From NCBI GenBank assembly GCA_042563375.1, contig JBHPMF010000004.1, forward strand, positions 14,902 to 78,901: DNA of 64,000 nucleotides, written 5' to 3'. Below are positions 1-64,000 of this stretch, piece after piece (positions within the stretch are counted from its first letter, which is position 1; the number at the start of each line of letters is the position of its first letter). A program made the position numbers and the translations under genes. The DNA comes from Elusimicrobiota bacterium (GTDB lineage: Bacteria; Elusimicrobiota; Elusimicrobia; JACQPE01). The notes under the pieces are model-generated. The model was not told the DNA's origin and ran no database searches. It worked only from the letters and a program-made list of their open reading frames with translations.

Positions 1-393
1 GATCAAAGCTTTTCCTCCCGGCTTTAGCACCCTCAAGATCTGTTTTGCCATGATAATATCGCCGTCATCACTTACATCAGCTCCGTGCCTGCCGCCCAAA
101 CCCACATGCTCTATCGTTGATATGCACGTAACCACGTCAAAACTGTTTTCTTCCAGCGGGTCCTTGACTATATCCCTTTGGATAAATTTAAAATTATTAA
201 AACTCAAATGATTCAGGATCTCGTAAGATCTGATATCGCATCCGGTCACATCATGCCCTAAAGACGCTGCTATCAATGGAAAAAAACTGCCCGAACTTCC
301 TATATCCAGGACCCTGGCGCTCTTGGGCGCAAGTCTGCCAAAAACAAACGGATACTCCAGGAACCGGTCACTTGGCTTAAGCGGCGTGCTCAT
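1..393 (-). CDS. class I SAM-dependent methyltransferase (partial; C-terminus lies beyond the window edge)
   Basis: Not in the ORF track because it runs off the edge. My own translation from the ATG at 393..391 gives MSTPLKPSDRFLEYPFVFGRLAPKSARVLDIGSSGSFFPLIAASLGHDVTGCDIRS...CISTIEHVGL...AKQILRVLKPGGKALI. It has SAM motif I (VLDIGSSGS), an acidic loop (GCDI) and LKPGG. Confidence 0.7.
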   Translation of the reverse strand, partial: MSTPLKPSDRFLEYPFVFGRLAPKSARVLDIGSSGSFFPLIAASLGHDVTGCDIRSYEILNHLSFNNFKFIQRDIVKDPLEENSFDVVTCISTIEHVGLGGRHGADVSDDGDIIMAKQILRVLKPGGKALI

Positions 394-470
394 ATGGATA
401 TCAGGGAAAATTTTGCCCAACACCTTCATGCCAAGTCTGACTATAAAGTCGTAAAGCGCTTTTTTCACGG

Positions 471-1196
471 TTACTTTCTAAATCCCCCCGTACTGGAAAG
501 TCTTATTGCTTTTCTTTTGACCGCGCCTGCAAACTCATCAAAGGCCGCGCTGGCCAGTATGTCATCGCAGAAAAACAATCCACCCGGCTTGATATGCGGC
601 CACGCTGTTTTGAACTCCCACATCATATGCTCATAACTATGATCACTGTCATGAAAGAACATATCAACAGAGCCAAGCTTGTTTAAGAGTTCCGGAAGAA
701 GCGCTTTAGCGTCTCCAAGGTGCAGGTTCCATCGCGGTTTTAAGCTCTCCGGGATCAGCCATCCTGTGGTTTTATTCTCAGGCAGAACAGCTCCCGGCTG
801 GTTCGGCAGATCTATCGAATACAGAACTCCTTCTTTATTGACTTCCAGAGCCTTTAATATGAATGTGGTCGAAGAGCCTGAGGCCACGCCTGTTTCAAGC
901 ACGACCTGCGGCCGCAAAGCCCGGCAGATCACATAAAGCGCCGGAGCCTGAAGCGGGGAAAGCATTCCGGCATGCATGGGAAAATTCACGGATTCGAACC
1001 TGCTTCTCACCTCATCATAAAAATCAAATTTCTCGATCTCTGAGTAATACGCCTCGATCTTCTCAGTGTCCACTCGTGTCAAAGTGCTTAACAATCTGTT
1101 TTTTTGAGACAACCTGTAAAGATATCGCGCTGCTGCCAATGGATTGCGAAGGCCGATCTTAACATCTTCGATTGATACGCCCAACATGATGCTCAC
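471..1196 (-). CDS. SAM-dependent methyltransferase (Methyltransf_24 / O-methyltransferase-like)
   Basis: 241 aa. It has VLETGVASGSSTTFILKAL (motif I), YSIDLP and FFHDSDHSYEHMMWEF...IKPGGLFFCDDI. The GTG start overlaps the upstream stop (GTGA), and an AAGGAG SD lies just upstream. Confidence 0.75.
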   Translation of the reverse strand: MSIMLGVSIEDVKIGLRNPLAAARYLYRLSQKNRLLSTLTRVDTEKIEAYYSEIEKFDFYDEVRSRFESVNFPMHAGMLSPLQAPALYVICRALRPQVVLETGVASGSSTTFILKALEVNKEGVLYSIDLPNQPGAVLPENKTTGWLIPESLKPRWNLHLGDAKALLPELLNKLGSVDMFFHDSDHSYEHMMWEFKTAWPHIKPGGLFFCDDILASAAFDEFAGAVKRKAIRLSSTGGFRK

Positions 1197-2278
1197 ACTC
1201 TCCTTTTTTGTTCACACGCTTCAAGTTTTAAATCTTTTGTTTTTTTAGCTCCCGGCTGACCGCCATTATTGGAATGTCCGCCATTTGAGCGCAACAGGCC
1301 GCCTATCATCTTTCTTCCTTCAGGTCTGGAGATCATGATACAGGAATACACTGTTGTCTGCAGGAAACTCATCAGCGGATGATACACCCAATATATATTC
1401 TTGTCCCGGATCATCTTTGCCAAGGCATCAATGCCGGAAAAAACAGGCACTCCACTGTAGAGGAACCACAAAGAAAGTCTTGTTTTAAAATCACTTGTCA
1501 TGGCCCAGTTCATGTTGCGGGAATCCTTATGTCCCAGAAAGTGTGTCCCGAAATTCCTCTTCCATTTCTTCACCCACTGTCCCACGCTTTGCACATGATG
1601 ATGAATAACATTGAGCTCAGGCACATAAGCCACCTGATTATTACCCTCTTCCGCCATTGTCTGAAAAACATCATTATCGCCTATGTACTCCGGCCCGATA
1701 AGCATGTGGCGCACCAGATCCAGACGGTACGCCAATCCATTGGCTCCCCAGATAAGAGGACGCTTTGAGTCCACTGAAAATTTATACCCGCGATACCGCC
1801 CTGCTTGCGTGATACTCGCCTCCCTGAGATAATCCCCGAGATTTGAATTCAGGAAAAAAGATAATGGGTCATTCTGTATGAGTTCATAGTAGCGGTTTAT
1901 GGGTTTATCAGCGGATCCTGAGATCTGTTTGCACCATAAGGCAGCCATTTTTGGGTCCTGCTCGAACATCCCGGCTGCCGTGGAAAGCCAGTCCTTGTTC
2001 GCGAGCTCGTTATCAGCCGCGAACACGATAAAAATATCTCCTGCGGCATGGCGCGCAGCCACTTTTGTCCCTTCTTCAGCCAATACTTTCTCATTGGGCA
2101 GGACCCTGGCGTTATACTTTTTCGCGATAGCGCAAGTCTCATCCTGCGACCCGCCGTCAGCTACCAATACCTCGACCAGGTCGTTTGGATAATCCTGTTT
2201 ACGGATGCTTTTTAAGCATGCCTCCAAACAATGCGCTGCATTAAGCACCGGTATTGAGATCGAGAATTTAAGAGGCAT
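1193..2278 (-). CDS. family 2 glycosyltransferase
   Basis: 361 aa. GT-A N-terminus FSISIPVLNAAHCLEACLKSIRKQDYP..VEVLVADGGSQDET. Its ATG overlaps the upstream stop by one base (TGATG). Confidence 0.85.
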   Translation of the reverse strand: MPLKFSISIPVLNAAHCLEACLKSIRKQDYPNDLVEVLVADGGSQDETCAIAKKYNARVLPNEKVLAEEGTKVAARHAAGDIFIVFAADNELANKDWLSTAAGMFEQDPKMAALWCKQISGSADKPINRYYELIQNDPLSFFLNSNLGDYLREASITQAGRYRGYKFSVDSKRPLIWGANGLAYRLDLVRHMLIGPEYIGDNDVFQTMAEEGNNQVAYVPELNVIHHHVQSVGQWVKKWKRNFGTHFLGHKDSRNMNWAMTSDFKTRLSLWFLYSGVPVFSGIDALAKMIRDKNIYWVYHPLMSFLQTTVYSCIMISRPEGRKMIGGLLRSNGGHSNNGGQPGAKKTKDLKLEACEQKRRV

Positions 2279-2865
2279 CAGGCAAAATCCTTGTTTTTAT
2301 ACTGTTTTTTACATCGAACGCAAATCCATACTTTGCCGCGCTTTTTAAGACGGCGCGCGCAAGCGCAAACCTTTCCCGCTTCTTTACCCGGATTGCCGTA
2401 AACCAGCCCGTGATTGCCGATGCTTGAAGTTACAACCGAACCGGCTCCGACAAGAGCGCGTTTGCCAACTGAAATATTGCTTAAAAGCGTGGCATTCGCC
2501 CCGATGGTCGCTCCTTTCATGATAAGCGTCCTTGCCAATTCCCAGTCAGGTACGCGGCTTCTCGGGAACAGATCATTGGTGAACACCACGTCAGGACCAA
2601 CAAACACTTTATCCTGGATCTTTACGCCTTCCCACACTGACACATTGTTTTTTATCGTGACTCCGTTTCCCACAACAGCTCCGGATTCTATGTAGCAGTT
2701 ATTGCATATATTGCAGTTTGCGCCGATCTTAGCGCCCTTCTGCACATGCGCAAAAGCCCAGATTTTTGTTCCGGCTCCTACTACAGACCCTTTTTCAACA
2801 ACGGCCTTTGGATGCTTATAGAACGCAGGTTTTTTTCTCATCAAATGATACCGGGCAGGAAACAC
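2278..2865 (-). CDS. left-handed beta-helix sugar N-acetyltransferase (WlbB/WbpD-like) with a Cys-rich C-terminal tail
   Basis: Hexapeptide repeats GAKIGANCNICNNCYIESGAVVGNGVTIKNNVSVWEGVKIQDKVFVGPDVVFTNDLFPRSR. It sits next to a WlbA-like dehydrogenase. The start is uncertain (GTG 2865 or ATG 2841); either one overlaps the upstream gene. Confidence 0.8.
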   Translation of the reverse strand: MFPARYHLMRKKPAFYKHPKAVVEKGSVVGAGTKIWAFAHVQKGAKIGANCNICNNCYIESGAVVGNGVTIKNNVSVWEGVKIQDKVFVGPDVVFTNDLFPRSRVPDWELARTLIMKGATIGANATLLSNISVGKRALVGAGSVVTSSIGNHGLVYGNPGKEAGKVCACARRLKKRGKVWICVRCKKQYKNKDFA

Positions 2866-3859
2866 CCTCCTGTTTTAAAGATTTCTCAAGCTGCAGCAGG
2901 ACTTCTATCATCTCGCTTGCCATAACAGGTCCTGTTAAAGGTTCTTTGCGGCTCTGTACTGAGTCGATAAAATGCGCGCATTGCGTGCGCAAAGGCTCAG
3001 TCCCTGCAACGCTGGGCAAAAGCACGCCGCTGTCCCTTGTGATCAGCCTGAACTCCTCAAAACTACTGTAAGGTTTTTCAAAACGCTCTTTCATCACGCT
3101 CTTGTCATAGATCTTTATGGGCGAAGGATCCAGATCATCAAAGAGAACCATTTTTTTACTGCCCACGACTGTCACGCGCCTGACTTTAACAGGATCAAGC
3201 CAGCTCACATGCATATTAGCTATGACCCCGTCCCCGTAAGACAATGAACCAAAAACAACATCATGCGTCTTGTCCTGGATATATACTCCGCCATGAGCCG
3301 CTACTTTTACAGGCCACTTGCCAAGTATGTAATGCAGTATTGAGAGATCATGCGGGGCAAGATCCCAAAGAGCATTAACATCTTTGCGTATGGGGCCTAA
3401 GTTCGTCCTTGCTGCGTGAGCATAATAGATATCACCGAGCTCGCCGGACCCAACAAGCTCTTTTAAAGCGCGGACTCCTGAATTATAAAGAAACGTATAA
3501 GCCACCATTAAGATCAATTTCTTGTTTTGAGCTATTCTCGCGAGATCAAAACCTTCCTTGGTATCCAAGGCCAGGGGTTTTTCAACAAGAACATCCTTAT
3601 TGCTCTCAAGCGCTTCTTTGACGATCTTGTAATGCGTGCTCGCCGGAGTAGCTATGACAACAGCATCGATATTATTGTCTTCAAGGACTTCCCTGTGATC
3701 GCTCGCGGCTTTTAAGAATGGATACATGCGGCTTGTTTTTTGCAGCATTTGCGCATTAGCATCGCATATCGCAGCTATGGAGCAATTCTCCATTGTTAAA
3801 TAGTTTCTTACATAATTAGGTCCCCAGTAACCCAGCCCTATGATGCCTATCTTGGTCAT
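2816..3859 (-). CDS. Gfo/Idh/MocA-family NAD-dependent sugar oxidoreductase (WlbA/WbpB-like)
   Basis: 347 aa. Rossmann N-terminus MTKIGIIGLGYWGPNY, an EKPLA motif (VLVEKPLAL), and a C-terminal alpha/beta domain typical of the family. Confidence 0.8.
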   Translation of the reverse strand: MTKIGIIGLGYWGPNYVRNYLTMENCSIAAICDANAQMLQKTSRMYPFLKAASDHREVLEDNNIDAVVIATPASTHYKIVKEALESNKDVLVEKPLALDTKEGFDLARIAQNKKLILMVAYTFLYNSGVRALKELVGSGELGDIYYAHAARTNLGPIRKDVNALWDLAPHDLSILHYILGKWPVKVAAHGGVYIQDKTHDVVFGSLSYGDGVIANMHVSWLDPVKVRRVTVVGSKKMVLFDDLDPSPIKIYDKSVMKERFEKPYSSFEEFRLITRDSGVLLPSVAGTEPLRTQCAHFIDSVQSRKEPLTGPVMASEMIEVLLQLEKSLKQEGVSCPVSFDEKKTCVL

Positions 3860-3894
3860 ACTCGATCAACCTCCATAAAATAATTCAAATCCTA

Positions 3895-4461
3895 TTACAC
3901 TTCCTGCGCTTCGCCTTTCAATCTTTGCCACAAATCTTCAACTTCCAGCGTCTTTGCCCAACGCTCCAGATAAGTCATGTCCAGTTTTTCACACTGAACC
4001 TCATAGACCCTGAGAGCATCAGTAAACTGTTTTTCACTGCCTCCGGACAATCTTGCCCATCGTAATTTCGCCAGGATCGTGTCTTCCGGACTTGACACAG
4101 ACATTTTTATGCCCATGAATTGCTCGGTGCATCTGCGCGAAAAACGCGACTGATCGAAACCCTCTCCGGTCAACATCCAAAAATCCACTTTATCGCCGGT
4201 ACTGATATTGATCATGTTAAACATGTCTTGCTTATCGATTGCGTCAAAAATGCTGTTTTTATCCAAATAATAATCAGGCGATGAAAAAGCCTCTGTTAAT
4301 CTCATAACCTGAGTTCTGTTAATCGCGATGACCATGTCAATATCATGCGTAGACCGAGGCTCGCCCTGCAGGCTCGAAACAATGGAACCTGTTATCATAT
4401 ATTCGATTCCCGCCTGATCCAGGGCTTGAATAACATGCGTCAATAATTCCTGTTGTGACAT
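3895..4461 (-). CDS. minimal nucleotidyltransferase-fold protein (uncharacterised family)
   Basis: 188 aa. IEYMITGSIVSSLQGEPRSTHDIDMVI matches the G-S...D-x-D pol-beta-type NTase signature. It overlaps the small upstream ORF by 22 nt. Confidence 0.5.
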   Translation of the reverse strand: MSQQELLTHVIQALDQAGIEYMITGSIVSSLQGEPRSTHDIDMVIAINRTQVMRLTEAFSSPDYYLDKNSIFDAIDKQDMFNMINISTGDKVDFWMLTGEGFDQSRFSRRCTEQFMGIKMSVSSPEDTILAKLRWARLSGGSEKQFTDALRVYEVQCEKLDMTYLERWAKTLEVEDLWQRLKGEAQEV

Positions 4462-4655
4462 TTATCCAATCGCTCCCAGAGCTTCTTGTTAAATTCCTCG
4501 GCATTAATATCCGGGAACCTCTTGCGTAAACCATAAATAAAAAGTTCCCTGGTAAATTCAGTTAATTCAAATGCCTTTCGCAATCTTTTCTCGGGAGACA
4601 TCCGGCGAAGCGCGCCTATGTAGACACTGTGATTTGGACGATGCTTGATATCCAT
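4440..4655 (-). CDS. small helical protein, partner of the NTase-fold gene (possible toxin-antitoxin-like pair)
   Basis: 71 aa, basic and predicted helical (RRMSPEKRLRKAFELTEFTRELFIYGLRKRFP). Its stop lies inside the start region of the NTase gene. No recognisable domain. Confidence 0.4.
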   Translation of the reverse strand: MDIKHRPNHSVYIGALRRMSPEKRLRKAFELTEFTRELFIYGLRKRFPDINAEEFNKKLWERLDKCHNRNY

Positions 4656-4681
4656 ATCTTATCTTCTGTTTTTCGCCTTGC

Positions 4682-6193
4682 TCATCCGCGAATAACCGTC
4701 TCCTTGTCTGCACCTTCAGGCTTATTCCCGCAAGCTTGCTTTTTATTAAAGTCTGAAAGGTGTCCCACAACAGCCTTTCCGGCTCTGTAGAAAAATCTGA
4801 TATCATCCACGCTCCTGATTGAGACAAGTTTTTTCATTATGAACTTCGGCGTAATAAATGATCTATAAAGCCCCTGTGTAAGACCCATAACCTCATCATC
4901 AGGCATAGGGCATTTCATGACAGGCTCTCTCATGTCATAGCGGGCCCAGTCCCTGGTCTTAAGCCAATCATTGTCTTCGCATTCCTTAAAAAGCCTCGTC
5001 CCCGGATATGGGATAACGATCGTTGCCTGGAGAGTGTTTATCCACCCGCGCCTGAAAAGGTCTTTTGTCATCTCGATCGTGGCCATTGCTTCATCGCGCG
5101 ACTCCCATGGGTATCCGACCATGCATGTCGCATGAGGTTCAAGCCCTGCCTGCTTTGCCATGCGCGCGGTTTCTGCCATTGCGTGTTCCTTATGGCCCTT
5201 ATTGATCCTGTCAAGCGTGGCTTTATTCGCTGATTCAAGCCCATAAAGCACGAACCTGAAACCTGCTTTACCCATTAGATCGTATTCTTCCTGGCTCAAG
5301 GCTCCGGGCCTCATATTGCACCCGATCTTAACGCGCTTGTTCAAGCCTCTTTCTATCATTCCATTGCAGAACTTTTTAAGCCACCCGCCTATGGGAAAAG
5401 TGCCTGTATCATCGAATACTTCCCGTATCCCGTACTTGCTCACAAGCATCTCGATCTCATCCAAAAGACTCTCCGGGGTACCCACGCGAAAACTCTTAAA
5501 TGTATTCGTCCATGAGCAGAAAGTGCATCCCCCGCCGGTCCTCCACCAGCAATCCCTGCCGATCATCGTATATGCTCCGGGCAGATATTTGAAATTACCG
5601 TTCTTATGCGCGTAGAGCTCCCACTGGGTCAAGTCCCTATCAATGGGCAGCACGCCCTTTAGATCACGCTGCTTAAACGGCCCTGTATTGCCGATGCTGC
5701 CATTTTCTTCTCTGAAATATACTCCGTGATCAAGGTCCGCGTTCTTTGCCATGTGGTCCGCGATATTAGCCAAACCAAAATCAAAATCCCCGCCGCAAAG
5801 CACAAAATCTGCTTTTGAATTTTCCATGGACTCCTCAGGCAGCGCTGTGACATGGTCGCCCATAAGAACGAATCGCGTCTTAGGGCTCATGGCCTTAAGA
5901 GAATCTATCCAGCGCCAATACTGCCCTATAACAGGAGTTTTGGCTTCAATGGCCACCATGTCAGGCTTAAAATCCATGAGATCATTTATGAATTCCTTGT
6001 CGCTTTTCTCACTCGCTATCGCGTCAGCCCATGCAACATCATGCCCCATGTTCTTAAGCATGGTTGCGGCATATGCCGGGAGCATGGGATAGATATATGT
6101 CGGGTTACTGAAGTACTGGAATTGCCTGTTTTGAGAAAGCAGCGGAACGCCCTTGTCAGTGGGCAGCGGGGGGTAAGCGATCATTATCTTCAT
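4682..6193 (-). CDS. B12-binding-domain radical SAM enzyme with a non-canonical cluster motif
   Basis: 503 aa. The N-terminal Rossmann-like cobalamin-binding region (MKIMIAYPPLP...DMVAIEAKT...VLMGDHVTALPEE) is followed by a TIM-barrel rSAM core. The Cys triad reads DCWWRTGGGCTFCSW (CX7CX2C). Confidence 0.8.
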   Translation of the reverse strand: MKIMIAYPPLPTDKGVPLLSQNRQFQYFSNPTYIYPMLPAYAATMLKNMGHDVAWADAIASEKSDKEFINDLMDFKPDMVAIEAKTPVIGQYWRWIDSLKAMSPKTRFVLMGDHVTALPEESMENSKADFVLCGGDFDFGLANIADHMAKNADLDHGVYFREENGSIGNTGPFKQRDLKGVLPIDRDLTQWELYAHKNGNFKYLPGAYTMIGRDCWWRTGGGCTFCSWTNTFKSFRVGTPESLLDEIEMLVSKYGIREVFDDTGTFPIGGWLKKFCNGMIERGLNKRVKIGCNMRPGALSQEEYDLMGKAGFRFVLYGLESANKATLDRINKGHKEHAMAETARMAKQAGLEPHATCMVGYPWESRDEAMATIEMTKDLFRRGWINTLQATIVIPYPGTRLFKECEDNDWLKTRDWARYDMREPVMKCPMPDDEVMGLTQGLYRSFITPKFIMKKLVSIRSVDDIRFFYRAGKAVVGHLSDFNKKQACGNKPEGADKETVIRG

Positions 6194-6216
6194 TTCAAAA
6201 TTTTCCTGTTTTCTTC

Positions 6217-6248
6217 ATTTCAGCCCTCAGCATTCAACCCTCAGCCCT
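6217..6248. repeat. family F repeat (TTTCAGCCCTCAGC units)
   Basis: ATTTCAGCCCTCAGCATTCAACCCTCAGCCCT. A second copy is at 21776-21790. Confidence 0.75.
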
Positions 6249-6252
6249 TTTT

Positions 6253-9200
6253 TCAACCTACCACTTCCCCCGTATCAATGTCATTATTAAGATGCGCGCT
6301 CTCATAATGTTCATAGCGCTCTTTAACAGGCTCGATAAGGCCCCTTAAAAAGTGGATCCCGTAGATAATATGCGTTGAAAGTATGCCCGGCGCTGTCAGG
6401 AATCCCACGTACACGCTTTTCTCGGCGATCGCGGCTCTGGCCATGTCGAATACGAGTCCTGCCAGGTACATTAGAGTAACGCCTAAAAATATCTTCTGGA
6501 ACAACGCGGACATGCTCGAAGCCGCTGTCAAGAATACAAGGCACATGACGAATATGCTGGGCGCAGCATAGGATATCCTTCTTGATGTTTGAGGATAGAG
6601 CTTCCAAAACTGCCCGCGGCAGAACCCGTAGCGGCTCACCTGCGAAAGATGTTCTTTGAATAACGTCCTTCTGTGATGCCACACAAAGACTTCCGGATCA
6701 TAGATTATCTTCTTGCCGGAACGCACGATATCAAGACAAAGCTTTGTATCCTCTCCCGGCCAATACTTCGTCTGAAAACCCCCGAGAGAATCAAACAGGT
6801 CTTTTCTTATGAAAAAATTCACCGACGGGAAATCATCAACCAGCCTTGACTTGCCCGGCCTGTACCGGTTCGCGCAGAATCCGCCTCCCATTACAGTGGC
6901 GAACACCGCGCCTGAGGCTTTTTGCCATATATTGTTCGATTCAGGGGTGACAGCCGGTCCGCATACAGCGCCCACTTGGGGATCCGCAAAATGCCTTACA
7001 GCTTTATCGAACCAGTCAGCTTTAGGATAAGCATCATCATCGAGAAAAGCCAGGATCTCTGCGCTCGCGTGCTTAAAAGCCATGTTGCGCTTTGTCGCCG
7101 GATCCACCGCTCCGGTTGCGATCACGCGCGCATGCGCAGCTGTCCTTATTTCCGGAGTGAAATCATTCGCGGATATTTCATCAGGAAGGATTATGATCTC
7201 GTAATTTTTGTAATCAGTGCCTGTGAATTTAGAAAGAGATTCCGCTATATACGCGTTGATCCTCTTGACCGGGATAACAACGGAAACACTGGGCATATAA
7301 TTCGCGCAAACACTGCCCTCGGGAATGCTCCATTGCTTATCAATGCCCCTTTGCTTGATGAGCATCAGCACATTTATCACCAGGATCCCGGCCCCGACAC
7401 CGCCTACGATATAGAGCACAGAAGCCAGTGTATCGTGAAACAGTATTATAAGCACTGCCTCAAGAATGACTCCCGCTAAAAACGTCCACACAAAACTAAC
7501 GCGTTTTACAGCGTAATTGAAATTCATGATGATCTGAAGGAGGGCATACGGAAGCATGGCAAAGCTGAAAAGCCCGAGGATGGATGCCCCTTCGGGATAT
7601 CCTGACCCCAGAAGCACCCTCATGAACAATCTCGGAGCGATCGCGAAAGCCATGGCGCCTATGGTCGAGATTATTCCGGAAAGGACCAGGCCTTTCCTTA
7701 AAACGCCTGCGGCGCTTCCGGATGAAGCATTGACCCCTGAGGCAATGGGTAAAAGCACTGCCACGATACAACCGTTAACGAATATTATGGAGCGTGCCAG
7801 CACAGCCGCGGCCGCGTATTGCCCTGACAAATGCGATGAGAAATAATGCTTGACCAATATCATGTCAAGCCCGATAAAAAACGCGAAACACACATGCCCT
7901 ATCAATATGGGCAAACTGTATACGAGCGCCTCGGAAAAGAAACCTTTCTCTTTTTCATAGATTTTTGCGTCCATTGACGAGCGGATCCATGGCCATGATG
8001 CCACAACCAGGACGCCCAGTAATGCCGTGAGATTGGCAAACATGGCGCCGTTAAGGCCCAGGCCCACAAGAACCACAAGACCGAACCCAAGCAGAAATCT
8101 CAGGAGTCCTCCGCCTCCGCTTAAAACCCCGAAAAAGAAGAATTTATGCGCTCCCTGCAGCAAGCCCATGCTTACAGGCAGTAAAAACGACACTGCCACG
8201 ATTCCTATTGCCACATAGAACGGGAAACTCTGTTCAACATGAAGGAACTTAGCCACAAAAGGCTTTGCTGCCAAAAGCACAGCGCTCCATGCGATCGCAA
8301 GAAAGAATGCCTGAATATAAGATTTCTTGGCAAAACTCGCGAAACGCTCCATCTGTTTTAAAGCTTTGAATTCAGCGCTGTATTTGGCCACAACCGTCTG
8401 GATCGTGGCAGTAAAAGAACCCGCTATCATTGTGATCGATAATATGGAATTAAGCGCTCCGTAATCAGAGGATGAGAGGTTCCTGCTCATTGTGAACTGA
8501 TAAAAATAAGCAGCAATATTACCCACCATGGAGAACGCGAACACGATGATACTGCTTCTAAGCAGAGTATCCGTGATATCGAGCTTTGAGAACACCTTCC
8601 CCAAAACCGACATCCCGCCCCCCTGCTTTCCCTCTTTCAGCCATTCTCTTTCTTTCTCCTCCCCCCTTGAGGGGGAGGTCGGGTGGGGGGTTTCCGCTAT
8701 CCCCTGCTGCCCGGCGCTCGAGTGAGCCCCATTGAATTTCCCGCGCTTCCTGTAAATCCCCTCTAGCCTGTCATAATAACGCACGATATAGAGCCTATAG
8801 AATATCGCCAGAGTATCAATGCCTGTGCGAAAATAATCACCTGAACTGATGCGCCCCCATTTTTTTCTCCTGCTGAATGTCAACACAACAGGAGCTTCCG
8901 ATATCCTGAAACCCCAGTGATGGGCATTGGCAAGCATCTCAACGTCAAATGCCCATTTCTTACTGAGGATCAAGGGGAACACCTTATTAAGGACTTTTCT
9001 CTTGTAGATCTTTAAGCCTGATTGCGTATCTTTTAACGGCAGATTAAAGAAAACTTTCAGGAAAAACGCGTATACCCTGCTTGCGATCTTGCGCATAAGC
9101 GGGTATTCTATCTCGGAGAATGGGTGGAATTTCGATCCAATGACCACGTCAGCATTCTCCCGCCTCATAACATTAAAAAGCACGCGCAACTGGGCAGGAT

Positions 9201-9564
9201 GAAGCTCAAGGTCAGAATCCAGAAAAACTATGACTTGGCCCGTCGCACGCTTAAAACCCTCTTTGAGAGCATGTCCCTTGCCTCTGTTGCGCAATATGTC
9301 AACAGAAGTGACCATGCTGTATTCTTTTGAGATCCTTTCAAGCTCCTGCGAGGTATTATCGATCGAGCCGTCATTAACAACCACAAGCTCATAATCAGAT
9401 GCTAATTCTCCGGCGCACTTGAGTGTTTCCTGGATGTTCTTATAAATATGGCTCCCCTCATTATGCGCAGGCATGATAACAGAGAGCTTGCCAAGAAAAT
9501 CAGCTCGCTTCTTAAAATGTTTCTTGTTTGTTTTTTGAGACTTTGCGTTGATTACTGTATCCAT
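6253..9564 (-). CDS. tri-modular envelope protein: GT2 (Dpm1/GtrB-like), Wzx/MurJ-type polysaccharide flippase, and membrane-anchored synthase-like GT2
   Basis: 1103-aa uninterrupted ORF. The N-terminus has LSVIMPAHNEGSHIYKNIQETL...VVVNDGSIDNT...FLDSDLE. The middle has about 12 hydrophobic helices typical of oligosaccharide flippases. The C-terminus has VSVVIPVKRINAY...AFLDDDA...PGEDTKLC...QVSRYG (QxxRW-like) plus C-terminal TM helices. Confidence 0.75.
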   Translation of the reverse strand: MDTVINAKSQKTNKKHFKKRADFLGKLSVIMPAHNEGSHIYKNIQETLKCAGELASDYELVVVNDGSIDNTSQELERISKEYSMVTSVDILRNRGKGHALKEGFKRATGQVIVFLDSDLELHPAQLRVLFNVMRRENADVVIGSKFHPFSEIEYPLMRKIASRVYAFFLKVFFNLPLKDTQSGLKIYKRKVLNKVFPLILSKKWAFDVEMLANAHHWGFRISEAPVVLTFSRRKKWGRISSGDYFRTGIDTLAIFYRLYIVRYYDRLEGIYRKRGKFNGAHSSAGQQGIAETPHPTSPSRGEEKEREWLKEGKQGGGMSVLGKVFSKLDITDTLLRSSIIVFAFSMVGNIAAYFYQFTMSRNLSSSDYGALNSILSITMIAGSFTATIQTVVAKYSAEFKALKQMERFASFAKKSYIQAFFLAIAWSAVLLAAKPFVAKFLHVEQSFPFYVAIGIVAVSFLLPVSMGLLQGAHKFFFFGVLSGGGGLLRFLLGFGLVVLVGLGLNGAMFANLTALLGVLVVASWPWIRSSMDAKIYEKEKGFFSEALVYSLPILIGHVCFAFFIGLDMILVKHYFSSHLSGQYAAAAVLARSIIFVNGCIVAVLLPIASGVNASSGSAAGVLRKGLVLSGIISTIGAMAFAIAPRLFMRVLLGSGYPEGASILGLFSFAMLPYALLQIIMNFNYAVKRVSFVWTFLAGVILEAVLIILFHDTLASVLYIVGGVGAGILVINVLMLIKQRGIDKQWSIPEGSVCANYMPSVSVVIPVKRINAYIAESLSKFTGTDYKNYEIIILPDEISANDFTPEIRTAAHARVIATGAVDPATKRNMAFKHASAEILAFLDDDAYPKADWFDKAVRHFADPQVGAVCGPAVTPESNNIWQKASGAVFATVMGGGFCANRYRPGKSRLVDDFPSVNFFIRKDLFDSLGGFQTKYWPGEDTKLCLDIVRSGKKIIYDPEVFVWHHRRTLFKEHLSQVSRYGFCRGQFWKLYPQTSRRISYAAPSIFVMCLVFLTAASSMSALFQKIFLGVTLMYLAGLVFDMARAAIAEKSVYVGFLTAPGILSTHIIYGIHFLRGLIEPVKERYEHYESAHLNNDIDTGEVVG
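8655..8700. repeat. family A palindromic repeat, copy A1 (inside the GT2-flippase-GT2 ORF)
   Basis: TCTCCTCCCCCCTTGAGGGGGAGGTCGGGTGGGGGGTTTCCGCTAT. The palindromic core is CCTCCCCC-TTGA-GGGGGAGG. Confidence 0.9.
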
Positions 9565-9750
9565 AGTTTTAATAGCGATAAATCATATCAGGGACACACT
9601 ATCCCCTATACTATATAGGCGAGGAATAAAGCATGGCCTTACCAACGGCTTATATAAGAGGATTTTACCAAATATCAAGTATGTCCCCAATGGAAGCGCG
9701 GTATTATCTATTGCTTTATGCGTAAATTTCGGGTTAATACAACAAATGGC

Positions 9751-11325
9751 TTAAATATTAACGTTTTTAAGCTCTTTTGACCTGGTTTGGACAGTGACAT
9801 TTGAGAGCTTGTTTCCGATCATCATATGAGCTAATGCTTTCAGAGGATAAACGCATAATTTGAATATATACAAAAAATCTTCAAATGACCTGATCTTCTT
9901 CAAAAGATTGACATAAGTGCGCATGGAAAATACTTTATGCATAAGAAATTCCCTGTAGATCCCTGAAAGAATATCCTGCAGCTGCTCATTGGAAAAATTC
10001 AGGGTTTTAAATCCATTGCCATAGGTAATGCTGATCTTATACCATTCCTCTGAAAACGGATCTATATAGCGGTCCAAATCGATCAATCCCTGTTTCTTTA
10101 CTATCTCATACACTTGCGTGCCCGGCTGAGGAACCAAAAGGTAAAAGATCGCAAAATCCAGATTCGTCTTTTTCGCGAATTCTATTGTTTTTCTGAATTC
10201 TTGCATTGTCTCATGGGGAAACCCGATAATAAAACTGGCTGCGGTCCAGAATCCCAAACTATTGGCCTGGGCTATGATCTCGGTTGCCTTATCCAGATTT
10301 ATCCTTTTCATGATCTCTTGCTGTGATTGCGGATCCCCGGTTTCTATGCCAAAACATAAGCGATAAAACCCTGCTTGTTTCATTTTTGAAAGCACATCCC
10401 TGTCCAGCGTCTCGATCGCGATACCGGTCGGAGTGACTAATTTGACATTTGTGTTGCGCTTGATCAGCTCATCGCATAGCTCATACATCCTTGCCCTTGA
10501 CACAGAACTGTTATCGTCGACAAAGTGGATTTCTCTGTATCCATAGGTATTTTTCAGGAATTCTATCTCTTCGACCACATTTCTGGCGCTGCGCATGCGC
10601 CATCTCCTGCCCCACATGAGCTTAACAGAACAAAAATAACATTCCTTGGGACAGCCCCTGCTTGTTAAGACATAACCGATGGGTTTGCGCATTAAAAATC
10701 TGTTTTTCTTATGCTCTCTTTTGACCACTTCCATGTCTCTTTCCAAAAGGTTCCAAGCCGGAAACGGGATCTCATCAAGGTTCTGGATCAGCTCTCTTGG
10801 CTGCTCCTTTATCAGCTTGTTGTCGCGCCTGTACATGGTGCCTTTTACGCCTTCCATGCTCTTATTGTCCTTATAACGCTCCAAAACCTCGCAAACGGTC
10901 TTTTCTCCTTCTCCGACCACCAGAACGTCAATATTGTCATCTTTCATTGTTTGCTCGGAAAACGTGGAAGCATGCGCGCCGCCAAAAACAACGAAAATGT
11001 CTTTTTTGAATTCTTTCACGATTTTTGCGACATTATGGGCATCTTTAAAATAAGACGTGAACATACAGGATACACCGACCACATCTGGCGAAAACTCTTC
11101 AATATTCTTTTTGATTTCCCGGTCGGATATGCCGAATCTTTTGAATTCCGAACTGACAGGGAAATTATAACTAGAGGAAACCATGCAATCCAGGATCTTC
11201 ACCGTATGCCCGCACTTCTGCAATACAGATGCAATATAACCCAGTCCCAACAAGGCTGACTTTGACGGAGGGCTGACATCAAGTTTGTGCAGGGTTATCG
11301 GCGGATATATCAATAAAACTTTCAT
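9751..11325 (-). CDS. class B (B12-binding) radical SAM enzyme
   Basis: 524 aa. MKVLLIYPP...DVVGVSCMFTSY...VVFGGAHAS is the cobalamin-binding part. The cluster motif is canonical: TSRGCPKECYFCSV (CX3CX2C). Confidence 0.85.
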   Translation of the reverse strand: MKVLLIYPPITLHKLDVSPPSKSALLGLGYIASVLQKCGHTVKILDCMVSSSYNFPVSSEFKRFGISDREIKKNIEEFSPDVVGVSCMFTSYFKDAHNVAKIVKEFKKDIFVVFGGAHASTFSEQTMKDDNIDVLVVGEGEKTVCEVLERYKDNKSMEGVKGTMYRRDNKLIKEQPRELIQNLDEIPFPAWNLLERDMEVVKREHKKNRFLMRKPIGYVLTSRGCPKECYFCSVKLMWGRRWRMRSARNVVEEIEFLKNTYGYREIHFVDDNSSVSRARMYELCDELIKRNTNVKLVTPTGIAIETLDRDVLSKMKQAGFYRLCFGIETGDPQSQQEIMKRINLDKATEIIAQANSLGFWTAASFIIGFPHETMQEFRKTIEFAKKTNLDFAIFYLLVPQPGTQVYEIVKKQGLIDLDRYIDPFSEEWYKISITYGNGFKTLNFSNEQLQDILSGIYREFLMHKVFSMRTYVNLLKKIRSFEDFLYIFKLCVYPLKALAHMMIGNKLSNVTVQTRSKELKNVNI

Positions 11326-11429
11326 ATTTGCGATCTACTACATTATCTCATAATGATTGCCGCGCCAGGCGGACCACTTCCGTTAATTTGCCCAGACAAG
11401 CTCACAAGACTGACTGCATTGCAGGGTTT

Positions 11430-12692
11430 TTATCTGATAAGCCAGAGGCTCAGGAAAGGCAAATATGTGATCGCGGCCAAGGCAAGGATCCGCAGGATCA
11501 AAAACGGCAGGACTGACCTATAAAGCGTTGTCATGGGCTTTTCAAAGCGCATGCTGGATAGGAACAAATTGATGCCCACAGGCGGGGTTGAATAGCCCAT
11601 CTCAAGATTTACCAGGAATATGATGCCAAGATGAAGGGGATCCACTCCAAAACTCATGGCTATGGGCACAATAAGCGGCACAACAACAACGATCGCCGAG
11701 AATATGTCTATCAAACACCCCACGACCACAAGAAATACATTAAGAAGCATGAGAAAATAAAGCTTATGCGTTATAAACCCTCTCATCCAGTCAAGGATCT
11801 TCATTGGAACCTGCTGATCGATCAGATAATTCGTGAGGCCCAGGGCAGCTGAGAGAATGATCAAAATGCAGCCTGTTAACACTGCGCTTTCCTTCATTAT
11901 ATTGGGCAGATCTTTTTTCCAATGTATGTCTTTTTGGATCAATACCTCCACGATCAAGACATAAGCGGCTGTAACGCTTGCAGCTTCAGTAGCTGTAAAA
12001 ATACCCCCATAAATACCGCCAAGGATCATAAATGGGAGCGGAAGTTCCCACGCGGAATTTTTCATGGCCTTTTTTATCTTGGTAAAAGAAAGTTTGTTCT
12101 TGGCCTGAGGCAGGTCCATGCCGACTTTTCCGCTGTAAATCGCCATTGTTGTGACCAGGATAAGCCCCGGAATAAGCCCGGCTAAAAAGAGCTGGTCAAT
12201 ATTGACCTTAGCCACAACCGCGTATAGGATAACAGGCAGACTCGGAGGAAACAGGAGGCCGATACTGCCTGAAGTTGTAAGAAGCCCGAGACTGAAACGC
12301 TCCGGATAAGTTCTTTTAATGAGCGCTGGATAAAGTATCCCTCCAAGCGCCACGATCGTTATGCCTGAAGCTCCCGTGAAAGCCGTGAAAAACGCGCATA
12401 CTACGATGGAAACAAGAGCCAAGCCTCCCGGGATCCAGCCGAACAAAGCATCAGTGAAGCCAACCAGCCTTTGGGGAGCATTGCTTCTGGCAAGTACTGT
12501 GCCGGCGAATATAAAAAGCGGTATTGCAAGCAAAGCAGGAGCGCTTGTCATGCGGTACACTTCCACTATAAAAGCAGGCAAAGGGATCTGCGCTGCGTGA
12601 AATCCAAGGAACGCGAATCCTGATAAAGCGATAAACAATGGAACGCCGAAAAGCGCGAGGATGAGGATCAGGGGGATCAATATTAAGATCAA
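11430..12692 (-). CDS. dctM: TRAP transporter large permease
   Basis: 420 aa and polytopic. DctM-like strings (FTGASGITIVALGGILYP, GLLFPPSLPVILYA, EMGYSTPPVGINLF). 4-nt overlap with dctQ. Confidence 0.9.
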   Translation of the reverse strand: MILILIPLILILALFGVPLFIALSGFAFLGFHAAQIPLPAFIVEVYRMTSAPALLAIPLFIFAGTVLARSNAPQRLVGFTDALFGWIPGGLALVSIVVCAFFTAFTGASGITIVALGGILYPALIKRTYPERFSLGLLTTSGSIGLLFPPSLPVILYAVVAKVNIDQLFLAGLIPGLILVTTMAIYSGKVGMDLPQAKNKLSFTKIKKAMKNSAWELPLPFMILGGIYGGIFTATEAASVTAAYVLIVEVLIQKDIHWKKDLPNIMKESAVLTGCILIILSAALGLTNYLIDQQVPMKILDWMRGFITHKLYFLMLLNVFLVVVGCLIDIFSAIVVVVPLIVPIAMSFGVDPLHLGIIFLVNLEMGYSTPPVGINLFLSSMRFEKPMTTLYRSVLPFLILRILALAAITYLPFLSLWLIR

Positions 12693-13171
12693 GACCTTCG
12701 ATCCTTAAGAAAAGATATGCTTTCTATCAATCTAAACAGGAACTTAACAGCAATAAGCGCGAAACCCGCTGGCAGCACTATTTGGAAGATCCATGTTGGG
12801 ATATCAGCGTAAAGCGTTGCAGCGAAATCCTTTTCCGAGGCAACAAACTGCCATGAAGCCCATGCCAAGACCGAGCTCACAGCCGCGGCAAACACGTAAA
12901 CGAATAATTGCGCGATATTATTGATCTTGGCAGGCAGGATTCTTGGCAGGATATCGAGCTTTATGTGTTTACCCTGGCTGGCTGCCATTGAAGCTCCGAT
13001 TATCGCGAACCATAAAACAAGCTGCCTTAAGAATATGTCCGCCCAGGGAATACCGCTTTGAAAAAAGTTTCTAAGCATTACCTCCGTAAACGAGAGACAC
13101 ACCATGATAACTATAAGGGCACACGCCAAAAAACCCTCGATTTTCACTATTAAACTCTCGATTGTATTCAT
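12689..13171 (-). CDS. dctQ: TRAP transporter small permease
   Basis: 160 aa with 4 predicted TM helices. It sits directly upstream of, and overlaps, dctM. Confidence 0.8.
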   Translation of the reverse strand: MNTIESLIVKIEGFLACALIVIMVCLSFTEVMLRNFFQSGIPWADIFLRQLVLWFAIIGASMAASQGKHIKLDILPRILPAKINNIAQLFVYVFAAAVSSVLAWASWQFVASEKDFAATLYADIPTWIFQIVLPAGFALIAVKFLFRLIESISFLKDRRS

Positions 13172-13186
13172 TTATGTCTCTTTGTC

Positions 13187-13248
13187 ATCCCCGCGAAGGC
13201 CTGCTTCCAAATTATTGGAGACGCTGGTGCCCTCCAGGGTGCGGGGAT
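13187..13248. repeat. family D element (dctP-dctQ intergenic): 8-bp terminal inverted repeat around 46 nt
   Basis: ATCCCCGC (13187-13194) and GCGGGGAT (13241-13248), preceded by the TGTC string also seen in family E. Confidence 0.6.
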
Positions 13249-13322
13249 CCAGTACAATTTGATATAGAGATCTTCTGCTGTTACAAAGATAGGAACAAGT
13301 CTATTCAACATAGCGGTTCTGG

Positions 13323-13342
13323 ATTCCCGTCTCCACGGGAAT
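13323..13342. repeat. family D hairpin (dctP-dctQ intergenic)
   Basis: ATTCCCGT-ctcc-ACGGGAAT followed by GACAG. Confidence 0.75.
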
Positions 13343-13364
13343 GACAGACGATTTACATTTCAAG

Positions 13365-14465
13365 CTATTTCGCAACTTTTTTGGAAGGCTTTTTCTTTTT
13401 ACTCTCTTTAGCTTTCTCTTTCGCTGAAGCCAGGATCCCAAGCACCTTATCCAAAAGATCTTGCGGGTAAAGCTTTCCGACAAGACCCTGTCTTACGTTC
13501 ACGGAAATATCCTTGAATTTCTGAATATCCTTTTGAGCGAACGGCACGACTTTAAGCCCGCGCTTTTTCATGGCTTTAAGGGCAGTACTATTTTCCTTTG
13601 TTGTAAGGTCCCGCAAACGCGCCATGTATTTTTTATTAAGCCTCGAGAGTATCGCCTGATCCTGCTTACCTACCTTGTCATAAAACTTTTTTGAGATCAC
13701 AACAGCTCCGACTGAAAAACATATGGGTTTATCAGTCACATACTCCACCTTTGTGAACCATTGCAGGGCAATGGCAGCGAGATGGGAAGCATAAACCGTG
13801 TCAATAAGGCCTGTTTGAAGGGATGTCAGGACATCCGGAAGAGAAAGCGAGATCGGGGTTATGCCGAACCCTTTAAAAAACGCCTGCGGCATGGGATCCC
13901 CCTGCCAGGTCCAGACTTTAAGCTTTTTTAAATCATCAGCGCTTTTGATCGGAGATTTTGAATAAAGATGGATGAATCCCGCATCTGCCCAATCAGAAAG
14001 CACAAAACCTTTTTTCTCGAATTCCTTTTCAAAATACGGCGTAAGATGCTCTCTTAAAAGACTTAATTCAGAAACCTTGTCAAAAAGAAAAGGTATCTCG
14101 AACACCCTTACCTCAGAGAGGATCTCGCCTAATCCAAAGCCCGTGAAGCCTGAGGCGTGAAGCTGGCCGAACCTGATCTTCCTTAAAACATCTTTCTCGT
14201 CTCCGGACACGCCGCCCGGATAGATCTTGAGTTTTAATCTGCCTTCTGTCTCCTTTTGCAATTCCTTGTCGAATTCGCGCAACACATTCATCCATGTGGA
14301 TCCTTCAGGCGCTATTGTGGCGAATTTCATTTCAAGCGCAAGCAAACTTGAAGCTCCCAAAAATAGAAGTAGCGCGGCAGCTTGTATGCCGCTCTTAAGA
14401 AACGGGGTACAAGCCCCCGCGCTACGAAGAAATTTCGCAAAAATCAAACTTTTAGAATAATTCAT
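13365..14465 (-). CDS. dctP: TRAP transporter substrate-binding protein (TatT-associated type)
   Basis: 366 aa. Signal peptide, then MKFATIAPEGSTWMN...LKIYPGGVSGDEKDVLRKIRFGQL, as in DctP-family SBPs. Lys-rich C-terminal tail. A repeat overlaps the 5' end (see findings). Confidence 0.85.
   Translation of the reverse strand: MNYSKSLIFAKFLRSAGACTPFLKSGIQAAALLLFLGASSLLALEMKFATIAPEGSTWMNVLREFDKELQKETEGRLKLKIYPGGVSGDEKDVLRKIRFGQLHASGFTGFGLGEILSEVRVFEIPFLFDKVSELSLLREHLTPYFEKEFEKKGFVLSDWADAGFIHLYSKSPIKSADDLKKLKVWTWQGDPMPQAFFKGFGITPISLSLPDVLTSLQTGLIDTVYASHLAAIALQWFTKVEYVTDKPICFSVGAVVISKKFYDKVGKQDQAILSRLNKKYMARLRDLTTKENSTALKAMKKRGLKVVPFAQKDIQKFKDISVNVRQGLVGKLYPQDLLDKVLGILASAKEKAKESKKKKPSKKVAK
14369..14425. 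repeat. family C palindromic element C1 (inside the dctP 5' coding end)
   Basis: The arms GTAGCGCGGCAGCTTGTA (14369-14386) and TACAAGCCCCCGCGCTAC (14408-14425) are complementary at 16 of 18 positions. Confidence 0.8.
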
Positions 14466-15336
14466 TTATTTTCTCCAAAAGATTTCTGGCTTTTTGTTTT
14501 GCGACCCTGTTTGAGAGGTTCTGCTCGGGCAATATGTCGGTTGGAGCATCCATGACCTTGCCGAGCAGATTCTCAAAAAGTTCCTTATCCTGCATCTGAT
14601 AAGCGTACATCTGCGCGTATAAAACATAGGTCAGCAGGAACTTTCCGCCCCCTGTCTTTATCGCCTTGTCAAAATGCTCTTTGGCTTTTTCAGGGTCCCC
14701 GCCAAGCAGTCTTGAGCGGCTTGCGTAATAACTTCCAAGCAGAGCATCCGCCACTCCATGTTCATACGAAGGATCAAGCTCCGCCATTCTCTTGACCATT
14801 TTCACTACAAAAGGAGTGTCGATTATGGCCTCAGGTGAGTTTTTGTTCAGGTTTATCCAGCTTACCCAGGAATAGGATGTCCAGAAAAAAGCAGGCACAT
14901 CCTTGACAGTGGCTTTTTTCAGTATCTCGTCCACCTGTGCCTCCCTCTGCCATGTATCAGGGGCGAACCCTTTCTTGGTTAAAAGTTTTTTGCCGTAATT
15001 CTTTGCTCTCTCGTAGAACCTGCTCGCGCGCCTGGGCGCTTTATCCTCGATAAAGAGAAACGCATATCCTCCGAAACCCTGGCAAGTGAGCAGAAGAAGC
15101 TTCTCATTATCAGGATCGTTTTTAAGGAATGTCTCAAGGAGTTTTATGTTGGAACCCATTGCCTGTTCAGCGAGTTCTAAGTCTTCCTCTTCATAAAAAG
15201 CGGAGATCCCCCCATTCATCAGATCAACTGATGATTTAAGAGCTATTGTCTTAAGACTGCACCCTGAAAGCACAGCGCACAGCCCGATCACCAGTAATCC
15301 GGAAAATCTCATACATCTCATATTTGCTTTATCCAT
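14452..15336 (-). CDS. tatT: TRAP-transporter TatT component (TPR lipoprotein)
   Basis: 294 aa. Lipobox LSGC. FYEEEDLELAEQAMGSNIKLLETFLKNDPDNEKLLLL...FFWTSYSWVSWINL...LLGSYYASRSRLLGGDPEKAKEHFDKAI...LYAQMYAYQMQDKELFENLL matches my recollection of the TatT family. It lies directly upstream of dctPQM. Confidence 0.75.
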   Translation of the reverse strand: MDKANMRCMRFSGLLVIGLCAVLSGCSLKTIALKSSVDLMNGGISAFYEEEDLELAEQAMGSNIKLLETFLKNDPDNEKLLLLTCQGFGGYAFLFIEDKAPRRASRFYERAKNYGKKLLTKKGFAPDTWQREAQVDEILKKATVKDVPAFFWTSYSWVSWINLNKNSPEAIIDTPFVVKMVKRMAELDPSYEHGVADALLGSYYASRSRLLGGDPEKAKEHFDKAIKTGGGKFLLTYVLYAQMYAYQMQDKELFENLLGKVMDAPTDILPEQNLSNRVAKQKARNLLEKINELF

Positions 15337-15448
15337 AATTACCCTATTTTATAACAACTCTTCTTTCTTTTCTGGCAACCTCAAACTTTCGCAGTGGTGA
15401 GCAAGCGCAGCAAGTCGAATCCAAGCCTGCGCCTACCCTGCACCTTCT

Positions 15449-15476
15449 CGGTAGTCTCAGGCTTTAGCCTGTGTCT
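15449..15476. repeat. family B repeat, half-copy B1 (inside the carB 3' end)
   Basis: CGGTAGTCTCAGGCTTTAGCCTGTGTCT, to be compared with B2 and B3. Confidence 0.8.
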
Positions 15477-18400
15477 TCTCTTCTCTCCCTTCTTCTCCCC
15501 ATTGGCGGGGAAGACTCTGCGGGGACGACAGAGCATGGATTTTTTTATTCCGCGAAGTCCAGTCACCCAAAGAACGCACCAAGATCCTTTCCTGCACCAG
15601 GCTCTTAACAGCTTTAAGAGCTGCCAAAGCTCCTGCCTGCGTTGTGATATACGGAACAGACAGATCAACGCATGCCCTTCTGATCTTATACCCATCTGAG
15701 CCTATCCTGCCGCCTCTTGGGATATTGAGCACCAGGTGGATATCCTTGTTCTTCATCATGTTTATGAGCTTGGGGTCATCTTTAAACTTTGGCACATGAC
15801 TTACTCTGATGCCCTTGCCAAGAAAGAACTTCTGCGTTCCTTCTGTTGAATATACTTCAAAGCCCAGGTCAACGAATTCCTTTGCTATAGGCGCGAAAGC
15901 TTCCTTTTGCTCACCCCTGCCTATGCTAAAAAACACATTTCCTGTTTTGGGGATCTCCTTAAAAGCCGAGGCTTGAGCCTTGTAAAAAGCTTTCCCGAAA
16001 TCTGAATCTATACCCATCACTTCCCCTGTTGATTTCATCTCAGGGCTGAGCACGGGATCGACCCCGAGAAGTTTTAAAAACGGGAAAACAGGCGCTTTGA
16101 CTGTTACAAAATCAGGCTCAAAATACTCGGCCAAACCGAGATTTTTCAGCTTTTTGCCGAGCATTATTTTTGTTGCGATCTTGGCAAGAGGCACGCCTAT
16201 AGTCTTACTAACATATGGCACAGTTCTTGAAGCCCGCGGATTAACCTCAAGAACAAGGATGTTATCACCCTTGATCGCATACTGCACATTCATCAGTCCT
16301 GATACCCTCAACGCCCTGGCAAGTTTTTTTGTGCAAGAGATAATACGGTTTTTTACCTCCCTATTGATCGTTTGAGGCGGTATAACGCAAGTGGAATCAC
16401 CTGAGTGAACACCTGCTTCTTCGATATGCTCCATGATCGCTGCCACAAAAACATCCTCTCCGTCTGATAACGCGTCAACATCGACTTCTATGGCATTGTC
16501 AATGAATTTATCAATTAGTACAGGATGCTCAGGGCTTACACTCACTGCCTCTTTCATGTATCCCGCCAATTCCCGGGCATCATCAACGACTTTCATGGCT
16601 CTGCCGCCTAAAACGTACGACGGCCTTACAAGGACCGGGTATCCTATCTTGTCCGCCACGTCACTTGCTTCCTTAAATGACATTGCAGTTCCCCATGCGG
16701 GGGACGGGATATTGATCTCGCGCAGCAAAGCCCCGAATTTTTTCCTGTCTTCTGTGATATCCGTGTTTTCAGGAGGCGTGCCTAATATCCTGATACCTGC
16801 CTTGTGTAACCTCACGGCCATATTGATCGATGTCTGCCCTCCGAACTGCAGGATCACTCCATACGGCTTCTCCGTATCAACGATATTGGCCACATCCTCA
16901 TATGTCAAAGGCTCAAAGTAAAGCTTGTCTGAAATATCAAAATCAGTGCTCACGGTTTCCGGATTATTATTCGCGATAAGCGCTTCCACGCCTTCTTCGC
17001 GCAATGCGGATACAGCATGAACGCAGCAGTAGTCAAACTCAATGCCTTGTCCTATGCGGATCGGACCTGAACCCACAATGAGCACTTTTTTCTTCTCTGA
17101 TGGCAATGATTCATCTTCTCTCTCATAGGTGGAATAAAAATACGGTGTATGGGCTTTAAATTCAGCTGCGCATGTATCAACAAGCTTGAATGTGGGTGTT
17201 ATGCCCTTTTGCTTCCTGAAATCCCGGATACGATCCTCTGTTTTTCCTGTGATATTTGCTATTTGAATATCTGAAAATCCCATTTGCTTGGCAGTAGAAA
17301 TGGAGCTCTCGTTAAATTTGATCTTCTTCCCATACTCATAGATCTGCTTGATCTTGAACAAGAACCACTCATGCACGCCCGTTAACCTGCTTATCTCCCT
17401 GATGCTCATGCCTATAGCCATTGCATCGCGGATATAAAGAAGTCTCTTGTGAGTCGGAACCTTAAGATTACGGATGATCTCAGGCTTGTCTTTGATGATC
17501 TTATCCTTGGCATCATGGCCCAGCCCGGATCTGCCCACTTCCAATGAGCGTATTGCTTTTTGCAAAGCTTCTTCAAAAGTCCTGCCGATCGCCATGGTCT
17601 CCCCTGTTGATTTCATCTGGGTCCCGATGCGCTTATCAGCGGTCTCAAACTTGTCAAAAGGCCATCTTGGGATCTTCACCACCACATAATCGATAGTAGG
17701 CTCAAAACACGCAAGCGTTTCTTTTGTCACGTCGTTCTTGATCTCATCTAAAGTCATGCCCAGAGATATTTTCGTGGCGATCCTGGCTATTGGATACCCG
17801 GTAGCTTTTGAAGCAAGAGCGGAGCTCCTTGAAACCCTTGGATTGACTTCCACTACGCGATATTCTCCGGTGTCATAGCTCATCGCGAACTGGACATTGC
17901 AAGCGCCTATTATCTTCAGCGCCCTGATGATCCTTATGGCAGCTGATCGCAATGTCTGGAAGTCATTATTGTTTAAAGTCTGGGTAGGAGCCACCACTAT
18001 GCTTTCTCCGGTATGGATACCCATTGGATCGAGATTCTCCATCGGGCAGATCACAATGCAATTATCCGCGCTGTCGCGGACCACTTCGATCTCGAACTCG
18101 CCCCAACCTTGCGTCCCCAAAATCGCCTGTTCAATAAGCACTTGGCCGATAAGGCTCAAGCGTAAACCCTGCTGCGTAAGATCAAAAAGCTCTTCATCAT
18201 TAAAAGCGATCCCGCCGCCTGTTCCGCCGAGCGTATAAGCAGGCCTTATAATAAGAGGAAACCCGTATTTATGGGCAAACACTTCAGCGCTTTGGGTATT
18301 CTCAACAGTCTTGCTTTCAGGTATAGGCTCTTTTAGCTCGTGCATGCGATTGCGGAATTTTTCTCTATCCTCGCTCTCTTCAATGCTTGATATGGAAGTT

Positions 18401-18750
18401 CCAAGCACTTGTATCTTGTGCTTTTCAAGAGCGCCTTCCTTATGCAAAGCGCACGCGACATTTAAACCGGTTTGCCCGCCCATAGTGGCAAGAAGAGCGT
18501 CAGGCCTTTCCCAGGCAATGATCTCCAAAAGCACTTTCATATTCAAAGGCTCGATATAGATCGAATCAGCCATATCACTGTCTGTCATGATGGTGGCTGG
18601 ATTGGAATTGACCAGCACGACCCTGCAGCCCTCTTCACGCAGAGCCTTGCAAGCCTGCGCTCCTGAATAATCGAATTCAGCCGCTTGTCCTATGATTATC
18701 GGACCTGACCCGATCACAAGAACTTTGTTTATATCTGTCCGCCTAGGCAT
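15457..18750 (-). CDS. carB: carbamoyl-phosphate synthase large subunit
   Basis: 1097 aa. MPRRTDINKVLVIGSGPIIIGQAAEFDYSG, two ATP-grasp halves and an MGS-like C-terminus. The last ~30 aa are encoded by repeat DNA. Confidence 0.97.
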   Translation of the reverse strand: MPRRTDINKVLVIGSGPIIIGQAAEFDYSGAQACKALREEGCRVVLVNSNPATIMTDSDMADSIYIEPLNMKVLLEIIAWERPDALLATMGGQTGLNVACALHKEGALEKHKIQVLGTSISSIEESEDREKFRNRMHELKEPIPESKTVENTQSAEVFAHKYGFPLIIRPAYTLGGTGGGIAFNDEELFDLTQQGLRLSLIGQVLIEQAILGTQGWGEFEIEVVRDSADNCIVICPMENLDPMGIHTGESIVVAPTQTLNNNDFQTLRSAAIRIIRALKIIGACNVQFAMSYDTGEYRVVEVNPRVSRSSALASKATGYPIARIATKISLGMTLDEIKNDVTKETLACFEPTIDYVVVKIPRWPFDKFETADKRIGTQMKSTGETMAIGRTFEEALQKAIRSLEVGRSGLGHDAKDKIIKDKPEIIRNLKVPTHKRLLYIRDAMAIGMSIREISRLTGVHEWFLFKIKQIYEYGKKIKFNESSISTAKQMGFSDIQIANITGKTEDRIRDFRKQKGITPTFKLVDTCAAEFKAHTPYFYSTYEREDESLPSEKKKVLIVGSGPIRIGQGIEFDYCCVHAVSALREEGVEALIANNNPETVSTDFDISDKLYFEPLTYEDVANIVDTEKPYGVILQFGGQTSINMAVRLHKAGIRILGTPPENTDITEDRKKFGALLREINIPSPAWGTAMSFKEASDVADKIGYPVLVRPSYVLGGRAMKVVDDARELAGYMKEAVSVSPEHPVLIDKFIDNAIEVDVDALSDGEDVFVAAIMEHIEEAGVHSGDSTCVIPPQTINREVKNRIISCTKKLARALRVSGLMNVQYAIKGDNILVLEVNPRASRTVPYVSKTIGVPLAKIATKIMLGKKLKNLGLAEYFEPDFVTVKAPVFPFLKLLGVDPVLSPEMKSTGEVMGIDSDFGKAFYKAQASAFKEIPKTGNVFFSIGRGEQKEAFAPIAKEFVDLGFEVYSTEGTQKFFLGKGIRVSHVPKFKDDPKLINMMKNKDIHLVLNIPRGGRIGSDGYKIRRACVDLSVPYITTQAGALAALKAVKSLVQERILVRSLGDWTSRNKKIHALSSPQSLPRQWGEEGREEKTQAKA

Positions 18751-18783
18751 TATGTAGAAAACCTCTTAACCTCTCTGAATTCG

Positions 18784-18845
18784 CCTCTCCCCTTGAGGGA
18801 GAGGCCCCGCCTTTGGCGGGGGTGAGGGGTTTCCGCTATTTCTCT
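18784..18845. repeat. family A repeat, copy A2 (carB-carA intergenic)
   Basis: CCTCTCCCCTTGAGGGAGAGG-CCCCGCCTTTGGCGGGG-GTGAGGGGTTTCCGCTATTTCTC. Two stacked hairpins, sharing the GGGGTTTCCGCTAT tail with A1 and A6. Confidence 0.9.
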
Positions 18846-18883
18846 CACAAAAGAAAAATAAAGAAAATGTAATAAGGATCCGC

Positions 18884-20032
18884 TCAATTACCCCTCACCC
18901 TAACCCTCTCCCTCAGGGGGAGAGGGGAATCAATATCCCTCACAAACTCATCAAAAATAAACTCCACATCCCTTGGTCCGGGATTGGCTTCAGGGTGCAT
19001 CTGCACGGTTCGGATCGGCAGTTTTGCATGCCTCATACCCTCGACGCTCCCGTCATTGAGGTTTATATAAGTGACTTCAAGACCTGTTCCCGCGAGACTC
19101 TGGGCATCTATCGCAAATCCGTGATTCTGGCTTGTGATATGGACTTTGTTATCAATAATATTTTTAACAGGCTGATTCACTCCTCTATGCCCGAATTTCA
19201 ATTTATATGTTTTAGCGCCCAATGCCAGGCCAACGATCTGGTGGCCAAGGCAGATCCCGCTTATGGGCATCTTTGCATGAAGTTCGCGCACGCAGGCAAT
19301 AGCGTCTGTTGCCATTTCAGGATTCCCGGGGCCATTGGCAAGAAATAAACCATCAACATTTAATTTGAGGATATCCTGCGGTTTTGCATTGTAGGGCATG
19401 AGCACGACATTCACATTTCTTTTTGTGAAATTGCTGATTATGCTTTTCTTGATCCCTGTGTCGATTATCGCTATGGTCTTGCCTGCGCCGATACCTATCC
19501 TTTTGCGAGCTTTAACAGATACTTTGCGTAAAAGCTCCAATGAAGCGTAATTTGCTGCGCTCTGCGCCTGCTTAAGCACTTTACTCTCATTTATCGGACG
19601 CTGTGACACTGCTAAAACAGCATTCATCACACCTTCTGTTCTTACGATCTTTGTGATAAGCCTTGTATCAATGCCTTCTATCCCGGGTACGCGGTTTTGT
19701 TTAAGGAAAGTGCCCAGGCTGATATTCGAATCTCTGTGCTTGTAGAATTGGCTGAGTTCTCTTATTACAAAGCCTTCTGCTTGTACGCGGCTGGATTCAA
19801 GATTCGCTTTATTGACTCCGTAATTGCCTATTAACGGATACGTTGATACGAGTATCTGGCCTTTGTAAGACGGGTCAGTAAGGGATTCTTCATATCCCAC
19901 AAAAGACGTGTTAAAGACTATTTCGCCTGAAACTGTTTTTTCAGCGCCAAAACCCGCGCCCGTAAATACTGTACCGTCTGAAAGAGCTAATACAGCTTTT
20001 AGTTTTTTATTATTCAAATCCGTTGTCTCCAT
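18884..20032 (-). CDS. carA: carbamoyl-phosphate synthase small (glutaminase) subunit
   Basis: 382 aa. Catalytic GICLGHQ and the HPE triad. The C-terminal DSPLPLRERVRVRGN is encoded by repeat copy A3. Confidence 0.95.
   Translation of the reverse strand: METTDLNNKKLKAVLALSDGTVFTGAGFGAEKTVSGEIVFNTSFVGYEESLTDPSYKGQILVSTYPLIGNYGVNKANLESSRVQAEGFVIRELSQFYKHRDSNISLGTFLKQNRVPGIEGIDTRLITKIVRTEGVMNAVLAVSQRPINESKVLKQAQSAANYASLELLRKVSVKARKRIGIGAGKTIAIIDTGIKKSIISNFTKRNVNVVLMPYNAKPQDILKLNVDGLFLANGPGNPEMATDAIACVRELHAKMPISGICLGHQIVGLALGAKTYKLKFGHRGVNQPVKNIIDNKVHITSQNHGFAIDAQSLAGTGLEVTYINLNDGSVEGMRHAKLPIRTVQMHPEANPGPRDVEFIFDEFVRDIDSPLPLRERVRVRGN
18891..18927. repeat. family A repeat, copy A3 (inverted relative to A2; inside the carA 3' end)
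   Basis: CCCCTCACCCTAACCCTCTCCCTCAGGGGGAGAGGGG. Its reverse complement parallels A2. Confidence 0.85.
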
Positions 20033-20150
20033 TCTGTCATCCTGAACTGGTTTCAGGATCTCATGTGGTTTTTCACTTCAATTAATAACCGGCAAATCAA
20101 TAATGTACTTTCTTATTGAGATCCTGAAACCAGTTCAGGATGACAGAATG
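20030..20150. repeat. family E: 34-bp perfect inverted repeat pair filling the guaA-carA spacer
   Basis: Arm 1 is 20030-20063 (CATTCTGTCATCCTGAACTGGTTTCAGGATCTCA). Arm 2 is 20117-20150, its exact reverse complement. Each arm is also a hairpin on its own (ATCCTGAA/TTCAGGAT). Confidence 0.95.
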
Positions 20151-20164
20151 AAAAAATAAACTTC

Positions 20165-21700
20165 TCACTCCAATTCAATCGTTGCCGGGGGTTTTGAGCT
20201 CACATCATAAACTACCCGGTTCACGCCTTTTACCTGATTGATTATCCTGTCTGAGATCCTTGTGAGGATCTTGTTCGAAATATTAGAGGCATTGGCTGTC
20301 ATGCCATCCACGCTGTTGACAGCGCGAAGCAGGGCGATGTATTCATATGTCCTTTCATCGCCCATCACTCCTGTTGTTTTTATGGGAAGAATGGCTGCAT
20401 ACGCCTGCCAGATCTTGTCATAAAGCTTGTTTTTCCGCAGTTCATCGATGAATATCGCGTCTGCTTCGCGGATGATCCGCAATTTATCCTCACTGATCTC
20501 ACCCGGACATCTCACTGACAGGCCCGGGCCCGGAAAGGGATGCCGGGAAAGGATCTCCTTTGGAAGATTCAATTCCCTGCCAAGAACTCTTACCTCATCC
20601 TTGAACAAATACTTTAAGGGCTCGACAATGGTCACATTCATATTCTCAGGCAACCCGCCCACATTATGATGGCTCTTGATCTTAGAGGTCGGACTTCCGA
20701 ACGCTGACACGCTTTCAATAACATCAGGGTAAATGGTCCCCTGCACAAGATGGCTGACCCTGTATTCCCTTGCTTTTCTCTCCAAAACTTCAATGAACAA
20801 AGCTCCGATTATTTTTCTCTTCTTTTCAGGATCAGTAATGCCTTTGAGGTTTAAGATAAATTCAGTTGAAGCGTCAACATGCTCAAGGTTTGAAAGCCGT
20901 GGCTTGAGGAACTTCATGACTTCGCTGGCTTCATTTTTTCTTAAAAACCCGTTATCTATGAAAATGCATATTAAATTGTCGCCTATGGCTTTGCTGACCA
21001 GCGTTGCCGCTACCGAAGAATCAACCCCTCCGCTCACAGCCACGATCACTCTGCTATCCTGGACCTGATCCCTGATCTCCCGCGTTTTTTGCTCGATATA
21101 GGCTTTCATGGTCCAGTCTGCCTTGCACCCGCAAATACCAAGGAAGTTTTTAAGCACGGTCTTGCCTTCTCTGGTGTGATGCACCTCAGGATGAAATTGC
21201 ACTCCAAAAAGCTTACTTGACTGATTCTCGATCGACGCGATGTGATTATCAGAATTGGCAAGCACTGCAAATCCTTTAGCTGGTTTTCTTATCACATCTC
21301 CGTGGCTCATCCAGACTTCTGTTTTACTCTTAAAGCCTTTAAGCAGATTGCCCTTTTTCTTGACTTCAACCTTCTGGCGGCCATATTCTCTTTTGATCGA
21401 CGGACCCACTTCCCCCCCGCAGAGCTTGTTCATTAATTGCATCCCATAACAGATACCAAGGATCGGAGCGCGCTTTGCTTTCTTGAATACTGTTGGGTCT
21501 ATGCTCGGAGAACCTTCTCTTATCACGCTGGCAGGGCCTCCGGAGAGGATAATACCGGCTGGATTTTCTTTGTCTATAAAATCAGGGGTAAGCTTCGTAT
21601 AGGGCACGATCTCAGCGTATACACCGAGCTCCCGTACTTTTCTCGCAATCAGCTGGGTATATTGGGATCCAAAATCCGCGATTATTATCTTCTCTTGCAT
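20165..21700 (-). CDS. guaA: GMP synthase (glutamine-hydrolysing)
   Basis: 511 aa. GATase GICYGMQ, ATP-PPase SGGVDSSV, C-terminal ...SKPPATIELE. Confidence 0.97.
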   Translation of the reverse strand: MQEKIIIADFGSQYTQLIARKVRELGVYAEIVPYTKLTPDFIDKENPAGIILSGGPASVIREGSPSIDPTVFKKAKRAPILGICYGMQLMNKLCGGEVGPSIKREYGRQKVEVKKKGNLLKGFKSKTEVWMSHGDVIRKPAKGFAVLANSDNHIASIENQSSKLFGVQFHPEVHHTREGKTVLKNFLGICGCKADWTMKAYIEQKTREIRDQVQDSRVIVAVSGGVDSSVAATLVSKAIGDNLICIFIDNGFLRKNEASEVMKFLKPRLSNLEHVDASTEFILNLKGITDPEKKRKIIGALFIEVLERKAREYRVSHLVQGTIYPDVIESVSAFGSPTSKIKSHHNVGGLPENMNVTIVEPLKYLFKDEVRVLGRELNLPKEILSRHPFPGPGLSVRCPGEISEDKLRIIREADAIFIDELRKNKLYDKIWQAYAAILPIKTTGVMGDERTYEYIALLRAVNSVDGMTANASNISNKILTRISDRIINQVKGVNRVVYDVSSKPPATIELE

Positions 21701-21775
21701 ATAATCTCTGCGAATTTTTTATTCTTAATTAACTTTTTCCTTCTGCTTCTTCTCTCTTTAGTGCCTTTTTCTTCG

Positions 21776-21790
21776 TTTCAGCCCTCAGCC
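21776..21790. repeat. family F repeat, second locus (guaA-purF intergenic)
   Basis: GTTTCAGCCCTCAGCC matches 6218-6232. Confidence 0.7.
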
Positions 21791-21794
21791 ATCT

Positions 21795-23378
21795 TTAGAC
21801 CAGCTCATAAGTCCGGTTGGTCTCCTTTTTGTCCGAGACATTGGCCGCTGCTTTTTCCTTGAGCAATCTTCCATGTTCCGTGGGATAGTTCCCGTCCAGG
21901 CACGCCATGCATAAATTTTTGCGGGACAAACCGATCCCTTTAATAAGCCCTTCAAAAGTCTGATACGCCAGGGAATCAGCGCCTATAAAACTACTGATCC
22001 CCTTCACCATCTCATCATGGGGTGTATTGTCCAAAGTGGCCTTACCTGCTACGAGTTCTGATATCGTTGACATGTCGATCCCGTAAAAGCATGGATAAGC
22101 CACAGGCGGACAAGCTGCGCGCACATGGACTTCCTTGGCCCCTCCGATATTCTTCACGTAATCCACAATGGCTTTCGAGGTATTGCCCCGTACGATGCTG
22201 TCATCTATCAGATACACGATCTTATCCTGAAGCACTGCTCTGTTAACATCGAATTTATTCTTTACCTGCGTGCTCTTATCCTTTTTGTGCGAGATAAAAG
22301 TCCTTGCAGCAGCATCTATTTTTATGAGTCCGGCGCTGTTTGGGAGACCCATCTCAAATCCGAAACCCTCGCTGACCGGGATGGAACTGTTGGGCACGCA
22401 GCAGATAACGCGGCTCTCTTTGAATTGCTTATCTACAGTGATTCCTTGTTTTTTGAGCTTTTCCTTTTCAAGTTTTGCCAATTCCCGGCCCAGCCTGAAT
22501 CTTACGTCAGAAACCGCCCTGCCATTGACAACAGAACAGATATTGGCGAAATATATCCACTCGAACATACAATGAGATATTGCTTTGGGTTGCGTGTATT
22601 TTATTATGTCGACTTCCCCGTCATGAACATGTATTAGATGCCCGGGTTCCACGTCACAAAACTGTCTTATTCCTATCCGCTCCAAAGCCACGCTTTCGCT
22701 TGCTGCCGCAAAAATACGTTTATCCGGGCTGATGCCATAGCACAAAGGCCTGAAGCCATATGGATCCCTAGAGATAATAAGATCCCCCTTGCCGTTTAAA
22801 AACACGATATTATAGGCCCCGTCGCAAATATCAGCTAAGTGCCCGAATATCTCTTTCCAATCCCTTGCTCCTGATTTTATTTTCAACGCGAGATTGTGCA
22901 TGATGATCTCAGTATCGGTTTTTGACTCAACCGAGTAGTCATGCTCCCGCTTTAAAACAGCTTCAAGCTGCGCGTAATTAGCGAGATTCCCATTAAACGC
23001 GATAGCGAATTTCTTGCTTAATTTACCATGCCTTCTTAAAAACGGCTGAGCGCATTCAACGTCATTTTTGCCGAAAGTGCCGTAACGCACGTGTCCTATT
23101 CCGACTGATCCGTTGAATTCCTCTTTTAGTGCGTTGAATTTTTTGGGATCTGAAGCGCGAAAAGCCTCATTCACAGTGCCAAGCGCCCTGTACCGCTCAA
23201 GTATGCGTGTTCTTGATTTATTAAAAGTCGCAATTCCTGCGGCGAGGTGGCCCCTGTTTTGCTGCTTGATCAGCAGGGTATAAAGCAGGCTTACCAGGTC
23301 AAATGGTTTGTTATTCTCCCGGGGTTTTAAATCAACGATCGCCGCAACCCCGCATTCTTCTTTTAGTTCACCTGACAT
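21795..23378 (-). CDS. purF: amidophosphoribosyltransferase
   Basis: 527 aa. Ntn Cys in EECGVAAI and the PRTase motif VYLIDDSIVRGNT. Confidence 0.95.
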   Translation of the reverse strand: MSGELKEECGVAAIVDLKPRENNKPFDLVSLLYTLLIKQQNRGHLAAGIATFNKSRTRILERYRALGTVNEAFRASDPKKFNALKEEFNGSVGIGHVRYGTFGKNDVECAQPFLRRHGKLSKKFAIAFNGNLANYAQLEAVLKREHDYSVESKTDTEIIMHNLALKIKSGARDWKEIFGHLADICDGAYNIVFLNGKGDLIISRDPYGFRPLCYGISPDKRIFAAASESVALERIGIRQFCDVEPGHLIHVHDGEVDIIKYTQPKAISHCMFEWIYFANICSVVNGRAVSDVRFRLGRELAKLEKEKLKKQGITVDKQFKESRVICCVPNSSIPVSEGFGFEMGLPNSAGLIKIDAAARTFISHKKDKSTQVKNKFDVNRAVLQDKIVYLIDDSIVRGNTSKAIVDYVKNIGGAKEVHVRAACPPVAYPCFYGIDMSTISELVAGKATLDNTPHDEMVKGISSFIGADSLAYQTFEGLIKGIGLSRKNLCMACLDGNYPTEHGRLLKEKAAANVSDKKETNRTYELV

Positions 23379-23396
23379 AAATAAAGTTTTGCCTTG

Positions 23397-24710
23397 TCAT
23401 TTATCTTTTAATACTACCCCGCATTTTATCTCGGCCGCGCGCCGCTTTGTCCATTTTTTTCCGATATCAGTCCTGTAGTACTTATCCTGGAAGTCGATCA
23501 TTCCAACTCCAAGATAAGCCCTGTTAACGGCGCATTCCAGGTTCTTGTCCGTTGCTGTAACGCACAAAACCCTGCCGCCATTTGTGAGGATATCCTTGTT
23601 GCTTTTTTTCGTGCCCGCGTGAAATACAGCAGTATCTTTAAGGCTGCATGCTTTTTCAAGGCCTTTTATTTTAAAACCCTTTTTGTAAGTTCCGGGATAT
23701 CCTTTTGAAGTCATGACAACGCAACAAGCAGCATTGCCTGAGCTTTTGACTTCCATTTCGCTGAGTCTGCCCTCAATGCTTGCCATCATAATTTCATATA
23801 AATCAGTTTCAAGCAATGGAAGGATCGCTTGAGTTTCAGGATCGCCGAACCTCACGTTATACTCGAGCACTTTGGGCCCTTGATCTGTTATCATAAGCCC
23901 TGCATAAAGGATACCCCTGTATTCACGGTCTTCCCTTGCCATACCCTCAAGCGTGGGTATGAATATCTCATTCATAATATGATGGCTCAGCTTGGCCACC
24001 GTCGGATTCGGAGCGCATACTCCCATGCCTCCGGTATTGGGGCCCTTGTCGCCGTCCAAAGCTCTTTTATGATCCTGGGAAGCCGCAAGAGGCCTAACTG
24101 TTTTACCGTCGCAAAAAGCAATGATCGAGGCTTCCTTGCCTTTGAGCATTTCCTCGATCACAACAGTGTCGCCTGCTGCACCGAATTCTCTGTCTTCCAT
24201 TATCCTGATAATAGCGTTCTGGGCCTCTTTGAATTCCTTACACACGAAGACGCCCTTTCCTGCTGCCAATCCATCAGCCTTGATAACAACGCCGCCGTAG
24301 TTCTCAATATATTCAGCACAAAGCATGTTTGCGTGTTTGGGATCCTGGGTCACTTCAAAATCCGCAGTAGGGATGCTGTATCTTCGCATGAATTCTTTTG
24401 AGAATGCTTTACTGCCCTCAAGTACTGCAGCGGATTTTTTTGGACCAAAAACCTTGATGTTTCTTGAGGAAAGAAAATCAACGATCCCCTTGGTCAATGG
24501 ATCCTCAGGACCCACAACAACCAGATCAATTTTTTTCTCTTTAACGAAATCAGCTATCTTGGGGAAATCATTGATATTGAGGTCGATATTATTGGGTGTG
24601 CCGCCGTTTCCGGGAATGCAATACACCTTGTCAACGTGCCCGCTAGCCGCCAGCTTCCAGGCCAATGCATGCTCCCTTCCGCCGGAACCTATTAAGCAAA
24701 CTTTATGCAT
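23397..24710 (-). CDS. purD: phosphoribosylamine-glycine ligase
   Basis: 437 aa. MHKVCLIGSGGREHALAWKL, an ATP-grasp core, and RFGDPETQ. Confidence 0.95.
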   Translation of the reverse strand: MHKVCLIGSGGREHALAWKLAASGHVDKVYCIPGNGGTPNNIDLNINDFPKIADFVKEKKIDLVVVGPEDPLTKGIVDFLSSRNIKVFGPKKSAAVLEGSKAFSKEFMRRYSIPTADFEVTQDPKHANMLCAEYIENYGGVVIKADGLAAGKGVFVCKEFKEAQNAIIRIMEDREFGAAGDTVVIEEMLKGKEASIIAFCDGKTVRPLAASQDHKRALDGDKGPNTGGMGVCAPNPTVAKLSHHIMNEIFIPTLEGMAREDREYRGILYAGLMITDQGPKVLEYNVRFGDPETQAILPLLETDLYEIMMASIEGRLSEMEVKSSGNAACCVVMTSKGYPGTYKKGFKIKGLEKACSLKDTAVFHAGTKKSNKDILTNGGRVLCVTATDKNLECAVNRAYLGVGMIDFQDKYYRTDIGKKWTKRRAAEIKCGVVLKDK

Positions 24711-24787
24711 GGATGATGACCTGTTTTGATGATATCAGTTTAAAGTGATCCGGTCTAGCTCCAGGGTCAAGTATAAAAGAAGAATTT

Positions 24788-25405
24788 TTAGAGGATCAAG
24801 ATCAAAAATCCAAACCCTATCACGATGATCCCGCAGATCCTGTTAATGATTAATAAGTGCTTTTCAGTAAGATTGATATTCAATGCTGAGCACAGGAATG
24901 TCATAAGACTCCAGGACAGGATCGCGCCTATAAGTATCCCGAAGATCAGCTCTCCAACGGAAACATAATTCGCCTGCGCATGCGCGATTCCGAGCACAGC
25001 AAAAAACGCTCCGAATGTGACCAGTAGTATGGGATTAGCCAGTGTCAGAAGGAACATTGATACAAAAGCGCTTGCGATGTTCTTACTGCGCTTGCCTGTT
25101 GGCGGCTTGTTAGCGCGGCGTTTTGCTGTCTTGTATCCAACAAAGCAGATCGTGCAGCTGCCTATCAACTGAAAGATCAGGGGATATGCAAGAAAAAATC
25201 CCGCGATCAGTTTTATCCCAAAACCCGCAATACAGCCGTAGATTATATTGCCCAGAGAAGCCCCAAGCACTGAAGCGATGCCTATCACCCGCTCTCTGGT
25301 AAGCATCCTCTGTATGCAGAGAACCCCAACAGGCCCCAATGGAGCGACCCCGGCAAACCCGATAATAAGCCCCCCGATCAAAAACTTGCTCTCGATTGAA
25401 AACAT
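24788..25405 (-). CDS. LysE/RhtB-family amino-acid exporter
   Basis: 205 aa with 5-6 TM helices. The N-terminal GFAGVAPLGPVGVLCIQR resembles the LysE family. Confidence 0.7.
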   Translation of the reverse strand: MFSIESKFLIGGLIIGFAGVAPLGPVGVLCIQRMLTRERVIGIASVLGASLGNIIYGCIAGFGIKLIAGFFLAYPLIFQLIGSCTICFVGYKTAKRRANKPPTGKRSKNIASAFVSMFLLTLANPILLVTFGAFFAVLGIAHAQANYVSVGELIFGILIGAILSWSLMTFLCSALNINLTEKHLLIINRICGIIVIGFGFLILIL

Positions 25406-25425
25406 CTCAGCTATTTAAGCAAATC

Positions 25426-25488
25426 CAGGGTCACGTCTTCAGAATTCAATTTCCGAAGTTGAAATTGAATTCTGAAGATGTGACCCTG
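25426..25488. repeat. 28-bp-stem hairpin in the divergent lysE / orphan-gene region
   Basis: CAGGGTCACGTCTTCAGAATTCAATTTC - cgaagtt - GAAATTGAATTCTGAAGATGTGACCCTG (one G/A mismatch). Confidence 0.9.
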
Positions 25489-25512
25489 ATTCCCGAAATC
25501 TCAAATTAAGCC

Positions 25513-25540
25513 TTGACCTTTTTTGTTTCACCGTTATACT
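25513..25540 (+). promoter_or_regulatory. sigma70-like promoter of the plus-strand orphan gene
   Basis: TTGACC (25513-25518), a 16-nt spacer, then TATACT (25535-25540). It lies about 91 nt upstream of the ATG at 25638. Confidence 0.55.
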
Positions 25541-25637
25541 TCTAGTAAGGACAATACAATGGTTCCAAGCGCGGTATTAGGCCTAAAAGAGCCGTCCTTG
25601 CGGCTTTATTCTAAGGACTGAATCGGGGAGGTAATAT

Positions 25638-26024
25638 ATGTGGTTTTTGGACCACGCAACTGACAATGATGATAAATTCAGCATGAAGCAATTCGTATAC
25701 GGCCTTGAACGCTTTAAACAAATGCGCTCTGTCGAAGGCAAAATGATCTACAAGCTCTCTTCATTCGCCTTCAGGGTACAGCATTCCCGCGAGCTTATTG
25801 AATGCCTGACAGATGATGAGCTTGACTGCCTTTTAAAGAACCTGCCCAATGACCCGTCTCTGTTTCTTTATTACGTGACAGCATTGATCACGGTAGTTCA
25901 AAACCGGGGCAAAGACACAGTGCTCGAAAAAAGGGCTTTTAAGAACATGGCGCTCGACACCGCGATCGACGTTGGCCTGGAAAAATCAAAAAGAAAGAAT
26001 GTAAGGCCTATTTCCTTCGCCTGA
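25638..26024 (+). CDS. hypothetical protein (orphan, plus strand)
   Basis: 128 aa. Strong SD GGGGAGG 6 nt upstream of the ATG and a near-consensus promoter upstream. No recognisable domain. Confidence 0.5.
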   Translation: MWFLDHATDNDDKFSMKQFVYGLERFKQMRSVEGKMIYKLSSFAFRVQHSRELIECLTDDELDCLLKNLPNDPSLFLYYVTALITVVQNRGKDTVLEKRAFKNMALDTAIDVGLEKSKRKNVRPISFA

Positions 26025-26193
26025 TTGAACCGGGGACGCTGTTAGGTTTCTTCTAAAAGTTAGCTATTATAAGCGTTTTCTTCTTTAAATTTCATGCCTG
26101 GCACTATTAGACTTCCCTGTTGACTTTTTTCATCCCGAACCCCAATGCTCAGTCGTGTCTTTTAGAAAAATAGATTTATGAATGGGCTTAAGA

Positions 26194-27483
26194 TCAGGAA
26201 GCTTGCTTCTTCTTGAAGCTGAGTTTCATGGTGAATACCGCGTCTGAAGAAAATATTTTACTGGCCAATACCACAAATCCCATAAAAACAACAGCCTGAT
26301 ATATTATCCCGTAGATAACATAAAGGTTCTTGCCTGCTATGGCCCATGGAACCGAAAGGAAAGGATGAGAAAACGGTATGGTTAAAACAATGTATTTAAG
26401 CGTTGTAGACATCGTATTGATGTCAAAAAGCATTGTCAGAAGATAGGGGATAAGCACCAGTATCATGATCGGCATGGTAACTGCTTGCACGCCTTTCACA
26501 TCTTCAGCAAGAAGCCCGAGTATCATAGCTATGACCAAAGCGCATAATATTCCAAGAAAAAGCGATATCCCCACAAGCATGTAACCGGACGCATCAAGAA
26601 AAAGCCCCAGCTCCGTCAAAGCAGCTGTGGCATCCTGTTTTACGCCTTCAGGCATAAAACTGCCGCTCACATCTCCCATATAAGCCTGAAGTCCCACCAT
26701 GTACACTCCGGCAAAAAGCAATGCCACGATAGCTGCTCCTCCGAGCTTGGCAAACACCAGCATTTTCCTGTTCACGGGAAGGCTTAAAAGAGTTTCAAGG
26801 GTCTTATTTTCCTTTTCAGTGGCCACAGCTATTGCCACCATCTGCGAAGCTATCACTATCACCATGAACAGCACGATTGGAACGAATGTTGATTGGGTCT
26901 GGATGAAACTCACCACCTCAGCGATCGAGACATTGGCTTGTTTGTCATTGAACACCACAAAATCATTGGAGCTTACCGGTTCGCTGATAAAATCCGAGGT
27001 TTTTTTCTTGAATTTATCCGCTATGACCCTCTCGCTGATCTGTTTGTTTATTTCTCTTATGATCCCTCTTGCTTTCGCAGCCTCCACGGAACCCATCAGG
27101 GATAAGCTTCTTAAAAACGCGTAGGAATCGAGTTTTTGCGCGGACATTAGTTTTAAATTTTTCCCAAAATTCCCAGGGATCACTACAAGCGAAACTGCCT
27201 TAGAACTCCCCGCTTTCAGGATCGCCTTTTCTTTATCAGCAACATCCAGAAGCTTTACATTGGGATCGGTTTTCATGAGATCATTCACCAATGTCTTTGA
27301 CATCGCGCTTTTATCCAGATCCAGGATAGCCACATCCTTATTCATCTGCTTTTTTATCTGCTCTTTATTGGCGATCTTGCCTATAAAAACCAGTATCAAT
27401 ATCGTGGCTACCATAGGAACAATTATGTGCGGAGTCAGCAGCTCTTTGATCTCTTTTTTAAGCAGAATAAAAAATAATCTCAT
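26194..27483 (-). CDS. ABC-2-type transporter permease (NatB-like, large extracytoplasmic loop)
   Basis: 429 aa. One N-terminal TM, a soluble loop of about 170 aa, then 5 TM helices. It lies downstream of an ABC ATPase. Confidence 0.75.
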   Translation of the reverse strand: MRLFFILLKKEIKELLTPHIIVPMVATILILVFIGKIANKEQIKKQMNKDVAILDLDKSAMSKTLVNDLMKTDPNVKLLDVADKEKAILKAGSSKAVSLVVIPGNFGKNLKLMSAQKLDSYAFLRSLSLMGSVEAAKARGIIREINKQISERVIADKFKKKTSDFISEPVSSNDFVVFNDKQANVSIAEVVSFIQTQSTFVPIVLFMVIVIASQMVAIAVATEKENKTLETLLSLPVNRKMLVFAKLGGAAIVALLFAGVYMVGLQAYMGDVSGSFMPEGVKQDATAALTELGLFLDASGYMLVGISLFLGILCALVIAMILGLLAEDVKGVQAVTMPIMILVLIPYLLTMLFDINTMSTTLKYIVLTIPFSHPFLSVPWAIAGKNLYVIYGIIYQAVVFMGFVVLASKIFSSDAVFTMKLSFKKKQAS

Positions 27484-27559
27484 ATCACAATCCTAAACTC
27501 TTCAAAATACTTTCCTCTTCGCAATACACCCCTTATCCTCCCCTCGCCCTCCCTCATAT

Positions 27560-27604
27560 TTCTCCTCCCCCTTGAGGGGGGAGGTTGGGTGGGGGTGATA
27601 AAGT
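27560..27604. repeat. family A repeat, copy A4 (between the ABC ATPase and permease genes)
   Basis: TTCTCCTCCCCCTTGAGGGGGGAGGTTGGGTGGGGGTGATAAAG. Confidence 0.9.
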
Positions 27605-27640
27605 TTTTCAGCTTTATTTCGTCATTCATCATTTCTTGAT

Positions 27641-28366
27641 TCACGAAACGATCTTCAAAAAACACTCTTCCAGATTAGCCCCCGAATGCCTGGTCTTCAA
27701 TTCAGATATCGTGCCAGTATCAAGGATCAGGCCGCTATTGATTATTCCCACTCTGTCAGCTAAATACTCGATCTCAAGCATATTGTGGCTCGACAAGAGA
27801 ATTGAGGTACCCTCTTTGGTGAGAGTTTTAAGCATATTTCTTATTTCAAAAGCATTGATAACATCAAGCCCGCTTGTTGGCTCATCTAATATCGCAAGCT
27901 TAGGTCTAGTCATGATAGCACGCGCTAGCAGAAGCTTTCTTGTCATACCCTTGCTGTATGTTTTTACCTTGTCATTCAAGCGGGATTTTAAACCAGTGGT
28001 TTGCGCGGCAAATGAGATTGCCTGGGCTTGCTCTTGGGGGTCACTGTAAAATACAGAACCCATGAATTTTAAATACCCGATACCAGTGAGATTCTTGTAA
28101 GCTCCTGCTTCTTCAGGAAGATAACTGATAAGTCTTCGGATTTTCTCAGCGTTGTTTGAGAGGTTCAGGTCATGTATAAGGACATTCCCTGAAGTAGCGC
28201 TGAGCACTGTTGCGATGATCTTAAGTGTTGTGGATTTTCCGGCTCCATTGGGTCCCACCAGAGCGAATATCTCGCCTTCTCTGACTTCAAAACTTATACC
28301 TTTAACAGCTTCAACTGTTTTATATTGCTTTTTTAAATCCCTGACTTGTAATACATGCATAATCAT
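27641..28366 (-). CDS. ABC transporter ATP-binding protein
   Basis: 241 aa. Walker A GPNGAGKST, signature YSKGMTRKL (LSGGQ-like), Walker B LAILDEPTSGLD. Confidence 0.9.
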   Translation of the reverse strand: MIMHVLQVRDLKKQYKTVEAVKGISFEVREGEIFALVGPNGAGKSTTLKIIATVLSATSGNVLIHDLNLSNNAEKIRRLISYLPEEAGAYKNLTGIGYLKFMGSVFYSDPQEQAQAISFAAQTTGLKSRLNDKVKTYSKGMTRKLLLARAIMTRPKLAILDEPTSGLDVINAFEIRNMLKTLTKEGTSILLSSHNMLEIEYLADRVGIINSGLILDTGTISELKTRHSGANLEECFLKIVS

Positions 28367-28448
28367 CTAAGTATATCAAGTAGAGGGATTTTAAACAGAA
28401 ATGCTTTAAGCGCAATAATATCGCGGTTTTACAGCATGAAAATTCTAT

Positions 28449-28712
28449 TTATTTCGGTATTGGAGTTATTATTGATGAAGAATTTTCTTCTAGCTGCAGC
28501 ACTGTGAGATGCTCGGGACATTTTCCGGGTCTTTTAGACCAAAAATGATTATCGTCGAATGGGCAAATATATTTATGTCCTCCTCCGTCATGCATGTCAT
28601 GATGACCAGCGCCAGCCTCTGCTTTTAATGCGGAACTACTTCCCATGCTAATAGTTAAAACCAGTACTAAAAACGGAATACACGCGATTTTCATGATCTT
28701 ATGTTCCATCAT
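28449..28712 (-). CDS. small secreted His/Cys-rich protein (possible metal-binding protein)
   Basis: The ORF track starts at 28760, but AGGGGA sits 5 nt before the ATG at 28712. The product is MMEHKIMKIACIPFLVLVLTISMGSSSALKA / EAGAGHHDMHDGGGHKYICPFDDNHFWSKRPGKCPEH... Confidence 0.5.
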   Translation of the reverse strand: MMEHKIMKIACIPFLVLVLTISMGSSSALKAEAGAGHHDMHDGGGHKYICPFDDNHFWSKRPGKCPEHLTVLQLEENSSSIITPIPK

Positions 28713-28800
28713 ATTATCCCCTGCGCAACAATTTTTTCTGCCTACACTAATATAGAACATGAGAACTCTAAAATTGCAAGTTTTAAATTCAACTATCTCT

Positions 28801-28882
28801 CCGGTAGCCTCAGGCTTCAGCCTGTGCCTTTTCTGCTCTGTTCTGCAAAAGAACAGACACAGGCTGAAGCCTGAGGCTACCG
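28801..28882. repeat. family B repeat, full nested palindrome B2
   Basis: CCGGTAGCCTCAGGCTTCAGCCTGTGCC...CTGTTCTGCAAAAGAACAG...ACACAGGCTGAAGCCTGAGGCTACCGG. The outer arms are about 26 bp with one mismatch next to the loop. An inner 7-bp hairpin is also present. Confidence 0.9.
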
Positions 28883-28903
28883 GAAAAAATATATCAAGAA
28901 AAA

Positions 28904-30289
28904 TTAAAGATCAACGCTCTGCAGATACTTCGGGATCAAATATTTACACTTAAGCTCTTTATTCACGCGGCTTGCCATGGCTTTAAGTTCATCAGACTCG
29001 CCATGCACAAGAAACACTTTTTTTGGCTTTGGTTTGGCTGTTTTAAGCCAACGGATGATGTCATCTGAATCTCCATGCGAGGAGAATCCCTTTATGGATC
29101 CCACCTTGGCTCGCACAGGCACGGTTTGCCCAAGCATTCTGAGTTTTTTAGCCCCGTCTTTTAATGCGCGGCCGCGCGTGCCAACTGCCTGATAGCCCAC
29201 AAGCAGGACAAGATTGCGCTTATTGGGCAATCTGTTCTTTAAATGGTGCAATATTCGGCCTCCTGTTATCATGCCGCTGGCTGATATGATAATGGCAGGC
29301 CCTGGACTTTCATTCAATCGTTTGGATTGCTCAACAGAGCGCACAAAACGCGTATTAAGCGCGCTCATGGAATGATCGCAGATCTCACTCAAAGCCCCTT
29401 TTCTTAAATTATGCTCATTCGGATGTCTGCAGTAGATCTCAACAGCATTGGTAGCCATTGGGCTGTCCACATATACGGGAACAGAGGGTATTTCCCTCTT
29501 ATCCTGAAGTTTGCGCAAATAATAGAGCACCATCGCGGTCCTGCCCACAGCAAACGCCGGGATCACGACCACGCCGCGCTTCTCCAGAACCGGCAGGATG
29601 TTTTCCTTTAGCTGGTCTTCAACAGGGCGATTATCAACAACCCTGCCTCCATAAGTTGATTCAGTGACTACATAATCTGTTTTTGGGGGTATTAAAGCAG
29701 GCTGGCGCATAACATCATGCCCAAAGCTTCCAACATCCCCTGAGATCACAAGGCGCTTGTTCTCAAACAACACTTCAATAGAAGCTGCTCCCAGGATATG
29801 ACCCGTGGGATGCATCCTGATCTGTATCCCTTTTGTGATCTTATGAATGCGTTCGTAATCCAAGGGCCTTATATACTGCAAAGCTTCCCTTGCTTCTTCC
29901 TCTGTATACAAAGGCAAGGCAGGACTGTGCTTTGAATAACCTTTCTTATTGGCATACGCTGCTTCTTCCTCTTGCAGATGCCCTGAATCAGGAAGCAGAA
30001 GGGTCAGAAGCTCTGCTGTTGCTTGCGAACAATGAACAGAACCTGAAAACCCCTGTTTGATGAGTCTTGGCAGATACCCGCTGTGATCAAGATGCGCGTG
30101 AGTCAAGACAACCGCATCTATCTTCCTTGGACTCACAGGCAATACTTCCCAATTCTTTCTGCGCAGGTCTTTTAAGCCCTGAAACATCCCACAATCAAAA
30201 AGAACATTTTGGCCATTAACATTAAGCAGGAATTTAGAACCTGTTACAGTCTCAGTCGCTCCCAGGAATTGCAAATATGATTTACCCAT
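28904..30289 (-). CDS. MBL-fold beta-CASP family hydrolase (RNA-metabolising nuclease type)
   Basis: 461 aa. HxHxDH motif (THAHLDHSG) followed by beta-CASP and C-terminal RNA-specificity-type regions (GFSSHGD, VHGE). Confidence 0.85.
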   Translation of the reverse strand: MGKSYLQFLGATETVTGSKFLLNVNGQNVLFDCGMFQGLKDLRRKNWEVLPVSPRKIDAVVLTHAHLDHSGYLPRLIKQGFSGSVHCSQATAELLTLLLPDSGHLQEEEAAYANKKGYSKHSPALPLYTEEEAREALQYIRPLDYERIHKITKGIQIRMHPTGHILGAASIEVLFENKRLVISGDVGSFGHDVMRQPALIPPKTDYVVTESTYGGRVVDNRPVEDQLKENILPVLEKRGVVVIPAFAVGRTAMVLYYLRKLQDKREIPSVPVYVDSPMATNAVEIYCRHPNEHNLRKGALSEICDHSMSALNTRFVRSVEQSKRLNESPGPAIIISASGMITGGRILHHLKNRLPNKRNLVLLVGYQAVGTRGRALKDGAKKLRMLGQTVPVRAKVGSIKGFSSHGDSDDIIRWLKTAKPKPKKVFLVHGESDELKAMASRVNKELKCKYLIPKYLQSVDL

Positions 30290-30367
30290 AATAAAAGGAT
30301 TATCAAACTTTAAACAAAGCGGGTCAAGTATGCTCTCTTATTTCCCAAACAAACTGCCGCCCCTCTC

Positions 30368-30414
30368 TTTCTCCTCCCTCTTGATGGGGGGTGTTGGGTG
30401 GGAGTGATAAAGAA
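30368..30414. repeat. family A repeat, copy A5 (degenerate; MBL-cupin intergenic)
   Basis: TTTCTCCTCCCTCTTGATGGGGGGTGTTGGGTGGGAGTGATAAAGAAG. Shares the TGATAAAG tail with A4. Confidence 0.8.
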
Positions 30415-30421
30415 GCTCCTT

Positions 30422-30736
30422 TTATTTCCCGAACAAGCTCAACAAAAACGCCAAATTCTCATGCGCCTTGAGCGAATGCGGAGCATTCCTTGGCATGAAA
30501 ATAAAAACTCCCGGCTTCATCTTTATCTTCTTTTTGCCCAGCATAAAAACGCCCTTGCCTTTAAGCACGGTAACAGCAGCTTCACGGGTGGAAGTGTGCT
30601 CGGACATATCACTGCCCTTTGACATGCACATCAATGTGTGATTCGATGTTTCGCCATTAGCTAAAACCGTACTGAATATCCCCTGCTTTGGGAATTGTAT
30701 GAGCTTTTCAAGTTCCTTTATAGCAGATCTCGCCAT
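30422..30736 (-). CDS. cupin-domain protein
   Basis: The ORF track starts at a GTG (30742), but the ATG at 30736 has a GGAGG SD 5 nt upstream. Cupin strings: SEHTSTREAAVTVLKGKG...PGVFIFMPRNAPHSLKA. Confidence 0.7.
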   Translation of the reverse strand: MARSAIKELEKLIQFPKQGIFSTVLANGETSNHTLMCMSKGSDMSEHTSTREAAVTVLKGKGVFMLGKKKIKMKPGVFIFMPRNAPHSLKAHENLAFLLSLFGK

Positions 30737-30911
30737 ATTCACCTCCGAATACTTCGATGCCCGATAGCAATAAAAGATTCTCCTTTCTCGCGGGATCCTC
30801 CCCGCGCTTCTAGCATCTAATCATAAAAAGAAGCGTATAGGTTCATCTTCGATCGACAAAGTCTGGAAAAGTAACCGGTCTTCGCTCATATAACTCCCGT
30901 TCTGCCCCTCT

Positions 30912-30945
30912 TGGTAGCCGCAGGCTTTAGCCTGTGCCTGTTCTG
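30912..30945. repeat. family B repeat, half-copy B3 (cupin/HAD divergent intergenic)
   Basis: TGGTAGCCGCAGGCTTTAGCCTGTGCCTGTTCTG. Confidence 0.8.
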
Positions 30946-31044
30946 GTAGTCGCACCCTTCTGCGAAGCGGGGCTCCCCCGTTCGTGTTTCGCCTCTTGAT
31001 TATCCTCCTAATCTCCCATAAAATAGGACTTTCCGGTTAATCCA

Positions 31045-31731
31045 ATGAAATACAAGCTGATCCTTTTTGACGCGGATGACACACTCCTTGATTTTGTTAA
31101 AAGCGAGAAGGTGTCCTTCAGTATCCTGCTTAAACAATACGGCATAAAGCGCGATCTGCCTGCGATCTTTAAGACATACAGGAAGATCAGCCTTGACCTT
31201 TGGTTCAAATTCGAACGAAGGCAAGTGACGCTTGAGGAGATCCGCGTTGATCGCTTTGCAAAGACATTTAAAATACATCAGATAGGTCTGGACGCAAACA
31301 AAGTAGGCAAGGCTTTCCTCGATATTCTGGCGCAAAACGTATTTTTGATCAAAGATGCAAAGCAAATCTGCAAAAAAATAAAAAAATTCAGCAAGGTAGG
31401 GATAATAACCAATGGCAGCAAGAAGGTTCAGAAGCAGAGGCTTGCGGTATCGGGCCTGGGTAAATATATTGACTTCATGGTGAGCTCCGAAGAATGCAAA
31501 TATTCCAAGCCCCATCCTAATTTCTTTGAATGCGCTCTAAAACGCGCCCGCATGAGCGACCGATCCAAAGTGCTTATAGTCGGCGACAGGCTTGACGCTG
31601 ACATCAGGGGCGCGCAGAACTTTGGCATTGATTCCTGCTGGTACAATCCCGACGGACTGCCCAATAAAACAGATGCGACTCCGAATTATGAGATAAAGAG
31701 CCTTAAACAAATCTTCAACATTTTGGTCTAG
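31045..31731 (+). CDS. HAD-superfamily hydrolase (YjjG-like nucleotidase subfamily)
   Basis: 228 aa. Motif I LILFDADDTLLDF, motif II IITNG, motif IV VGDRLDADIRGA. Confidence 0.85.
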   Translation: MKYKLILFDADDTLLDFVKSEKVSFSILLKQYGIKRDLPAIFKTYRKISLDLWFKFERRQVTLEEIRVDRFAKTFKIHQIGLDANKVGKAFLDILAQNVFLIKDAKQICKKIKKFSKVGIITNGSKKVQKQRLAVSGLGKYIDFMVSSEECKYSKPHPNFFECALKRARMSDRSKVLIVGDRLDADIRGAQNFGIDSCWYNPDGLPNKTDATPNYEIKSLKQIFNILV

Positions 31732-31783
31732 GAATCCCACAGCCTCCTTGACGCAAGCCCATTGTTCTGTTATTCTTTCAGAG

Positions 31784-32683
31784 ATGAGGGATAGAAATCC
31801 GCTAGGGCTTTTAATGATCCCGATTATGATCGCCTGCTTTTGCGCTTCTGCGCACGCATTCGGCAGAAAGGATCAATGCAAAACACTTAGCCCCCACTCA
31901 AGCGAAAGAGACTTTAATGACTGCGACAAACAGATCGAAGCCTTGTGGTCACAATGGGACAAGGGCATGAGGCAAAACGAGTTCAAAACATACGCGCAAA
32001 CCTACTTTGAATATTTTGAAAGGACCAGAGAGTCATCGATCGAGCTTCCTGAAGAAGAAAGGATATTCACAGGACTCGGCCTCGACGCATCTCGAACAAC
32101 CGACGCTGCACCTCATAAGCGCAGCAAAGAAGCCTTGAGCAGATGCGCGAAAATCAAGGATGATCCTTCTCCGGATAAAACTGATTACACTTTTTGCAGG
32201 AAACTTTCGCGCGAGCTAATGGCTGAATATGCCGATGCCAGCGCTTTCCACTATGATCGAATGAATAAGATCAAGCGCGTGCACAGACTGCTCATGGCGA
32301 TCTATGTTGAGAAACTTGAAGATTTCCCGATCAAGATCTGCTGCAGGAATCCTGATCTCACATACAGGGAAGTTTATGAGGATAATACATTACTTGATAT
32401 CGGCGTGATAGAATCAGTGGATTTCTTTGAATATATCACCGGACACACACAATGCCATTACAATGACTGCTGGAAGGATATACCCGAAAAATCCAGAAAC
32501 ACAAAAATCCATATCTGGAACCCGCAAGCCTTAGCCTTCATGGAGAATTATTATCAGAGAACTCTCTCCCTGCATACCAGACACGTGCTTTCCTGCCTTA
32601 AGCTGAGGGAAAAAGAATTAAAAGACAATAAGCGGGTAAATGTAAAAATGCAGCGCACCTGCACGCCGAATTTTGACGAGTAA
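31784..32683 (+). CDS. secreted Cys-rich hypothetical protein
   Basis: The ORF track starts at a TTG (31748). The ATG at 31784 gives a clean signal peptide, MRDRNPLGLLMIPIMIACFCASAHA. About 13 Cys in the mature part. No recognisable domain. Confidence 0.5.
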   Translation: MRDRNPLGLLMIPIMIACFCASAHAFGRKDQCKTLSPHSSERDFNDCDKQIEALWSQWDKGMRQNEFKTYAQTYFEYFERTRESSIELPEEERIFTGLGLDASRTTDAAPHKRSKEALSRCAKIKDDPSPDKTDYTFCRKLSRELMAEYADASAFHYDRMNKIKRVHRLLMAIYVEKLEDFPIKICCRNPDLTYREVYEDNTLLDIGVIESVDFFEYITGHTQCHYNDCWKDIPEKSRNTKIHIWNPQALAFMENYYQRTLSLHTRHVLSCLKLREKELKDNKRVNVKMQRTCTPNFDE

Positions 32684-32721
32684 TTAAGAACGCCCGGATT
32701 ATCCTTTGGAAAGTTTCCCGT

Positions 32722-33252
32722 CTAGAATTCCGCGTAAGGAGACGGGGCCCCGAATTCGGACTGCTCGTACCTTTTTGCGGCGATCACGATCTTCGCGCAC
32801 GCTAAAGCATCAGATATGGGGTCATGGTGGTCTAGCGTGATCTTTAGCTCCCTGCATACATCAGTTAATTTGGTTGGGTAAATGCCGAACACGCTTCTTG
32901 CCAATTGCACAGTGCACATAAATTCATAATCCGGGCGCTCTATTTTCGCGCTTTGACAACAGGCATTAAGCACTTTTTTATCAAAACTTGCATTGTGCGC
33001 AGCGATAAAATCCGCCTGATCCAGGGTTTCCTGGATTTTCGGCCATAGCTGTTTGAAAGTGGGTTTCTCGCACACGTCATTCCACGTTATCCCATGAATA
33101 TATGTGAAAACAAAGGCCTTACGAGGAGGTTTGATCAGGAATTTCTCCTGCTTGATTATCTTGTTATCTGAGACACTTACAAGCCCGATCGCGCAAGCGC
33201 TATCAGGATTATTATCCGCTGTTTCAAAATCAAACGCTACAAAATCCGCCAT
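32722..33252 (-). CDS. DEDDh-type 3'-5' exonuclease (DnaQ-like domain)
   Basis: 176 aa. ExoI FVAFDFETAD, ExoII AHNASFDKKVL, ExoIII HHDPISDALACAKI. Confidence 0.8.
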   Translation of the reverse strand: MADFVAFDFETADNNPDSACAIGLVSVSDNKIIKQEKFLIKPPRKAFVFTYIHGITWNDVCEKPTFKQLWPKIQETLDQADFIAAHNASFDKKVLNACCQSAKIERPDYEFMCTVQLARSVFGIYPTKLTDVCRELKITLDHHDPISDALACAKIVIAAKRYEQSEFGAPSPYAEF

Positions 33253-33275
33253 TTTGAAAAAATCCTGATCTTCAC

Positions 33276-34412
33276 CTATCCTTGGAATACCAGCTCTTTT
33301 TCCTTATCGTTATAAAAGCCCCGACTTTTTATTCTTATGCCTTTTTCCCCTGTGACCGTACCTATTACCTTTGCGTCTATTTCATGCTGCTTGGCGACAT
33401 CCAGGACCTCATCAGGATTTGTTGTGGCGATTATCATGCCCTGGCCCATGTTCCAGGCGCTATAAGCCTCTTTATCCGAAACAAATCCCTTTTCCTGGCA
33501 AAAAAGCATGAGGTCGCAAGGCTTGAACGGATCATCGATCACAGCTCCGAGATTATTGGGGGTTAAAAGCCTCCCGAGCTTCTCAGGAATACCGCCGCCT
33601 GTGATATGCGCGATCCCGAACACACGCGCTTTAGGCTCTCGCTCAAGGCCGCCAAACATGTCAACAACTGCGCCTGTATAAATTCTTGAGGGATGAAGCG
33701 TAAGCTCAGCAAGCTTTTTGCCGCTAAAAGTCTGAAGATGCCACTTGTCCCCATACAGATCACCCAATACTTTTCTTAGCAAAGAAAGACCATTGGACCT
33801 GAATCCATCTTCCCTTAAGCCAACCAGATGATCTCCTTCCTGGATTTTTCGCCCGGTCAAAAATCTCTCTTTTCTGGCGAACCACACAGCTGCTGCTCCC
33901 CAATTATAGTTAAAGGGGCCATACCCCATGACTCTTACACCTAGTTCAGCAACTTCTCCGTTTACAATAGCCACATTCGCTTCTTTGGCTGCATTCACGT
34001 ATCCAATGGCCATCTGCTTGACAAAGTCAATGTATGAAACCTTGCTGGTTTTATTCTGCAAAGTGTTCACGTCGAGTATTGAGCCCACGATCACAGGCTC
34101 TGCGCCTTTAGCCACAGCATCATCGCATACCATGGCAAAAAGATCATAAGCAAGGGTGTTGTGCATAGACGCTCTTTCTCCAAGCTCCACTTTGGTGCCG
34201 ACTCCATCAAAACCAATGTTCATGTAAGTGCCCTGAGGCAAGCCCCCGACATGTATGGCTCTTACTCCTGAAAAATCAGGGAACACCTCAATAACTTCCC
34301 CCAGCTTTCCCTTCCTGTTCTCCCATGTAAGCTTGGCTGCTTCGTACAGGATCTTTGAAGCTTCATTTCCAAGACTGATACTTACACCTGATGACTGGTA
34401 TGTGGAACTCAT
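33276..34412 (-). CDS. purM: phosphoribosylformylglycinamidine cyclo-ligase (AIR synthase, long form)
   Basis: 378 aa. PurM-type strings DGVGTKVELG, LAYDLFAMVCDDAVAKGAEP, HITGGG. It sits in the pur cluster. Confidence 0.9.
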   Translation of the reverse strand: MSSTYQSSGVSISLGNEASKILYEAAKLTWENRKGKLGEVIEVFPDFSGVRAIHVGGLPQGTYMNIGFDGVGTKVELGERASMHNTLAYDLFAMVCDDAVAKGAEPVIVGSILDVNTLQNKTSKVSYIDFVKQMAIGYVNAAKEANVAIVNGEVAELGVRVMGYGPFNYNWGAAAVWFARKERFLTGRKIQEGDHLVGLREDGFRSNGLSLLRKVLGDLYGDKWHLQTFSGKKLAELTLHPSRIYTGAVVDMFGGLEREPKARVFGIAHITGGGIPEKLGRLLTPNNLGAVIDDPFKPCDLMLFCQEKGFVSDKEAYSAWNMGQGMIIATTNPDEVLDVAKQHEIDAKVIGTVTGEKGIRIKSRGFYNDKEKELVFQG

Positions 34413-35215
34413 TATAATCTTACTCCTTGCGGGACCAATACTCCTTCAAAACAGATCCCGCCTTTTTCATCAACCGCATATTTCCCGTCAGCGATATATT
34501 CAAGAGTCCTTGGGAATATCATCCAATCCCCTCTTTCTTTGAGCTTCTCCTGATGCAGGCGCGAGATCTCGTCTACCAGTGCAGCATTGCCCGGATCGAA
34601 CTTATCACCTAAGTGGACCTGAACAGGCTCCGAGACCATCAGGATCCGTCCGCCATCCACAACCGGCTCGATTATATGCATGGTCGATCCGATTGTTTTT
34701 TCTCCCGCTAAAATCGCTTTCCTGACTGCTTTTGCTCCTGTATATTTCCTCTTTCCGTTCTCCATCACCGAGAGATCAGCCGGATGCACATTTATCCCGA
34801 AAAACGCGCTGACCAAGGGAGCTGTGGCTATGCTCATGTACCCTGCGTAAGCCGCAACTGTCGCCCCATAGGGCGATAATGCCTTGACGGTTTCAGCGTC
34901 ATACAATTCACGCGTAGGCATATCCTTTCGCGGCTTCCCCTTCGCAGCGCAGAATGAATTTAGATCCCTTACAACAACAGGAATATCGTAATTCTTCCCT
35001 ATTTGCGCGGCGCGGCTCTCAAAATTGTCGCTGAATATGACGCAAACCTCATATGGAGATTTTCCCCTATCCTTTTCAAGTTTCTTCTGATGCTCAAGGA
35101 TCTTGATCAGATTACTGCCGCTGCCGGATATCAAGGCCGCGACTCTTAAAATGCCGATCTTGGGATCGTGCAATGGTTTTAGCGTGGTATCTGTTATTTG
35201 AGATTGCTTCGTCAT
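34412..35215 (-). CDS. purN: phosphoribosylglycinamide formyltransferase-like protein (extended)
   Basis: 267 aa. LRVAALISGSGSNL at the N-terminus, INVHPADLS (an HPSLLP-like site), and a C-terminal extension of about 60 aa. Lies between purQ and purM. Confidence 0.7.
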   Translation of the reverse strand: MTKQSQITDTTLKPLHDPKIGILRVAALISGSGSNLIKILEHQKKLEKDRGKSPYEVCVIFSDNFESRAAQIGKNYDIPVVVRDLNSFCAAKGKPRKDMPTRELYDAETVKALSPYGATVAAYAGYMSIATAPLVSAFFGINVHPADLSVMENGKRKYTGAKAVRKAILAGEKTIGSTMHIIEPVVDGGRILMVSEPVQVHLGDKFDPGNAALVDEISRLHQEKLKERGDWMIFPRTLEYIADGKYAVDEKGGICFEGVLVPQGVRL

Positions 35216-35297
35216 TTCACTCCTCGCAATGACACAAAAACTGCTCTTCTCTCTTCGCAGAGAAAGGTCTTACGCCCCCCTGTTTAAATTTACGCCC

Positions 35298-35340
35298 ATT
35301 CGCATTAATTCGTGTATTCTTATTCGCGTCTATTCGCGTT
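35298..35340. repeat. ATTCGY short direct repeats (purN-purQ intergenic)
   Basis: ATTCGC, ATTCGT, ATTCGC and ATTCGC start at 35298, 35308, 35322 and 35332. Confidence 0.6.
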
Positions 35341-35347
35341 GAATCCT

Positions 35348-36142
35348 TCAATTAAAGTACTTGATTGCATTTTTAAAGATCTGGACTCCTTCGCCCTGTT
35401 TTGGAAACTTGCCCTGAGCTTTTAGCCTCGTCCATGATGGATGATTATGCGGCGCAAGATACCCTTCAGGATGCGGCATTATTCCGAAGATCTTTCCTGT
35501 TGGATCACAGATCCCGGCTATCGCCTCCAGGCTGCCGTTTGGATTGGCAGGATACTTATCCGTGGGATCGCCGGCATCATCAGTATATTGTGCTACAACC
35601 TGTTTTTGGCTGAATAATTTTTGGATCAATTCATCATCCTGAGCGAAAAATTTACCCTCACCATGCCTTACCGGAAGAAACAACTGTTCAATGCCTTTTG
35701 TGAATACGCATTTTGAATCAGGATTGACTTTCATATGGACCCACCTATCCTCAAATCTGCAAGAATCATTGACTGTCAGGGTAGCGCGCTGTGTCTTGTA
35801 ATCATTATCAAATCCCGGCAAAAGCCCGAGTTTCACCAGAGTTTGGAAACCATTGCAAATGCCTATAACAAGCCCTTCTTTCTGGATAAATTTATCCATA
35901 TCATCCCGTAAGCCATGTTTGAATTTAACAGCCTGAACCGTACCGGCTCCCAGATGATCTCCGAATGAAAACCCGCCGATAAAAGCAAGGATTTTATAAT
36001 CAGAGAGTTTCTTTTCTCCGCTCAGTAAGTCGCTTAAATGCACCTTATCAGATGCTGCGCCCGCAATCTCGAATGCAAAAGATGTTTCCTCCTCGCAATT
36101 CAACCCGTTTCCTGTTAGAATCAATACCTTTGGTTTAGCCAT
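35348..36142 (-). CDS. purQ: FGAM synthase glutaminase subunit
   Basis: 264 aa. Catalytic GICNGFQ and HPEG. Directly downstream of purL. Confidence 0.9.
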   Translation of the reverse strand: MAKPKVLILTGNGLNCEEETSFAFEIAGAASDKVHLSDLLSGEKKLSDYKILAFIGGFSFGDHLGAGTVQAVKFKHGLRDDMDKFIQKEGLVIGICNGFQTLVKLGLLPGFDNDYKTQRATLTVNDSCRFEDRWVHMKVNPDSKCVFTKGIEQLFLPVRHGEGKFFAQDDELIQKLFSQKQVVAQYTDDAGDPTDKYPANPNGSLEAIAGICDPTGKIFGIMPHPEGYLAPHNHPSWTRLKAQGKFPKQGEGVQIFKNAIKYFN

Positions 36143-36143
36143 G

Positions 36144-39100
36144 TTAAATTCCTCTCAAGGGTTTTTGCCAGACCTGCTTAAGCCGTTCCACGTCAGTCTG
36201 GATGATCGGATTTCCTTCCAGCCCAATAACATTAAATTTCGAATCCTCCCTTACCTTGCCCACATAAGCATATGGACACCCTTTTATCACCTTTTCAAAA
36301 TTATAACGCGTGGCATCCGATACTGTCACGATAAGCCTGCTGTTTGATTCAGAGAAAAGCAGACAATCATCCGTATCAACACCGCGCTGCGGCACTTCTC
36401 TTAGATCAGCATCAATGCCCAGCCCTCCGGCAAAAGCTGTTTTCGCCAGTGCAACGCCAAGACCGCCCTTGACCACAGCGTGAGATGAATTTATCAATTC
36501 CTTGCTCATGGCTTTGCTTAACGCCTTATAGAGTTTCAATGCTTGCTTAGATTTAACTTTCGGGATCTTGTTACCTATACAAGGATCTCCCTCTGATACT
36601 TCAGAAAGAATCCTGTAATATTCCGAAGCCCCCATCTCATTAAAGGTCGTGCCTAGAACGCATACATAATCCCCGGGACGCTTGATATCAACTGTTACCG
36701 CCCTGCGCACATCATTTATCTTTGAGATGATAGATACAAGCAAGGTAGGAGGAACGGATATCGCAGGATCGACCCTGGTGAAATCATTGAACATGCTGTC
36801 TTTGCCTGATATCAATGGTATCCTGAAATCCTTCAACGTATCATAGAGCCCTTGATTAGCGCGAACAAGCTGGGCAAGCTTGTAATGCAGATGGGCAAGT
36901 TCTTCTTCGCTGTAATCCTTGAAATCTTCAGGGATCGATCTTGGCCAGCAGAAATTATCAAGACCCGCCATGAAATCAAGCCTGCCTCCTGCGGAAATCG
37001 TCTTTCGCACAGCCTCATCAACACATGAAGCAGCCATGTGATACGTATCGATATCTGAATAGAATGGATTAATACCCTCAGAAAGGACTATTCCCTCTTT
37101 TTCTCCCAATCCAGACATAAACACAGCCGCATCACTTGGCACGTCAGAATCTTTGCCCGCAAATGGTTTCACAACAGTCAAACCCTTAACTTCATGGTCG
37201 TATTGCCGTGATTTCTCCTCGATCGAGCATATATTGAGCCTTGAAAGCATGTTCTCAAGTACCGGGGTCAGATTATCAACTTTTACAGGCGTTGGCTCTT
37301 TAAAACGTTTCTGCTTCCATTTCGCGGTTAATTCATATCGCGGATATCCATTATGAAAAAAGTCCATGTCTAGAAACGCGACCGTCTTATCACCGTATTT
37401 AATATGGAACTTCCCGGAATCAGTGAACTGCCCAAGATTCGTGGCTTCGACATCACGTTTTTTAGCAAGACTCAGCAATTCATCAAGTTTTGCCTGCGGC
37501 ACAGCCAGAGTCATCCTTTCCTGAGCTTCAGAAAGAAGTATCTCCCACGGCTGACATCCTTTATATTTCAATGGGACCTTCTCCAGATCGATCTGAGCTC
37601 CATTGCTCATTTTCGCCATTTCACCCACAGAAGAAGAAAGTCCTCCTGCTCCATTATCAGTTATCGCACAATAAAGCCCTTTATCTCTTGCCTCAATGAG
37701 CATATCTGACATTTTTTTCTGAGTTATGGGGTCTCCGATCTGCACAGCCTGCATCGGAGAATCCTTATCAAGCTCAAGGGATGAAAATGTTGCTCCGTGA
37801 ATACCATCCTTACCCACCCTTCCTCCTACCATGACAATACAATCTCCGGGTGCAAGGCTTTTCTCATGAGATGGCTTCCCTGCTATTGTGCCGGGCATAA
37901 TGCCCACTGTTCCGCAGAACACAAGAGGCTTGCCGGAGTATTTTTGGTCGAATATCTCCCACCCTCTGCCATAAGGAATACCGCTTTGATTCCCTCCGTC
38001 TATTGTCCCCTGATGAACGCCCGCTCGCACTCTTCGCGGATGAAGCATGCCTGAAGGAACATCTTGTGAGAATGGGTCCCCAAAACAATAACCCCAAACA
38101 TTGATAAGCGGCTTAGAGCCCATGCCTGTGCCCATTGGATCGCGGTTCACGCCCACTATCCCTGTCATGGCTCCGCCATAAGGCTCCAGAGCTGAAGGGC
38201 TATTGTGCGTTTCAACCTTATAAACGAGATTGATCTTGTCATTGAATTTAATTACCCCTGCGTTATCTTTGAAAACCGACAATAACCAGTCAACCTTCTC
38301 CACCTTCTTTTTCTTTTCCGTCCGCGCAGACCTGGCATCCGGTATCTCATACTTCCAGTTCGAAATATCAAAATCCTGCTCCCCTGATTCCCCCTGAGAA
38401 ACATCCCCATCTGCCCCCTTTTCCTCTTCTGCTATCTCCTCCCCACTTGTGGGGGAGGCCAGATGGGGGGTCCCCGCTATTTCCTCCGTAACTCTCTTAA
38501 TATAAGTATCAAACAAAGAATCAATCTTTGTCACTTCCCCTTTCTCATCCGTAAAATCTATCAAGGCATTGAAGATCTTATGCTGGCAATGCTCAGACCA
38601 AGTCTGGGCCAATGCCTCAAGCTCAACATCGGTCGGATCTTCAGATAATCCCATCTCTTTTCTTTTCTCAAGCGCTTCGGGCTTCTTAAGATAATCCCTG
38701 ATAGCGCACATTTCCTTAAGATTAAAAGCCAGGGTCCCCTTCTTGCTTATATCGATCAATTCCTCGTCACTCACATTAAGGTTTATCTGATTCACAGTGA
38801 CCCCTTGATCACCTTTGACCCTGGGCGGATCGATCTTTAAACCATTATTCTTCCAGTCTTCAAAACTCTGAACCTCGATTCTCTCGATCAGAAGATTGGC
38901 AAGCAGTTCCTTTGAGATTCTATTGGCATCCTCCTCGGAAATATCACCTGAAATCATGTATTGTGTGGCTGTATGCACTCCTGCGTTATCAGAAAAAGCA
39001 TCCGCAAAAATATCTTTTAAGAGTTTTTTCAGGGTTGAGCCCACATTATCCGTCACTCCCGGCTTGAATGAAACAAGGATTGACCACGTGAAATTTATCT

Positions 39101-39443
39101 CCCTTTCTTCTTTTTTCTCCTCTCTTCGTAGCGCGGCAGCTTGCATGCCGCTTTCCCCTTCTCTTCTCTCTCCCGCAGATGAACTCCCCCACGACTCCTG
39201 GACAATCGGATCCGTTACTATTTCCTTTGCCTTCCCAGCCTGCTCAGGAGTCAAAACATCCAGCATAAAGACCTTTCTTGTCCTGACATCTTTGACGCTC
39301 ATGCCAAGAAAACTGTTTATCTTGTCCCTTGTAGCCACTCCAAGCGGATCCGCCACGCCTTCTTTGCATCCCACTTCGACCCAATGAAACACAGTTGCGC
39401 CCTTATCTGCGACTTGCTCTAAAACGATTGTTTTTTCTTCCAT
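36144..39443 (-). CDS. purL: FGAM synthase II with two fused N-terminal PurS-like modules (PurS-PurS-PurL)
   Basis: 1099 aa. Residues ~20-85 (...KEGVADPLGVATRDKINSFLG...VTDPIVQESW) and ~115-190 (SFKPGVTDNVGSTL...LLANLLIERIEVQSF) both look like PurS. The PurL core follows (ETHNSPSALEPYGGAMTGIVGVNRD, two AIRS-like repeats). Confidence 0.9.
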   Translation of the reverse strand: MEEKTIVLEQVADKGATVFHWVEVGCKEGVADPLGVATRDKINSFLGMSVKDVRTRKVFMLDVLTPEQAGKAKEIVTDPIVQESWGSSSAGERREGESGMQAAALRREEKKEEREINFTWSILVSFKPGVTDNVGSTLKKLLKDIFADAFSDNAGVHTATQYMISGDISEEDANRISKELLANLLIERIEVQSFEDWKNNGLKIDPPRVKGDQGVTVNQINLNVSDEELIDISKKGTLAFNLKEMCAIRDYLKKPEALEKRKEMGLSEDPTDVELEALAQTWSEHCQHKIFNALIDFTDEKGEVTKIDSLFDTYIKRVTEEIAGTPHLASPTSGEEIAEEEKGADGDVSQGESGEQDFDISNWKYEIPDARSARTEKKKKVEKVDWLLSVFKDNAGVIKFNDKINLVYKVETHNSPSALEPYGGAMTGIVGVNRDPMGTGMGSKPLINVWGYCFGDPFSQDVPSGMLHPRRVRAGVHQGTIDGGNQSGIPYGRGWEIFDQKYSGKPLVFCGTVGIMPGTIAGKPSHEKSLAPGDCIVMVGGRVGKDGIHGATFSSLELDKDSPMQAVQIGDPITQKKMSDMLIEARDKGLYCAITDNGAGGLSSSVGEMAKMSNGAQIDLEKVPLKYKGCQPWEILLSEAQERMTLAVPQAKLDELLSLAKKRDVEATNLGQFTDSGKFHIKYGDKTVAFLDMDFFHNGYPRYELTAKWKQKRFKEPTPVKVDNLTPVLENMLSRLNICSIEEKSRQYDHEVKGLTVVKPFAGKDSDVPSDAAVFMSGLGEKEGIVLSEGINPFYSDIDTYHMAASCVDEAVRKTISAGGRLDFMAGLDNFCWPRSIPEDFKDYSEEELAHLHYKLAQLVRANQGLYDTLKDFRIPLISGKDSMFNDFTRVDPAISVPPTLLVSIISKINDVRRAVTVDIKRPGDYVCVLGTTFNEMGASEYYRILSEVSEGDPCIGNKIPKVKSKQALKLYKALSKAMSKELINSSHAVVKGGLGVALAKTAFAGGLGIDADLREVPQRGVDTDDCLLFSESNSRLIVTVSDATRYNFEKVIKGCPYAYVGKVREDSKFNVIGLEGNPIIQTDVERLKQVWQKPLRGI
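38436..38486. repeat. family A repeat, copy A6 (inside purL)
   Basis: CTCCTCCCCACTTGTGGGGGAGGCCAGATGGGGGGTCCCCGCTATTTCCTC. Confidence 0.85.
39128..39152. repeat. family C repeat C2 (inside purL, in the linker between the PurS-like modules)
   Basis: GTAGCGCGGCAGCTTGCATGCCGCT is identical at 24 of 25 positions to 14369-14393. Confidence 0.85.
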
Positions 39444-39452
39444 GTTTTTCCC

Positions 39453-39674
39453 TCAGTTAGTTTGTATAAAAATACTTTTCAAATCTATCCCTTGCCTCAT
39501 GGGGCTCCTGGGTAAATGTTTCGGATACAAAAGGTCCAAAAAGGAATGCTCTTTTATCAAATCGATCTCAAGATGTTTTAGATCATGCGCTGATGCATAT
39601 CGTATGCACTCTTCAACCGGCTTAGGAACGACATTAAAACCGAATTTAGGTTTTATTCGAAATTTTTGATTCAC
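39453..39674 (-). CDS. hypothetical small ORF (possibly the N-terminal remnant of a xylose-isomerase-like TIM-barrel gene)
   Basis: 73 aa with a GTG start. KFGFNVVPKPVEECIRYASAHDLKHLEIDL resembles the first strands of sugar-phosphate isomerase/epimerase proteins, but the ORF stops after 73 aa. This is a weak call. Confidence 0.25.
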   Translation of the reverse strand: MNQKFRIKPKFGFNVVPKPVEECIRYASAHDLKHLEIDLIKEHSFLDLLYPKHLPRSPMRQGIDLKSIFIQTN

Positions 39675-39713
39675 TTCTTTATCACACCCATGAATTCTTT
39701 ACACATGAATAAT

Positions 39714-40115
39714 CTAAATCCCTATCCAAAGATTGATCGCGTCATACCCTACTTGCGGATGGACACACCGCCTGGCTGAAGCCTTTTCTTTTGTTAGTTT
39801 CACAAGACCAAGCTTTGACAGAAGCTCGATATCCTTGAACACGCCGGGAAAGCTGCGGCGCGCCATTTTGGCCAGCCTATATAGATTTCTGGGGCTTTTC
39901 TCTTTGATGAGATGAAGTAATTCTAAACGTTTTGGGGTTAGGAAATTCCCTGCTGCTTCAAGGCTAGCAAAACAAACGCCCGTCTTCGGCGTGAAGGAAG
40001 TCCGTTTTTGCGCGGCTTGAAAGGCTTTCTCGAAATTATTTGAAGCTTTTTCTGCGCTTCCGATATTTATCACTATTTCCTTTTCCTTGGAAAATTGGCA
40101 GCGTATGGCACGCAT
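39714..40115 (-). CDS. winged-helix DNA-binding protein (COG4190-like putative antitoxin/regulator)
   Basis: 133 aa. LTPKRLELLHLIKEKSPRNLYRLAKMARRSFPGVFKDIELLSKLGLVKL is a wHTH of the type found in TA-associated regulators. Confidence 0.55.
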   Translation of the reverse strand: MRAIRCQFSKEKEIVINIGSAEKASNNFEKAFQAAQKRTSFTPKTGVCFASLEAAGNFLTPKRLELLHLIKEKSPRNLYRLAKMARRSFPGVFKDIELLSKLGLVKLTKEKASARRCVHPQVGYDAINLWIGI

Positions 40116-40137
40116 TATTGCGATCTCGATATCAATT

Positions 40138-40434
40138 TCATCGACCCCCGGTAAACCTCGATAGTCCTGTATCTATAATGCTTCTTAAAAGAACTTGATA
40201 CGGAACATGTTTTTTGTCGGCGATCGCCTTGGCCATGCGAAGCTGGCTTGGATACAGACGAATACTGATAAGCTTGGCTTTTTCGTGGCGATCGCGAACT
40301 TCGGCTTGAAGTCTGGGAAATATTTCCAAAGGTTCTTTAATATCTTCGAAGTCGTCCCAAAAATCCACGGTATCATGTTTCATCCAGAAATCAGCTTCCT
40401 CTTTTTGGGTTTTGAATTTTGGAATTTTTTTCAT
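40138..40434 (-). CDS. brnA: BrnA-type antitoxin (RHH/CopG-like)
   Basis: The ATG at 40434 overlaps the brnT stop (ATGA), with AAGGTGG upstream. MKKIPKFKTQKEEADFWMKHDTVDFWDD...ISIRLYPSQLRMAKAIADKKHVPYQVLLRSII is typical of BrnA. Confidence 0.75.
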   Translation of the reverse strand: MKKIPKFKTQKEEADFWMKHDTVDFWDDFEDIKEPLEIFPRLQAEVRDRHEKAKLISIRLYPSQLRMAKAIADKKHVPYQVLLRSIIDTGLSRFTGGR

Positions 40435-40700
40435 TTTAACCACCTTTTTAATCTTATCTTCTCATTTCGCGTCATTGGTCTTGCGCTGAATGGCCTTACT
40501 GAACCATGACCCTTATGCTGGAACACCACTAAAACATAACGTCCATCAAGGGTCTGTCCGTAAGCGAGATAACCCCCGCTTCTAGCCCTGCGGACAAGCC
40601 GCGCTCCAAGAACGACTTCTTCGATCTCACCCCTGCTAACGCCATGAATAATGGCATGAAATAGATTATTCTTGTCCCATTCGAAAGATCTGATTTTCAT
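40431..40700 (-). CDS. brnT: BrnT-type toxin (DUF497 ribonuclease)
   Basis: 89 aa. FEWDKNN...HGVSRGEIEEV...GRYVLVVFQHKG..VRPFSARPMTRNEK fits the BrnT pattern. Confidence 0.8.
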   Translation of the reverse strand: MKIRSFEWDKNNLFHAIIHGVSRGEIEEVVLGARLVRRARSGGYLAYGQTLDGRYVLVVFQHKGHGSVRPFSARPMTRNEKIRLKRWLK

Positions 40701-40736
40701 GTATATACAGTATATACGATATTATAAATTTGTCAA
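40701..40736 (-). promoter_or_regulatory. brnTA promoter with overlapping palindromic operator; the transcript is predicted to be leaderless
   Basis: On the minus strand: TTGACA (40736-40731), a 16-nt spacer, TATACT (40714-40709), then 8 nt to the ATG at 40700. Two self-complementary GTATATAC octamers (40701-40708, 40710-40717) cover the -10 element. Confidence 0.55.
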
Positions 40737-40805
40737 GGGGAGTTACTTTACTCCCTCCCTGGTAACAAACCAAATTCTCCCAATGTGCACTTATTTAATA
40801 CTGGA

Positions 40806-42266
40806 TCACGGTTCCCGCCGGGATACCAAAAATGGGAGAGTCTTCTTTTTATAACAAGTCTTGTAGACTTTTCTCAATATCTCCCTGCTCTGACCTATGT
40901 ATCGCACAGGGTCAGTGATTTTTCTTAATGTTTCATATGAAATACGGCTTGTAACCTCATGCTCCTGGGCCAAAACATCGAAAAAATTCCTCTTGCTCCC
41001 ATAAGCCTTTGTGGCAAGCTGACCCATAAGATCATGAGCATCCTTGCGCGACATAGGCTTTTTAACCGTCCTTCTATCGGTTAGGTACGCTGCCACTTGG
41101 CTCGAGGTCACGATCCCAAAAGTGCGCTTGATCCTGTCGATGCTTCTTTGCTTTTTTAAGCCCAGCCAATAAACAGTATTGGCCAAATCCCTTATCACGC
41201 AGTCGCTTAACTTAAAAGCGCTCTCAAGCATTATCCTGTCTGAAGCTGAGGCTGAGAGATCGCGGGCATAGGGAAAAGCGCACGCGCTTAAAGCTGATGT
41301 TGCATAGCCCCGTAAAATATTGGACAGGGATTTGGTCCGCTCTTCGATCGTGGGATTGCCGCCCTTGGCATCTTTATGAGGCATGGCAGAAGAGCCTTTT
41401 CTTCTTGTTGGATTCAGATCGCAGAACACATCAACATCATCGCTTTTGCCCCATGCCACGTAAGTGGCCAGGTTGCGAAGGGTTTCACCGAATCTGGCTA
41501 ACGCATAAAAAATATCAGATATGAATTCCCTGCCAGGCACTTGAGCCGGAGCGATCATGCATCCCAATCCAAGGCTCTTGCAATAATTTTCCTGAAGCCG
41601 CATGCCATCCATGCCAAGAGCCACGGCGCTATGATGGTTCCCGGTCGCGTCCGCCCATTTACCCTTGATCGAATTCCTGTAAAAATAATTCAACACCTGC
41701 AGGTCAGACTCGAGCATCTCAACGTAAAACATGAACGGTCTTCCTGCCATTGTGGGCATGGCATCATAAAGATGGGTCGTATCCATGAACGGAACATCGA
41801 ATTCCATGGCTTTTTCAATGATAATATCTCGTAAATTCTCAAGGGAATCGATCATGATCTCAAGCGCTTGTTTGATCTGAAGAGCCTTGGCGGTTTCCGT
41901 TGAATCAGCGCTTGTTCTTGCCTTGTTTATATGAGAGGCTGCTTCCCTGGGAACTGTTTCCCCCCAGGCTGTGTTTATGGCGATCACATCATGCCCTGTT
42001 TTTTCTTCAATAGCCCTGATCCTCGCGGGACGCACGCTTTTTAAGTTCGCTTTTGCCTTAAGCTGGTTCGCCTGTTTGCGCGCAACGACTTTAGGATAAA
42101 GTTTGGATATGGTTTCAACAGCTTTAACCTGGGAATTCAGGATAAACTCAAAAGTTTTCTCAACCCCCCATATATCGATCATCTCTTTAGTGGCGTATCT
42201 GCCTGCCACAAGAAGAGCCGGGTTCGTGCGCGCGTCGATCCCTTTTGGCCTGGGCTTTGTCTTCAC
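40806..42266 (-). CDS. purB: adenylosuccinate lyase (divergent, long form)
   Basis: 486 aa of the fumarate-lyase superfamily. GRYATKEMIDIWG at the N-terminus. The signature loop is GSSAMPHKDAKGGNP. The GTG start overlaps the purE stop (GTGA). Confidence 0.8.
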   Translation of the reverse strand: MKTKPRPKGIDARTNPALLVAGRYATKEMIDIWGVEKTFEFILNSQVKAVETISKLYPKVVARKQANQLKAKANLKSVRPARIRAIEEKTGHDVIAINTAWGETVPREAASHINKARTSADSTETAKALQIKQALEIMIDSLENLRDIIIEKAMEFDVPFMDTTHLYDAMPTMAGRPFMFYVEMLESDLQVLNYFYRNSIKGKWADATGNHHSAVALGMDGMRLQENYCKSLGLGCMIAPAQVPGREFISDIFYALARFGETLRNLATYVAWGKSDDVDVFCDLNPTRRKGSSAMPHKDAKGGNPTIEERTKSLSNILRGYATSALSACAFPYARDLSASASDRIMLESAFKLSDCVIRDLANTVYWLGLKKQRSIDRIKRTFGIVTSSQVAAYLTDRRTVKKPMSRKDAHDLMGQLATKAYGSKRNFFDVLAQEHEVTSRISYETLRKITDPVRYIGQSREILRKVYKTCYKKKTLPFLVSRREP

Positions 42267-42760
42267 TTCGCTTTTATGCCTTTAACGCAGAGCTTGTCAG
42301 CTTCAACCACTTCCTTCTTTTTCTGGCTGATCTGCTCAAAAAGCTTGTCAAGAAGGTCTTTCTCGCGTGCGCTGAAATACTGCGCTGCAAAACGCGCGGC
42401 ATTCACTGGCTTTAAGATCGTAGCGTTCGATGTTCCCCTTGGATTGCCAAGGCATGATGCCACATGCTTCTCATTGGGCGGGCAGCTCACAACAGGCCAC
42501 CTGGAATTCGCCGCTAAAACCCCGGAAAGAGCGTCAGTTCCTCCTGCGATGCTTATTATCAAGATATTATCCTTGCTTTCATTGAGTTCATTGACGATAG
42601 ACATCACATGACTGAGCGTCCTATGAGCGGAACCGATCCTGAAAAAAGACGAGATCTTCCACTTGCCGAGCTCCTCTCTTATCCTCTGGGCATGATCCAG
42701 GTCATTCTCAGAACCCATAACAATAGCGACACTTATTCCCTTGTGGTAGTTATTGTTCAT
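42263..42760 (-). CDS. purE: PurE, class-II-like (AIR carboxylase type)
   Basis: 165 aa. VAIVMGSENDL, GSAHRT, IAGGTDALSGVLAANSRWPVVSCPP. The ...PV(I/V)SCPP string resembles class II PurE rather than the class I AAHLPG...PViGVP. No purK in the window. Confidence 0.85.
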   Translation of the reverse strand: MNNNYHKGISVAIVMGSENDLDHAQRIREELGKWKISSFFRIGSAHRTLSHVMSIVNELNESKDNILIISIAGGTDALSGVLAANSRWPVVSCPPNEKHVASCLGNPRGTSNATILKPVNAARFAAQYFSAREKDLLDKLFEQISQKKKEVVEADKLCVKGIKAK

Positions 42761-43827
42761 TTCAGCTCCTTTTTTAGATCCTTCATCACATCTTCAAGCG
42801 GTCTGGTCTTAAAAATATTCATTTCCGTATAGAGATCAGCGCCTGAAGCATACATTTCACTGACCAACTTCGCAAGTTTTGGATCGATCTTCTTCGGCTT
42901 GGACTTGACCAGGGTTTTCCAATTCTCAATGCCTTTGCTTCTGGCATCCTTCTTTGCCTGTTCAACCTCCTCCACCCATTCTGCCTGATGTTTCTTGTAA
43001 TACTGCCTTAGGATCTCCTTGCTGATCTGCGCGCCCTTAAATACAAAACGGTTCTCATCAAAAGTACCCACAACATCAGCCACGCATATTCCGTCAATGA
43101 AGATATATTCGTGTTTTCCGTCGAAATCAGTCAGCCCGACCTCTTCGGCTCTGCGTGCCACAAAGGTGGACACCTGATCCCTCGTCTCCTTGAGCGCATC
43201 AAACTGCTTTTTCGTCAATCCTGATATCTCATAAGCTTGCTCATCGCTTAACGGCCTGTCGCTCTGCTCGAACTTGGTCGTGAAATCATAACCGGGCCTG
43301 GGAAATATGTCTCCGGGCTTTGGAGCCTTCTTTAAGCCGTATTTTTTAAAAAGAAGTTTGAGATTTTTCTTGTCGCCTTTCTTTGCGAGCTCTGATATCT
43401 TTTTAAGCAGCGAACTCCCCTCTGGCGTTCCGCGCCTGTAGATATTCTCAAGCGGTATCACGTAATTGTTTATCTTGCCCCTGTTGCTCATAAAGAACTC
43501 ATAATCATTCCTGCCGTCAACGAATTCCGGCTCTATGACCCTGGATAGCTGGATCACCATCTTATTAGAAGGCGCTTTGAGCTTATCTGTCTTGACGATT
43601 TTCCCGTCTTGCATCACTCCGACATAATGGGTCTTTATGCCCATTTCCTCAAGCTGCTCAAAGTTCCATGATGCCATGGTGCAAAGAGCCGCGCCTTTAT
43701 TCGGTATGCGATCAGGCATCTCGCCCCAGTCAAACACAGAGTATCGGTCTGAAAAAGTCCAAACACCTTGCCCTAATTTGGTTTCAGTCGGCTTCTCGAT
43801 TATTTTTAAGTCTTTAACACTTCCCAT
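42757..43827 (-). CDS. purC: SAICAR synthetase (long form)
   Basis: 356 aa. MGSVKDLKII...GQGVWTFSDRYSVFDWG. Lies in the pur cluster with an ATGA overlap to purE. Confidence 0.85.
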   Translation of the reverse strand: MGSVKDLKIIEKPTETKLGQGVWTFSDRYSVFDWGEMPDRIPNKGAALCTMASWNFEQLEEMGIKTHYVGVMQDGKIVKTDKLKAPSNKMVIQLSRVIEPEFVDGRNDYEFFMSNRGKINNYVIPLENIYRRGTPEGSSLLKKISELAKKGDKKNLKLLFKKYGLKKAPKPGDIFPRPGYDFTTKFEQSDRPLSDEQAYEISGLTKKQFDALKETRDQVSTFVARRAEEVGLTDFDGKHEYIFIDGICVADVVGTFDENRFVFKGAQISKEILRQYYKKHQAEWVEEVEQAKKDARSKGIENWKTLVKSKPKKIDPKLAKLVSEMYASGADLYTEMNIFKTRPLEDVMKDLKKELK

Positions 43828-43852
43828 AATTACCTCTCTGTTACATTTTTTA

Positions 43853-43881
43853 TGTCATGCTGAATTTATTTCAGCATCTCA
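43853..43881. repeat. family E-like hairpin (purH-purC intergenic)
   Basis: TGTCATGCTGAATTTATTTCAGCATCTCA. Same layout as the family E arms (TGTCATSCTGAA...TTCAGSATCTCA). Confidence 0.8.
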
Positions 43882-43920
43882 TTAAGTTCTCAGCTATTTT
43901 TCCCTTTTTCGCCTTCTCTT

Positions 43921-45114
43921 CTATCTATGCAGGAAACATCTCTCGCTGTCTGATGTTCCCGGCTTTCTTGTCACGATCATGGCGATCCCAAGCTCATCAG
44001 CTTTAGCTAACACTTCCTCGTCCTTATTCGAGCCAAGCGGATATATGATCGCCTTTATGTTGTTTCTTGCTGCAAGCTCCACAACATCCGCAAACGGCAT
44101 ATAAGCATCCGAAGCCAGAACGCAGTCCTTAGGCCCGTAACCCCTCTGCGATGCAACGATCGCATTATTAGCCGAGTCGATCCTGCTTCTCTGGCCTGAG
44201 CCTATGCCGTGCGTCTTGTCCTTTTGCCCGATGATCACGGCATTCGATCTTGTGAACCCCGCCACTATCCATGTAAATATTGCCGCGTCGATCTCATCAT
44301 TGCCCAGCTTCCTTTTCGAGATGATCTCCACGCAATCCCGCGATATCACGCGCGTATCGTATTTGTTCTGGACAAGAAGCCCTCCTGCCACTCTCTTGTA
44401 TTCAGTATCTTCATACACGGCAGGCTTGTTGATGTCAGCCATCTTTACGACCCGCAATGCTTTTCTTGCTGAAAGAATATCAAGAGCCTTGGCTGCGAAT
44501 GATGGAGCATATACCACTTCGATATTCCGCCTGCCCTCGCAAAGGAGCTTGGCAAGCTCCTCGGTCACCTCATAGTTAAAAACATCCACACTGCCGAAAT
44601 TAGACAGCTCATCGCACTTCCACGCTTTCTCAAAAGTTTGAACAGGCTCCTCTCCTATGGCCACAGAACTCGGCATCTCATGCTTCATCACAGCGCACAC
44701 ATGCTTGCCGGGAAAAGCATCATGGAGTTTTTTTACAAGCCTCTGGCCCAGGTCCATATCCCCGATATTTATATAACTCAAACCCTTTGCGCCTTCTCTA
44801 AGCACTTCCATAGTAGCCATCAAGGGACCCATGGCTCCCTCTTCGCTGTAAAATGCCGCCGGCTGGCCCGGGTTCTCTCCATATCTTAATGACATTATCT
44901 TCTTTAAATTAAGCGACGCACCCTCAAGATGTTTGCGCAATTTGGCAATGACCGCATCCGCCTCGCTCTTTGAGATCTTGTTGGAAAGCTCTTTCTCAAG
45001 AACTGTGATCATGCTGCACGGGTCTGTTATCAGCAATTCCTGTGAGAACCGCTCTTCTACCTTTCTCTTATATTGACTCTGTCTTTGAGCATCCAGTTTA
45101 ACTGTATTAGGCAT
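43921..45114 (-). CDS. purH: AICAR formyltransferase domain protein (C-terminal half of PurH as a separate ORF)
   Basis: 397 aa. SLRYGENPGQPAAFY, GLSYINIGDMD, and SDAYMPFADVVELAARNNIKAIIYPLGS are AICARFT hallmarks. Confidence 0.85.
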   Translation of the reverse strand: MPNTVKLDAQRQSQYKRKVEERFSQELLITDPCSMITVLEKELSNKISKSEADAVIAKLRKHLEGASLNLKKIMSLRYGENPGQPAAFYSEEGAMGPLMATMEVLREGAKGLSYINIGDMDLGQRLVKKLHDAFPGKHVCAVMKHEMPSSVAIGEEPVQTFEKAWKCDELSNFGSVDVFNYEVTEELAKLLCEGRRNIEVVYAPSFAAKALDILSARKALRVVKMADINKPAVYEDTEYKRVAGGLLVQNKYDTRVISRDCVEIISKRKLGNDEIDAAIFTWIVAGFTRSNAVIIGQKDKTHGIGSGQRSRIDSANNAIVASQRGYGPKDCVLASDAYMPFADVVELAARNNIKAIIYPLGSNKDEEVLAKADELGIAMIVTRKPGTSDSERCFLHR

Positions 45115-45709
45115 GAACCCCCCTGTAATATTGTGCGAGTTTATTATCGTAATTTGCGGTTACTTCAAACACTTTTCCGGCAAGTTCCATTCGCCGATCA
45201 AGCGTTAAACCTCCTTTTTGTTTTATCTCATTGGCCACCGGAAGATAGTCAGCCGGATCAGCCACCACTCCCACATATTTATGATTCTTCGCTGCCGCGC
45301 GGATCAATGTAGGACCTCCGATATCTGTTAATTCAACGACCTGATCCATAGTCGCGTTCTTTGAAAGCGCCTCTTCCACAGGATATAGATTCACGACAAC
45401 CAGGCCGATATCAAGAATATCATGCTGCGCTGCTTCTTTGACATCCTGCTCATTATCTCTTCTGTATAAAATTCCTCCATGTACTTTTGGATGAAGAGTC
45501 ACTACCCTGTGCCCGAAAAGAGCCGGATACGTCGTGTATTGGGCTATATCTTTTGTATCAATGCCTGCTTCTTTGAGTTTCTTTGCGGTGCCCCCGCTCG
45601 ACAAAATCTTTATATTGCAGGATTGCAGGATCTTAGCCATCTCCACGATCCCATCTTTATAATAAACGCTCATCAACGCATATTTGATCGGCAAAATATT
45701 ATTACTCAT
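45107..45709 (-). CDS. purH: IMP cyclohydrolase / MGS-like domain protein (N-terminal half of PurH as a separate ORF)
   Basis: 200 aa. ALMSVYYKDGIVEMAKIL...ILSSGGTAKKL...RVVTLHPKVHGGIL...VVVNLYP...TDIGGPTLIRAAAKNH. The stop overlaps the next ATG (ATGCCTAA). Confidence 0.85.
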   Translation of the reverse strand: MSNNILPIKYALMSVYYKDGIVEMAKILQSCNIKILSSGGTAKKLKEAGIDTKDIAQYTTYPALFGHRVVTLHPKVHGGILYRRDNEQDVKEAAQHDILDIGLVVVNLYPVEEALSKNATMDQVVELTDIGGPTLIRAAAKNHKYVGVVADPADYLPVANEIKQKGGLTLDRRMELAGKVFEVTANYDNKLAQYYRGVHA

Positions 45710-45748
45710 GTTACAAGCCCCTCTTGTTGTTTTTTTGCATTCCCTTTT

Positions 45749-45782
45749 TCACTTTTTTCACCTTTGTCACTTTTTTCACCTT
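45749..45782. repeat. 16-nt tandem direct repeat (2 copies, 18-nt period) between guaB and purH
   Basis: TCACTTTTTTCACCTT at 45749-45764 and again at 45767-45782. Confidence 0.9.
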
Positions 45783-45790
45783 CTTTATTA

Positions 45791-47308
45791 CTACGATCTC
45801 CTTTTCCCGGGATAATTAGGAGCGTCCTTCGTTATCACTATCTCATGTGGATGAGATTCTTCCTTGCCTGACTGGCTTATTCTCCATAAATCCGCTTTAT
45901 CCTGGAGTTCGGCAATATTTTTCGCTCCAACATAACCCATGCCTTTTTTTAAGCCCCCTATGTACTGGATAAGCAAGGGTTCGATCGAACCTTTATAGGG
46001 CACAAGCCCCTCAATACCTTCAGGAACCATGTATTCAGCTTTGGTGCCCTGTTCTTTATATCTATCGCGACTGCTTGCACTTGCAGCCAAAGCTTCCAGG
46101 CTTCCCATGCCCCGATAATTCTTCCACTGCCTGCCTTCCCATAGGATCACTTCACCCGGAGTTTCTTCGGTGCCCGAGAGGAGGTTGCCCGCCATAACTG
46201 ATGAGGCCCCAACAGCGATCGCAACTGAAATGTCACCTGAATAACTTATGCCTCCGTCAGCGCATACAGGCACCCTTCCCTTAGCTGCTTTCGCGCAATT
46301 ATACACTGCTGTCACTTGAGGACAGCCTATACCGGCCACGATCCTTGTTGTGCAGATCGATCCGGGCCCCTGGCCTACTTTTATTCCATCAACTCCGGCT
46401 TCGATGAGATCATCGACGCTCTCAGGCTCACTCACATTTCCAGCCACAACATCAACTTTATACTTGGCCTTGATCTTAAATATCGTGCTTATCACAGCCT
46501 TATTATGGCCATGGGCCGTATCGATCACAAGCACATCAGCGTGCTTATCAATGAGTCTTTCTATCCGCTCTTCTTCCGCGTCTGATTCCCAAACTCCGAT
46601 AGCTGCTCCCACTCGCAGCTGCCCCAAAGAATCAATATTAAACATTCCCTGCTCGCGAGTCACTATTCTTTTTACATCACTGTAAATATAAAGCCCCTTA
46701 AGCTTAAGGTCTTTATCAACAAGAGGAAGAAGCTTTTTCTTATTCTCCCTCATTTTCTTGTAAGCGGTTTTTATGTCGCATTTCTCGCTTGCCGTAACCA
46801 GATCAGTGCTCATGACGTCTTTGATCGAGACGCCGGGTTTCTCGATAAAATCCAGGTCATTGCCCGTGATAACGCCCACGAGCTTTTCCGATGACCTTGA
46901 GAGGATCGGAAAACTGTCGAATTCATAACCTTTCTCTTTTTTTCGCGCGAGTATCTCCTTTACTGACTGGTCTTCAAAGAAATAAACAGGCTTTCTTATA
47001 AGAGCGTTCAAATGATGCTTTACAGCGTCTACATGATCAGCCTGATCCTTGGGCGCAAGCCCTCTATGGACAATGCCCAGACCCCCAAGCTTGGCTATTG
47101 CGATCGCCATGCGCGTCTGAGTGACATTATCCATTGCAGCGCTCACGATCGGCATCTTAAGCGGGACATGCTTTGAGAATTGTGAGTTGACATCCGCTTG
47201 CGCAGGCAGGATATCCGAATATTGGGTCTTAAGCCTCACATCCTCATAAGCCAATGCTAATCCCAATTCATCCATCCGCGCGAAAAATTTATCGAGTTTT
47301 TTGTTCAT
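45791..47308 (-). CDS. guaB: IMP dehydrogenase
   Basis: 505 aa. CBS pair, catalytic loop GIKVGQGPGSICTTR, C-terminal ...ESHPHEIVITKDAPNY. Confidence 0.95.
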   Translation of the reverse strand: MNKKLDKFFARMDELGLALAYEDVRLKTQYSDILPAQADVNSQFSKHVPLKMPIVSAAMDNVTQTRMAIAIAKLGGLGIVHRGLAPKDQADHVDAVKHHLNALIRKPVYFFEDQSVKEILARKKEKGYEFDSFPILSRSSEKLVGVITGNDLDFIEKPGVSIKDVMSTDLVTASEKCDIKTAYKKMRENKKKLLPLVDKDLKLKGLYIYSDVKRIVTREQGMFNIDSLGQLRVGAAIGVWESDAEEERIERLIDKHADVLVIDTAHGHNKAVISTIFKIKAKYKVDVVAGNVSEPESVDDLIEAGVDGIKVGQGPGSICTTRIVAGIGCPQVTAVYNCAKAAKGRVPVCADGGISYSGDISVAIAVGASSVMAGNLLSGTEETPGEVILWEGRQWKNYRGMGSLEALAASASSRDRYKEQGTKAEYMVPEGIEGLVPYKGSIEPLLIQYIGGLKKGMGYVGAKNIAELQDKADLWRISQSGKEESHPHEIVITKDAPNYPGKRRS

Positions 47309-47867
47309 TATTTATCCCTCTTTTTAGCCAATCTTCTTTAAAGACTCTGTATATATAATGAGGCACTTCAACTGCGTCGCCTATGGTGCTTTTATGAGCC
47401 GGGCACCACACGCCTTCGCCAACCCTTTTACCTCCAACAGCTTCCTGCATTTTCACAGATGCTATGTTGCCCTTATTGGGCGTTGCCTGCACAGCAGAGC
47501 AATCAGTGTTCTTGAAAAGATAACAAATAAGTCCCTTTTTTATCTCAGTGCCGTAACCTTTGCCCCAGTATTTCGGAAGAAGTTTGACATCTGTTTCACT
47601 GACACCCTCTTTATCCGGAAGCATCAGCTTGCATTCCCCTATGAGCTCATTACCGGCTTTGGCCTCAACAATAAGATATTGGCTGAATTCCGTATCATCA
47701 TGGTTTTTAATATCAGAGAGTATCTTTTCTTTAGTCGTCTTAAGGCCTTGCGGGAATCCCACATTTTTCATGACTTGAGGATTGGTCCACACACTGTAAA
47801 GCAGGTCAACGTCTGAAGGTAAAGGTTCGGCTTTCCGGATGAGCAATCTTGCTGTCTCGAAGATCAT
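47289..47867 (-). CDS. GNAT-family N-acetyltransferase (RimJ/RimL-like)
   Basis: 192 aa. MIFETARLLIRK... and KYWGKGYGTE (Q/RxxGxG/A-like acetyl-CoA site). Confidence 0.75.
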   Translation of the reverse strand: MIFETARLLIRKAEPLPSDVDLLYSVWTNPQVMKNVGFPQGLKTTKEKILSDIKNHDDTEFSQYLIVEAKAGNELIGECKLMLPDKEGVSETDVKLLPKYWGKGYGTEIKKGLICYLFKNTDCSAVQATPNKGNIASVKMQEAVGGKRVGEGVWCPAHKSTIGDAVEVPHYIYRVFKEDWLKRGINNEQKTR

Positions 47868-48077
47868 AATTACAAAGACCCGCCTCTTGATAATTTCTGA
47901 CTTTTTTCTAACTTGGAACTTGGGGCAAAATACCCTTGAGATGATAATCTCAATGATATTACAGCTCTCATAACTGCCTATTTGAAATATACAACTTTAA
48001 AATCAAACAAGCAAAGACCGCGATCAATGTATACGCTATCTTGTGGGTAGGTAAGTCCGGATAACTAAATCTTGTGG

Positions 48078-48773
48078 TCAATCAATGACCAAAAACGGCG
48101 TGGGATCCTGCAAAAGGTAATATGTTTCATTCACCCAACTTGTTCCTGTGGCAGCGCAAAGCGCCCTTAAGATCACATCATTATAAGGGTCAACAGCCAA
48201 TGTTCTTACAACATTTTTGTCCTTTTCAACGCGTACCAGCTCTTCAACAGCACGCTTGGCTTTGATCATATCCTGGATAGCCCAGGTTTTCTTGCGCATA
48301 AGATATTCGTCATCCCAGCTTGAATCACACCAGAATATGACATCGAATCTGGCGCTGTAGATCGCTTTACGCGCATTCACAAGAGCTTTTTCATCCGCCA
48401 AGATCAGGTATTTATGGATATCCTCGTTCTCTTTCTGCTCTCCATACAGCCCATAACGCACACTCTTCTCCCGGGATTTAACAAAACATTGGGAAGAATC
48501 AAGGATAAGAGCATTGTAACGCTCAATATCAGGTCTCTTGTTCGCGGCAACCACGAATTCCCTTAATTTAAGGATATCCGCCCTGTTGTTTTTTCTTTCA
48601 TTGAAGATAATGTCGTCCGACGGGAAATCATGAAAACAATACTGCTGCACATAATACTTCACGCTTGAGAAACGAAATTCAACATCATCGAGCTCATACG
48701 CAGCATCCTGAGAAAAAGCAAGCGCCGGAAACATGAATAAGCTTAAAACAAAACCGCAAATAATCCTGTTCAT
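48078..48773 (-). CDS. secreted hypothetical protein
   Basis: 231 aa. Signal peptide MNRIICGFVLSLFMFPALAFS/QD. No recognisable domain. Confidence 0.5.
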   Translation of the reverse strand: MNRIICGFVLSLFMFPALAFSQDAAYELDDVEFRFSSVKYYVQQYCFHDFPSDDIIFNERKNNRADILKLREFVVAANKRPDIERYNALILDSSQCFVKSREKSVRYGLYGEQKENEDIHKYLILADEKALVNARKAIYSARFDVIFWCDSSWDDEYLMRKKTWAIQDMIKAKRAVEELVRVEKDKNVVRTLAVDPYNDVILRALCAATGTSWVNETYYLLQDPTPFLVID

Positions 48774-48864
48774 AATACCTCCAAATAAATATTATTTCAC
48801 AGGTAAGCAAGCGGAACATAGGACTTTAGGGAAGTTTCCCCTTAGGACCAATGCCGATAACCCG

Positions 48865-48936
48865 GCACCGGGGTCAAAGCTTAGAATTGCGCTTTTCGCT
48901 ATGCAAAAGCGCAATTCTAAGCTTTGACCCCGGTGC
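48865..48936. repeat. 32-bp perfect-stem hairpin just 3' of the thioredoxin-like gene
   Basis: GCACCGGGGTCAAAGCTTAGAATTGCGCTTTT (48865-48896), an 8-nt loop, then the exact complement at 48905-48936. Confidence 0.95.
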
Positions 48937-48938
48937 TG

Positions 48939-49175
48939 CTACTCTTTGAGCATTGCTTTGATTTCTTCTGTGGTGGGGACTTTGCCTGTTGTTTTTATGA
49001 TCCCGTCTATTGAAAGAGCAGGCGTGATAAATACGCCGCGCGCAGCTATTGCTTTCATGTCTTTGACTTTTTCCATGTAGCATTCAATGCCGAGTTCTTT
49101 AGCAGCGGTCTCCGCGTTTTTATAGAGCTTGTCGCATTTTGCGCATCCTATACCGAATATCTGTATGAAAGCCAT
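48939..49175 (-). CDS. thioredoxin-fold small protein (redox-active disulfide protein 2 / MTH895-like)
   Basis: 78 aa. MAFIQIFGIGCAKCDKLYKNA has a CxxC at the end of strand 1. It sits directly downstream of the DUF318-type permease. Confidence 0.75.
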   Translation of the reverse strand: MAFIQIFGIGCAKCDKLYKNAETAAKELGIECYMEKVKDMKAIAARGVFITPALSIDGIIKTTGKVPTTEEIKAMLKE

Positions 49176-49184
49176 GTTTCCTCC

Positions 49185-50483
49185 TTAGAATAAACTCCCG
49201 TAGATCATACCGGCTATGGTTGAATTCAAAACCACTAATCCGATAAAAACACCTGTCTTTTTGATTCCCATCACGCTCTTTAGCACCAACATGCTGGGCA
49301 AAGATATCGCAGGCCCTGCCAAAAGCAGGGCCAGAGCCGGACCTTTTCCCATGCCGCTTCCGATCAATCCCTGCAAAATAGGCACTTCTGTCAATGTTGC
49401 GAAATACATGAAGGCTCCGACAATAGAAGCGAACAGGTTGGCGGATAATGAGTTCCCGCCCACAAGGCTGGCTATCCACCCTGAGGGTATTGTGCCTTCC
49501 TGCCCGGGTCTTCCAAGAAAAAACCCGGCAGCCAGAACCCCGTAGAAAAGAAGAGGCATTATCTGTTTGGCAAGATCCCAGGATGCGCCAAGCCAGTCAT
49601 TAAGCTCTCCTTTCTCCCTGCCTAAAACGATCGATAATCCAACAACGCCCATGATAAACGCGAACACAGGGGATTGCGGCAAAACAATAACCGCAACTGC
49701 AACAGCAGTTAAAACCAATACAAGACTCTTGCGGCGAACCCCATACCACTTAACAAGAAACGCGCCCAGCAGCACTGAAAAAACCAAAACCATGATCCAT
49801 TTAACGCTATAGATCGCATACCACATTCCCTGCGCTGCCTGAGGCTCTGCCCAATTCGCGAATACTAGGATGCCTACCATTGACGCGAAATAAAGCGCAT
49901 TCTGCCATAATGGCCTATCTACATGGACTTCAGGAGCGAGCATCTGCGCATCTGCTTTTTCTTTTTCTTCCTTGCGATATATCAAATGCATCATCAGGCC
50001 TATCACAATACTGAACACTATGGCGCCCAATGCCCTGGCGATCCCGAGTTTTAATCCCAATATACGTCCTGTCATGATTATGGCCAGGATATTGATCGCA
50101 GGCCCGGCATATAAAAACGCTGTAGCAGGACCTATGCCTGCTCCGCGGGTATAGATGCCGGCGAACAGCGGAAGGATCGTGCAGGAGCAGACAGCCAGCA
50201 CAGAGCCTGACACGGAAGCCACTGAATAAGCCAGGATCTTTTTGGCCCTGGCCCCGAAATATTTGATGACTGATGCCTGGCTCACGAACACTGAAATGGC
50301 GCCCGCAATGAACATCGCCGGAACAAGACACAGGATCACATGCTCCCTGGCATACCATTGGACCAGGGCTATTGCTTCAAAAAAAGGATTCGTGAAATGC
50401 CCTTCGCTTATCGGCAGCAGATAGAAAAAAGCGAAAACACTTATAATACCCGCAAAAGGTTTCCATTCTTCTTTTAGAGTCAT
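49185..50483 (-). CDS. DUF318/ArsP-like permease
   Basis: 432 aa and polytopic. SVASVSGSVLAVCSCTILPLFAGIY has the Cys pair typical of this permease family. Confidence 0.7.
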   Translation of the reverse strand: MTLKEEWKPFAGIISVFAFFYLLPISEGHFTNPFFEAIALVQWYAREHVILCLVPAMFIAGAISVFVSQASVIKYFGARAKKILAYSVASVSGSVLAVCSCTILPLFAGIYTRGAGIGPATAFLYAGPAINILAIIMTGRILGLKLGIARALGAIVFSIVIGLMMHLIYRKEEKEKADAQMLAPEVHVDRPLWQNALYFASMVGILVFANWAEPQAAQGMWYAIYSVKWIMVLVFSVLLGAFLVKWYGVRRKSLVLVLTAVAVAVIVLPQSPVFAFIMGVVGLSIVLGREKGELNDWLGASWDLAKQIMPLLFYGVLAAGFFLGRPGQEGTIPSGWIASLVGGNSLSANLFASIVGAFMYFATLTEVPILQGLIGSGMGKGPALALLLAGPAISLPSMLVLKSVMGIKKTGVFIGLVVLNSTIAGMIYGSLF

Positions 50484-50496
50484 AGAGTTGATTCCA

Positions 50497-50988
50497 CTAT
50501 TTTTGCTGTAAAAATCTCTTCAGCATTTCAGCCTTTTCAATTCGTCCCAAAACCTTATATGCCTGGTACTCATAAGCCAAGGACAAAACCGGTATTTGCA
50601 TCTTCTCGATAATAACAAACTTTTTGTATTTATCGATATTCACGGGTAACTCCCAGGTCCCATCAGGCGGGCATTTCTGGATATCACCCATGATCTCCAC
50701 CTTCACCCCGCCAACGGCCAACTCTCCGAAGTACGATTTGATCTTCTCTGTTGAGCGCAAAACGACCTTCTTGGTTATATACTGCGAAAATATCTTTTCT
50801 ATCTCAAAGGCTCCGTCTTTGTCAGTCTGAATGTCAATATCATTGGGCGTGACAGGTACGCCTTGCAAAGCGAAATTCATGCTTCCTGTAAGAGCCCAGT
50901 TTATTTTTGAGTTACTGAGTTTGGAAAGGATTTTTTCAAGAACGGATAAATGAGAGGCTGGGATCACTGCTTTCTGTTTGCTTCCCAT
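50497..50988 (-). CDS. nucleotidyltransferase-fold protein
   Basis: 163 aa. INWALTGSMNFALQGVPVTPNDIDIQT matches the G-S...D-x-D NTase signature. Confidence 0.5.
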   Translation of the reverse strand: MGSKQKAVIPASHLSVLEKILSKLSNSKINWALTGSMNFALQGVPVTPNDIDIQTDKDGAFEIEKIFSQYITKKVVLRSTEKIKSYFGELAVGGVKVEIMGDIQKCPPDGTWELPVNIDKYKKFVIIEKMQIPVLSLAYEYQAYKVLGRIEKAEMLKRFLQQK

Positions 50989-51728
50989 AAGATAACGGAA
51001 GCAGCATGAGAGACATTAAGGGAATCAATATTTTGTGATTCCCTGATGGGAATACGCACAAGCATATCGCATAATTTTCTGGTTAATTGGCGCATACCCT
51101 GGCTCTCAGAACCCAATACAATACAGATCTTCTTTGGCCAATCACCCATTTTCCTGATATCCTGGGCATCAGACCCTGAATCCGCACCTATAATCCAAAA
51201 ATCAGCGTCTTTAAGCTTGTTGAACACATTGGCCAGATTGCTTGCTTCGCAAAAATCAATATCTTCCGCTGCTCCCTGGCTGATCTTCCAGACTGCCGGA
51301 TGGATCAATGGAGCGCTTCTGTCTCTTGCAGCCACTATAGCCCTGATCCCGAAACAAGCAGCAGTTCTGGTTATCGCCCCGATATTGGTATGGTCGGTTA
51401 TGCAATCAAGAGCAAGAAGCTTCATGCCTGATGCCTGCGCTTGATCCGATTTTGACTCAAAGATCAGATCATTGATCTCAACGCGCTCAGGAGATCCGTT
51501 TAATTTAAGAATAACACCTTGATGATTAAAAAACCCTCCCGCAACCGAATCCATGTGTTTTCTATCGAGCTTCTTGATCTGTGCTTTGCGTTTATTCGCC
51601 AAAGAAGCGATGGTCCTGCCAAAATCAGCATCAACAAGATGGGAAGCGATCATAAGCTCCTGGAAATCGTATTTTCTTTTTGATCGAAGAGCAGCTAAAA
51701 CAGACTTTTTTCCGGAAATTTCAAACAA
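50964..51728 (-). CDS. rlmB: SpoU/TrmH-family RNA 2'-O-methyltransferase (RlmB-like)
   Basis: 254 aa with a TTG start. GKKSVLAALRS at the N-terminus and SPOUT motifs (HTNIGAITRTAACFG, VLGSESQGM, IPIRESQNIDSLNVSHAASVILWE). Its position after cysS matches Bacillus yacO. Confidence 0.75.
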   Translation of the reverse strand: MFEISGKKSVLAALRSKRKYDFQELMIASHLVDADFGRTIASLANKRKAQIKKLDRKHMDSVAGGFFNHQGVILKLNGSPERVEINDLIFESKSDQAQASGMKLLALDCITDHTNIGAITRTAACFGIRAIVAARDRSAPLIHPAVWKISQGAAEDIDFCEASNLANVFNKLKDADFWIIGADSGSDAQDIRKMGDWPKKICIVLGSESQGMRQLTRKLCDMLVRIPIRESQNIDSLNVSHAASVILWEANRKQ

Positions 51729-51730
51729 GG

Positions 51731-51778
51731 TCCACCCCCACCTAAACCTCCCCCCTCAAGGGGGAGGAAAATAAAGAA
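51731..51778. repeat. family A repeat, copy A7 (cysS-rlmB intergenic; G-tract arm inverted)
   Basis: TCCACCCCCACCTAAACCTCCCCCCTCAAGGGGGAGGAAAATAAAGAAG. Confidence 0.8.
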
Positions 51779-51794
51779 GGGGAAATTTCAAACA

Positions 51795-53210
51795 TCATTT
51801 CTTTCTGGCAAGAGTGCCGTAAGGAGTATCTTCGATATGTACGGAATGTTCGCCTGTTAGAATGCTCCTTATCTCATCAGCGCGCTTAAAATCTTTTTTC
51901 TGCCTGCTTTGCTCACGCTCTTTTATCAGCTTGGATGCCTGAGCCGGCAAAGAAGGCTTGGCTAACTTGACTTTGAGGCCCAGCAGTTTATCCAATGCCC
52001 AAAGCATATCAGCTAACGCCTCTTTGGCTGTTTTGGGTTCGAGTTTTTTTGACTTAAAATCAGAAAATACCTTGCTTGACACTCCCTGCAAATAAGCGAT
52101 AGCCAATGGTGTGTGAAAATCCCGGCACAAATGCTCTAAAACCTCATTGCTTATTATCCCGGATTTTTGTGTTGCTGCCTTATTCCCGTTGACAAAGAAT
52201 AAAAGCCCTAAAGCCTCCTTGATCCTTGCGAATGCTTTTGAGTTCTCAATAATGCCCGTATCGCTGAAATCAAGAGGTCTTCTGTAATGCTCGGAAAGCA
52301 GGTAATACCTCACATCCATGGCATCGAACTGATCCAACACTTCAACAAGCTTGAAAAAATTACCAAGAGACTTTGACATTTTCTCGTCATTTATATTCAC
52401 AAATCCATTGTGCAGGAAATATTTAGTGAATGGCGGGCCATTAAGCGCCTCGCTTTGCGCTATCTCGTTCTCATGATGCGGGAATATCAGGTCTTGGCCT
52501 CCTCCGTGAATATCCAGATGAGGACCGATATGTTTCGTGCTCATTATAGAGCATTCAATATGCCAGCCGGGACGCCCGACCCCCCAAGGTGATTTCCAGG
52601 CAAGCTGTTTGGGCTTTCCATTCTCCAACTCTGTTTCCTGAGGAGTGGATTTCCATAAGGCGAAATCCAAAGGATCCTTCTTTAGATCAGACACCTCGAC
52701 CCTTGCTCCTGATAAAAGCTCTTCCGTGTTTCTTCTTGATAAACGGCCATAACCCGGAAAATTACGTACGCTGTAATACACATCCCCGTTGGATGCCACG
52801 TAAGCATGGTCATTATCAATAAGCTTCTTTACGCCTATGATGATCTCTTTTATGTGCTTGCTTACGCGCGGGTACTTATGAGCGCGAGTCACATTAAGCT
52901 TGCCCATAAGCGTGAAATACTCCTTGATATAGCCTGATGTAAGATAAAACGCAGAAACATTGAGTTCTTTTGACCTGTTTATTATCTTGTCATCAACATC
53001 AGTGAAATTTTGTACATGGATCACTTTGTAGCCGGCAGCTTCGAGCGTTCTCCTGGTAATATCAAAAACAACGTAACTCCTGGCATGTCCCAAATGAACA
53101 TGATCATACGGAGTGATTCCGCATACATAAAATCCCACTTTTTTGGGGTTGTACGGTTTAAAAAGCTCCAGATCATTTGAAAAAGTATTTGTTAAATAGA
53201 TCTCCATCAT
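51795..53210 (-). CDS. cysS: cysteine-tRNA ligase
   Basis: 471 aa. HIGH (HVHLGHARSY) and KMSKS motifs. Confidence 0.95.
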   Translation of the reverse strand: MMEIYLTNTFSNDLELFKPYNPKKVGFYVCGITPYDHVHLGHARSYVVFDITRRTLEAAGYKVIHVQNFTDVDDKIINRSKELNVSAFYLTSGYIKEYFTLMGKLNVTRAHKYPRVSKHIKEIIIGVKKLIDNDHAYVASNGDVYYSVRNFPGYGRLSRRNTEELLSGARVEVSDLKKDPLDFALWKSTPQETELENGKPKQLAWKSPWGVGRPGWHIECSIMSTKHIGPHLDIHGGGQDLIFPHHENEIAQSEALNGPPFTKYFLHNGFVNINDEKMSKSLGNFFKLVEVLDQFDAMDVRYYLLSEHYRRPLDFSDTGIIENSKAFARIKEALGLLFFVNGNKAATQKSGIISNEVLEHLCRDFHTPLAIAYLQGVSSKVFSDFKSKKLEPKTAKEALADMLWALDKLLGLKVKLAKPSLPAQASKLIKEREQSRQKKDFKRADEIRSILTGEHSVHIEDTPYGTLARKK

Positions 53211-53692
53211 TTTCGTTTACCCTCTGTCAACAGCGCTGTGGCCATGCATGATATGGCGCAATTCGCGAAAGGCTTGAGATTCTCGAATGTTTTAAATGTT
53301 ATCCCGACCTTATCCATGGTAGTGCCCAGCAGTTTGGCTAAAGCATATTGGATTTCTGCCCTATACGGGGCCATTTTTGGTTTTTCCAGAACAACCACTA
53401 TGGATGCTCCGCTGACTTTCAGCTTTCGTTTTTTAGCGTTATGCAGTGCGTATTTGAGTATCAGCGCTGAATTGATGTTCCTGGTCTGCGGTTTTCCCGG
53501 AGGAAAATACACGCCGATATCCGGCAAGCCCAAGGCGGAAAGAATAGCGTCTGATACCGCGTGAAGCATGATATCCCCGTCAGAATGCGCGTCCATCCTG
53601 AAACCAGAGGGTATTCTGACTCCTGATAACAGAAAAAAACCTTTTTTGGATTTTTTGAATCTATGGATATCGTAGCCAAGACCTATTCTCAT
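53207..53692 (-). CDS. ispF: 2-C-methyl-D-erythritol 2,4-cyclodiphosphate synthase
   Basis: 161 aa. MRIGLGYDIHRF...HSDGDIMLHAVSDAILSALGLPDIG. Confidence 0.95.
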   Translation of the reverse strand: MRIGLGYDIHRFKKSKKGFFLLSGVRIPSGFRMDAHSDGDIMLHAVSDAILSALGLPDIGVYFPPGKPQTRNINSALILKYALHNAKKRKLKVSGASIVVVLEKPKMAPYRAEIQYALAKLLGTTMDKVGITFKTFENLKPFANCAISCMATALLTEGKRK

Positions 53693-54373
53693 CTAGCTTC
53701 TGCCTTTTCTAAGGATTTTCGCGACTGCGAAATCTTCCGGGAATGTTATCTTGATATTGGTCGGACTTCCTTTAAACCCGACTGATTTTTTCCCGATTTT
53801 CTCCATAGCCTGCCCTTCATCAAGGACATTCACGCGTCCCGGGATCTTTTTTATGGCTTCCAGCAGATCCTTGACTTTTGAAAGCTGCGGTGTTTGAGCA
53901 AGGCACAATAATTCGCGCTTGGCAAAAGTTTTGAGCTTGCCATGGTTGAGTTTAACAGTATCCCGCAATGACACGACAGGAATAACAGTTGAGAATGTCG
54001 GTTTTGATTTAAGAAGAGTGAGCATTTTAGCGAGCCATGCCTGATTAAAGTTAGGCCTGGCCCCGTCATGCACGAATACAAAATCCGTGCCTGAACGGAT
54101 TTTTTTCATGGCATTACGAAGTGATTGCCATCTGGTATCGCCCCCTGCCACACATTCGACTGTTTTATGGATCCTGCCTATTAAACCCTTCTTCCTGTGC
54201 AGATACTCTTTTGGAAGAGTAATGACCACCTGGGAGAAAGAATGCTTTGCAATGGATTTTAAGCTCCAGAAAATAAGGGGCTTGCCGTGCATCTCAAAGA
54301 ATTGTTTTGGCTTAGACGCTCCAAAACGCGCGCCTTTGCCTGCAGCTAAAAGTATGAATGCGACTTTTTTCAT
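53693..54373 (-). CDS. ispD: 2-C-methyl-D-erythritol 4-phosphate cytidylyltransferase
   Basis: The ORF track begins at a TTG (54382); the ATG at 54373 gives MKKVAFILLAAGKGARFG. Adjacent to ispF. Confidence 0.9.
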   Translation of the reverse strand: MKKVAFILLAAGKGARFGASKPKQFFEMHGKPLIFWSLKSIAKHSFSQVVITLPKEYLHRKKGLIGRIHKTVECVAGGDTRWQSLRNAMKKIRSGTDFVFVHDGARPNFNQAWLAKMLTLLKSKPTFSTVIPVVSLRDTVKLNHGKLKTFAKRELLCLAQTPQLSKVKDLLEAIKKIPGRVNVLDEGQAMEKIGKKSVGFKGSPTNIKITFPEDFAVAKILRKGRS

Positions 54374-54385
54374 AAAACTCAATAC

Positions 54386-54456
54386 GTTACAGCGTTATTG
54401 AGTTATTGCGCTATTGCGTTAAGGTGGATGTTCCTTGAACCCTATAACGCTGTAAC
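54386..54456. repeat. 13-bp inverted repeat pair (yacL-ispD intergenic)
   Basis: GTTACAGCGTTAT (54386-54398) and ATAACGCTGTAAC (54444-54456), with TTATTG/CTATTG short repeats between them. Confidence 0.8.
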
Positions 54457-54476
54457 CCTATAACGTAATAACTGTT

Positions 54477-55466
54477 CTAGTGGCCTTTTGTTCTGGCGAA
54501 CACCATCTTTCCGGCGGAAGTCTGGAGTATTGAAGTCACTGTTGTTTCAGCCCGTTTCCCTATCAATGATCTTCCCCCTTCAACAACCACCATGGTTCCA
54601 TCGTCAAGATAGCCCACGCCCTGGTCCCGCTCTTTGCCGTCCTTTACCAGATATATGATCAATGGCTCGCCCGGCAACACAACCGCTTTAAGGGCTTGCG
54701 CCAGATCATTGACATTTAAAACTTCCACTTTCTGTATATTGGACACCTTAAAGAGATTAAAGTCCGTGGTGATGACCCTGGCTTTCAAGTCCTTTGCAAG
54801 CTCCAATAATTTTTGATCCACACCCTTGAATTTCGGGTAATCATTATCAAGGATTTTTATGGGAAGATAAGCATCCTCCTGGATCCTGCTGACCACATCA
54901 AGCCCTCTTCTTCCGCGGTTCCTCTTGGATCCGTCAGAATCATCAGAAAGTCTTTGCAGTTCATCAAGCACAAAACGCGGAACGATCAATGTGCCGGATT
55001 GCAGGAATTTTGTTTTAAGGATATCAGCCAATCTGCCGTCTATCAAGGCTGAGGTGTCAAGCACATAAAGGCTTTCACCGCGTTTGCTTGACCATGAACC
55101 CAGCAGTTTATCATCAACCGAATCGAGCTCCGGGAATTTCTTGATCACAAGCACCAGGCCCAGGTAAGCAAGCAGTATTTTTATCAATAATGAGAAGCTT
55201 TCCCAGAATTCCATTACCGTTGGATGACCGAGCTGTCCCACTACAAAATCAAGCAGTCTGCCTCCGATAATGCCGAGTACCGCGCCCAAAAGCCCGAGTA
55301 CGATCTGAGCCAGCGGCACCTGGCTTAAGCTGATCTCAGCTCCCAAGACGATAAGGCTCACGACCAAACCGATCAATACCCCTTGCCACTGCGGCATAAA
55401 CTGGAAATACCCGATCATCGGCCCCATAACGATCACAAGCAGTCTAAAAACCCATATCAATATCAT
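54477..55466 (-). CDS. yacL: PIN/TRAM-domain membrane protein (YacL-like)
   Basis: 329 aa. 4 N-terminal TM helices, a PIN domain (LYVLDTSALIDGR) and a C-terminal TRAM-like beta domain. The radA-yacL-ispD order matches Bacillus. Confidence 0.8.
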   Translation of the reverse strand: MILIWVFRLLVIVMGPMIGYFQFMPQWQGVLIGLVVSLIVLGAEISLSQVPLAQIVLGLLGAVLGIIGGRLLDFVVGQLGHPTVMEFWESFSLLIKILLAYLGLVLVIKKFPELDSVDDKLLGSWSSKRGESLYVLDTSALIDGRLADILKTKFLQSGTLIVPRFVLDELQRLSDDSDGSKRNRGRRGLDVVSRIQEDAYLPIKILDNDYPKFKGVDQKLLELAKDLKARVITTDFNLFKVSNIQKVEVLNVNDLAQALKAVVLPGEPLIIYLVKDGKERDQGVGYLDDGTMVVVEGGRSLIGKRAETTVTSILQTSAGKMVFARTKGH

Positions 55467-56827
55467 AAAACCTCCTTTAAAAAATCATCAATAGAATTTA
55501 TTTTTGATGTTGGGTGAAAAATCTTATTGAATCCCAGGTCTTTTGCCTGCCTGACCCTCGTCTGAAGATCTTTGGGCGCGAGAATATCGCCTGATAAAGA
55601 AAGCTCTCCTAAAAACACAGCATCCGTTGGCAACGGCTTTTCCTTGAGGCTTGATGCCAGACTGGCGGCTAGGCTTAGATCGATTCCGGGGTCCCTGACT
55701 TTAATTCCTCCGATCAATGAGGTGAATATATCCGTTGTCTCAAGGTTGACGCTGAATGTTTTCTCCAGAACAGCGAGTATCATCTCAACCCTGTTTCTAT
55801 CCATTCCAAGGCAGGCTCTTTTGCCCAAACTCATTTTTTTCTTACCTGATAATGCCTCGACCTGCACTAAGAATGCCTGCCCCCCTTCAAGAGCTATCGA
55901 ATTAGCCAAACCTATCCTGGCATTCTCCTTTGTAAGCCTGTCTCTCCATTCCTTTGATATAAAAGTCGCTGAAGGATCCGCCACTTCGGAAAGACCGGCA
56001 GACGTCATTGAGAACACGCAAAGACCGTTTGAAGAACCGAATCTGTTTTTGATAGCGCGCACGATCCTGTATTCCTCAAGCCGCGGTTTTGACATCTCCA
56101 CTACGACATCCACCATATGCTCCAGATGTTTGGGTCCGGCGATCATGCCCTGTTTTGTCACATGACCCAGAAGCAGGACTATGATCTTCAACTCCTTTGC
56201 GATACGCAGCAGTTCGAATGTCACGGACCTTAAAAGCGTGGGAGAACCCATTGAATAAGGCAGCGTAGAGCTTGTGATAGTCTGTACTGAATCAATGATC
56301 ATGATGTTGGGTGTCTTCTCCCTGGCCTGCGCTACGATCTGCTCGATAGTCAAAGATGATGCCAGCTTGAAATTGCCGGAATTTTGCATTCCAATGCGCT
56401 TTAAGCGTGCGCCGAGCTGGGATACTTCCTCTTCTCCGCTTATATAAATGCCTGACTCACCTCTTGATGCGAATGAAACAGCTATGTGGGACGCAAGCGT
56501 TGACTTACCTACGCCCGGCGGCCCTCCCAAAAGCATGAGAGAACCATCAAGCAGTCCTGCGCCTAATACCTTATCCAGCAGTTTAAATCCCGTGGACCTT
56601 CGTTTAAGAGCAAAATCCTTATTATCAAGGTCTCCAATGACCTCTTTCGCGCTGACTAATACTGCTGCCTGGGGCCTTGCTTCCATCCTTTTTAATGATG
56701 AGCGCTGCTCAACAGACTCGGATTCCTCATAACTCGCCCAGGCAAAGCAAGACGGACATTGGCCGAGCCACTTCATTGACTCATGTCCGCATTCTTTACA
56801 GCGATATATAATCCTGGTTTTAATCAT
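55463..56827 (-). CDS. radA: DNA repair protein RadA/Sms
   Basis: 454 aa. Zn finger YRCKECGHESMKWLGQCPSC, Walker A GGPPGVGKST, KNRFG motif, Lon-like C-terminus. Confidence 0.95.
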   Translation of the reverse strand: MIKTRIIYRCKECGHESMKWLGQCPSCFAWASYEESESVEQRSSLKRMEARPQAAVLVSAKEVIGDLDNKDFALKRRSTGFKLLDKVLGAGLLDGSLMLLGGPPGVGKSTLASHIAVSFASRGESGIYISGEEEVSQLGARLKRIGMQNSGNFKLASSLTIEQIVAQAREKTPNIMIIDSVQTITSSTLPYSMGSPTLLRSVTFELLRIAKELKIIVLLLGHVTKQGMIAGPKHLEHMVDVVVEMSKPRLEEYRIVRAIKNRFGSSNGLCVFSMTSAGLSEVADPSATFISKEWRDRLTKENARIGLANSIALEGGQAFLVQVEALSGKKKMSLGKRACLGMDRNRVEMILAVLEKTFSVNLETTDIFTSLIGGIKVRDPGIDLSLAASLASSLKEKPLPTDAVFLGELSLSGDILAPKDLQTRVRQAKDLGFNKIFHPTSKINSIDDFLKEVL

Positions 56828-56888
56828 ATGTCAATCAAAATCCCGTGTTATAAACTCCAGTCACTAATTTTACTTTCATATAAGTCGA

Positions 56889-58097
56889 TTAATCCGTATA
56901 AAATCTCGGTGTGCGCGTCCCGCCAAGACGCGACATTACTTCGTAAACAGATCCCCTGTTCGCCCACCTGGCCCAATCCCTGGGATGAACCACGCTATCG
57001 CCATCCCTGCCGATGACTGTGACGATATCACCCACTTTTGCGGATGAGATATCAGTTACATCGATCATGATCATATCCATGGAAATAAGGCCGCACACAG
57101 GCACTTTTTTCCCTTTCAGCAGCACAAAGCACTTGTTTGAGGCTGAAATGAAAAGTCCGTCTCCATAACCCACGGGAAGCGTGGCTACCATTGACTCCCT
57201 GCTCGTGACAAAAGTGTTCCTGTAGCCGATCGAAGTCCCTGAAGGTACTTTTTTCAAGAATACTATCTTCGTCTTGAGCCTGGCTATCGGCTCGAATGGA
57301 TCCATCCCCCCGTAAAGCGCTATGCCTGAACGAACCATATCCATATGCGTTTCAGGGTAACGTAAAGTCGCTGTTGAATTCGCACAATGCAGCATCACGG
57401 CATTATCCAGCCCGTTCTTCCTCAAAGGCTCAATGCCTTTTTTGAATTCTTCAAGCTGATTTTTCGTGAGAACAATATCTCTTGCTGTGGCAAAGTGTGT
57501 ATAAACCCCGCCTATTGAGACTTTTGGGATCCTTTTTACAACAGGCACTATCGTTGATAAAGCGTGCGGTTTTGCTCCTATCCTGTTCATACCTGTTTCC
57601 ATCTTTAGGTGGACCGAGAGCTTCCCGTGCTGCCCATTGCTTGCCATGAATCTCTCCAGCTCTTTCACGGCAGCCAATGAAGAGATCGTAGGCGTTAGTT
57701 TCCATTTAAAGCACGCTTTAAAAGCGGGTTCGAATGGATACAAGCTCGATAAGATGAGAATATCGCCTTTGATGCCGGATTCCCTTAATACGATACCTTC
57801 CTCGATACTGCTTACCCCGAAAAAAGACACTCCTTTTTTTTCAAGACACTTGGCGATCCGCACGGAACCATGTCCATAAGCCTGCGCCTTGACCACTGCC
57901 AATACCCGGGTTTTGCTGGACTTAAAAAGATTCTTTAGTTTGGTCAGGTTGCGCGCAAGCGCCTTGAGGTCGATCTCGATCCATGTCGGCCTGTATACGC
58001 AAGATGAAGAATCCGTGGAATTAAAAACTTCATGGCTCGCGCGCAGATCGATGGATTTCTTTGCTGCGCGCGTTAGACTCGGCGCTGATTTATTCAA
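56889..58097 (-). CDS. alr: alanine racemase
   Basis: RPTWIEIDLKALARNL..., PLP lysine in AVVKAQAYGHG, ...ISMDMIMIDVT. The longest ORF (ATG 58208) would overlap dnaB by 119 nt. The TTG at 58097 overlaps the dnaB stop by only 8 nt, so it is preferred, but the start remains uncertain. Confidence 0.85.
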   Translation of the reverse strand: MNKSAPSLTRAAKKSIDLRASHEVFNSTDSSSCVYRPTWIEIDLKALARNLTKLKNLFKSSKTRVLAVVKAQAYGHGSVRIAKCLEKKGVSFFGVSSIEEGIVLRESGIKGDILILSSLYPFEPAFKACFKWKLTPTISSLAAVKELERFMASNGQHGKLSVHLKMETGMNRIGAKPHALSTIVPVVKRIPKVSIGGVYTHFATARDIVLTKNQLEEFKKGIEPLRKNGLDNAVMLHCANSTATLRYPETHMDMVRSGIALYGGMDPFEPIARLKTKIVFLKKVPSGTSIGYRNTFVTSRESMVATLPVGYGDGLFISASNKCFVLLKGKKVPVCGLISMDMIMIDVTDISSAKVGDIVTVIGRDGDSVVHPRDWARWANRGSVYEVMSRLGGTRTPRFYTD

Positions 58098-59556
58098 AAG
58101 TAGTGCTGTCCTCCATTGAGGAATTATCAGAATCGCTGCGGTAAGATATATCGTCAAAACGGGTGAATTCCTTGGTAAACGCCAAATGCACGGTTCCTTG
58201 CGGGCCATTGCGCTGCTTGCCGATTATTATCTCAGCTTTGCCATGGCATTTGGGATCATCGGGCTTGTAATATTCTTCACGATACACGAACATCACAAGA
58301 TCCGCGTCTTGTTCCAAGCTTCCGCTTTCTCGCAGATCCGAGAGCTGGGGCCTGCCTTCTCTGCCCTTTTCCTCTGTCCTGCGTGAGAGCTGGGAAACAG
58401 CCACCATCGGCACATCAAGATCCTTGGCCAGCGCTTTAAGACTCCTGGATATCTCAGCTACTTCAAGATGCCTGCTTTCGCGTCTTTCAAGCGGACGCAA
58501 CAGCTGAAGGTAATCAACTATGATAAGTCCGAGTTCTTTTCCCTCCTTCCTCAACTTACTCTTAAGCCTTCTTGATTGAGAGCGTACCTCCAATGGAGTG
58601 ATCGTCCGGGAATCATTGAAAAATATATCCGCGGAATCAAGGTACTTGCTTGCGGCATTAGTCAGATCCACTATGCGGTCTTTCTCTAAAAAACCTTTAC
58701 GAACAAGCTGGGAATTAGCCCTGGCTTCATAACACAATAAACGCAAGAACAGGGCTTTTGCTTCCATTTCCAGGGAAAAAATAGCCACAGCCTGGCCTAG
58801 CTTGTTTGCCACATGAGCGGCGATATTGAGAACAAAAGCTGTTTTACCCTGACCCGGCCGCCCGGCTACAATGATAAAATCCGATTTCTGAAACCCTGAT
58901 GTCAATTCATCAAGTTTTTTAAAACCTGTCGCGACTCCTGTGACATGGGACTTTCGCTTTCGCAATGTTTCCAGGCTCTCCATCACAGGAGTTACAAGCT
59001 CTTTTGATGAAATAAAGCCTGATATCGAGCGATCTTCCGAAAGAGCGAATATCTTTTGCTCAGCGCGATCCAGTACTGAGCGCGCTCCGCCGTCATAGCC
59101 GAAAGTCGTATCACTACTTTTCCTGGAATCTTCCTTATGGCATTCCTCTGAGATCTCTACTGTCACGCGTAAGAGCTCTCTTAAAACCGCGGATTCCCTG
59201 ACAATACGCGCGTATTCCTCTATATGCGCTGAAGAGCCGACTTTGTCTACAAGGCTTGCAAGATACGCCTCGGCCCCTGCTCCCTGATAGAGAGCGTCCC
59301 CTTTAAGCTCACTGTGCACGGTTGTGAGATCAACAGCTCTTCCATCTAAAAAGCGGCGAACGATTACGGAGAATATTCGGCAATTCACATCCTCATAAAA
59401 ATCCTTTTCCGTGACAACACCCTCTATTTTGACCATGCCTTCGCTGTCAAGAAGCAGGGATCCAAGCAATGCTTTTTCCGCTTCAGCTGCATGCGGAGGA
59501 CCCTGGCGCGCAGGGCTTTTGTGGCTGTTTTTTGAATAGGTTTGCGATTGCATCAT
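58090..59556 (-). CDS. dnaB: replicative DNA helicase
   Basis: 488 aa. PPHAAEAEKALLGSLLLD, Walker A AGRPGQGKTAF, IIVDYLQLL, SQLSRR..E. No intein. Confidence 0.95.
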   Translation of the reverse strand: MMQSQTYSKNSHKSPARQGPPHAAEAEKALLGSLLLDSEGMVKIEGVVTEKDFYEDVNCRIFSVIVRRFLDGRAVDLTTVHSELKGDALYQGAGAEAYLASLVDKVGSSAHIEEYARIVRESAVLRELLRVTVEISEECHKEDSRKSSDTTFGYDGGARSVLDRAEQKIFALSEDRSISGFISSKELVTPVMESLETLRKRKSHVTGVATGFKKLDELTSGFQKSDFIIVAGRPGQGKTAFVLNIAAHVANKLGQAVAIFSLEMEAKALFLRLLCYEARANSQLVRKGFLEKDRIVDLTNAASKYLDSADIFFNDSRTITPLEVRSQSRRLKSKLRKEGKELGLIIVDYLQLLRPLERRESRHLEVAEISRSLKALAKDLDVPMVAVSQLSRRTEEKGREGRPQLSDLRESGSLEQDADLVMFVYREEYYKPDDPKCHGKAEIIIGKQRNGPQGTVHLAFTKEFTRFDDISYRSDSDNSSMEDSTTFE

Positions 59557-59618
59557 TGGATCATCCTTTGCTTTTTATTGATTGAGGTTAGGGGGCAACG
59601 AATCGCCCTGTTCTGGTT

Positions 59619-60077
59619 TTAGGAAGAAACGGTTGATTTGGTAACTGCTATTTGCAAAGACGCAGAAACACCCGGGCGAAACTGTAATTCCACTTTAAAT
59701 TCCCCTATCTTCTTCAGGGGTTCTTCGAGAACCACATGCGCACCCTTAGGCAAAACAATACCTTGTTTTTTTAAATTTTTAAGGATCTGGCCTATGCCTA
59801 TGGAACCGTACAAATTTTCATTTACATCCACTAGAACCGGAAACTCCACCTTCAATTTCTCAATATTGGTTTTCAGCTTATTGATCTTCTCAAGCTCTTT
59901 ATCAAGCTTGGCCTGGCGATTGGACTCCTGCGCTTCAAATGTTTTTCTGACTCCTTCACAATATTTCAAAGCCAGACCGCGCGGAATAAGATAATTACGG
60001 CCATATCCGGCTTTGACTTTCTTTACTTCGCCGACTTTACCGAGCTTATTAACGTCTTTAGTTAAGATTATCTGCAT
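59619..60077 (-). CDS. rplI: 50S ribosomal protein L9
   Basis: The internal ATG at 60077 gives MQIILTKDVNKLGKVGEVKKVKAGYGRNYLIPRGLA, a canonical L9 N-terminus. This start overlaps the rpsR stop (TAATG). Confidence 0.9.
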   Translation of the reverse strand: MQIILTKDVNKLGKVGEVKKVKAGYGRNYLIPRGLALKYCEGVRKTFEAQESNRQAKLDKELEKINKLKTNIEKLKVEFPVLVDVNENLYGSIGIGQILKNLKKQGIVLPKGAHVVLEEPLKKIGEFKVELQFRPGVSASLQIAVTKSTVSS

Positions 60078-60460
60078 TACATCATCCTGTATGGAAGAAG
60101 CGCCATTGAACGGGCGCGTTTTACGGCGTTCGTGACTTTTCTCTGATGATACGCGCAAACCCCGGTCACCCTTGAGCTGACCATTCTGCCTCTTCCCGTT
60201 ATAAAACCTCTTAGAAGCGAGATGTCCTTGTAGTCTATAAAATCAACCCTGTCTATACAGAATTTACACGCCTTTCTTGCGTAAAAGTCTCTGCCGCCTC
60301 TGCGCCTGGCGCCAAAACCGCCTCCTTGCGGGCGTCTGTCATGGCCATGCGAGTGCGGTCTGTCCATTGGGGGTCTTCTTTCCCCGGAAGGCGCTGCTGT
60401 GGGCCTTGTATGCGAAGGAGGATTAGCGCTTGTTGCTTGAGCTGGGGTGTTGCTTTCCAT
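60077..60460 (-). CDS. rpsR: 30S ribosomal protein S18 (with a long Pro/Arg/Gly/His-rich N-terminal extension)
   Basis: 127 aa. The C-terminal 75 aa (ARKACKFCIDRVDFIDYKDISLLRGFITGRGRMVSSRVTGVCAYHQRKVTNAVKRARSMALLPY) are canonical S18. A start at the internal Met32 is possible. Confidence 0.85.
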   Translation of the reverse strand: MESNTPAQATSANPPSHTRPTAAPSGERRPPMDRPHSHGHDRRPQGGGFGARRRGGRDFYARKACKFCIDRVDFIDYKDISLLRGFITGRGRMVSSRVTGVCAYHQRKVTNAVKRARSMALLPYRMM

Positions 60461-60461
60461 A

Positions 60462-60938
60462 TTATATGGCTATGCTAGCCATTTCCTCATCTTTTCCCTC
60501 AACATAATCAGGATACTTTGGGAAATTCTGCGGTTTTTGAGTGTCCATGTTATCCATTCCCCCGCTTGGAGGCTGACTATCCATGCTGGTTCCCGTCTTC
60601 TCGAGTATCTGGACGCGACGAGCTGAAATCTCCATTGCGGATCTCTTTGTTCCGTCAGTTGCTTCCCACTGCCTGCTTCGCAAGCTGCCTTCCACTAAAA
60701 CAGCCATGCCCTTTTTCATGCGATCCTTGGCGCGCTGGGCAGCTTCATTCCACAAAGAGACATCGATATAGGTGACATCCTTCTGCCATTCTCCGGAAGC
60801 ATCACGATAATTACGGTCTGAGGCGATCCTCAGTTTTGCCACGACCTTGCCCTGGGGAGTAGTCCTGACATCAGGATCACGGGTTAATCTTCCAGAAATA
60901 AAAACAACGTTTAAATTAGGCAGCTTTAGGTTGCTCAT
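60462..60938 (-). CDS. ssb: single-stranded DNA-binding protein
   Basis: 158 aa. OB fold: LNVVFISGRLTRDPDVRTTPQGKVVAKLRIA...YIDVSLWNEAAQRA. Lies between rpsF and rpsR. Confidence 0.9.
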   Translation of the reverse strand: MSNLKLPNLNVVFISGRLTRDPDVRTTPQGKVVAKLRIASDRNYRDASGEWQKDVTYIDVSLWNEAAQRAKDRMKKGMAVLVEGSLRSRQWEATDGTKRSAMEISARRVQILEKTGTSMDSQPPSGGMDNMDTQKPQNFPKYPDYVEGKDEEMASIAI

Positions 60939-61236
60939 TTTTCCTCCTTCTTAGATCAACAACAGTGGTCAATTCCCTGAGGATAGGCGATTCGATCTTC
61001 AGGGCTTTGGTGTACTCACTGAGTTTTGCCGTTGGCAGCTCGACTTCTAATACAACGAGATTTGCCATGGTTTTTTTCTTCACAGGATAAGCCAACTTGC
61101 GTCGTCCCAACACTGTGTCTTTGATGAGTTTCCCGCCATAATTAGAGATTCTCTTTTCCCAGCGCGAAACCCAATCTTTTATTTCTTCTTCGCTTAATAC
61201 CGGATCGGTTAATACTAGTGTTTCATATACAGACAT
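60916..61236 (-). CDS. rpsF: 30S ribosomal protein S6
   Basis: The internal ATG at 61236 gives MSVYETLVLTDPVLSEEEIKDWV..., a canonical S6 N-terminus. The 19 aa upstream in the ORF track are repeat-encoded. Confidence 0.85.
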   Translation of the reverse strand: MSVYETLVLTDPVLSEEEIKDWVSRWEKRISNYGGKLIKDTVLGRRKLAYPVKKKTMANLVVLEVELPTAKLSEYTKALKIESPILRELTTVVDLRRRKNEQPKAA

Positions 61237-61242
61237 GTGAAA

Positions 61243-61251
61243 ATTATACCA
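61243..61251 (-). promoter_or_regulatory. extended -10 element (TGgTATAAT) 6 nt upstream of the rpsF ATG
   Basis: The minus strand reads GTGTGGTATAATTTTCAC-ATG. There is no SD between it and the S6 start. Confidence 0.4.
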
Positions 61252-61259
61252 CACAATGC

Positions 61260-61287
61260 GACGTAAGACGTAAGATGCGAGACGTGA
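61260..61287. repeat. four tandem heptamers upstream of rpsF
   Basis: GACGTAA GACGTAA GATGCGA GACGTGA (plus strand). Confidence 0.8.
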
Positions 61288-61366
61288 AAACACGAAAAAA
61301 TCGATTTTTCCTCATTTTCCGCCGTAAATCCCCGCGTTTCGTCCTTTTTGCGATACCTCCTTATCT

Positions 61367-62470
61367 TTAATTTTTGAAGTGTATCGCAAGAATATCTCCG
61401 TCCTGGACCATATAGTCCTTGCTTGCCATCTTCGGATGGGAGAAAGCGACCTTGCCTTCCCTCGCTAAATCGTCATACGCTGTTACTTCAGCATTGATAA
61501 ATCCTTTTTCCATATCGCTATGGACCTTGCCTGCCGCGGATACGGCTGTTGCACCCTTGATGCATCTATATGCCCGAACCTCTTTGCCGCCGTGGCATGT
61601 ATAGAACGTGATCAGGGAAAATGCGTCGCGCAATCCGGCTATAAAATCTTCGAGCGTGGATTCTCCGATGCCATAAGCTGAAAGCATTGAAGCATCTCCG
61701 AGGTCCACCAGGGCCTCATTTAAAATCTTTATGGGCAGAGCGAACACCTGCTTTGATGAATCAGGATGCTTCTTGACGAAAAGCTCCTTTAAATCATTGC
61801 CTTTCGCCCTCTCTTCGTCGGAATCGCCTGTGTTCATGACCATTGCCCTTGGCTTTGACATCAACATATCCGGCGCGGAAGTATTAATCGCTAGCTCAGC
61901 CACCTCTTTATGATCGCTTTTCCCGTCAGTCAGATACTTCATCAATGGTTCAAGCCTTGCTATTTCCTTTTTTGCAGCTGCCTCGCCTGTGCGTGCTTTT
62001 GGCGTTAGCTTCTCAATAATACCTTCAAGCACCTTTATATCAGCCAGGGCAAGTTCTGTTTTGAGCAGTTCCCATTCTTCATCAGGATTTTTAAGCTGCG
62101 CTTTATCATTCGCCCCGGTTGAGGCAGTAACACTGACCACGTTTTCATCGGAAAAAGCCCTCAGCGCAACGATTATGCCGTCGACTTCGCGGATCTTAGC
62201 CAGGAACTGGTTTCCCAGACCAAGGCCTTGATGAGCTCCCGGAACCAGGCCTGCGATATCAGTAAGCTCGATCGTAGCAGGAGTAAGCCGCTCTATATTC
62301 GTAGTTTTGCCTATATTTTCAAGTCTGGAATCGCTTATCTTGAGAATTCCAGTGAATGGCTCTACTGTGGTAAATGGGAAATTAGCCGTAGCGCTTCTCT
62401 GTGACTTCAATAAAAGATTAAAAAGAGTTGACTTTCCAACGTTTGCAAACCCGACGATTCCGATCCTCAT
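61367..62470 (-). CDS. ychF: ribosome-binding ATPase YchF
   Basis: 367 aa. MRIGIVGFANVGKSTLFN, and a TGS-like C-terminus (EVRAYRCIKGATAVSAAGKVHSDMEKGFI). Confidence 0.95.
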   Translation of the reverse strand: MRIGIVGFANVGKSTLFNLLLKSQRSATANFPFTTVEPFTGILKISDSRLENIGKTTNIERLTPATIELTDIAGLVPGAHQGLGLGNQFLAKIREVDGIIVALRAFSDENVVSVTASTGANDKAQLKNPDEEWELLKTELALADIKVLEGIIEKLTPKARTGEAAAKKEIARLEPLMKYLTDGKSDHKEVAELAINTSAPDMLMSKPRAMVMNTGDSDEERAKGNDLKELFVKKHPDSSKQVFALPIKILNEALVDLGDASMLSAYGIGESTLEDFIAGLRDAFSLITFYTCHGGKEVRAYRCIKGATAVSAAGKVHSDMEKGFINAEVTAYDDLAREGKVAFSHPKMASKDYMVQDGDILAIHFKN

Positions 62471-63522
62471 AAATACTTCCTGGCTTTATTCAAGATCGCT
62501 GGAATGCCTTCGCCTGTGGCAGCTGACGCTGCTATGACATTTGGATATTTTTTCCTGAGCCTCTTGTACACTTTCAAAGATGGTTCTCCCAGATCCATTT
62601 TCGTGACTATCAATATCTTCGGCCTTTTTGCCATTTCCTTTTTCCATGACCTGACTTCTCTGTTGATGATGGAAATAGTCTTCTCCGGCTTAATGCCTGC
62701 ATAGCCCTCAGGATCGACAAGATGGATGAATATTTTTGTTCTTTCAAGGTGTCTGAGAAATTCATCGCCCAGGCCCTTGCCCGCATGCGCGCCTTCTATT
62801 AAACCGGGCATATCAGCTATTATAAAATCCTTTCCTTTCCAAACGCATTTCCCAAGCACGGGGTGTATTGTGGTAAAGGGATAAGGCGCGACCTTTGGAT
62901 TCGCCCTTGTCAGTTTTTTTAGGAGCGTTGATTTGCCTGCGTTCGGGAATCCAAGGAGGCCGCAATCCGCAAGAAGCTTAAGTTCCAAAAAAACGAATTT
63001 GTCCTCCCCGGGAAATCCAGTTTCTTTGTTTCTGGGCGCTCTATTGGTGGATGTTTTAAACATCGTATTGCCCCTGCCGCCTTTGCCCCCTTTGGCTATT
63101 GTGAGAATTTGGCCATGCTTGGTGAGCTCTCCGATGAATACCCTCTCAGAATCATTCGCGCTTTTGCGACCAGGATGACATTTGCGCAGATGAGCTTGCG
63201 TGCCTTTTCCTTTTGAGCTGATCGCTTCTTCCCATGCCACAGTTCCCAGCGGGACTTCTATTATTTTGTCTTTTCCGCAAGCCCCTGTCATGTTCGAACC
63301 CTTGCCGTGAGTGCCCCTCTCCGCGATGAATATAGGGCTCATGCTTACCTGGAAAAGAGTGTTTCTGTTCTCAGTGGCTTTTAAGCAGACACTGCCGCCA
63401 TTGCCGCCACTGCCGCCGTTGGGACCGCCGAATGGGATGAATTTTTCCCTGCGAAAACTCGAGCACCCGTCTCCGCCGCCGCCGGATTTAACAGTTATAC
63501 GGACTGCGTCAATGAATAGCAT
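62467..63522 (-). CDS. obg: GTPase Obg/CgtA
   Basis: 351 aa. MLFIDAVRITVKSGGGGDGCSSFRREKF, Gly-rich Obg fold, G1 GFPNAGKST, G3 DMPG, G4 TKMD. Confidence 0.95.
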   Translation of the reverse strand: MLFIDAVRITVKSGGGGDGCSSFRREKFIPFGGPNGGSGGNGGSVCLKATENRNTLFQVSMSPIFIAERGTHGKGSNMTGACGKDKIIEVPLGTVAWEEAISSKGKGTQAHLRKCHPGRKSANDSERVFIGELTKHGQILTIAKGGKGGRGNTMFKTSTNRAPRNKETGFPGEDKFVFLELKLLADCGLLGFPNAGKSTLLKKLTRANPKVAPYPFTTIHPVLGKCVWKGKDFIIADMPGLIEGAHAGKGLGDEFLRHLERTKIFIHLVDPEGYAGIKPEKTISIINREVRSWKKEMAKRPKILIVTKMDLGEPSLKVYKRLRKKYPNVIAASAATGEGIPAILNKARKYL

Positions 63523-63577
63523 AAAAATGGATCATGTGATAGGTCGATAGAACAAGATATGGATTACAGCTTAATGA

Positions 63578-63838
63578 CTATGCGGGATTCGGGCGCACAG
63601 ATACTATCCGCCTGCCGCCGCGGCCATGACCAAAACTCACCAAGCCATCTGCCAGAGCAAACAAACAATCATTCTTGGCTTTTGCCACATTCATACCGGG
63701 ATGGAATTGAGTGCCCTTCTGGCGGACGATAATGCCGCCTGTCTTTACCTGAGCTCCGCCATAAACCTTTACTCCTAATCTCTGCCCGCCGGAACCTCTT
63801 TTATATGATGCGCATCCAGTCGATCGTTTACGTGCCAT
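63578..63838 (-). CDS. rpmA: 50S ribosomal protein L27
   Basis: 86 aa. QRLGVKVYGGAQVKTGGIIVRQKGTQFHPGMNV matches L27. Confidence 0.9.
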   Translation of the reverse strand: MARKRSTGCASYKRGSGGQRLGVKVYGGAQVKTGGIIVRQKGTQFHPGMNVAKAKNDCLFALADGLVSFGHGRGGRRIVSVRPNPA

Positions 63839-63843
63839 AAATC

Positions 63844-64000
63844 TTAACCTCCAACCTCGATCTTCTCAACAAGGAGCTCTGTCAGATCCTGACGATGCCC
63901 CCGTTTCTTTTTATAGTGTTTCTTTGACCTTTTCTTGAATACAATGACCTTTTTATCCCGAAAATGGCGGCTTACCTTAAAATACACCTTGGCCCCTTTA
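63844..64000 (-). CDS. rplU: 50S ribosomal protein L21 (partial; N-terminus beyond the window edge)
   Basis: Not in the ORF track. My own translation gives ...KGAKVYFKVSRHFRDKKVIVFKKRSKKHYKKKRGHRQDLTELLVEKIEVGG*, with the stop at 63846..63844. This is the L21 C-terminus, in the usual rplU-rpmA order. Confidence 0.8.
   Translation of the reverse strand, partial: KGAKVYFKVSRHFRDKKVIVFKKRSKKHYKKKRGHRQDLTELLVEKIEVGG

Follow-up and report, generated by a model that had tools for sequence, protein, structure and literature searches.

What kinds of palindromic repeat lie between the genes of this locus, and how can some of their copies stand in frame inside coding sequences? The window, a stretch of 64,000 nucleotides (64 kb) from an Elusimicrobiota metagenome-assembled genome (MAG), contains housekeeping genes only. 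It holds short, strand-oriented interspersed repeats that form hairpins and fall into at least three unrelated classes (Table 1), in line with the several unrelated palindromic families reported by a first-pass annotation; classes A, B, C and a GTCAT-headed class were all found. All of these classes are known from other phyla, and the window holds neither a novel element type nor a system like the Rickettsia palindromic elements (RPEs). The locus is probably best explained by a mixed population of known hairpin repeat classes, spread in trans, with in-frame copies that are tolerated.

Density and Position of the Elements

The density was lower than first annotated. A hairpin had been announced in nearly every gap over 60 nt, and was present in 10 of 28 such intergenic gaps when a 44-nt window was required to fold like the best 1% of coding windows, or in approximately 13 of 28 once long-range and AT-rich doublets were counted. 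The statement that repeats saturate the intergenic DNA was also too strong, because the listed elements cover only 16% of the intergenic nucleotides (708 of 4382 nt), with 266 nt more inside open reading frames (ORFs). Eleven of the 13 intergenic element loci start 9–44 nt 3′ of a stop codon. Six loci overlap five ORFs and leave the reading frame intact, and the in-ORF share is about 40% of the element loci in this 64-kb sample.

The position of the intergenic loci in a tightly packed single-strand operon landscape, together with the stability of the hairpins (z-scores down to −13), would suit cis-acting signals and not mobile repeats: mRNA 3′ stabilisers, transcription or translation punctuation between genes of one direction, or recombination-limiting sites like the NTS with SsnA, the sequence likeness then coming from one required structure. 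The NTS repeats of Neisseria do modulate the integration of transforming DNA (PMC11893778). We consider this reading unlikely. The spacers measure only 66–190 nt, so that an element in them can hardly lie far from a stop codon. No T-run followed any hairpin inspected, both orientations, doublets and coding-sequence copies occur, and the identity of 25–35 nt across phyla far exceeds what structure alone would need. The PIT elements of E. coli, moreover, were inactive as promoters and as terminators.

Pfam scans of all 57 window ORFs of 90 aa or more detected no transposase, integrase, RAYT or GIY-YIG gene, and the annotated absence of a mobilisation gene was thereby borne out. Crude motif patterns gave no RAYT, Ssn or other candidate enzyme gene in approximately 2 Mb of fetched loci. 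Target-site duplications were not evident at the window elements.

Table 1. Positions of the hairpin elements in the 64-kb window.
Element	Positions	Strand	Description and context
A1	8653–8700	+	Triplex motif CCTCCCCC-CTTGA-GGGGGAGG-TCG-GGTGGGGG, then tail GTTTCCGCTAT; aa 289–304 of the single ORF 6253–9564 (upstream GT2 gene, downstream flippase-GT2 gene)
S1	13184–13345		Inverted pair of GTCAT-headed hairpins; dctP/dctQ gap
C1	14369–14425		Inverted doublet of GTAGCGCGG-headed hairpin, 57 nt; DctP signal peptide
B1	15403–15476		GTAG-headed head-to-head pair: (−) arm 15403–15436, (+) arm 15450–15476
Decayed A-like copy	15489–15525	+	Within the extended CarB C-terminus, aa 1076–1088
A2	18779–18839	+	Triplex motif; intergenic, carA/carB; left half of inverted pair
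A7	18889–18930	−	Right half of inverted pair with A2; encodes CarA C-terminus
S2	20033–20152		Inverted pair of TGTCATCCTGAACTGGTTTCAGGATCTCA, 34 nt identical; guaA/carA gap
Long hairpin	25426–25488		28-bp stem, 20 nt 5′ of a lysE-type gene
A3	27559–27603	+	Triplex motif, tail TGATAAAG; intergenic, 37 nt past ABC ATPase stop
B2	28796–28888		REPIN-like inverted doublet of GGTAGCCTCAGGCTTCAGCCTGTG; intergenic
A4	30368–30412	+	Decayed triplex motif, tail TGATAAAG; intergenic, 9 nt past cupin stop
B3	30906–30966	+	B copy, then tandem decayed GTAG-headed hairpin GGTAGTCGCACCCTTCTGCGA; BIME-cluster-like
A5	38433–38480	+	Triplex motif in PurSL, approximately aa 322–337; one mismatch in hairpin, one in third strand
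C2	39128–39151	+	Single C copy in PurSL insertion
S3	43854–43877	+	Single GTCAT-headed hairpin GTCATGCTGAATTTATTTCAGCATC, TCA next at 43878–43880; intergenic
Long hairpin	48863–48938		34-bp stem, starts 1 nt past the stop of a 78-aa thioredoxin-like ORF
A6	51732–51775	−	Triplex motif; intergenic, 19 nt past cysS stop
Hairpin	54386–54456		19-nt arms, 33-nt spacer; ispD/next-gene gap

Family A and the Intrastrand Triplex Motif

Family A comprises seven good copies, at the seven sites annotated, plus an eighth, decayed one. It corresponds to BoxC/PIT/TMECO, the “intrastrand triplex” motif of E. coli, with which it shares a three-segment design (Holder et al. 2015, PMC4666352; earlier work of Bergler, Hoyne and Maher is cited there). 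A C-rich arm is followed by a 3–7-nt loop, a G-rich arm, a second loop that may hold a nested hairpin, and a G-rich third segment. The third segment mirrors the purine arm, so that G faces G, and A faces T or A; in all 72 cases the base facing a purine-arm A was A or T (46 distinct motifs, window and fetched loci). This mirror rule is that of an antiparallel purine-motif intrastrand triplex. The GGGGGAGG/GGTGGGGG variant is a mirror, not a direct copy, which argues against a simple alternative Watson–Crick hairpin. In most A copies, Watson–Crick folding left the core of the third segment unpaired, with weak or alternative pairs only. A test for a hairpin plus a mirror third strand was passed by six of the seven copies and gave no hit in 20 Markov shuffles of the window.

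The TMECO pattern published for E. coli, CCCTCNCCC-N3-6-GGGNGAGGG-N3-GGGNGAGGG, matched A7 exactly at 18892–18926. A search of 5426 E. coli genomes with A7 gave matches of 80–99% identity in 5157 of them. The median genome had 11 such places, and none of the matches listed lay under an annotated feature. Of the two arms of the inverted pair A2/A7, one has a TTA loop and the other a CCG-type loop, the inverted layout seen at E. coli hrpB-mrcB. Loop 2 of A2 holds an extra nested hairpin, CCCCGCC-TTT-GGCGGGG, a variant also seen in many viral-contig copies.

In E. coli as in the window, no mobility gene lies close by, and the BoxC literature reports neither an associated mobility gene nor detection of the triplex in vivo. 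The two sets differ in other respects. Most window copies use the asymmetric CCTCCCCC/GGGGGAGG/GGTGGGGG, whereas E. coli uses CCCTCNCCC/GGGNGAGGG; the host is an Elusimicrobiota, whereas the 262 reported genomes are proteobacterial; and the window copies include two lineage-specific tails, GTTTCCGCTAT and TGATAAAG. The E. coli copies are reported to be always intergenic (0% in ORFs), whereas three or four of the eight window copies are translated as protein. Element A can be read through without a stop in four of its six frames.

GTAG-Headed and GTCAT-Headed Hairpins

Families B and C were found at three and two loci, respectively, the counts first annotated, with five or six arms in B, which lie at 15403–15476, 28803–28881 and 30913–30966. 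Every intact arm of both starts with GTAG, singlets and inverted doublets are both present, and no shuffle matched either pattern. They belong to the REP/REPIN-like hairpins with a GTAG head. With the REP/REPIN/BIME elements, which are mobilised by RAYT (TnpA-REP), they share the 5′ GTAG head and imperfect palindrome, the occurrence as singlets and as inverted doublets forming long hairpins (the 93 nt of B2 form one with a folding energy of −42.7 kcal/mol, z = −13), a tandem mosaic cluster at 30913–30966, and copies at the 3′ ends of genes; the carB stop codon falls within the (+) arm of B1. They differ in that no RAYT was seen in the window and in that both C loci fall within coding sequence, an unusual place for palindromes termed “extragenic”. 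Across unrelated lineages of 42–66% GC, the B hairpin is also conserved. REPs are usually regarded as species- or genus-specific.

The GTCAT-headed hairpins, probably the annotated family “E” with its three sites, occupy three loci, at 13184–13345, 20036–20144 and 43854–43877. All five arms have a TGTCAT head and a C directly 3′ of the palindrome, the positions reported to be critical for SsnA cleavage and binding (PMC11893778). In architecture, these TGTCAT-hairpin-ATC elements correspond to the NTS/SRM hairpins, the ssDNA that Ssn GIY-YIG nucleases bind and cleave. The NTS/dRS3 of Neisseria and the SRM, which SsnA, a GIY-YIG nuclease, cleaves as ssDNA (PMC11893778), likewise have a (C/T)GTCAT head, a palindrome and then C, and form inverted pairs between genes. 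The left arm of S1 reads TGTCAT-CCCCGC-(46-nt loop)-GCGGGG-ATCCAG; its right arm, TGTCATTCCCGTGGAGACGGGAATCCAG, differs from the NTS consensus CGTCATTCCCGCGMAVGCGGGAATCYRG only at the first base, the inner stem and the loop. S2 folds as a 120-nt hairpin of −35.5 kcal/mol. The differences are the lack of an ssn gene in the window, the 46-nt loop in one arm, and the stems CCTGAA/TTCAGG and GCTGAA/TTCAGC (S2, S3), which fall outside the published degenerate SRM pattern; S1, judged by eye, is one position off it. Another study treats the Neisseria NTS hairpin as a REPIN and pairs it with a Group 2 RAYT (bioRxiv 10.1101/2021.07.10.451892).

Recurrence in Unrelated Lineages

Unrelated viral contigs contain near-identical copies of families A and B and of both GTCAT types. 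The IMG/VR contigs with repeat matches span 28–72% GC and carried 63 loci of the A core, 24 of B, 34 of the GTCATCCTGAAC hairpin (S2 type) and at least 120 of the NTS hairpin.

Copies inside Open Reading Frames

In-frame copies of A, B and C had been annotated within ORFs. The description holds for PurSL and DctP; at 8653 the copy marks a gene junction, and two others contribute C-terminal tails only. A few copies stand in frame within essential enzymes, an uncommon situation. PurSL contains two insertions that 77 homologues lack. The first (aa 98–116, 19–24 residues) separates the PurS domain from the linker domain and is partly encoded by C2, and the second (aa 324–381, 58 residues) has A5 at its start. 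In an AF2 model (pTM 0.87), pLDDT was below 50 at residues 327–382 and over most of 88–113, and both insertions are predicted to be disordered linkers. Conserved sequence is in frame on both sides and the 77 homologues are without the insertions, so these copies are not an artefact of ORF calling. In DctP, a 19-codon in-frame insertion of C1 occupies the signal peptide (aa 14–33), downstream of a good GGAG and ATG start.

CarA and CarB carry element-encoded C-terminal tails. The last 14 residues of CarA (SPLPLRERVRVRGN) are encoded by A7, with the stop codon directly after, and the alignment to a PDB structure stops before them, at aa 368. For CarB, the alignment to the solved E. coli protein stops at aa 1057 of 1097, before the element-encoded tail. 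In ORF 6253–9564, homologues start at the flippase domain, aligned to query aa ~330, and an ATG is present at aa 318; A1 sits where two genes meet that by chance remain in a single frame. Over-extension of ORF calls, which by the first-pass annotation would have refuted its reading, concerns this merged ORF and not PurSL.

Mis-assembly of the metagenome at repeats, or over-extended ORF calls, is an extremely improbable source of the whole picture. It is true that the source is a MAG, that repeats break assemblies (one unrelated contig ends about 95 nt past a B copy) and that ORF 6253–9564 is two genes in homologues. The flanks of every copy nevertheless keep the gene order of conserved operons (purine genes, carAB, TRAP transporter), the PurSL frame is conserved on either side of both insertions, and the repeats exceed every shuffle control.

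The contrast drawn in favour of RPEs over REP/BIME elements does not hold: some copies do stand in frame in housekeeping proteins, as in RPEs, but the families are ordinary interspersed-repeat classes. In both systems a palindromic repeat lies in frame in unrelated housekeeping proteins, at structurally permissive sites and with no transposase near. RPE-like selfish elements would be lineage-specific, specialised for in-frame insertion and would encode peptide modules tolerated by the host. Such elements would account for the unbroken frames at all six loci, for the shared frame and orientation in which both internal A copies, those of the GT2 ORF and PurSL, are translated (IAETPHPTSPSRGEE and IAGTPHLASPTSGEE), and for an in-ORF share far above the 0% of E. 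coli BoxC and the 2% of Neisseria NTS (PMC11893778). We nevertheless regard them as improbable here. The A, B and GTCAT hairpins are nearly unchanged in unrelated genomes, where they lie mostly between genes, and of the six ORF overlaps, three overrun a stop codon or fall at a gene junction and are not insertions into a protein core; the sample, moreover, is 64 kb only. RPEs are roughly 150 bp (PMC10969869), AT-rich and confined to Rickettsia, whereas the window elements are 25–60 nt, GC-rich and of cross-phylum classes, a comparison of length, base composition and distribution.

Proposed Origin of the Elements

We propose that the known hairpin classes of the window are non-autonomous DNA, which would be recognised when folded and single-stranded and be multiplied or maintained by trans-acting enzymes from elsewhere in the genome. 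The likely agent for the GTAG hairpins would be a RAYT-type HUH transposase, and for the GTCAT hairpins an Ssn-type nuclease partner. The analysis shows the class assignments, the mirror rule, the spread across lineages, the in-frame status and the disordered context; we infer the mobility of the window elements, the enzymes involved and any function that the elements may have. In this compact genome, elements would accumulate at the least harmful sites, the short spacers just 3′ of stop codons. An insertion overrunning a stop codon, or falling in a disordered linker, would be retained if the frame stayed open. The CarA and CarB tails, the apparent GT2-flippase fusion, the longer DctP signal peptide and the two PurSL loops could be the outcome.

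Other Repeats

The three single-locus long hairpins annotated at 25426, 48865 and 54386, which are assigned to none of the families above, are all real (Table 1). A 23-nt repeat has two copies, at 6209–6231 and 21767–21789.

Repeat families and gene content of the window

Four types of palindromic repeat, families A, B and C and the GTCAT-headed hairpins, were each present at several loci, and none of their patterns occurred in shuffled sequence. This bears out the recurring palindromic families described in the first-pass annotation, and its long hairpins at 25426, 48865 and 54386 were confirmed. Family A counted seven good copies besides a decayed one, family B three loci (four arms matching a 27-nt degenerate pattern exactly and two weaker arms), family C two loci and the GTCAT-headed hairpins three. 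The same annotation, largely right in what it observed, put the density too high in placing a hairpin in nearly every gap over 60 nt. When a gap was counted if it held a 44-nt window whose fold was on a par with the top 1% among coding windows, only 10 of the 28 gaps of at least 60 nt qualified, or about 13 with long-range and AT-rich doublets included. The listed elements covered 708 of the 4382 intergenic nucleotides and 266 nt within ORFs. Within the coding sequence, the two windows with the most stable folds belonged to family A, at 8653 and 38433.

The GC content of the window was 44-49%, the GC skew was negative in every 2-kb bin, and 55 of the 58 ORFs lay on the minus strand. The Pfam scan covered all 57 ORFs of at least 90 aa, the 58th being a 78-aa thioredoxin-like ORF. 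It identified nucleotide-biosynthesis genes (purD, purF, guaA, carAB, purM, purN, purQ, purSL, purB, purE, purC, purH, guaB), together with a TRAP transporter, cysS, ispDF, radA, alr, dnaB, ribosomal protein genes and ssb. Among these 57 ORFs, none encoded a transposase, an integrase, a RAYT or a GIY-YIG protein, in agreement with the earlier report that the window carries no mobilisation gene. No Y1/HUH ORF was found in the window, and crude, insensitive sequence motifs for GIY-YIG and RAYT gave zero matches, both here and across some 2 Mb of loci fetched from other contigs. By a crude motif, the fetched B loci also had no Y1/HUH ORF that would place a RAYT near family B. The window contained zero tRNA genes and no Rfam match at the gathering score; at permissive E-values, Rfam gave microRNA-precursor matches on the long hairpins only, which were judged spurious.

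Coordinates of the repeats and neighbouring features in the window
Feature	Position (nt)	Strand	Remark
Family A	8653 (start)
Family A, decayed	15489 (start)
Family A	18779 (start)	+
Family A	18889 (start)	-	exact BoxC pattern at 18892-18926
Family A	27559 (start)
Family A	30368 (start)
Family A	38433 (start)
Family A	51732 (start)
Family B	15403-15476		inverted doublet
Family B	28796-28888		inverted doublet
Family B	30906-30966		singlet at 30913
Family C (C1)	14369-14425		inverted doublet
Family C (C2)	39128-39151		singlet
GTCAT-headed (S1)	13184-13345
GTCAT-headed (S2)	20033-20152
GTCAT-headed (S3)	43854-43877
PurSL ORF	36144-39443	-
PurSL segment, aa 1-16	39396-39443		lineage-specific (vs 77 homologues)
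PurSL segment, aa 98-116			lineage-specific
PurSL segment, aa 324-381			lineage-specific
PurSL segment, aa 839-845	36909-36929		lineage-specific
HVO_A0114-family ORF	39714-40115
CopG-antitoxin-like ORF	40138-40443
purH ORF	43921-45114		positions 65-309 of AICARFT/IMPCHase profile
purH ORF	45107-45709		MGS domain and first 58 positions of AICARFT/IMPCHase profile
Thioredoxin-like ORF (CxxC)	48939-49175	-
23-nt repeat	6209-6231		adjacent copies of CCCTCAGC
23-nt repeat	21767-21789

Assignment of family A to the BoxC/PIT/TMECO motif

The BoxC/PIT/TMECO motif of E. coli reads 5'-CCCTCNCCC-N3-6-GGGNGAGGG-N3-GGGNGAGGG, with 23 copies in K-12 and 3610 in 262 proteobacterial genomes (Holder et al. 2015, PMC4666352). 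One copy of family A, at 18889, matched this published pattern exactly, and the remaining six fitted a relaxed pattern with 8-nt arms. When the region 18775-18940 was compared with E. coli by blastn, 5157 of 5426 complete genomes gave matches of 80-99% identity over 47 nt, at a median of 11 places per genome, and the matches listed fell in unannotated DNA. The inverted pair 18779/18889 had the same layout as that of E. coli hrpB-mrcB, with a TTA second loop on one arm and a CCG-type loop on the other. Judged by sequence, family A is the BoxC/PIT/TMECO motif. E. coli BoxC is reported to be always intergenic, whereas the window copies at 8653, 18889, 38433 and 15489 lie inside ORFs.

The commonest form in the window was an asymmetric variant, CCTCCCCC / GGGGGAGG / GGTGGGGG (with T in the third segment: CCTCCCCCTTGAGGGGGAGGTCGGGTGGGGG). 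This asymmetry tells apart a direct repeat, which would permit an alternative Watson-Crick hairpin, from a mirror repeat, which an antiparallel purine-motif triplex would require. We searched for a hairpin followed by a third segment mirroring the purine arm, each G facing a G and each A facing an A or a T, and with at most one mismatch per segment. Six of the seven A copies were recovered, against none in 20 Markov shuffles of the window. Among 46 distinct motifs from the window and the fetched loci, all 72 bases that face a purine-arm A were A or T; neither G nor C occurred there. The third segment is a mirror, not a direct copy, of the purine arm. This is the arrangement that triplex pairing, not an alternative hairpin, would predict. 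In Watson-Crick folding, the core of the third segment was unpaired in most A copies, and weak or alternative pairs only touched it. The E. coli sequences form a triplex in vitro by CD and NMR, none having been detected in vivo, and no associated mobility gene has been reported (PMC4666352).

The GTAG-headed and GTCAT-headed hairpins

Family B reads GGTAGCC-[T/G]CAGGCT-T[T/C]-AGCCTG-TG and family C begins with GTAGCGCGG, so that a GTAG head precedes an imperfect palindrome in every intact arm of both. The second C1 arm (14403-14425) shows GTAGCGCGG on the reverse strand by eye, and a search with the C pattern allowing 3 mismatches missed it. The B and C doublets fold as long hairpins (-42.7 and -21.8 kcal/mol), and the segment 30913-30966 holds two GTAG-headed hairpins in tandem. 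This architecture of GTAG head, singlets, inverted doublets and tandem hairpins is that of REP/REPIN/BIME elements. In RAYT-associated systems, the REP flanks a cognate RAYT gene and numbers tens to hundreds per genome.

One layout, (C/T)TGTCAT - stem - loop - stem - ATC, is common to the three GTCAT-headed loci (13184-13345, 20036-20144 and 43854-43877), and a GTCAT head upstream of the palindrome with a C directly after it was found in all five arms (13184, 13345, 20036, 20144, 43854). The Neisseria NTS repeat, CGTCATTCCCGCGMAVGCGGGAATCYRG, which includes the older dRS3 repeat, is cleaved as single-stranded DNA by the GIY-YIG protein SsnA; the bases just 5' of the palindrome control cleavage and the C just 3' of it controls binding (PMC11893778, 2025). 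The right arm of S1, TGTCATTCCCGTGGAGACGGGAATCCAG, lies near the NTS consensus. Related SRM hairpins border ssn genes across many phyla (PMC11893778). The published degenerate SRM pattern, as transcribed here, had zero matches in the window; by eye, the S1 right arm was off by one position and the stems of S2 and S3 fell outside. No ssn gene (small GIY-YIG, cd10448) lies within the 64-kb window. A preprint by Bertels and Rainey (bioRxiv 10.1101/2021.07.10.451892) counts the Neisseria NTS hairpin among the REPINs, with a Group 2 RAYT.

Copies inside ORFs

The PurSL ORF encodes the same protein as NCBI entry MFC1521159.1 (MAG of an 'Elusimicrobiota bacterium'), with 1099 aa against a median of 998 aa for 77 aligned homologues; the nearest homologue is 54% identical in the best local BLASTP alignment. 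The possibility that the in-ORF copies are artefacts of ORF calling did not apply here, the PurSL insertions being real by comparison with the 77 homologues. The C copy lies within the segment at aa 98-116, and the segment at aa 324-381 opens with the A copy. In the AlphaFold2 model (mean pLDDT 83.4, pTM 0.87), pLDDT was below 50 at aa 1-14, 88-101, 103-108, 110-113 and 327-382, with shorter low-confidence stretches at aa 415-418 and 547-566. In this model, both element-bearing insertions appear to be disordered linkers between well-folded domains. The 16-residue N-terminal extension and the 7-residue insertion EDFKDYS contain no recognisable repeat. For the 42 residues past the A copy in the 58-residue insertion at aa 324-381, a second, inverted A copy was considered and rejected, the resemblance being too weak. 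A target-site duplication at the A copy ('EEIA' on both sides) was ruled out, as the ATAGCGG tail belongs to the element in two other copies.

The alignment of CarA to solved structures stops at aa 368 of 382; the tail of 14 residues beyond it, SPLPLRERVRVRGN, comes from the BoxC copy at 18889, and the stop codon follows directly. That of CarB stops at aa 1057 of 1097, where the E. coli protein has reached position 1063 of 1073, and about 30 extra residues traverse the decayed A copy and enter a B arm containing the stop codon. DctP has a good GGAG and an ATG start, MNYSKSLIFAKFL, 19 codons from the C doublet and then LLFLGASSLLA, an order which places the doublet within the signal peptide.

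The copy at 8653 was different. In ORF 6253-9564, the flippase-GT2(-GT1) homologues start at the flippase domain, about aa 330 of the query, with an ATG at aa 318. This places the A copy where a GT2 gene upstream meets the next gene downstream, with the frame open; the ORF would be a fusion or else a read-through call, and the copy does not interrupt a protein core. By our own six-frame reading, A is free of stop codons in four of its six frames. The two internal A copies share frame and orientation. Predicted element-encoded peptides include that of CarA and IAGTPHLASPTSGEE.

The repeats had been likened to Rickettsia palindromic elements (RPEs) more than to REP/BIME elements. The likeness holds for the in-frame copies in unrelated genes at permissive sites (PurSL twice, DctP, CarA, CarB), and fails in that the elements are members of known repeat classes, commonplace elsewhere. 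Compared by length alone, RPEs measure about 100-150 bp (PMC10969869) and the present units 25-60 nt.

Position and orientation of the repeats

Eleven of the 13 intergenic element loci started 9-44 nt past the stop codon of the upstream gene. As a sign of targeting this placement is weak evidence, because the spacers measure only 66-190 nt; it explains why stop-codon overruns are the commonest type of in-ORF copy. The G-rich or GTAG strand was the plus strand, antisense to the genes, in 9 of 11 cases, counted over the A copies, the decayed one among them, and those B and C arms that stand unpaired. With the gene layout of this window, orientation relative to replication and to transcription is inseparable. 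Intrinsic terminators were rejected, no T-run following any hairpin inspected.

Occurrence of the families in other genomes

Exact patterns were scanned against IMG/VR contigs. The A core was found at 63 loci, the GTCATCCTGAAC..GTTTCAGGATC hairpin at 34, the NTS-type hairpin at at least 120, a relaxed B at 24 and C at one. The hairpins were nearly constant over host contigs of 28-72% GC, and so was the nested hairpin that loop 2 of A may contain. Because of these near-constant copies, the A, B and GTCAT hairpins are cross-lineage families. Family C seems to be local, as does the GTTTCCGCTAT tail within A; the lineage-specific A tail had one chance match, with no hairpin, in the JGI metagenomes.

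Two of the four families occurred together on 16 of the 241 fetched loci (L007, L044, L045, L078, L081, L083, L088, L094, L113, L140, L177, L188, L192, L218, L228, L235), with BoxC-, NTS-, GTCATCCTGAAC- and GTAG-type hairpins sharing short contigs of viral or prophage type whose hosts are unrelated. In a genome-contig collection that lacks the source genome, the 27-nt B pattern matched one contig, L064 (JAUSOZ010000211.1), from an unrelated Deltaproteobacteria MAG of 60% GC. This 7.6-kb contig carries the exact match to the 27-nt B hairpin at 7505-7531, about 95 nt from the contig end, and two BoxC-type motifs besides, which suggests that the repeats break assemblies.

Proposed maintenance of the repeats

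The repeats of the window fall into three classes known before from E. coli, Neisseria and Pseudomonas, and a precise class assignment replaces an apparently exotic finding. BoxC/PIT had previously been reported from Proteobacteria only, and between genes only. Here it is present in an Elusimicrobiota genome and lies in frame within CarA, PurSL and the glycosyltransferase ORF, where it is predicted to be translated. We propose, as the best-supported explanation, a mixed population of non-autonomous repeats which would be recognised as folded single strands. Enzymes from elsewhere in the genome would maintain them in trans: the GTAG hairpins through a RAYT, the GTCAT hairpins through an Ssn partner and BoxC through some further agent. 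The repeats would persist where the harm is small. The class assignments, the mirror rule, the spread across lineages and the in-frame status rest on the present data; the mobility and the enzymes are drawn by analogy from the literature on these repeat classes.

A more far-reaching interpretation is that the BoxC-type motifs are themselves mobile single-strand elements, crossing phyla and phages with the GTCAT and GTAG hairpins on a shared vehicle or host factor, and colonising coding DNA in this lineage, where they would add new loops and tails to essential enzymes. The 16 loci with two families and the strict mirror rule in the asymmetric variant fit this interpretation without proving it, and we regard it as rather improbable. 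The near-identical copies of four families over 28-72% GC, often on the same contig, sharpen the question of what holds such short sequences constant across phyla.

Other features of the window

The purH gene is apparently split into two ORFs overlapping by 8 nt (43921-45709); a frameshift, an error in sequencing or a genuine split could each account for this. The CopG-antitoxin-like ORF adjoins the HVO_A0114-family ORF, and these neighbours look like a small toxin-antitoxin-type pair amid housekeeping genes. The thioredoxin-like ORF occupies what first seemed to be a 411-nt gap, and a hairpin with a 34-bp stem (from 48863) starts 1 nt past its stop codon. The 23-nt repeat TTTTCTTC[A/G]TTTCAGCCCTCAGC, which may be family F of the first-pass annotation, is non-palindromic, shows 96% identity between its two sites and lies at both just 3' of a minus-strand stop codon.

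Follow-up and report, generated by a model that had tools for sequence, protein, structure and literature searches.

A single open reading frame (ORF) of 1103 residues encodes, in this order, a GT2 glycosyltransferase of the polyprenyl-phosphate type (module N), a Wzx-like flippase of the MOP superfamily (module F) and a second, membrane-anchored GT2 (module C). It probably arose by a lineage-specific fusion of three neighbouring genes, which together make up a conserved functional unit (probability about 0.6). The ORF lies in the window, the whole 64-kb stretch of DNA that was analysed, and the coordinates of its parts and of the two flanking genes are collected in Table 1. Just as the first-pass annotation had described it, the ORF is contiguous and free of stop codons throughout in the assembly as given, and both of its internal Met codons are present: ATG 8613 opens MSVLGK at residue 318 and ATG 7296 opens MPSVSV at residue 757. 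In the AF2 model the three modules fold confidently, with cores at a pLDDT of about 90, and only the two seams are disordered. The exact protein occurs in one contig only. Its source is a single MAG of 180 contigs that is 68% complete.

Table 1. Features of the N-F-C locus and its flanking genes (window coordinates; residue numbers refer to the 1103-residue chain).
Feature	Position	Strand	Remarks
N-F-C fusion ORF	6253..9564	(-)	stop codon 6253-6255; AF2 mean pLDDT 81
Module N, GT2 catalytic domain, polyprenyl-phosphate glycosyltransferase type	8758..9492	(-)	aa 25-269
Seam 1 linker	8614..8757	(-)	aa 270-317, predicted disordered
GC-rich palindromic repeat copy	8651..8700 with flanks; 8653-8689 without	(-)	in linker 1
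Module F, 12-TM MOP-superfamily (PST/Wzx-like) flippase	7297..8613	(-)	aa 318-756, starts at ATG 8613
Seam 2, cytoplasmic tail of flippase	7297..7335	(-)	aa 744-756, QRGIDKQWSIPEGSVCANY region
Module C, membrane-anchored GT2	6256..7296	(-)	aa 757-1103, starts at ATG 7296
rSAM_A, B12-binding radical-SAM gene	4682..6193	(-)	Pfam/NCBIfam; after C
rSAM_B, second B12-binding radical-SAM gene	9751..11325	(-)	Pfam/NCBIfam; directly upstream of fusion

Module N matches PF00535 (GT2) over residues 28-196 (Pfam, E=1e-49), carries the motifs DGS..D at 65 and DSD at 116-118, and has the Rossmann-like β/α core of a GT-A fold, modelled at a pLDDT of about 90. A long amphipathic helix (residues 241-273 in the AF2 model, ...DTLAIFYRLYIVRYYDR) closes the module. 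The best PDB matches in a phmmer search are ArnC (1e-14), DPMS (7e-14) and GtrB (8e-11), and Foldseek returns the same three proteins as fold matches. These matches mark module N as a polyprenyl-monophosphate GT2 of the ArnC/DPMS/GtrB type, and not as the “initiating” phosphoglycosyl transferase for which it had been taken. At the NCBIfam equivalog level all of its scores fall far under the cut-offs (for ArnC, 66 against 529 bits), and this includes a weak match to AglJ (TIGR04182, 1e-15). GtrB and ArnC own two C-terminal TM helices and DPMS has four; hydropathy analysis finds no TM helix in residues 1-333 of the fusion. The absence of a TM segment and the low NCBIfam scores make module N a TM-less relative of the polyprenyl-phosphate glycosyltransferases, dependent on a membrane partner that is either fused to it or separate. 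The missing TM segment also means that fusion to such a partner makes sense. Module N is predicted to load a sugar onto polyprenyl (undecaprenyl) phosphate.

The family of module F was settled through its homologues and its fold, because Pfam gives the module alone no match even at E<=10. It is 27-37% identical over about 400 residues to its homologues, six out of seven of which pass the gathering scores of PF01943/PF13440, those at 34-37% identity among them. Foldseek aligns it with MATE transporters and MurJ, which have the MOP fold, over about 440 columns with a probability of 1.00 and TM-scores of 0.60-0.76 (normalised to the target, as for all fold matches given here). Twelve TM helices are found both by Kyte-Doolittle hydropathy and in the AF2 model, and K/R-rich loops alternate along the module in a pattern that gives an N-in/C-in orientation under the positive-inside rule. 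The start of the module aligns with the starts of separate orthologues, and translocation of a lipid-linked glycan is its likely role. Placement of the two glycosyltransferase domains on opposite membrane faces had been named as a finding that would speak against one chain. Instead, the twelve helices and the N-in/C-in orientation put both GT2 domains in the cytoplasm, so that a single polypeptide is feasible under the predicted topology.

The GT2 domain of module C (PF13641/PF13632, residues 758-1038, Pfam) has the conserved stretches FLDDDAYP, WPGEDTK and VWHHRR, and it is followed by an interface helix and then by three C-terminal TM helices. Relatives have stand-alone proteins of 325-350 residues that share 40-46% identity with module C. 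The best PDB sequence match of the module is the membrane mannosyltransferase PcManGT (6yv7), and it has a weak AglG-like NCBIfam match (NF041394, 2.8e-14, under the cut-off). The first-pass annotation had read this module as a polymerising, synthase-like GT2, which does not agree with its features. The QxxRW motif is absent, the equivalent stretch being VWHHRRTLF; only three TM helices come after the GT domain; and the match to BcsA is weak (TM-score 0.25-0.29, Foldseek). The same features speak against a processive GT2 synthase such as BcsA or a hyaluronan or chitin synthase. Both GT2 domains, in N and in C, have intact catalytic motifs.

The linker at seam 1 has a pLDDT below 50 at residues 271-318 of the AF2 model and shows no homology to any relative; stand-alone N homologues stop 2-30 residues past RYYDR. 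It contains a repeat copy made up of a left flank, atagcggaaacc, and a core, CCCCCACCCGACCTCCCCCTCAAGGGGGGAGG, followed by agaaaga, which together encode residues ~289-305, IAETPHPTSPSRGEEKE. The stem of 9 bp with its CAA loop lies at 8658-8678, and the hairpin forms in the RNA fold of the seam, the overall energy of which is ordinary (z = 0.4). The repeat is about 50 nt long and occurs at about 257 loci in the 2.97-Mb genome, 161 of them outside ORFs of at least 200 residues; four of its seven copies in the window are intergenic. With many copies, a hairpin core and a mostly intergenic location, it is a dispersed palindromic repeat of the REP/RPE-like kind. Its palindromic core, CCCCTCAAGGGG, has no stop codon in any frame when read in the linker-1 orientation, and 26 of the 124 copies in this orientation are read through in long ORFs of the genome, including the PurS-PurL ORF. 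Because other long ORFs read through copies in this way, the repeat in the linker is no sign of a broken gene in this genome. The read-through copies show no frame bias (11, 9 and 6 copies), and frame as a sign of selection was dropped. The idea that the TAG of the left flank is the usual stop codon of an upstream gene was likewise rejected, since a stop falls in the flank in only 2 of 39 cases. With its repeat, purine-rich spacer and ATG, linker 1 resembles former intergenic or 5′-leader DNA, in agreement with the first reading of an operon at this seam. The description of the modules as joined by a repeat applies at this seam and not at the second, where there is only the flippase’s own 13-residue tail.

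It is very unlikely that the ORF is a pseudogene left from the decay of a glycan locus. Its architecture is known only once, the repeat lies within the frame and no orthologous cluster was found in six same-family genomes, but the 3.3 kb contain no internal stop, the motifs DxD, ED and HRR agree with those of the orthologues, all three modules fold confidently and the flanking glycan genes are intact.

At seam 2 the flippase tail, in which residues 741-753 have a pLDDT below 50 (AF2), directly abuts the Met of module C. The codon ahead of this Met is TAT (7299-7297), one substitution away from TAA or TAG, and in one relative (G031) an upstream GT2 gene abuts its flippase gene as TAA|ATG. In alignments to the separate orthologues both internal Met codons coincide with ancestral gene starts, which agrees with their first reading as gene-start-like. 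The G-rich, SD-like tract offered as further start evidence is not discriminating, as among 50 gene starts of the window only 26 have an SD core. The ORF’s own start (9564) has no SD core, and the only one ahead of ATG 7296 is a GAGG at -24; Shine-Dalgarno sequences as proof of internal starts were dropped, about half of the window’s genes being without a core. A scan of the coding strand for promoters and terminators at both seams found none, the counts being at the level of shuffled sequence.

The seams also bear on the possibility that the fusion exists on paper only, through indels introduced by sequencing or assembly, or through neutral stop losses of very recent date, with N, F and C made separately from their own starts. 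In linker 1 an out-of-frame TAG (8699-8697, +1 frame) sits where N homologues end, and just past the last TM helix of F an out-of-frame TGATAA (7342-7337, +2 frame) lies next to the run caaagggg; both are beside homopolymer runs and where ancestral gene ends would be expected, so that a 1-nt indel at each seam would be enough to give back three normal genes. By chance alone, however, an out-of-frame stop would turn up within 20 codons more often than not. Other observations also speak against a real fusion: N-F-C is a singleton known from one fragmented MAG and a single assembly; linker 1, a repeat with a purine-rich leader and an ATG, looks like the ordinary leader upstream of other genes in this genome; and both seams keep their gene-start Mets exactly at the starts of the separate orthologues. 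Such an origin nevertheless calls for two distinct errors in a stretch of 1.3 kb, both of them falling inside tails of 30-60 nt, and since about 50 other genes in the window are intact, with no breaks, two independent gene-fusing assembly errors are unlikely. Relatives elsewhere indicate that the modules work when fused, and ribosomes that start at 9564 would read through even if the internal starts are used. A fusion on paper only is thus considered improbable, at roughly one chance in a few. If it were an assembly artefact, the value of the locus would shrink to a comparative finding on a conserved trio.

A comparison with orthologous loci, which the first-pass annotation had called for, finds F and C as separate genes in five same-class relatives, in the order F - rSAM_A - C. 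No other syntenic partner of F and C is as conserved as the rSAM_A gene, which follows C in this genome and is 36-57% identical to its orthologues in the five relatives. The modules are therefore normally separate, as had been stated, in these relatives; the statement does not extend to other lineages, where N-C and F-N fusions are common. Among 1.84 billion representative proteins searched, N-C fusions (~560-620 residues) form 45 clusters and F-N fusions (~680-730 residues, some 1060-1170 with an extra GT4) form 13, and N-F-C is represented by this ORF only. In public metagenomes the N-C and F-N proteins are labelled merely ‘glycosyltransferase’ or ‘O-antigen/teichoic acid export membrane protein/glycosyltransferase’. 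They share the same three module families with this ORF, at 27-47% identity, and their pairwise linkage recurs. None has all three modules, the N-F order with F in the centre is found only here, and the repeat-derived linker is missing from the fusions read in detail (P0002, P0005 and P0008). Woesearchaeota MAGs encode F, N and C side by side as individual genes, immediately following aglB and a GlcNAc-1-P transferase gene. Independent assemblies of the fusion were sought as well: a scan of genome contigs found only one Paceibacterota locus and the two loci in Woesearchaeota MAGs, and a scan of metagenomes found only one Woesearchaeota-like locus. N, F and C are thus a conserved trio, kept as F and C with rSAM_A in five same-class genomes and as adjacent genes in Woesearchaeota. 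Their covalent linkage is tolerated and recurrent, and N-F-C, itself a single case, combines parts that elsewhere often occur as pairwise fusions.

Of all relatives the N-C fusions score highest (P0019-P0044), with 38-47% identity in each half, and their junction, at 268|749 of the query, is exactly the place of F here. An ancestral N-C gene, the commonest fused form, into which a flippase gene was later inserted would account for this position, but such an origin is very unlikely. F has native ends, with a Met at the orthologous start and a tail of orthologous length. C also has a Met at the orthologous start, which the N-C fusions are without. Quick FastTree trees pair C most closely with a stand-alone protein (SH-like support 93) and place N, with weak support, among mixed stand-alone and fused forms. 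Moreover, in same-class relatives F and C are distinct genes of a single cluster.

Fusion of three neighbouring genes, the preferred origin, would have begun with a rearrangement that placed C straight behind F. Loss of the stop codon abutting the next ATG (now TAT|ATG, with TAA|ATG-type junctions in relatives) would then have fused F to C, and loss of the N stop would have allowed translation to pass through the leader, with its stop-free hairpin repeat, into F. In the predicted working of the chain, F would tether N to the membrane through the floppy linker of 48 residues and N would charge the lipid carrier at the cytoplasmic face. C probably extends the lipid-linked intermediate by a sugar or makes a second lipid-linked donor, and F would carry the product to the outer face. 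There, the flipped product may be used by GT-C enzymes, for which a YfhO-like gene (857 aa) and two DUF2079 genes, on the same strand 13-20 kb downstream, are candidates. Since these consumers are separate, the term “self-contained export machine” was an overstatement. No oligosaccharyltransferase was found adjoining the ORF, and no Wzy-like gene among the genes scanned at the window start and in the 15 kb downstream. A Wzx/Wzy-dependent pathway is not supported, because module N is a monophosphate-type GT2 and not a PGT and the scanned part has no Wzy-like gene. That the full-length chain of 124 kDa is made, and is a natural ‘make-extend-flip’ machine in which N and C hand a lipid-linked product to the attached MOP flippase, is a tentative proposal with somewhat less than an even chance.

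The recurrent fusions (N-C, F-N and N-F-C) are strong ‘Rosetta stone’ evidence that the parts share the same lipid intermediate, and as single chains they could be expressed, assayed and studied by cryo-EM. How neighbouring genes can become one is also clearly illustrated by the locus, in which a stop abutting an ATG was probably lost and a leader repeat probably turned into a linker. Flippases for polyprenyl-phosphate-linked sugars, including GtrA, AglR and MATE-type candidates, are mostly inferred from gene context (PMC11127046, PMC3871713). If the 124-kDa machine is real, a specific clade of MOP flippases would be assigned to these sugars and, together with the fusions and the aglB-linked F-N-C operons of DPANN archaea, it would define a conserved, unnamed three-part module in both prokaryotic domains.

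Known three-component systems of extracytoplasmic glycosylation include GtrA/GtrB/GtrV, CsbB/GtcA/YfhO and the Citrobacter youngae pentofuranose system with its MATE-family flippase (PMC11127046; PMC7389260). In these systems a GT2 charges polyprenyl monophosphate on the cytoplasmic face, and N resembles ArnC, GtrB and DPMS in sequence and fold; a flippase exports the product, for which a MOP-superfamily (MATE) precedent exists (PMC11127046), and GT-C enzymes consume it, as the YfhO-like and DUF2079 candidates on this contig might. Their components are, however, separate genes, mostly with small GtrA/SMR-type flippases, whereas this ORF joins synthase and flippase and adds a second membrane GT2 (C), and its link to GT-C genes 13-20 kb away is putative. 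In MprF and in archaeal AglD, the latter a GT2 joined to a predicted flippase domain of the MprF type (PMC8131360, PMC5898192), the principle is likewise that one polypeptide modifies a membrane lipid at the inner leaflet before translocating it, and AglD specifically links a dolichyl-phosphate sugar synthase to its predicted flippase domain. Their flippase domain is of the MprF/COG0392 type and not 12-TM MOP/PST, the domain order is different, and neither has a third catalytic module. In the Agl N-glycosylation pathway of Haloferax volcanii (AglJ, AglG, AglR and AglB; PMC3871713), AglJ and AglG are the weak matches of N and C, AglR is Wzx-like as F is, and the Woesearchaeota homologues directly follow aglB; the Agl genes are unfused, the present host is bacterial and the matches are far under equivalog cut-offs. 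The repeat in linker 1 has its parallel in the Rickettsia palindromic elements and REP-type repeats, which are short dispersed palindromes, mostly intergenic and tolerated in coding sequence. These elements belong to another sequence family and, like the present repeat, are read in frame as a hydrophilic, disordered peptide; here, however, this peptide is an inter-module linker that resembles a former intergenic leader rather than a loop of an old single gene.

The open reading frame in which the first-pass annotation saw a GT2, a Wzx-like flippase and a synthase-like GT2 joined by a repeat is present in the ORF listing as one uninterrupted frame. Its three modules are N (aa 25-269), F (aa 318-756) and C (aa 757-1103). 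Both internal Met residues that had been pointed out are found, at residues 318 (M318) and 757 (M757). The repeat is real at seam 1, the linker between N and F (aa 270-317), where it encodes residues ~289-305, IAETPHPTSPSRGEEKE; there is none at seam 2, the junction of F and C (aa 744-756). The AlphaFold2 model of the 1103-aa protein, based on a 20-row alignment, has a mean pLDDT of 81, with the three modules well folded. Since values below 50 are confined to residues 1-21, 233-238, 271-318, 741-753 and 1084-1103, disorder is predicted at the two seams, besides the two ends of the chain and a short loop of N.

Coordinates of the fused frame and of the other features discussed
Feature	Sequence	Position	Strand	Details
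N-F-C frame	window	6253-9564	-	one open frame, 1103 codons
ATG of M757	window	7296	-	seam 2
ATG of M318	window	8613	-	seam 1
Repeat, core	window	8653-8689		seam 1
Repeat, unit with flanks	window	~8651-8700		seam 1
TAG	window	8699-8697		+1 frame, near homopolymer run
TGATAA	window	7342-7337		+2 frame, near homopolymer run
rSAM_A	window	4682-6193	-	B12-binding radical-SAM gene
Small overlapping gene pair	window	3895-4655	-	71 aa and 188 aa
PurS-PurL frame	window	36144-39443	-	1099 aa; PurS (aa 22-76) and PurL domains
Repeat in PurS-PurL	window	38433-38469		in frame, PHLASPTSGEEIAE
CarB frame	window	15457-18750	-	
Repeat-like copy in CarB	window	15489-15525		weak (62%)
Glycan-region genes (L030)	contig C126	236-1882, 10551-11897		in-frame repeats
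Repeat-rich frame	contig C118	2672-6520	+	1282 codons
Contig-long frame	contig C93	3-29879		
Contig-long frames	contig C137	9434-31924, 32011-52404		
Trio locus L027	Woesearchaeota MAG	2241-8904		AglB/STT3-like, GlcNAc-1-P-transferase-like, F, N, C, another GT2; tightly packed
Trio locus L028	Woesearchaeota MAG	2242-8869		same order; tightly packed

N carries a Pfam GT2 domain (aa 28-196) and terminates in a long amphipathic helix. Among solved structures, its best sequence matches are ArnC (1e-14), Pyrococcus dolichyl-phosphate mannose synthase (7e-14) and GtrB (8e-11), and the same three families are returned by the fold search. No TM segment is found in N. The module is therefore related to the enzymes loading sugar onto polyprenyl monophosphate but is TM-less; it is not a phosphoglycosyl transferase, as the earlier term "initiating" would imply. 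The second GT2 domain (aa 758-1038) lies in C, whose DDD, GED and HHRR motifs are conserved; an interface helix and three TM helices come after this domain. The membrane mannosyltransferase PcManGT is its closest solved relative by sequence, and its NCBIfam matches to MftF, EpsD and AglG are weak, each below the cut-off. The description of C as synthase-like or polymerising is unsupported, since the QxxRW motif is absent from the module and its likeness to BcsA in the fold search is weak.

The 439 residues of F, searched alone, have no match in Pfam. Nevertheless, the module is 27% identical over ~400 residues to PF01943/PF13440 proteins, and its nearer homologues (34-37% identity) reach the gathering scores of these families. 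The model of F has 12 helices and aligns with MATE transporters and MurJ over ~440 columns with TM scores of 0.60-0.76, normalised to the target, and F appears to be a divergent MOP/PST (Wzx-like) protein. By hydropathy the module has 12 TM segments, and K/R-rich loops (6, 4, 2 and 2, the tail having 3) alternate with K/R-poor ones in exactly the pattern expected for N-in/C-in, so that both GT2 domains are predicted on the cytoplasmic face. Transferases on opposite faces, which had been named as an argument against a single polypeptide, are thus not predicted, and a single chain is not refuted by this test.

Judging from these families and their context, N would load a sugar onto undecaprenyl phosphate at the inner face, C would extend, or make, a lipid-linked intermediate and F would flip it. 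Immediately downstream are rSAM_A, a UDP-GlcNAc-3-dehydrogenase-like gene, an acetyltransferase and a GT2. On the strand of the fused frame, the region 13-20 kb downstream encodes a YfhO-like protein, two DUF2079 membrane proteins, a DegT aminotransferase, methyltransferases and further glycosyltransferases. For the small gene pair between rSAM_A and the sugar-tailoring genes, neither Pfam nor NCBIfam gives a match.

Of 393 genomes belonging to the class, seven in addition to the window's own have close homologues, always as separate genes, and the cluster is absent from all six same-family genomes examined. Frames of C homologues are 334-353 aa long in four genomes, 651 aa in G305 and 274 aa in G322, where the frame is truncated; those of F homologues are 418-554 aa, and 759 aa in G031. 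In the alignments, separate F orthologues begin at the position of M318 and stop 10-20 residues past the last TM segment, while separate C orthologues begin 2-7 residues ahead of the FSIVIPVK strand, the position of M757. In five of these genomes F comes first, rSAM_A follows, in some cases after one intervening gene, and C is last, whereas the window has rSAM_B (a second B12-binding radical-SAM gene), N-F-C and rSAM_A; C and rSAM_A have therefore exchanged places. Of the genes neighbouring F and C, rSAM_A (loci L013 and L023-L026; 36-57% identity in five genomes) is the best conserved; it lies between them everywhere but in the window.

These separate genes indicate how the frame could have arisen. 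In G031 the upstream GT2 gene and the flippase gene meet at a TAA|ATG junction. In the window the codon preceding the ATG of M757 is TAT, one substitution away from TAA or TAG, and a single point mutation at a junction of this type would fuse two genes in frame. N would also have had to lose its stop at seam 1; stand-alone N homologues terminate 2-30 residues past RYYDR, a position ahead of the repeat or at its left edge. Alternatively, the fusion may be an assembly artefact, in which case one 1-nt indel per seam would give back three ordinary genes. Out-of-frame stops do lie near homopolymer runs at both seams, where the runs include C6, G6, G6 and caaagggg, and no independent assembly of the fusion was found. 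However, chance alone predicts such stops, and a pair of errors falling in two short tails is improbable given ~50 other intact genes in the window. The probability that the fusion is real is put at about 0.7; the full explanation, in which the long chain is also made and works, is favoured somewhat less strongly. The choice originally drawn, between a true fusion and an operon using internal starts, was fairly framed, even though its functional labels are unsupported.

The repeat itself is widespread. A fuzzy search places its hairpin core at ~257 loci in the 2.97-Mb genome, 161 of them not within any ORF of at least 200 aa. On the coding strand, in the seam 1 orientation, the unit reads ctttatcac or atagcggaaacc, then CCCCCACCyrrCCTCCCCC, a loop, GGGGGGAGG and agaaaga. 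Since many copies lie 20-45 nt 5' of an ATG, seam 1 resembles the usual leaders in this genome. The palindromic core in this orientation has a stop codon in none of the three frames, and long open frames run through 26 of the 124 copies so oriented (11, 9 and 6 per frame). An in-frame repeat is thus common here and by itself argues neither for nor against a real fusion.

Other frames also contain the repeat. The PurS-PurL frame has one of these 26 copies between the FGAR-AT linker and the AIRS domain; ~150 residues separating PurS from the PurL linker domain have no assignment. CarB ends ~10 codons past its repeat-like copy, which makes a repeat origin of its C-terminal tail probable. At L030, in the downstream glycan region, a DUF2079 membrane protein and a GT4 gene have in-frame repeats (PHLTSPTRGEENRE, PHPLPQGAREKKRE). 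The C118 frame holds ~13 copies, some in tandem at 36-nt steps (PPQGGRRK-like peptides), and looks like an array kept open by its stop-free unit rather than a normal gene. Whole-contig frames of 4040 to 9959 codons on C93, C137, C13, C117 and C154, several with hairpin repeats inside, may be giant genes or repeat-rich DNA open by chance.

No other protein with all three modules is found by a search of 1.84 billion representative proteins, in which such a protein would rank first in the list. Sorted by module, the matches comprise 78 C-only, 45 N-C, 21 N-only, 13 F-N and 6 F-only proteins, and one N-F-C, the window protein. In N-C proteins the two GT2 domains are joined directly (query residues 268|749). 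The two top-scoring relatives, P0019 (873 aa) and P0021 (926 aa), are N-C fusions with an N-terminal TPR-repeat domain of ~300 residues, another recurrent architecture of this family. In two Woesearchaeota MAGs, F, N and C are adjacent genes directly following an STT3/AglB-type gene (WWDYGYW motif) and a GlcNAc-1-P-transferase-like gene, a putative compact N-glycosylation operon of DPANN archaea. A further metagenome contig, L031, also carries these modules, judged by its match to the whole query at 31% identity. On the evidence of the clusters of relatives, the N-C and F-N counts and the archaeal loci, N, F and C form a conserved functional unit in which pairwise fusion is recurrent and the triple form alone is unique. 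The conserved trio, with its recurrent pairwise fusions, is the more durable result.

The scheme proposed for N, C and F follows the same logic as three-component glycosylation systems, one of them described with a MOP-superfamily flippase (PMC11127046), and also matches that of the archaeal Agl pathway (PMC3871713). Synthase and flippase on one chain have precedents in MprF and in AglD, which has a predicted MprF-type flippase domain (PMC5898192). Fusions of functionally linked glycan-pathway genes, and synthase-flippase fusions, are thus already known; what is new is a triple fusion with a central flippase and a repeat-derived linker.

Follow-up and report, generated by a model that had tools for sequence, protein, structure and literature searches.

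A probable palindromic repeat insertion in the PurL portion of an Elusimicrobiota FGAM synthase subunit

A PurS–PurL fusion protein encoded by an Elusimicrobiota genome carries, within its PurL portion, a segment that its aligned homologues lack and that opens with one copy of a short repeat dispersed through the window, the 64-kb stretch of DNA analysed here. Alignments and structural modelling make it probable that this segment is a copy of a non-autonomous, REP-like palindrome that became fixed in frame in a permissive surface loop. The loop itself is most likely neutral baggage rather than an adaptation.

The purSL gene and its insertion

The host gene, purSL (36144..39443, minus strand), is an intact ORF for a 1099-residue PurS–PurL fusion, a subunit of FGAM synthase; it comes from a metagenome-assembled genome (MAG), and its product is identical to NCBI protein MFC1521159.1 (Elusimicrobiota bacterium). 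The protein has the architecture, the invariant residues and the partner of a PurSL: its Pfam domain complement is complete (PurS, FGAR-AT_linker, AIRS and AIRS_C), every invariant column of a 115-sequence alignment is kept, and purQ (GATase_5; 35348..36142) lies directly downstream. The top Foldseek matches to its model are the Salmonella and human FGAM synthetases (1t3t, 3viu and related entries).

The segment of interest, which we call insertion 2, comprises 57 residues (aa 325-381; 171 nt; 38301..38471, minus strand), as delimited by alignment occupancy. Two alignments, one with 20 and one with 114 homologues, show its columns occupied in <10% of the other sequences, and none of the 114 aligned homologues (~990-1010 aa long) carries it. 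At this site the homologues read 'TEEIG--KEKDW' alone, and known homologues have only a connector of two to six residues that varies in length, in line with the short connector that an earlier, sequence-only reading of this DNA gave for ordinary PurL. That reading had proposed comparison with orthologues as a check on an insertion in PurL, and the absence of a homologous segment from all 114 is in its favour. It had also described an acidic insertion of about 65 residues directly before the conserved DNAGV motif. The acidity holds (14 D/E against 8 K/R, counted on the sequence), whereas the alignments shorten the insertion to ~57 residues and end it 11 residues ahead of the motif (EKVDWLLSVFK-DNAGV). 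The insertion is likewise missing from 80 metagenomic purSL loci, where matches span ~2.6-3.0 kb, and BLAST coverage of PurSL falls to 65% at the insertion. Searches for closer relatives of PurSL gave best identities of 54-62% among proteins and 50% in a scan of metagenome contigs.

The repeat accounts for only part of the insertion. Its first ~19 residues, at the N-terminal edge immediately after the conserved TEEIA, are the repeat portion; in this region PurL translates as ...VTEEIAGTPHLASPTSGEEIAEEEKG..., and the peptides TPHLASPTSGEE and TPHLASPTSGEEIAEEEK belong to the repeat-containing segment. The remaining ~38 residues (ADGDVSQGESGEQDFDISNWKYEIPDARSARTEKKKKV; 38301..38414, minus strand) are encoded by purine-rich sequence, and these 114 nt matched nothing significantly, either in the window or at 119 loci in other genomes. 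The description of the whole insertion as a repeat-derived loop therefore stands for about a third of it and finds no backing in the rest.

Structure prediction, another of the checks that had been suggested, returned an unstructured loop. AlphaFold2 (AF2) models insertion 2 with pLDDT ~30 and no secondary structure, between a helix (310-324) and a strand (387-389), in a model that is otherwise confident (pTM 0.87), although low pLDDT does not in itself prove disorder or surface exposure. An intact ORF, preserved domains and invariant columns, an adjacent purQ and the modelled lack of structure together support the proposal that PurL tolerates the loop.

Copies of the repeat and their reading frames

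Seven copies of the repeat, which we term the A family, occur in the 64 kb (nhmmer, E 5e-14 to 1e-5), and its hairpin pattern gives 10 overlapping matches in the window against 0.17 expected. The unit, ~36-57 nt long, has an 8-bp CCTCCCCC/GGGGGAGG hairpin flanked by a head rich in C and a tail rich in purines. The copy in purSL, A6 (38424..38480, minus strand; nhmmer E = 2e-11), encodes IAGTPHLASPTSGEEIAEEE. Copy A1 (8646..8700, minus strand) lies in a 1103-aa glycosyltransferase (GT) ORF (6253..9564, minus strand) and encodes IAETPHPTSPSRGEEKE at aa 288-305. The two copies are alike over 57 nt (38424-38480 against 8646-8700) in the same orientation and with two 1-nt gaps, and their alignment extends beyond the stem into the non-palindromic head and tail.

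The other copies lie between genes or at a gene's end. Copy A2 (18774..18839, minus strand), between carA and carB, has an extra inner hairpin between head and stem, and the inverted copy A2b (18888..18935, plus strand; nhmmer E = 4e-9) covers the last 15 codons of carA (DSPLPLRERVRVRGN), with the carA stop codon (18884-18886) just outside it; the carB stop codon falls inside a palindromic repeat. Together, A2 and A2b form an inverted doublet (a 26-nt inverted repeat, 92% complementary), and the other five copies are singletons. Copy A3 (27552..27605, minus strand) separates ABC ATPase and ABC-2 permease genes, copy A4 (30361..30414, minus strand), whose hairpin has decayed, separates cupin and beta-CASP RNase genes, and the inverted copy A7 (51730..51779, plus strand) separates cysS from a SpoU methylase gene. 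The element is found mostly in short spacers, and all four intergenic copies lie between co-directional genes.

An 8-bp stem is predicted in six of the seven copies, and 93% of hairpin cells are paired, with one compensatory change from C:G to U:A. Folding energies are near those of composition-matched shuffles (z -0.1 to -3). The hairpin of A6 (CCTCCCCCACAAGTGGGGAGG on the coding strand; 38438..38458; 7-8 bp) is slightly degraded relative to the intergenic copies, with -13.1 kcal/mol as against -16.3 in A3 and A7. We saw neither target-site duplications nor terminal inverted repeats at the A-family copies, the sole inverted repeat being the central hairpin. The EEIA...EEIA that brackets the PurL hairpin was considered as a target-site duplication and rejected, as ATAGCGG belongs to the element head (A1, A2 and A6) and GGAGGAGA to the element tail. 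Nor does the whole 171-nt insertion appear to be one longer element: the similarity of A1 and A6 ends after 57 nt, and the score observed downstream of that point was reached by 21 of 300 shuffles. No transposase was found in the 64-kb window, Rfam returned nothing meaningful for the whole window at gathering thresholds or for one copy at E<=10, and the head pattern of the A-family subfamily had no match in the metagenome contigs.

The observation from which this work started was that the same repeat, in the same orientation and frame, encodes the same peptide in PurL and in the GT ORF. The translations are as described, the GT ORF reading ...QQGIAETPHPTSPSRGEEKEREW... at A1 (aa 288-305) and the intergenic copy A2 reading VREIAETPHP... 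in the corresponding frame, and the 57-nt alignment bears them out. The weight placed on this agreement was nevertheless too great. The element is open in four of its six frames, the CarA-tail copy is inverted, and in other genomes the element is read in other frames, as PPPxLPxxGGG or PPPxRGRxGGG, so that a frame shared by PurL and the GT ORF has roughly a one-in-four chance of arising. The frame common to the two copies is not special.

Copy A1 sits just past the N-terminal GT2 domain and ahead of a membrane domain that starts near M318. We considered whether the GT 'fusion' arose when the repeat bridged two separate genes: M318 is a possible internal start with a G-rich stretch upstream, and homologues that combine GT2 and flippase-like domains occur, in a different order. 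As a practical matter, repeat segments of this kind inflate protein lengths, break local alignments and create spurious 'fusions' or tails in MAG annotation.

The purSL gene also contains a second repeat, unrelated to the A family. Insertion 1, SSSAGERREGESGMQAAALRREEKKEEREIN, at aa ~88-117 (39093..39182, minus strand), makes this region ~24 residues longer than in homologues, as judged from alignments and occupancy; AF2 assigns pLDDT <50 to aa 88-114, and the coding strand is 78% purine. Within it, antisense to the gene, lies a GTAG-tagged REP unit, GTAGCGCGGCAGCTTGCATGCCGCT (39128..39152, plus strand), which encodes SGMQAAAL. This unit is identical at 24 of 25 nt to 14369-14393 (chance expectation 0.01), one half of a GTAG-tagged inverted dimer (14369..14426; units 14369-14393, plus strand, and 14402-14426, minus strand) located within the first ~40 codons of a DctP ORF (13365..14465), whose DctP domain begins at aa 48. 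Two different repeat families have thus been inserted in one gene.

Origin of the PurL loop

The A-family element probably spreads as selfish DNA, and its likely agent would be a trans-acting, single-strand transposase of the HUH/RAYT type that recognises the hairpin together with the 5' head; HUH transposases recognise substrates of this kind, in which a conserved single-stranded head adjoins a hairpin. Insertions would be random, and those that survive in needed genes would be stop-free, frame-keeping and located in permissive surface loops. Since the hairpin pairs a C-run arm with a G-run arm, any open frame would give a Pro-rich stretch followed by a Gly/Glu/Arg-rich one, and such a peptide may serve as a flexible, hydrophilic linker that proteins find unusually easy to tolerate. 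The base composition of the element would in this way predetermine a harmless Pro/Gly-rich peptide, which offers a simple account of repeat tolerance in proteins. The other ~38 residues of insertion 2 could represent either a pre-existing, lineage-specific loop or later growth from purine-rich sequence.

It is possible, if rather unlikely, that a lineage-specific disordered loop came first and that the repeat landed inside it later. Two-thirds of insertion 2 lacks repeat similarity, disordered loops are the most permissive targets, and other PurSL lineages show independent length variation near this site; however, the repeat occupies the extreme N-terminal edge of the insertion, after TEEIA, rather than its middle, and no loop is present at the site in any of the 114 homologues. 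This sequence of events and the one we favour differ only in their order.

We regard it as improbable that the acidic loop has gained a function, for example in PurQ contact, in gating of the ammonia channel or ATP site or in some other interaction, and is now kept by selection. The length and strong charge of the insertion and its position 11 residues before the conserved DNAGV strand would suit such a role, as would the three Planctomycetota PurSL proteins that have insertions in the neighbouring loop. The partial degradation of the A6 hairpin relative to intergenic copies also fits a takeover by protein-level constraint, but such decay is expected equally under neutrality. No relative that we found shares insertion 2, AF2 assigns it no structure, and the A-family element is also found between genes and in many other proteins that are unrelated to one another. 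Recruitment for a function, which the sequence-only reading had raised alongside tolerance, thus draws no support from anything tested.

An error of assembly or binning, in which the repeat collapsed or chimerised the contig within purL, is very improbable: the source is a 79-kb MAG contig and short-read assemblers typically break at dispersed repeats, yet purL sequence runs collinearly and in one frame on both sides of the insertion, with conserved residues in each flank, the insert has a length divisible by three and no stop codon, and 114 nt of it is unique sequence. More remote still is the idea that the segment is absent from the mature protein through RNA-level removal or ribosome skipping (compare Magnusiomyces byp and T4 gene 60), for although the coding sequence contains a stable GC hairpin and one fungal mitochondrial system does bypass GC-rich palindromic elements, this segment is an open, in-frame stretch that does not call for bypass, no pair of take-off and landing codons with an adjacent stop codon is seen, and Rfam detects no ribozyme or intron.

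The core motif in other genomes and known palindromic elements

The in-frame, neutral insertion of a palindrome that we favour for PurL may have parallels well beyond this genome. The core CA-CCCCCACC-YAR-CCTCCCCC-loop-GGGGGAGG is present in more than 15 phyla, including CPR groups, Planctomycetota, Chloroflexota, Bacteroidota, Pseudomonadota and Elusimicrobiota. Among 128 matches at 119 loci, positions that the search pattern left unspecified are conserved (YAR-C; CA at -2/-1) and the sequence outside positions -2/+1 is random, which together indicate a discrete inserted unit. In unrelated phyla the element lies in frame between Pfam domains of GuaA, CarA, a GT4 enzyme, MutS2, an M16 peptidase and ImuB. 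It has neither a GTAG nor a CGTC tag and matches no Rfam family. In a survey of the genes near 130 motif copies, no recurrent neighbour gene or transposase was found within 2.5 kb at the genome loci (L001-L119), the only recurrent clusters being GTA/phage-like genes on viral contigs, and a full-text literature search found no paper with the exact core sequences. We raise only tentatively, and with more doubt than conviction, the idea that the ~36-nt CA-CCCCCACC-YAR-CCTCCCCC-loop-GGGGGAGG-R is a single mini-element that spreads horizontally across more than 15 phyla and phage/GTA-like contigs and that it generally and recurrently gives rise to new surface loops, and to linkers between domains, in core enzymes such as PurL, GuaA, CarA and MutS2. 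Such a mini-element would be a pan-bacterial counterpart of the Rickettsia palindromic element (RPE) phenomenon. The occurrence of one motif across phyla and housekeeping proteins would, if upheld, be the more interesting result.

Several known systems invite comparison. The A family does not resemble MITEs, as its copies have neither terminal inverted repeats nor target-site duplications. Fungal mitochondrial genes harbour mobile GC clusters and byp elements, which, like the A family, are small GC-rich palindromes of AT-richer genomes that land inside protein-coding sequence. Those elements are organellar, and the ribosome skips byp, whereas the A-family element is in frame and presumably translated. 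The inverted doublet A2/A2b is suggestive of a REPIN, although most copies in the window are singletons and no RAYT was found in the 64 kb; REPINs and RAYTs were reportedly described by Bertels and Rainey in 2011.

According to Di Nocera et al. 2013 (PMC3733652), GTAG/CGTC-tagged REPs are 20-40-nt stem-loops that lie mostly between co-directional or convergent genes, and those that are intragenic, inside ORFs or at ORF ends, contribute 20-30 residues that are proposed to fall in flexible linkers or loops. GTAGCGCGGCAGCTTGCATGCCGCT, the unit in insertion 1, is a direct fit to the GTAG class. A-family elements share with these REPs a short stem-loop palindrome and copies dispersed between co-directional genes, but they differ in lacking GTAG or CGTC beside the stem and in having a CCCCCACC-YAR head instead, both in the window and in the 128 copies elsewhere.

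A further close parallel is with the RPEs, of which RPE-1 to RPE-10 are known as in-frame palindromic insertions in Rickettsia housekeeping genes (Ogata et al. 2000, 2002, as summarised in PMC10969869). RPEs, like the A family, are dispersed selfish palindromes that sit in frame in unrelated housekeeping genes and add a conserved peptide while the protein is preserved, and for both the sites are inferred to be compatible with the fold. In-frame insertion of this kind is found here in PurL, the GT ORF and the CarA tail and, elsewhere, in GuaA, CarA, GT4, MutS2, M16 and ImuB. As the same summary describes them, RPEs are ~100-150 bp long and occur only in Rickettsia, which sets them apart from the ~36-57-nt elements of an Elusimicrobiota MAG. 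The A family is further distinguished by a C-run/G-run hairpin that is very rich in GC, within a genome of 46% GC, by a core that occurs in more than 15 phyla and by a Pro/Gly/Glu-rich peptide that is predicted to be unstructured. By this comparison, in-frame palindrome insertion has precedents in Rickettsia and in other bacteria, and the PurL case appears to be another instance of it: a clean case, in a bacterium other than Rickettsia, of a selfish palindrome that has become part of a central metabolic enzyme and left it unbroken.

The purSL gene and its second insertion

The stretch at 38290-38490, which translates to ...VTEEIAGTPHLASPTSGEEIAEEEKGADGDVSQGESGEQDFDISNWKYEIPDARSARTEKKKKVEKVDWLLSVFKDNAGV..., lies within an uninterrupted open reading frame of 1099 aa (36144..39443, minus strand). 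Its Pfam domains (PurS, the FGAR-AT linker, AIRS and AIRS_C) mark it as a fusion of PurS and PurL. Immediately downstream lies a GATase_5 (PurQ) gene (35348..36142), and the upstream neighbour is an adenylosuccinate-lyase-like gene. An identical protein, NCBI MFC1521159.1, is encoded on a 79-kb contig of a MAG labelled 'Elusimicrobiota bacterium'. Its closest homologues in a collection of 5.8 billion proteins are 54-62% identical and all about 990-1010 aa long; 80 more metagenomic purSL loci gave matches spanning ~2.6-3.0 kb with a top identity of 50%, and a subfamily-specific DNA pattern found no match in the metagenome collection. In an alignment of 115 sequences, the window's PurSL shares every invariant column.

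Alignments with 20 and with 114 homologues place 57 residues without counterpart at aa 325-381 (nt 38301-38471; insertion 2), where the homologues read TEEIG--KEKDWL and vary among themselves by two residues in length. Because the segment is absent from these proteins and from the 80 metagenomic loci, it is lineage-specific. The sequence-only reading had placed about 65 aa directly before the DNAGV motif, at a site where orthologues would have only a short connector; the insertion is real and the orthologues have only such a connector with no homologous segment, while its length and its direct adjacency to the motif needed correction. An AlphaFold2 model of PurSL built on the 115-sequence alignment (mean pLDDT 83.7, pTM 0.87), whose top structural matches are FGAM synthetases from Salmonella and human and PurL from Thermus and Thermotoga, gives residues 328-381 a pLDDT of about 30 and no secondary structure. 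These residues are flanked by a helix (310-324) and a strand (387-389); the latter leads on to the conserved DNAGV, 11 residues past the end of the insertion, and alignments with PDB sequences resume just past it, at aa 390-394. The model fits a tolerated flexible loop in a length-variable connector; low pLDDT does not by itself establish disorder or a surface position.

How this loop arose can be read in two ways. The dispersed repeat present here, copy A6, accounts for only the first ~19 residues. The coding strand of the other 114 nt (ADGDVSQGES...TEKKKKV) is rich in purines, and neither the window nor 119 other loci contain a significant match to them. Outside the shared 57-nt unit the flanks of A6 and of copy A1 are no more similar than shuffled sequence (score reached by 21/300 shuffles). 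Either a lineage-specific loop was already present in PurL and the repeat arrived at its edge, or the repeat came first and seeded a loop that grew afterwards.

The A element and its peptides

A repeat search of the window recovered direct and inverted copies of this GC hairpin element, and an nhmmer profile made from the A copies found seven units in the 64 kb (E 5e-14 to 1e-5). Its approximate sequence, given for the coding (minus) strand, is ATAGCGGAA-ACCCCCCACCC-GA-CCTCCCCC-TCAA-GGGGGGAGG-AGAAAGA. A6 (38424-38480) lies within purL and A1 (8646-8700) within a 1103-aa glycosyltransferase ORF; the inverted A2b (18888-18935) supplies the last 15 codons of carA (DSPLPLRERVRVRGN), with the stop immediately after. 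The four intergenic copies, namely A2 in the carA/carB spacer (18774-18839), A3 (27552-27605), A4 (30361-30414) and the inverted A7 (51730-51779), all occupy short spacers with co-directional genes on either side. A weak A-like hairpin (15490-15514, E = 0.09) is also present ahead of the carB stop.

The alignment of A6 with A1 spans 57 nt, both copies pointing the same way. Translation returned exactly the peptides first reported, IAGTPHLASPTSGEEIA in PurL and IAETPHPTSPSRGEEKE at aa 288-305 of the glycosyltransferase ORF, and A2 in the equivalent frame reads EIAETPHP as stated. The observation therefore holds, and lies well beyond chance. The common frame itself says less: four of the element's six frames are open, A2b in carA is read another way, and copies in other genomes read xPHxxSPxxGEE, PPPxLPxxGGG or, on the other strand, PPPxRGRxGGG, so two intragenic copies would share a frame with a ~1-in-4 chance. 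The composition of the element counts for more. Because its two arms are a C-run and a G-run, every open frame encodes a Pro-rich and then a Gly/Glu/Arg-rich stretch, probably a hydrophilic, flexible linker, which may be why proteins tolerate it. The proposal of a tolerated, repeat-derived loop is supported, with the caveats that the repeat explains only a third of the loop and the shared frame weighs little; nothing tested lent support to the loop having been recruited.

The glycosyltransferase ORF (6253..9564, minus strand) consists of a GT2 domain, the repeat-coded linker, a multi-pass membrane domain from ~M318 and a second GT2. Homologues that join GT2 and flippase-like domains arrange them differently. 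Two separate genes, read through the repeat, may make up this ORF, which has an internal ATG after a G-rich stretch.

Other palindromes in the window

A second PurL-specific insertion, also of low pLDDT (insertion 1; aa ~88-117, nt 39093-39182), holds a dispersed palindrome other than the A family. Its unit, GTAGCGCGGCAGCTTGCATGCCGCT (39128-39152), has the GTAG tag of classical REPs and is identical at 24/25 nt to 14369-14393 (chance expectation 0.01). The latter stretch and 14402-14426 make up an inverted dimer near the start of a DctP ORF (13365..14465), inside its first ~40 codons. The frame is the same in both genes, giving SGMQAAAL in PurL and SGIQAAAL in the DctP ORF. With A6 in insertion 2, PurL thus contains two unrelated palindromic repeat families. 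The DctP domain (TRAP solute-binding) begins only at aa 48; the repeat may therefore supply part of the annotated start or signal peptide, or the call may be wrong.

The carB stop codon (15457-15459) falls within a palindrome of a third family, one that contains GTAG (15443-15481); this family has further copies at 28800-28884 and 30906-30944. Three long intergenic inverted repeats (20030-20150, 25426-25488 and 48865-48936), with arms of 28-34 nt that are 96-100% complementary, have no relation to the A family and could be additional palindromic elements or strong terminators.

The core motif in other genomes and known palindromic repeats

A scan of species-representative genomes with a degenerate core pattern, CCCCCACC-N3-5-CTCCCCC-N3-6-GGGGAGGA, found at least 119 loci in more than 15 phyla; by our own estimate, uniform composition would yield fewer than one. 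The matches listed include Planctomycetota, Alpha-, Beta-, Gamma- and Deltaproteobacteria, Chloroflexota, Nitrospirota, Bacteroidota, Abditibacteriota, Omnitrophota, Elusimicrobiota, Saccharibacteria and Doudnabacteria, several genomes having multiple copies. Across 128 copies, positions that the pattern did not specify show strong conservation: the gap has the form Y-A-R-C (C in 107/108 four-base gaps), which lengthens the stem, and the two bases directly upstream are CA, giving CA-CCCCCACC-YAR-CCTCCCCC-loop-GGGGGAGG. With flanks that are random outside -2/+1, this delimits a discrete ~36-nt unit inserted in unrelated contexts. Its distribution across phyla may come from one element spreading horizontally, or simple C-run/G-run hairpins may have converged. 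Among the genome loci listed, the motif has no recurrent gene family within 2.5 kb. Rfam has no family matching the element, and the core sequences are absent from the searchable literature. The motif also occurs in 27 IMG/VR contigs, many from one group of related GTA/phage-like clusters that encode a portal, a prohead protease and a ~1300-aa host-specificity-like protein, where the protease ORF has the motif at its 5' end or close to it.

Six foreign copies among the core-motif loci listed lie in frame in long ORFs, flanked on either side by Pfam domains: GMP synthase (GuaA; L100:~3970-4000) and CarA, between the CPSase and GATase domains (L114:~3900), both of one Doudnabacteria MAG; a Saccharibacteria GT4 glycosyltransferase (L092); a Bacteroidaceae MutS2, ahead of the SH3/Smr module (L028); a double M16 peptidase (L090); and an ImuB-like polymerase, at two sites (L047). 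In several, a second, different hairpin follows, so that the insert is a doublet of ~30 aa. PurSL proteins of other lineages have independent repeat-derived insertions as well. Two from Planctomycetota (P0073 and P0056; L227:10763-10966 and L229:7957-8160) carry heptamers in tandem (GCGAGCC.../GCGTGCC...), folding into a long hairpin, in the loop adjoining the window's insertion site, L229 having an additional AACCTCCCGC...GCGGGAGGTT hairpin; two metagenomic purSL genes (L192:~2106, L217:~4629) have a related in-frame hairpin, CCTCACC..CCCTCTCC-loop-GGAGAGGG, in a variable linker equivalent to aa ~705-725 of the window's PurL. The ~36-nt unit that recurs across phyla, repeatedly inside core enzymes, is a more intriguing by-product than the PurL case.

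Among known elements, MITEs are ruled out, as the A element has neither terminal inverted repeats nor target-site duplications. Rickettsia palindromic elements (RPEs) are described (Ogata et al. 2000 and 2002, via PMC10969869) as selfish palindromic DNA in frame in housekeeping genes at fold-compatible sites. The A element is functionally the same phenomenon, an in-frame palindrome insertion in a housekeeping gene, but its size, host and composition differ, and it is therefore not an RPE. The A element matches REPs in size, hairpin, dispersal of copies and intergenic preference, published REPs favouring short spacers between co-directional genes (PMC3733652), but lacks a GTAG or CGTC tag, whereas the unit in insertion 1 fits the GTAG class. 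Intragenic GTAG/CGTC REPs in many species encode 20-30 aa, some at ORF ends, and have been suggested to be neutral as they lie in flexible linkers and loops (PMC3733652). The PurL case is the same phenomenon and belongs with what is already known from RPEs and intragenic REPs.
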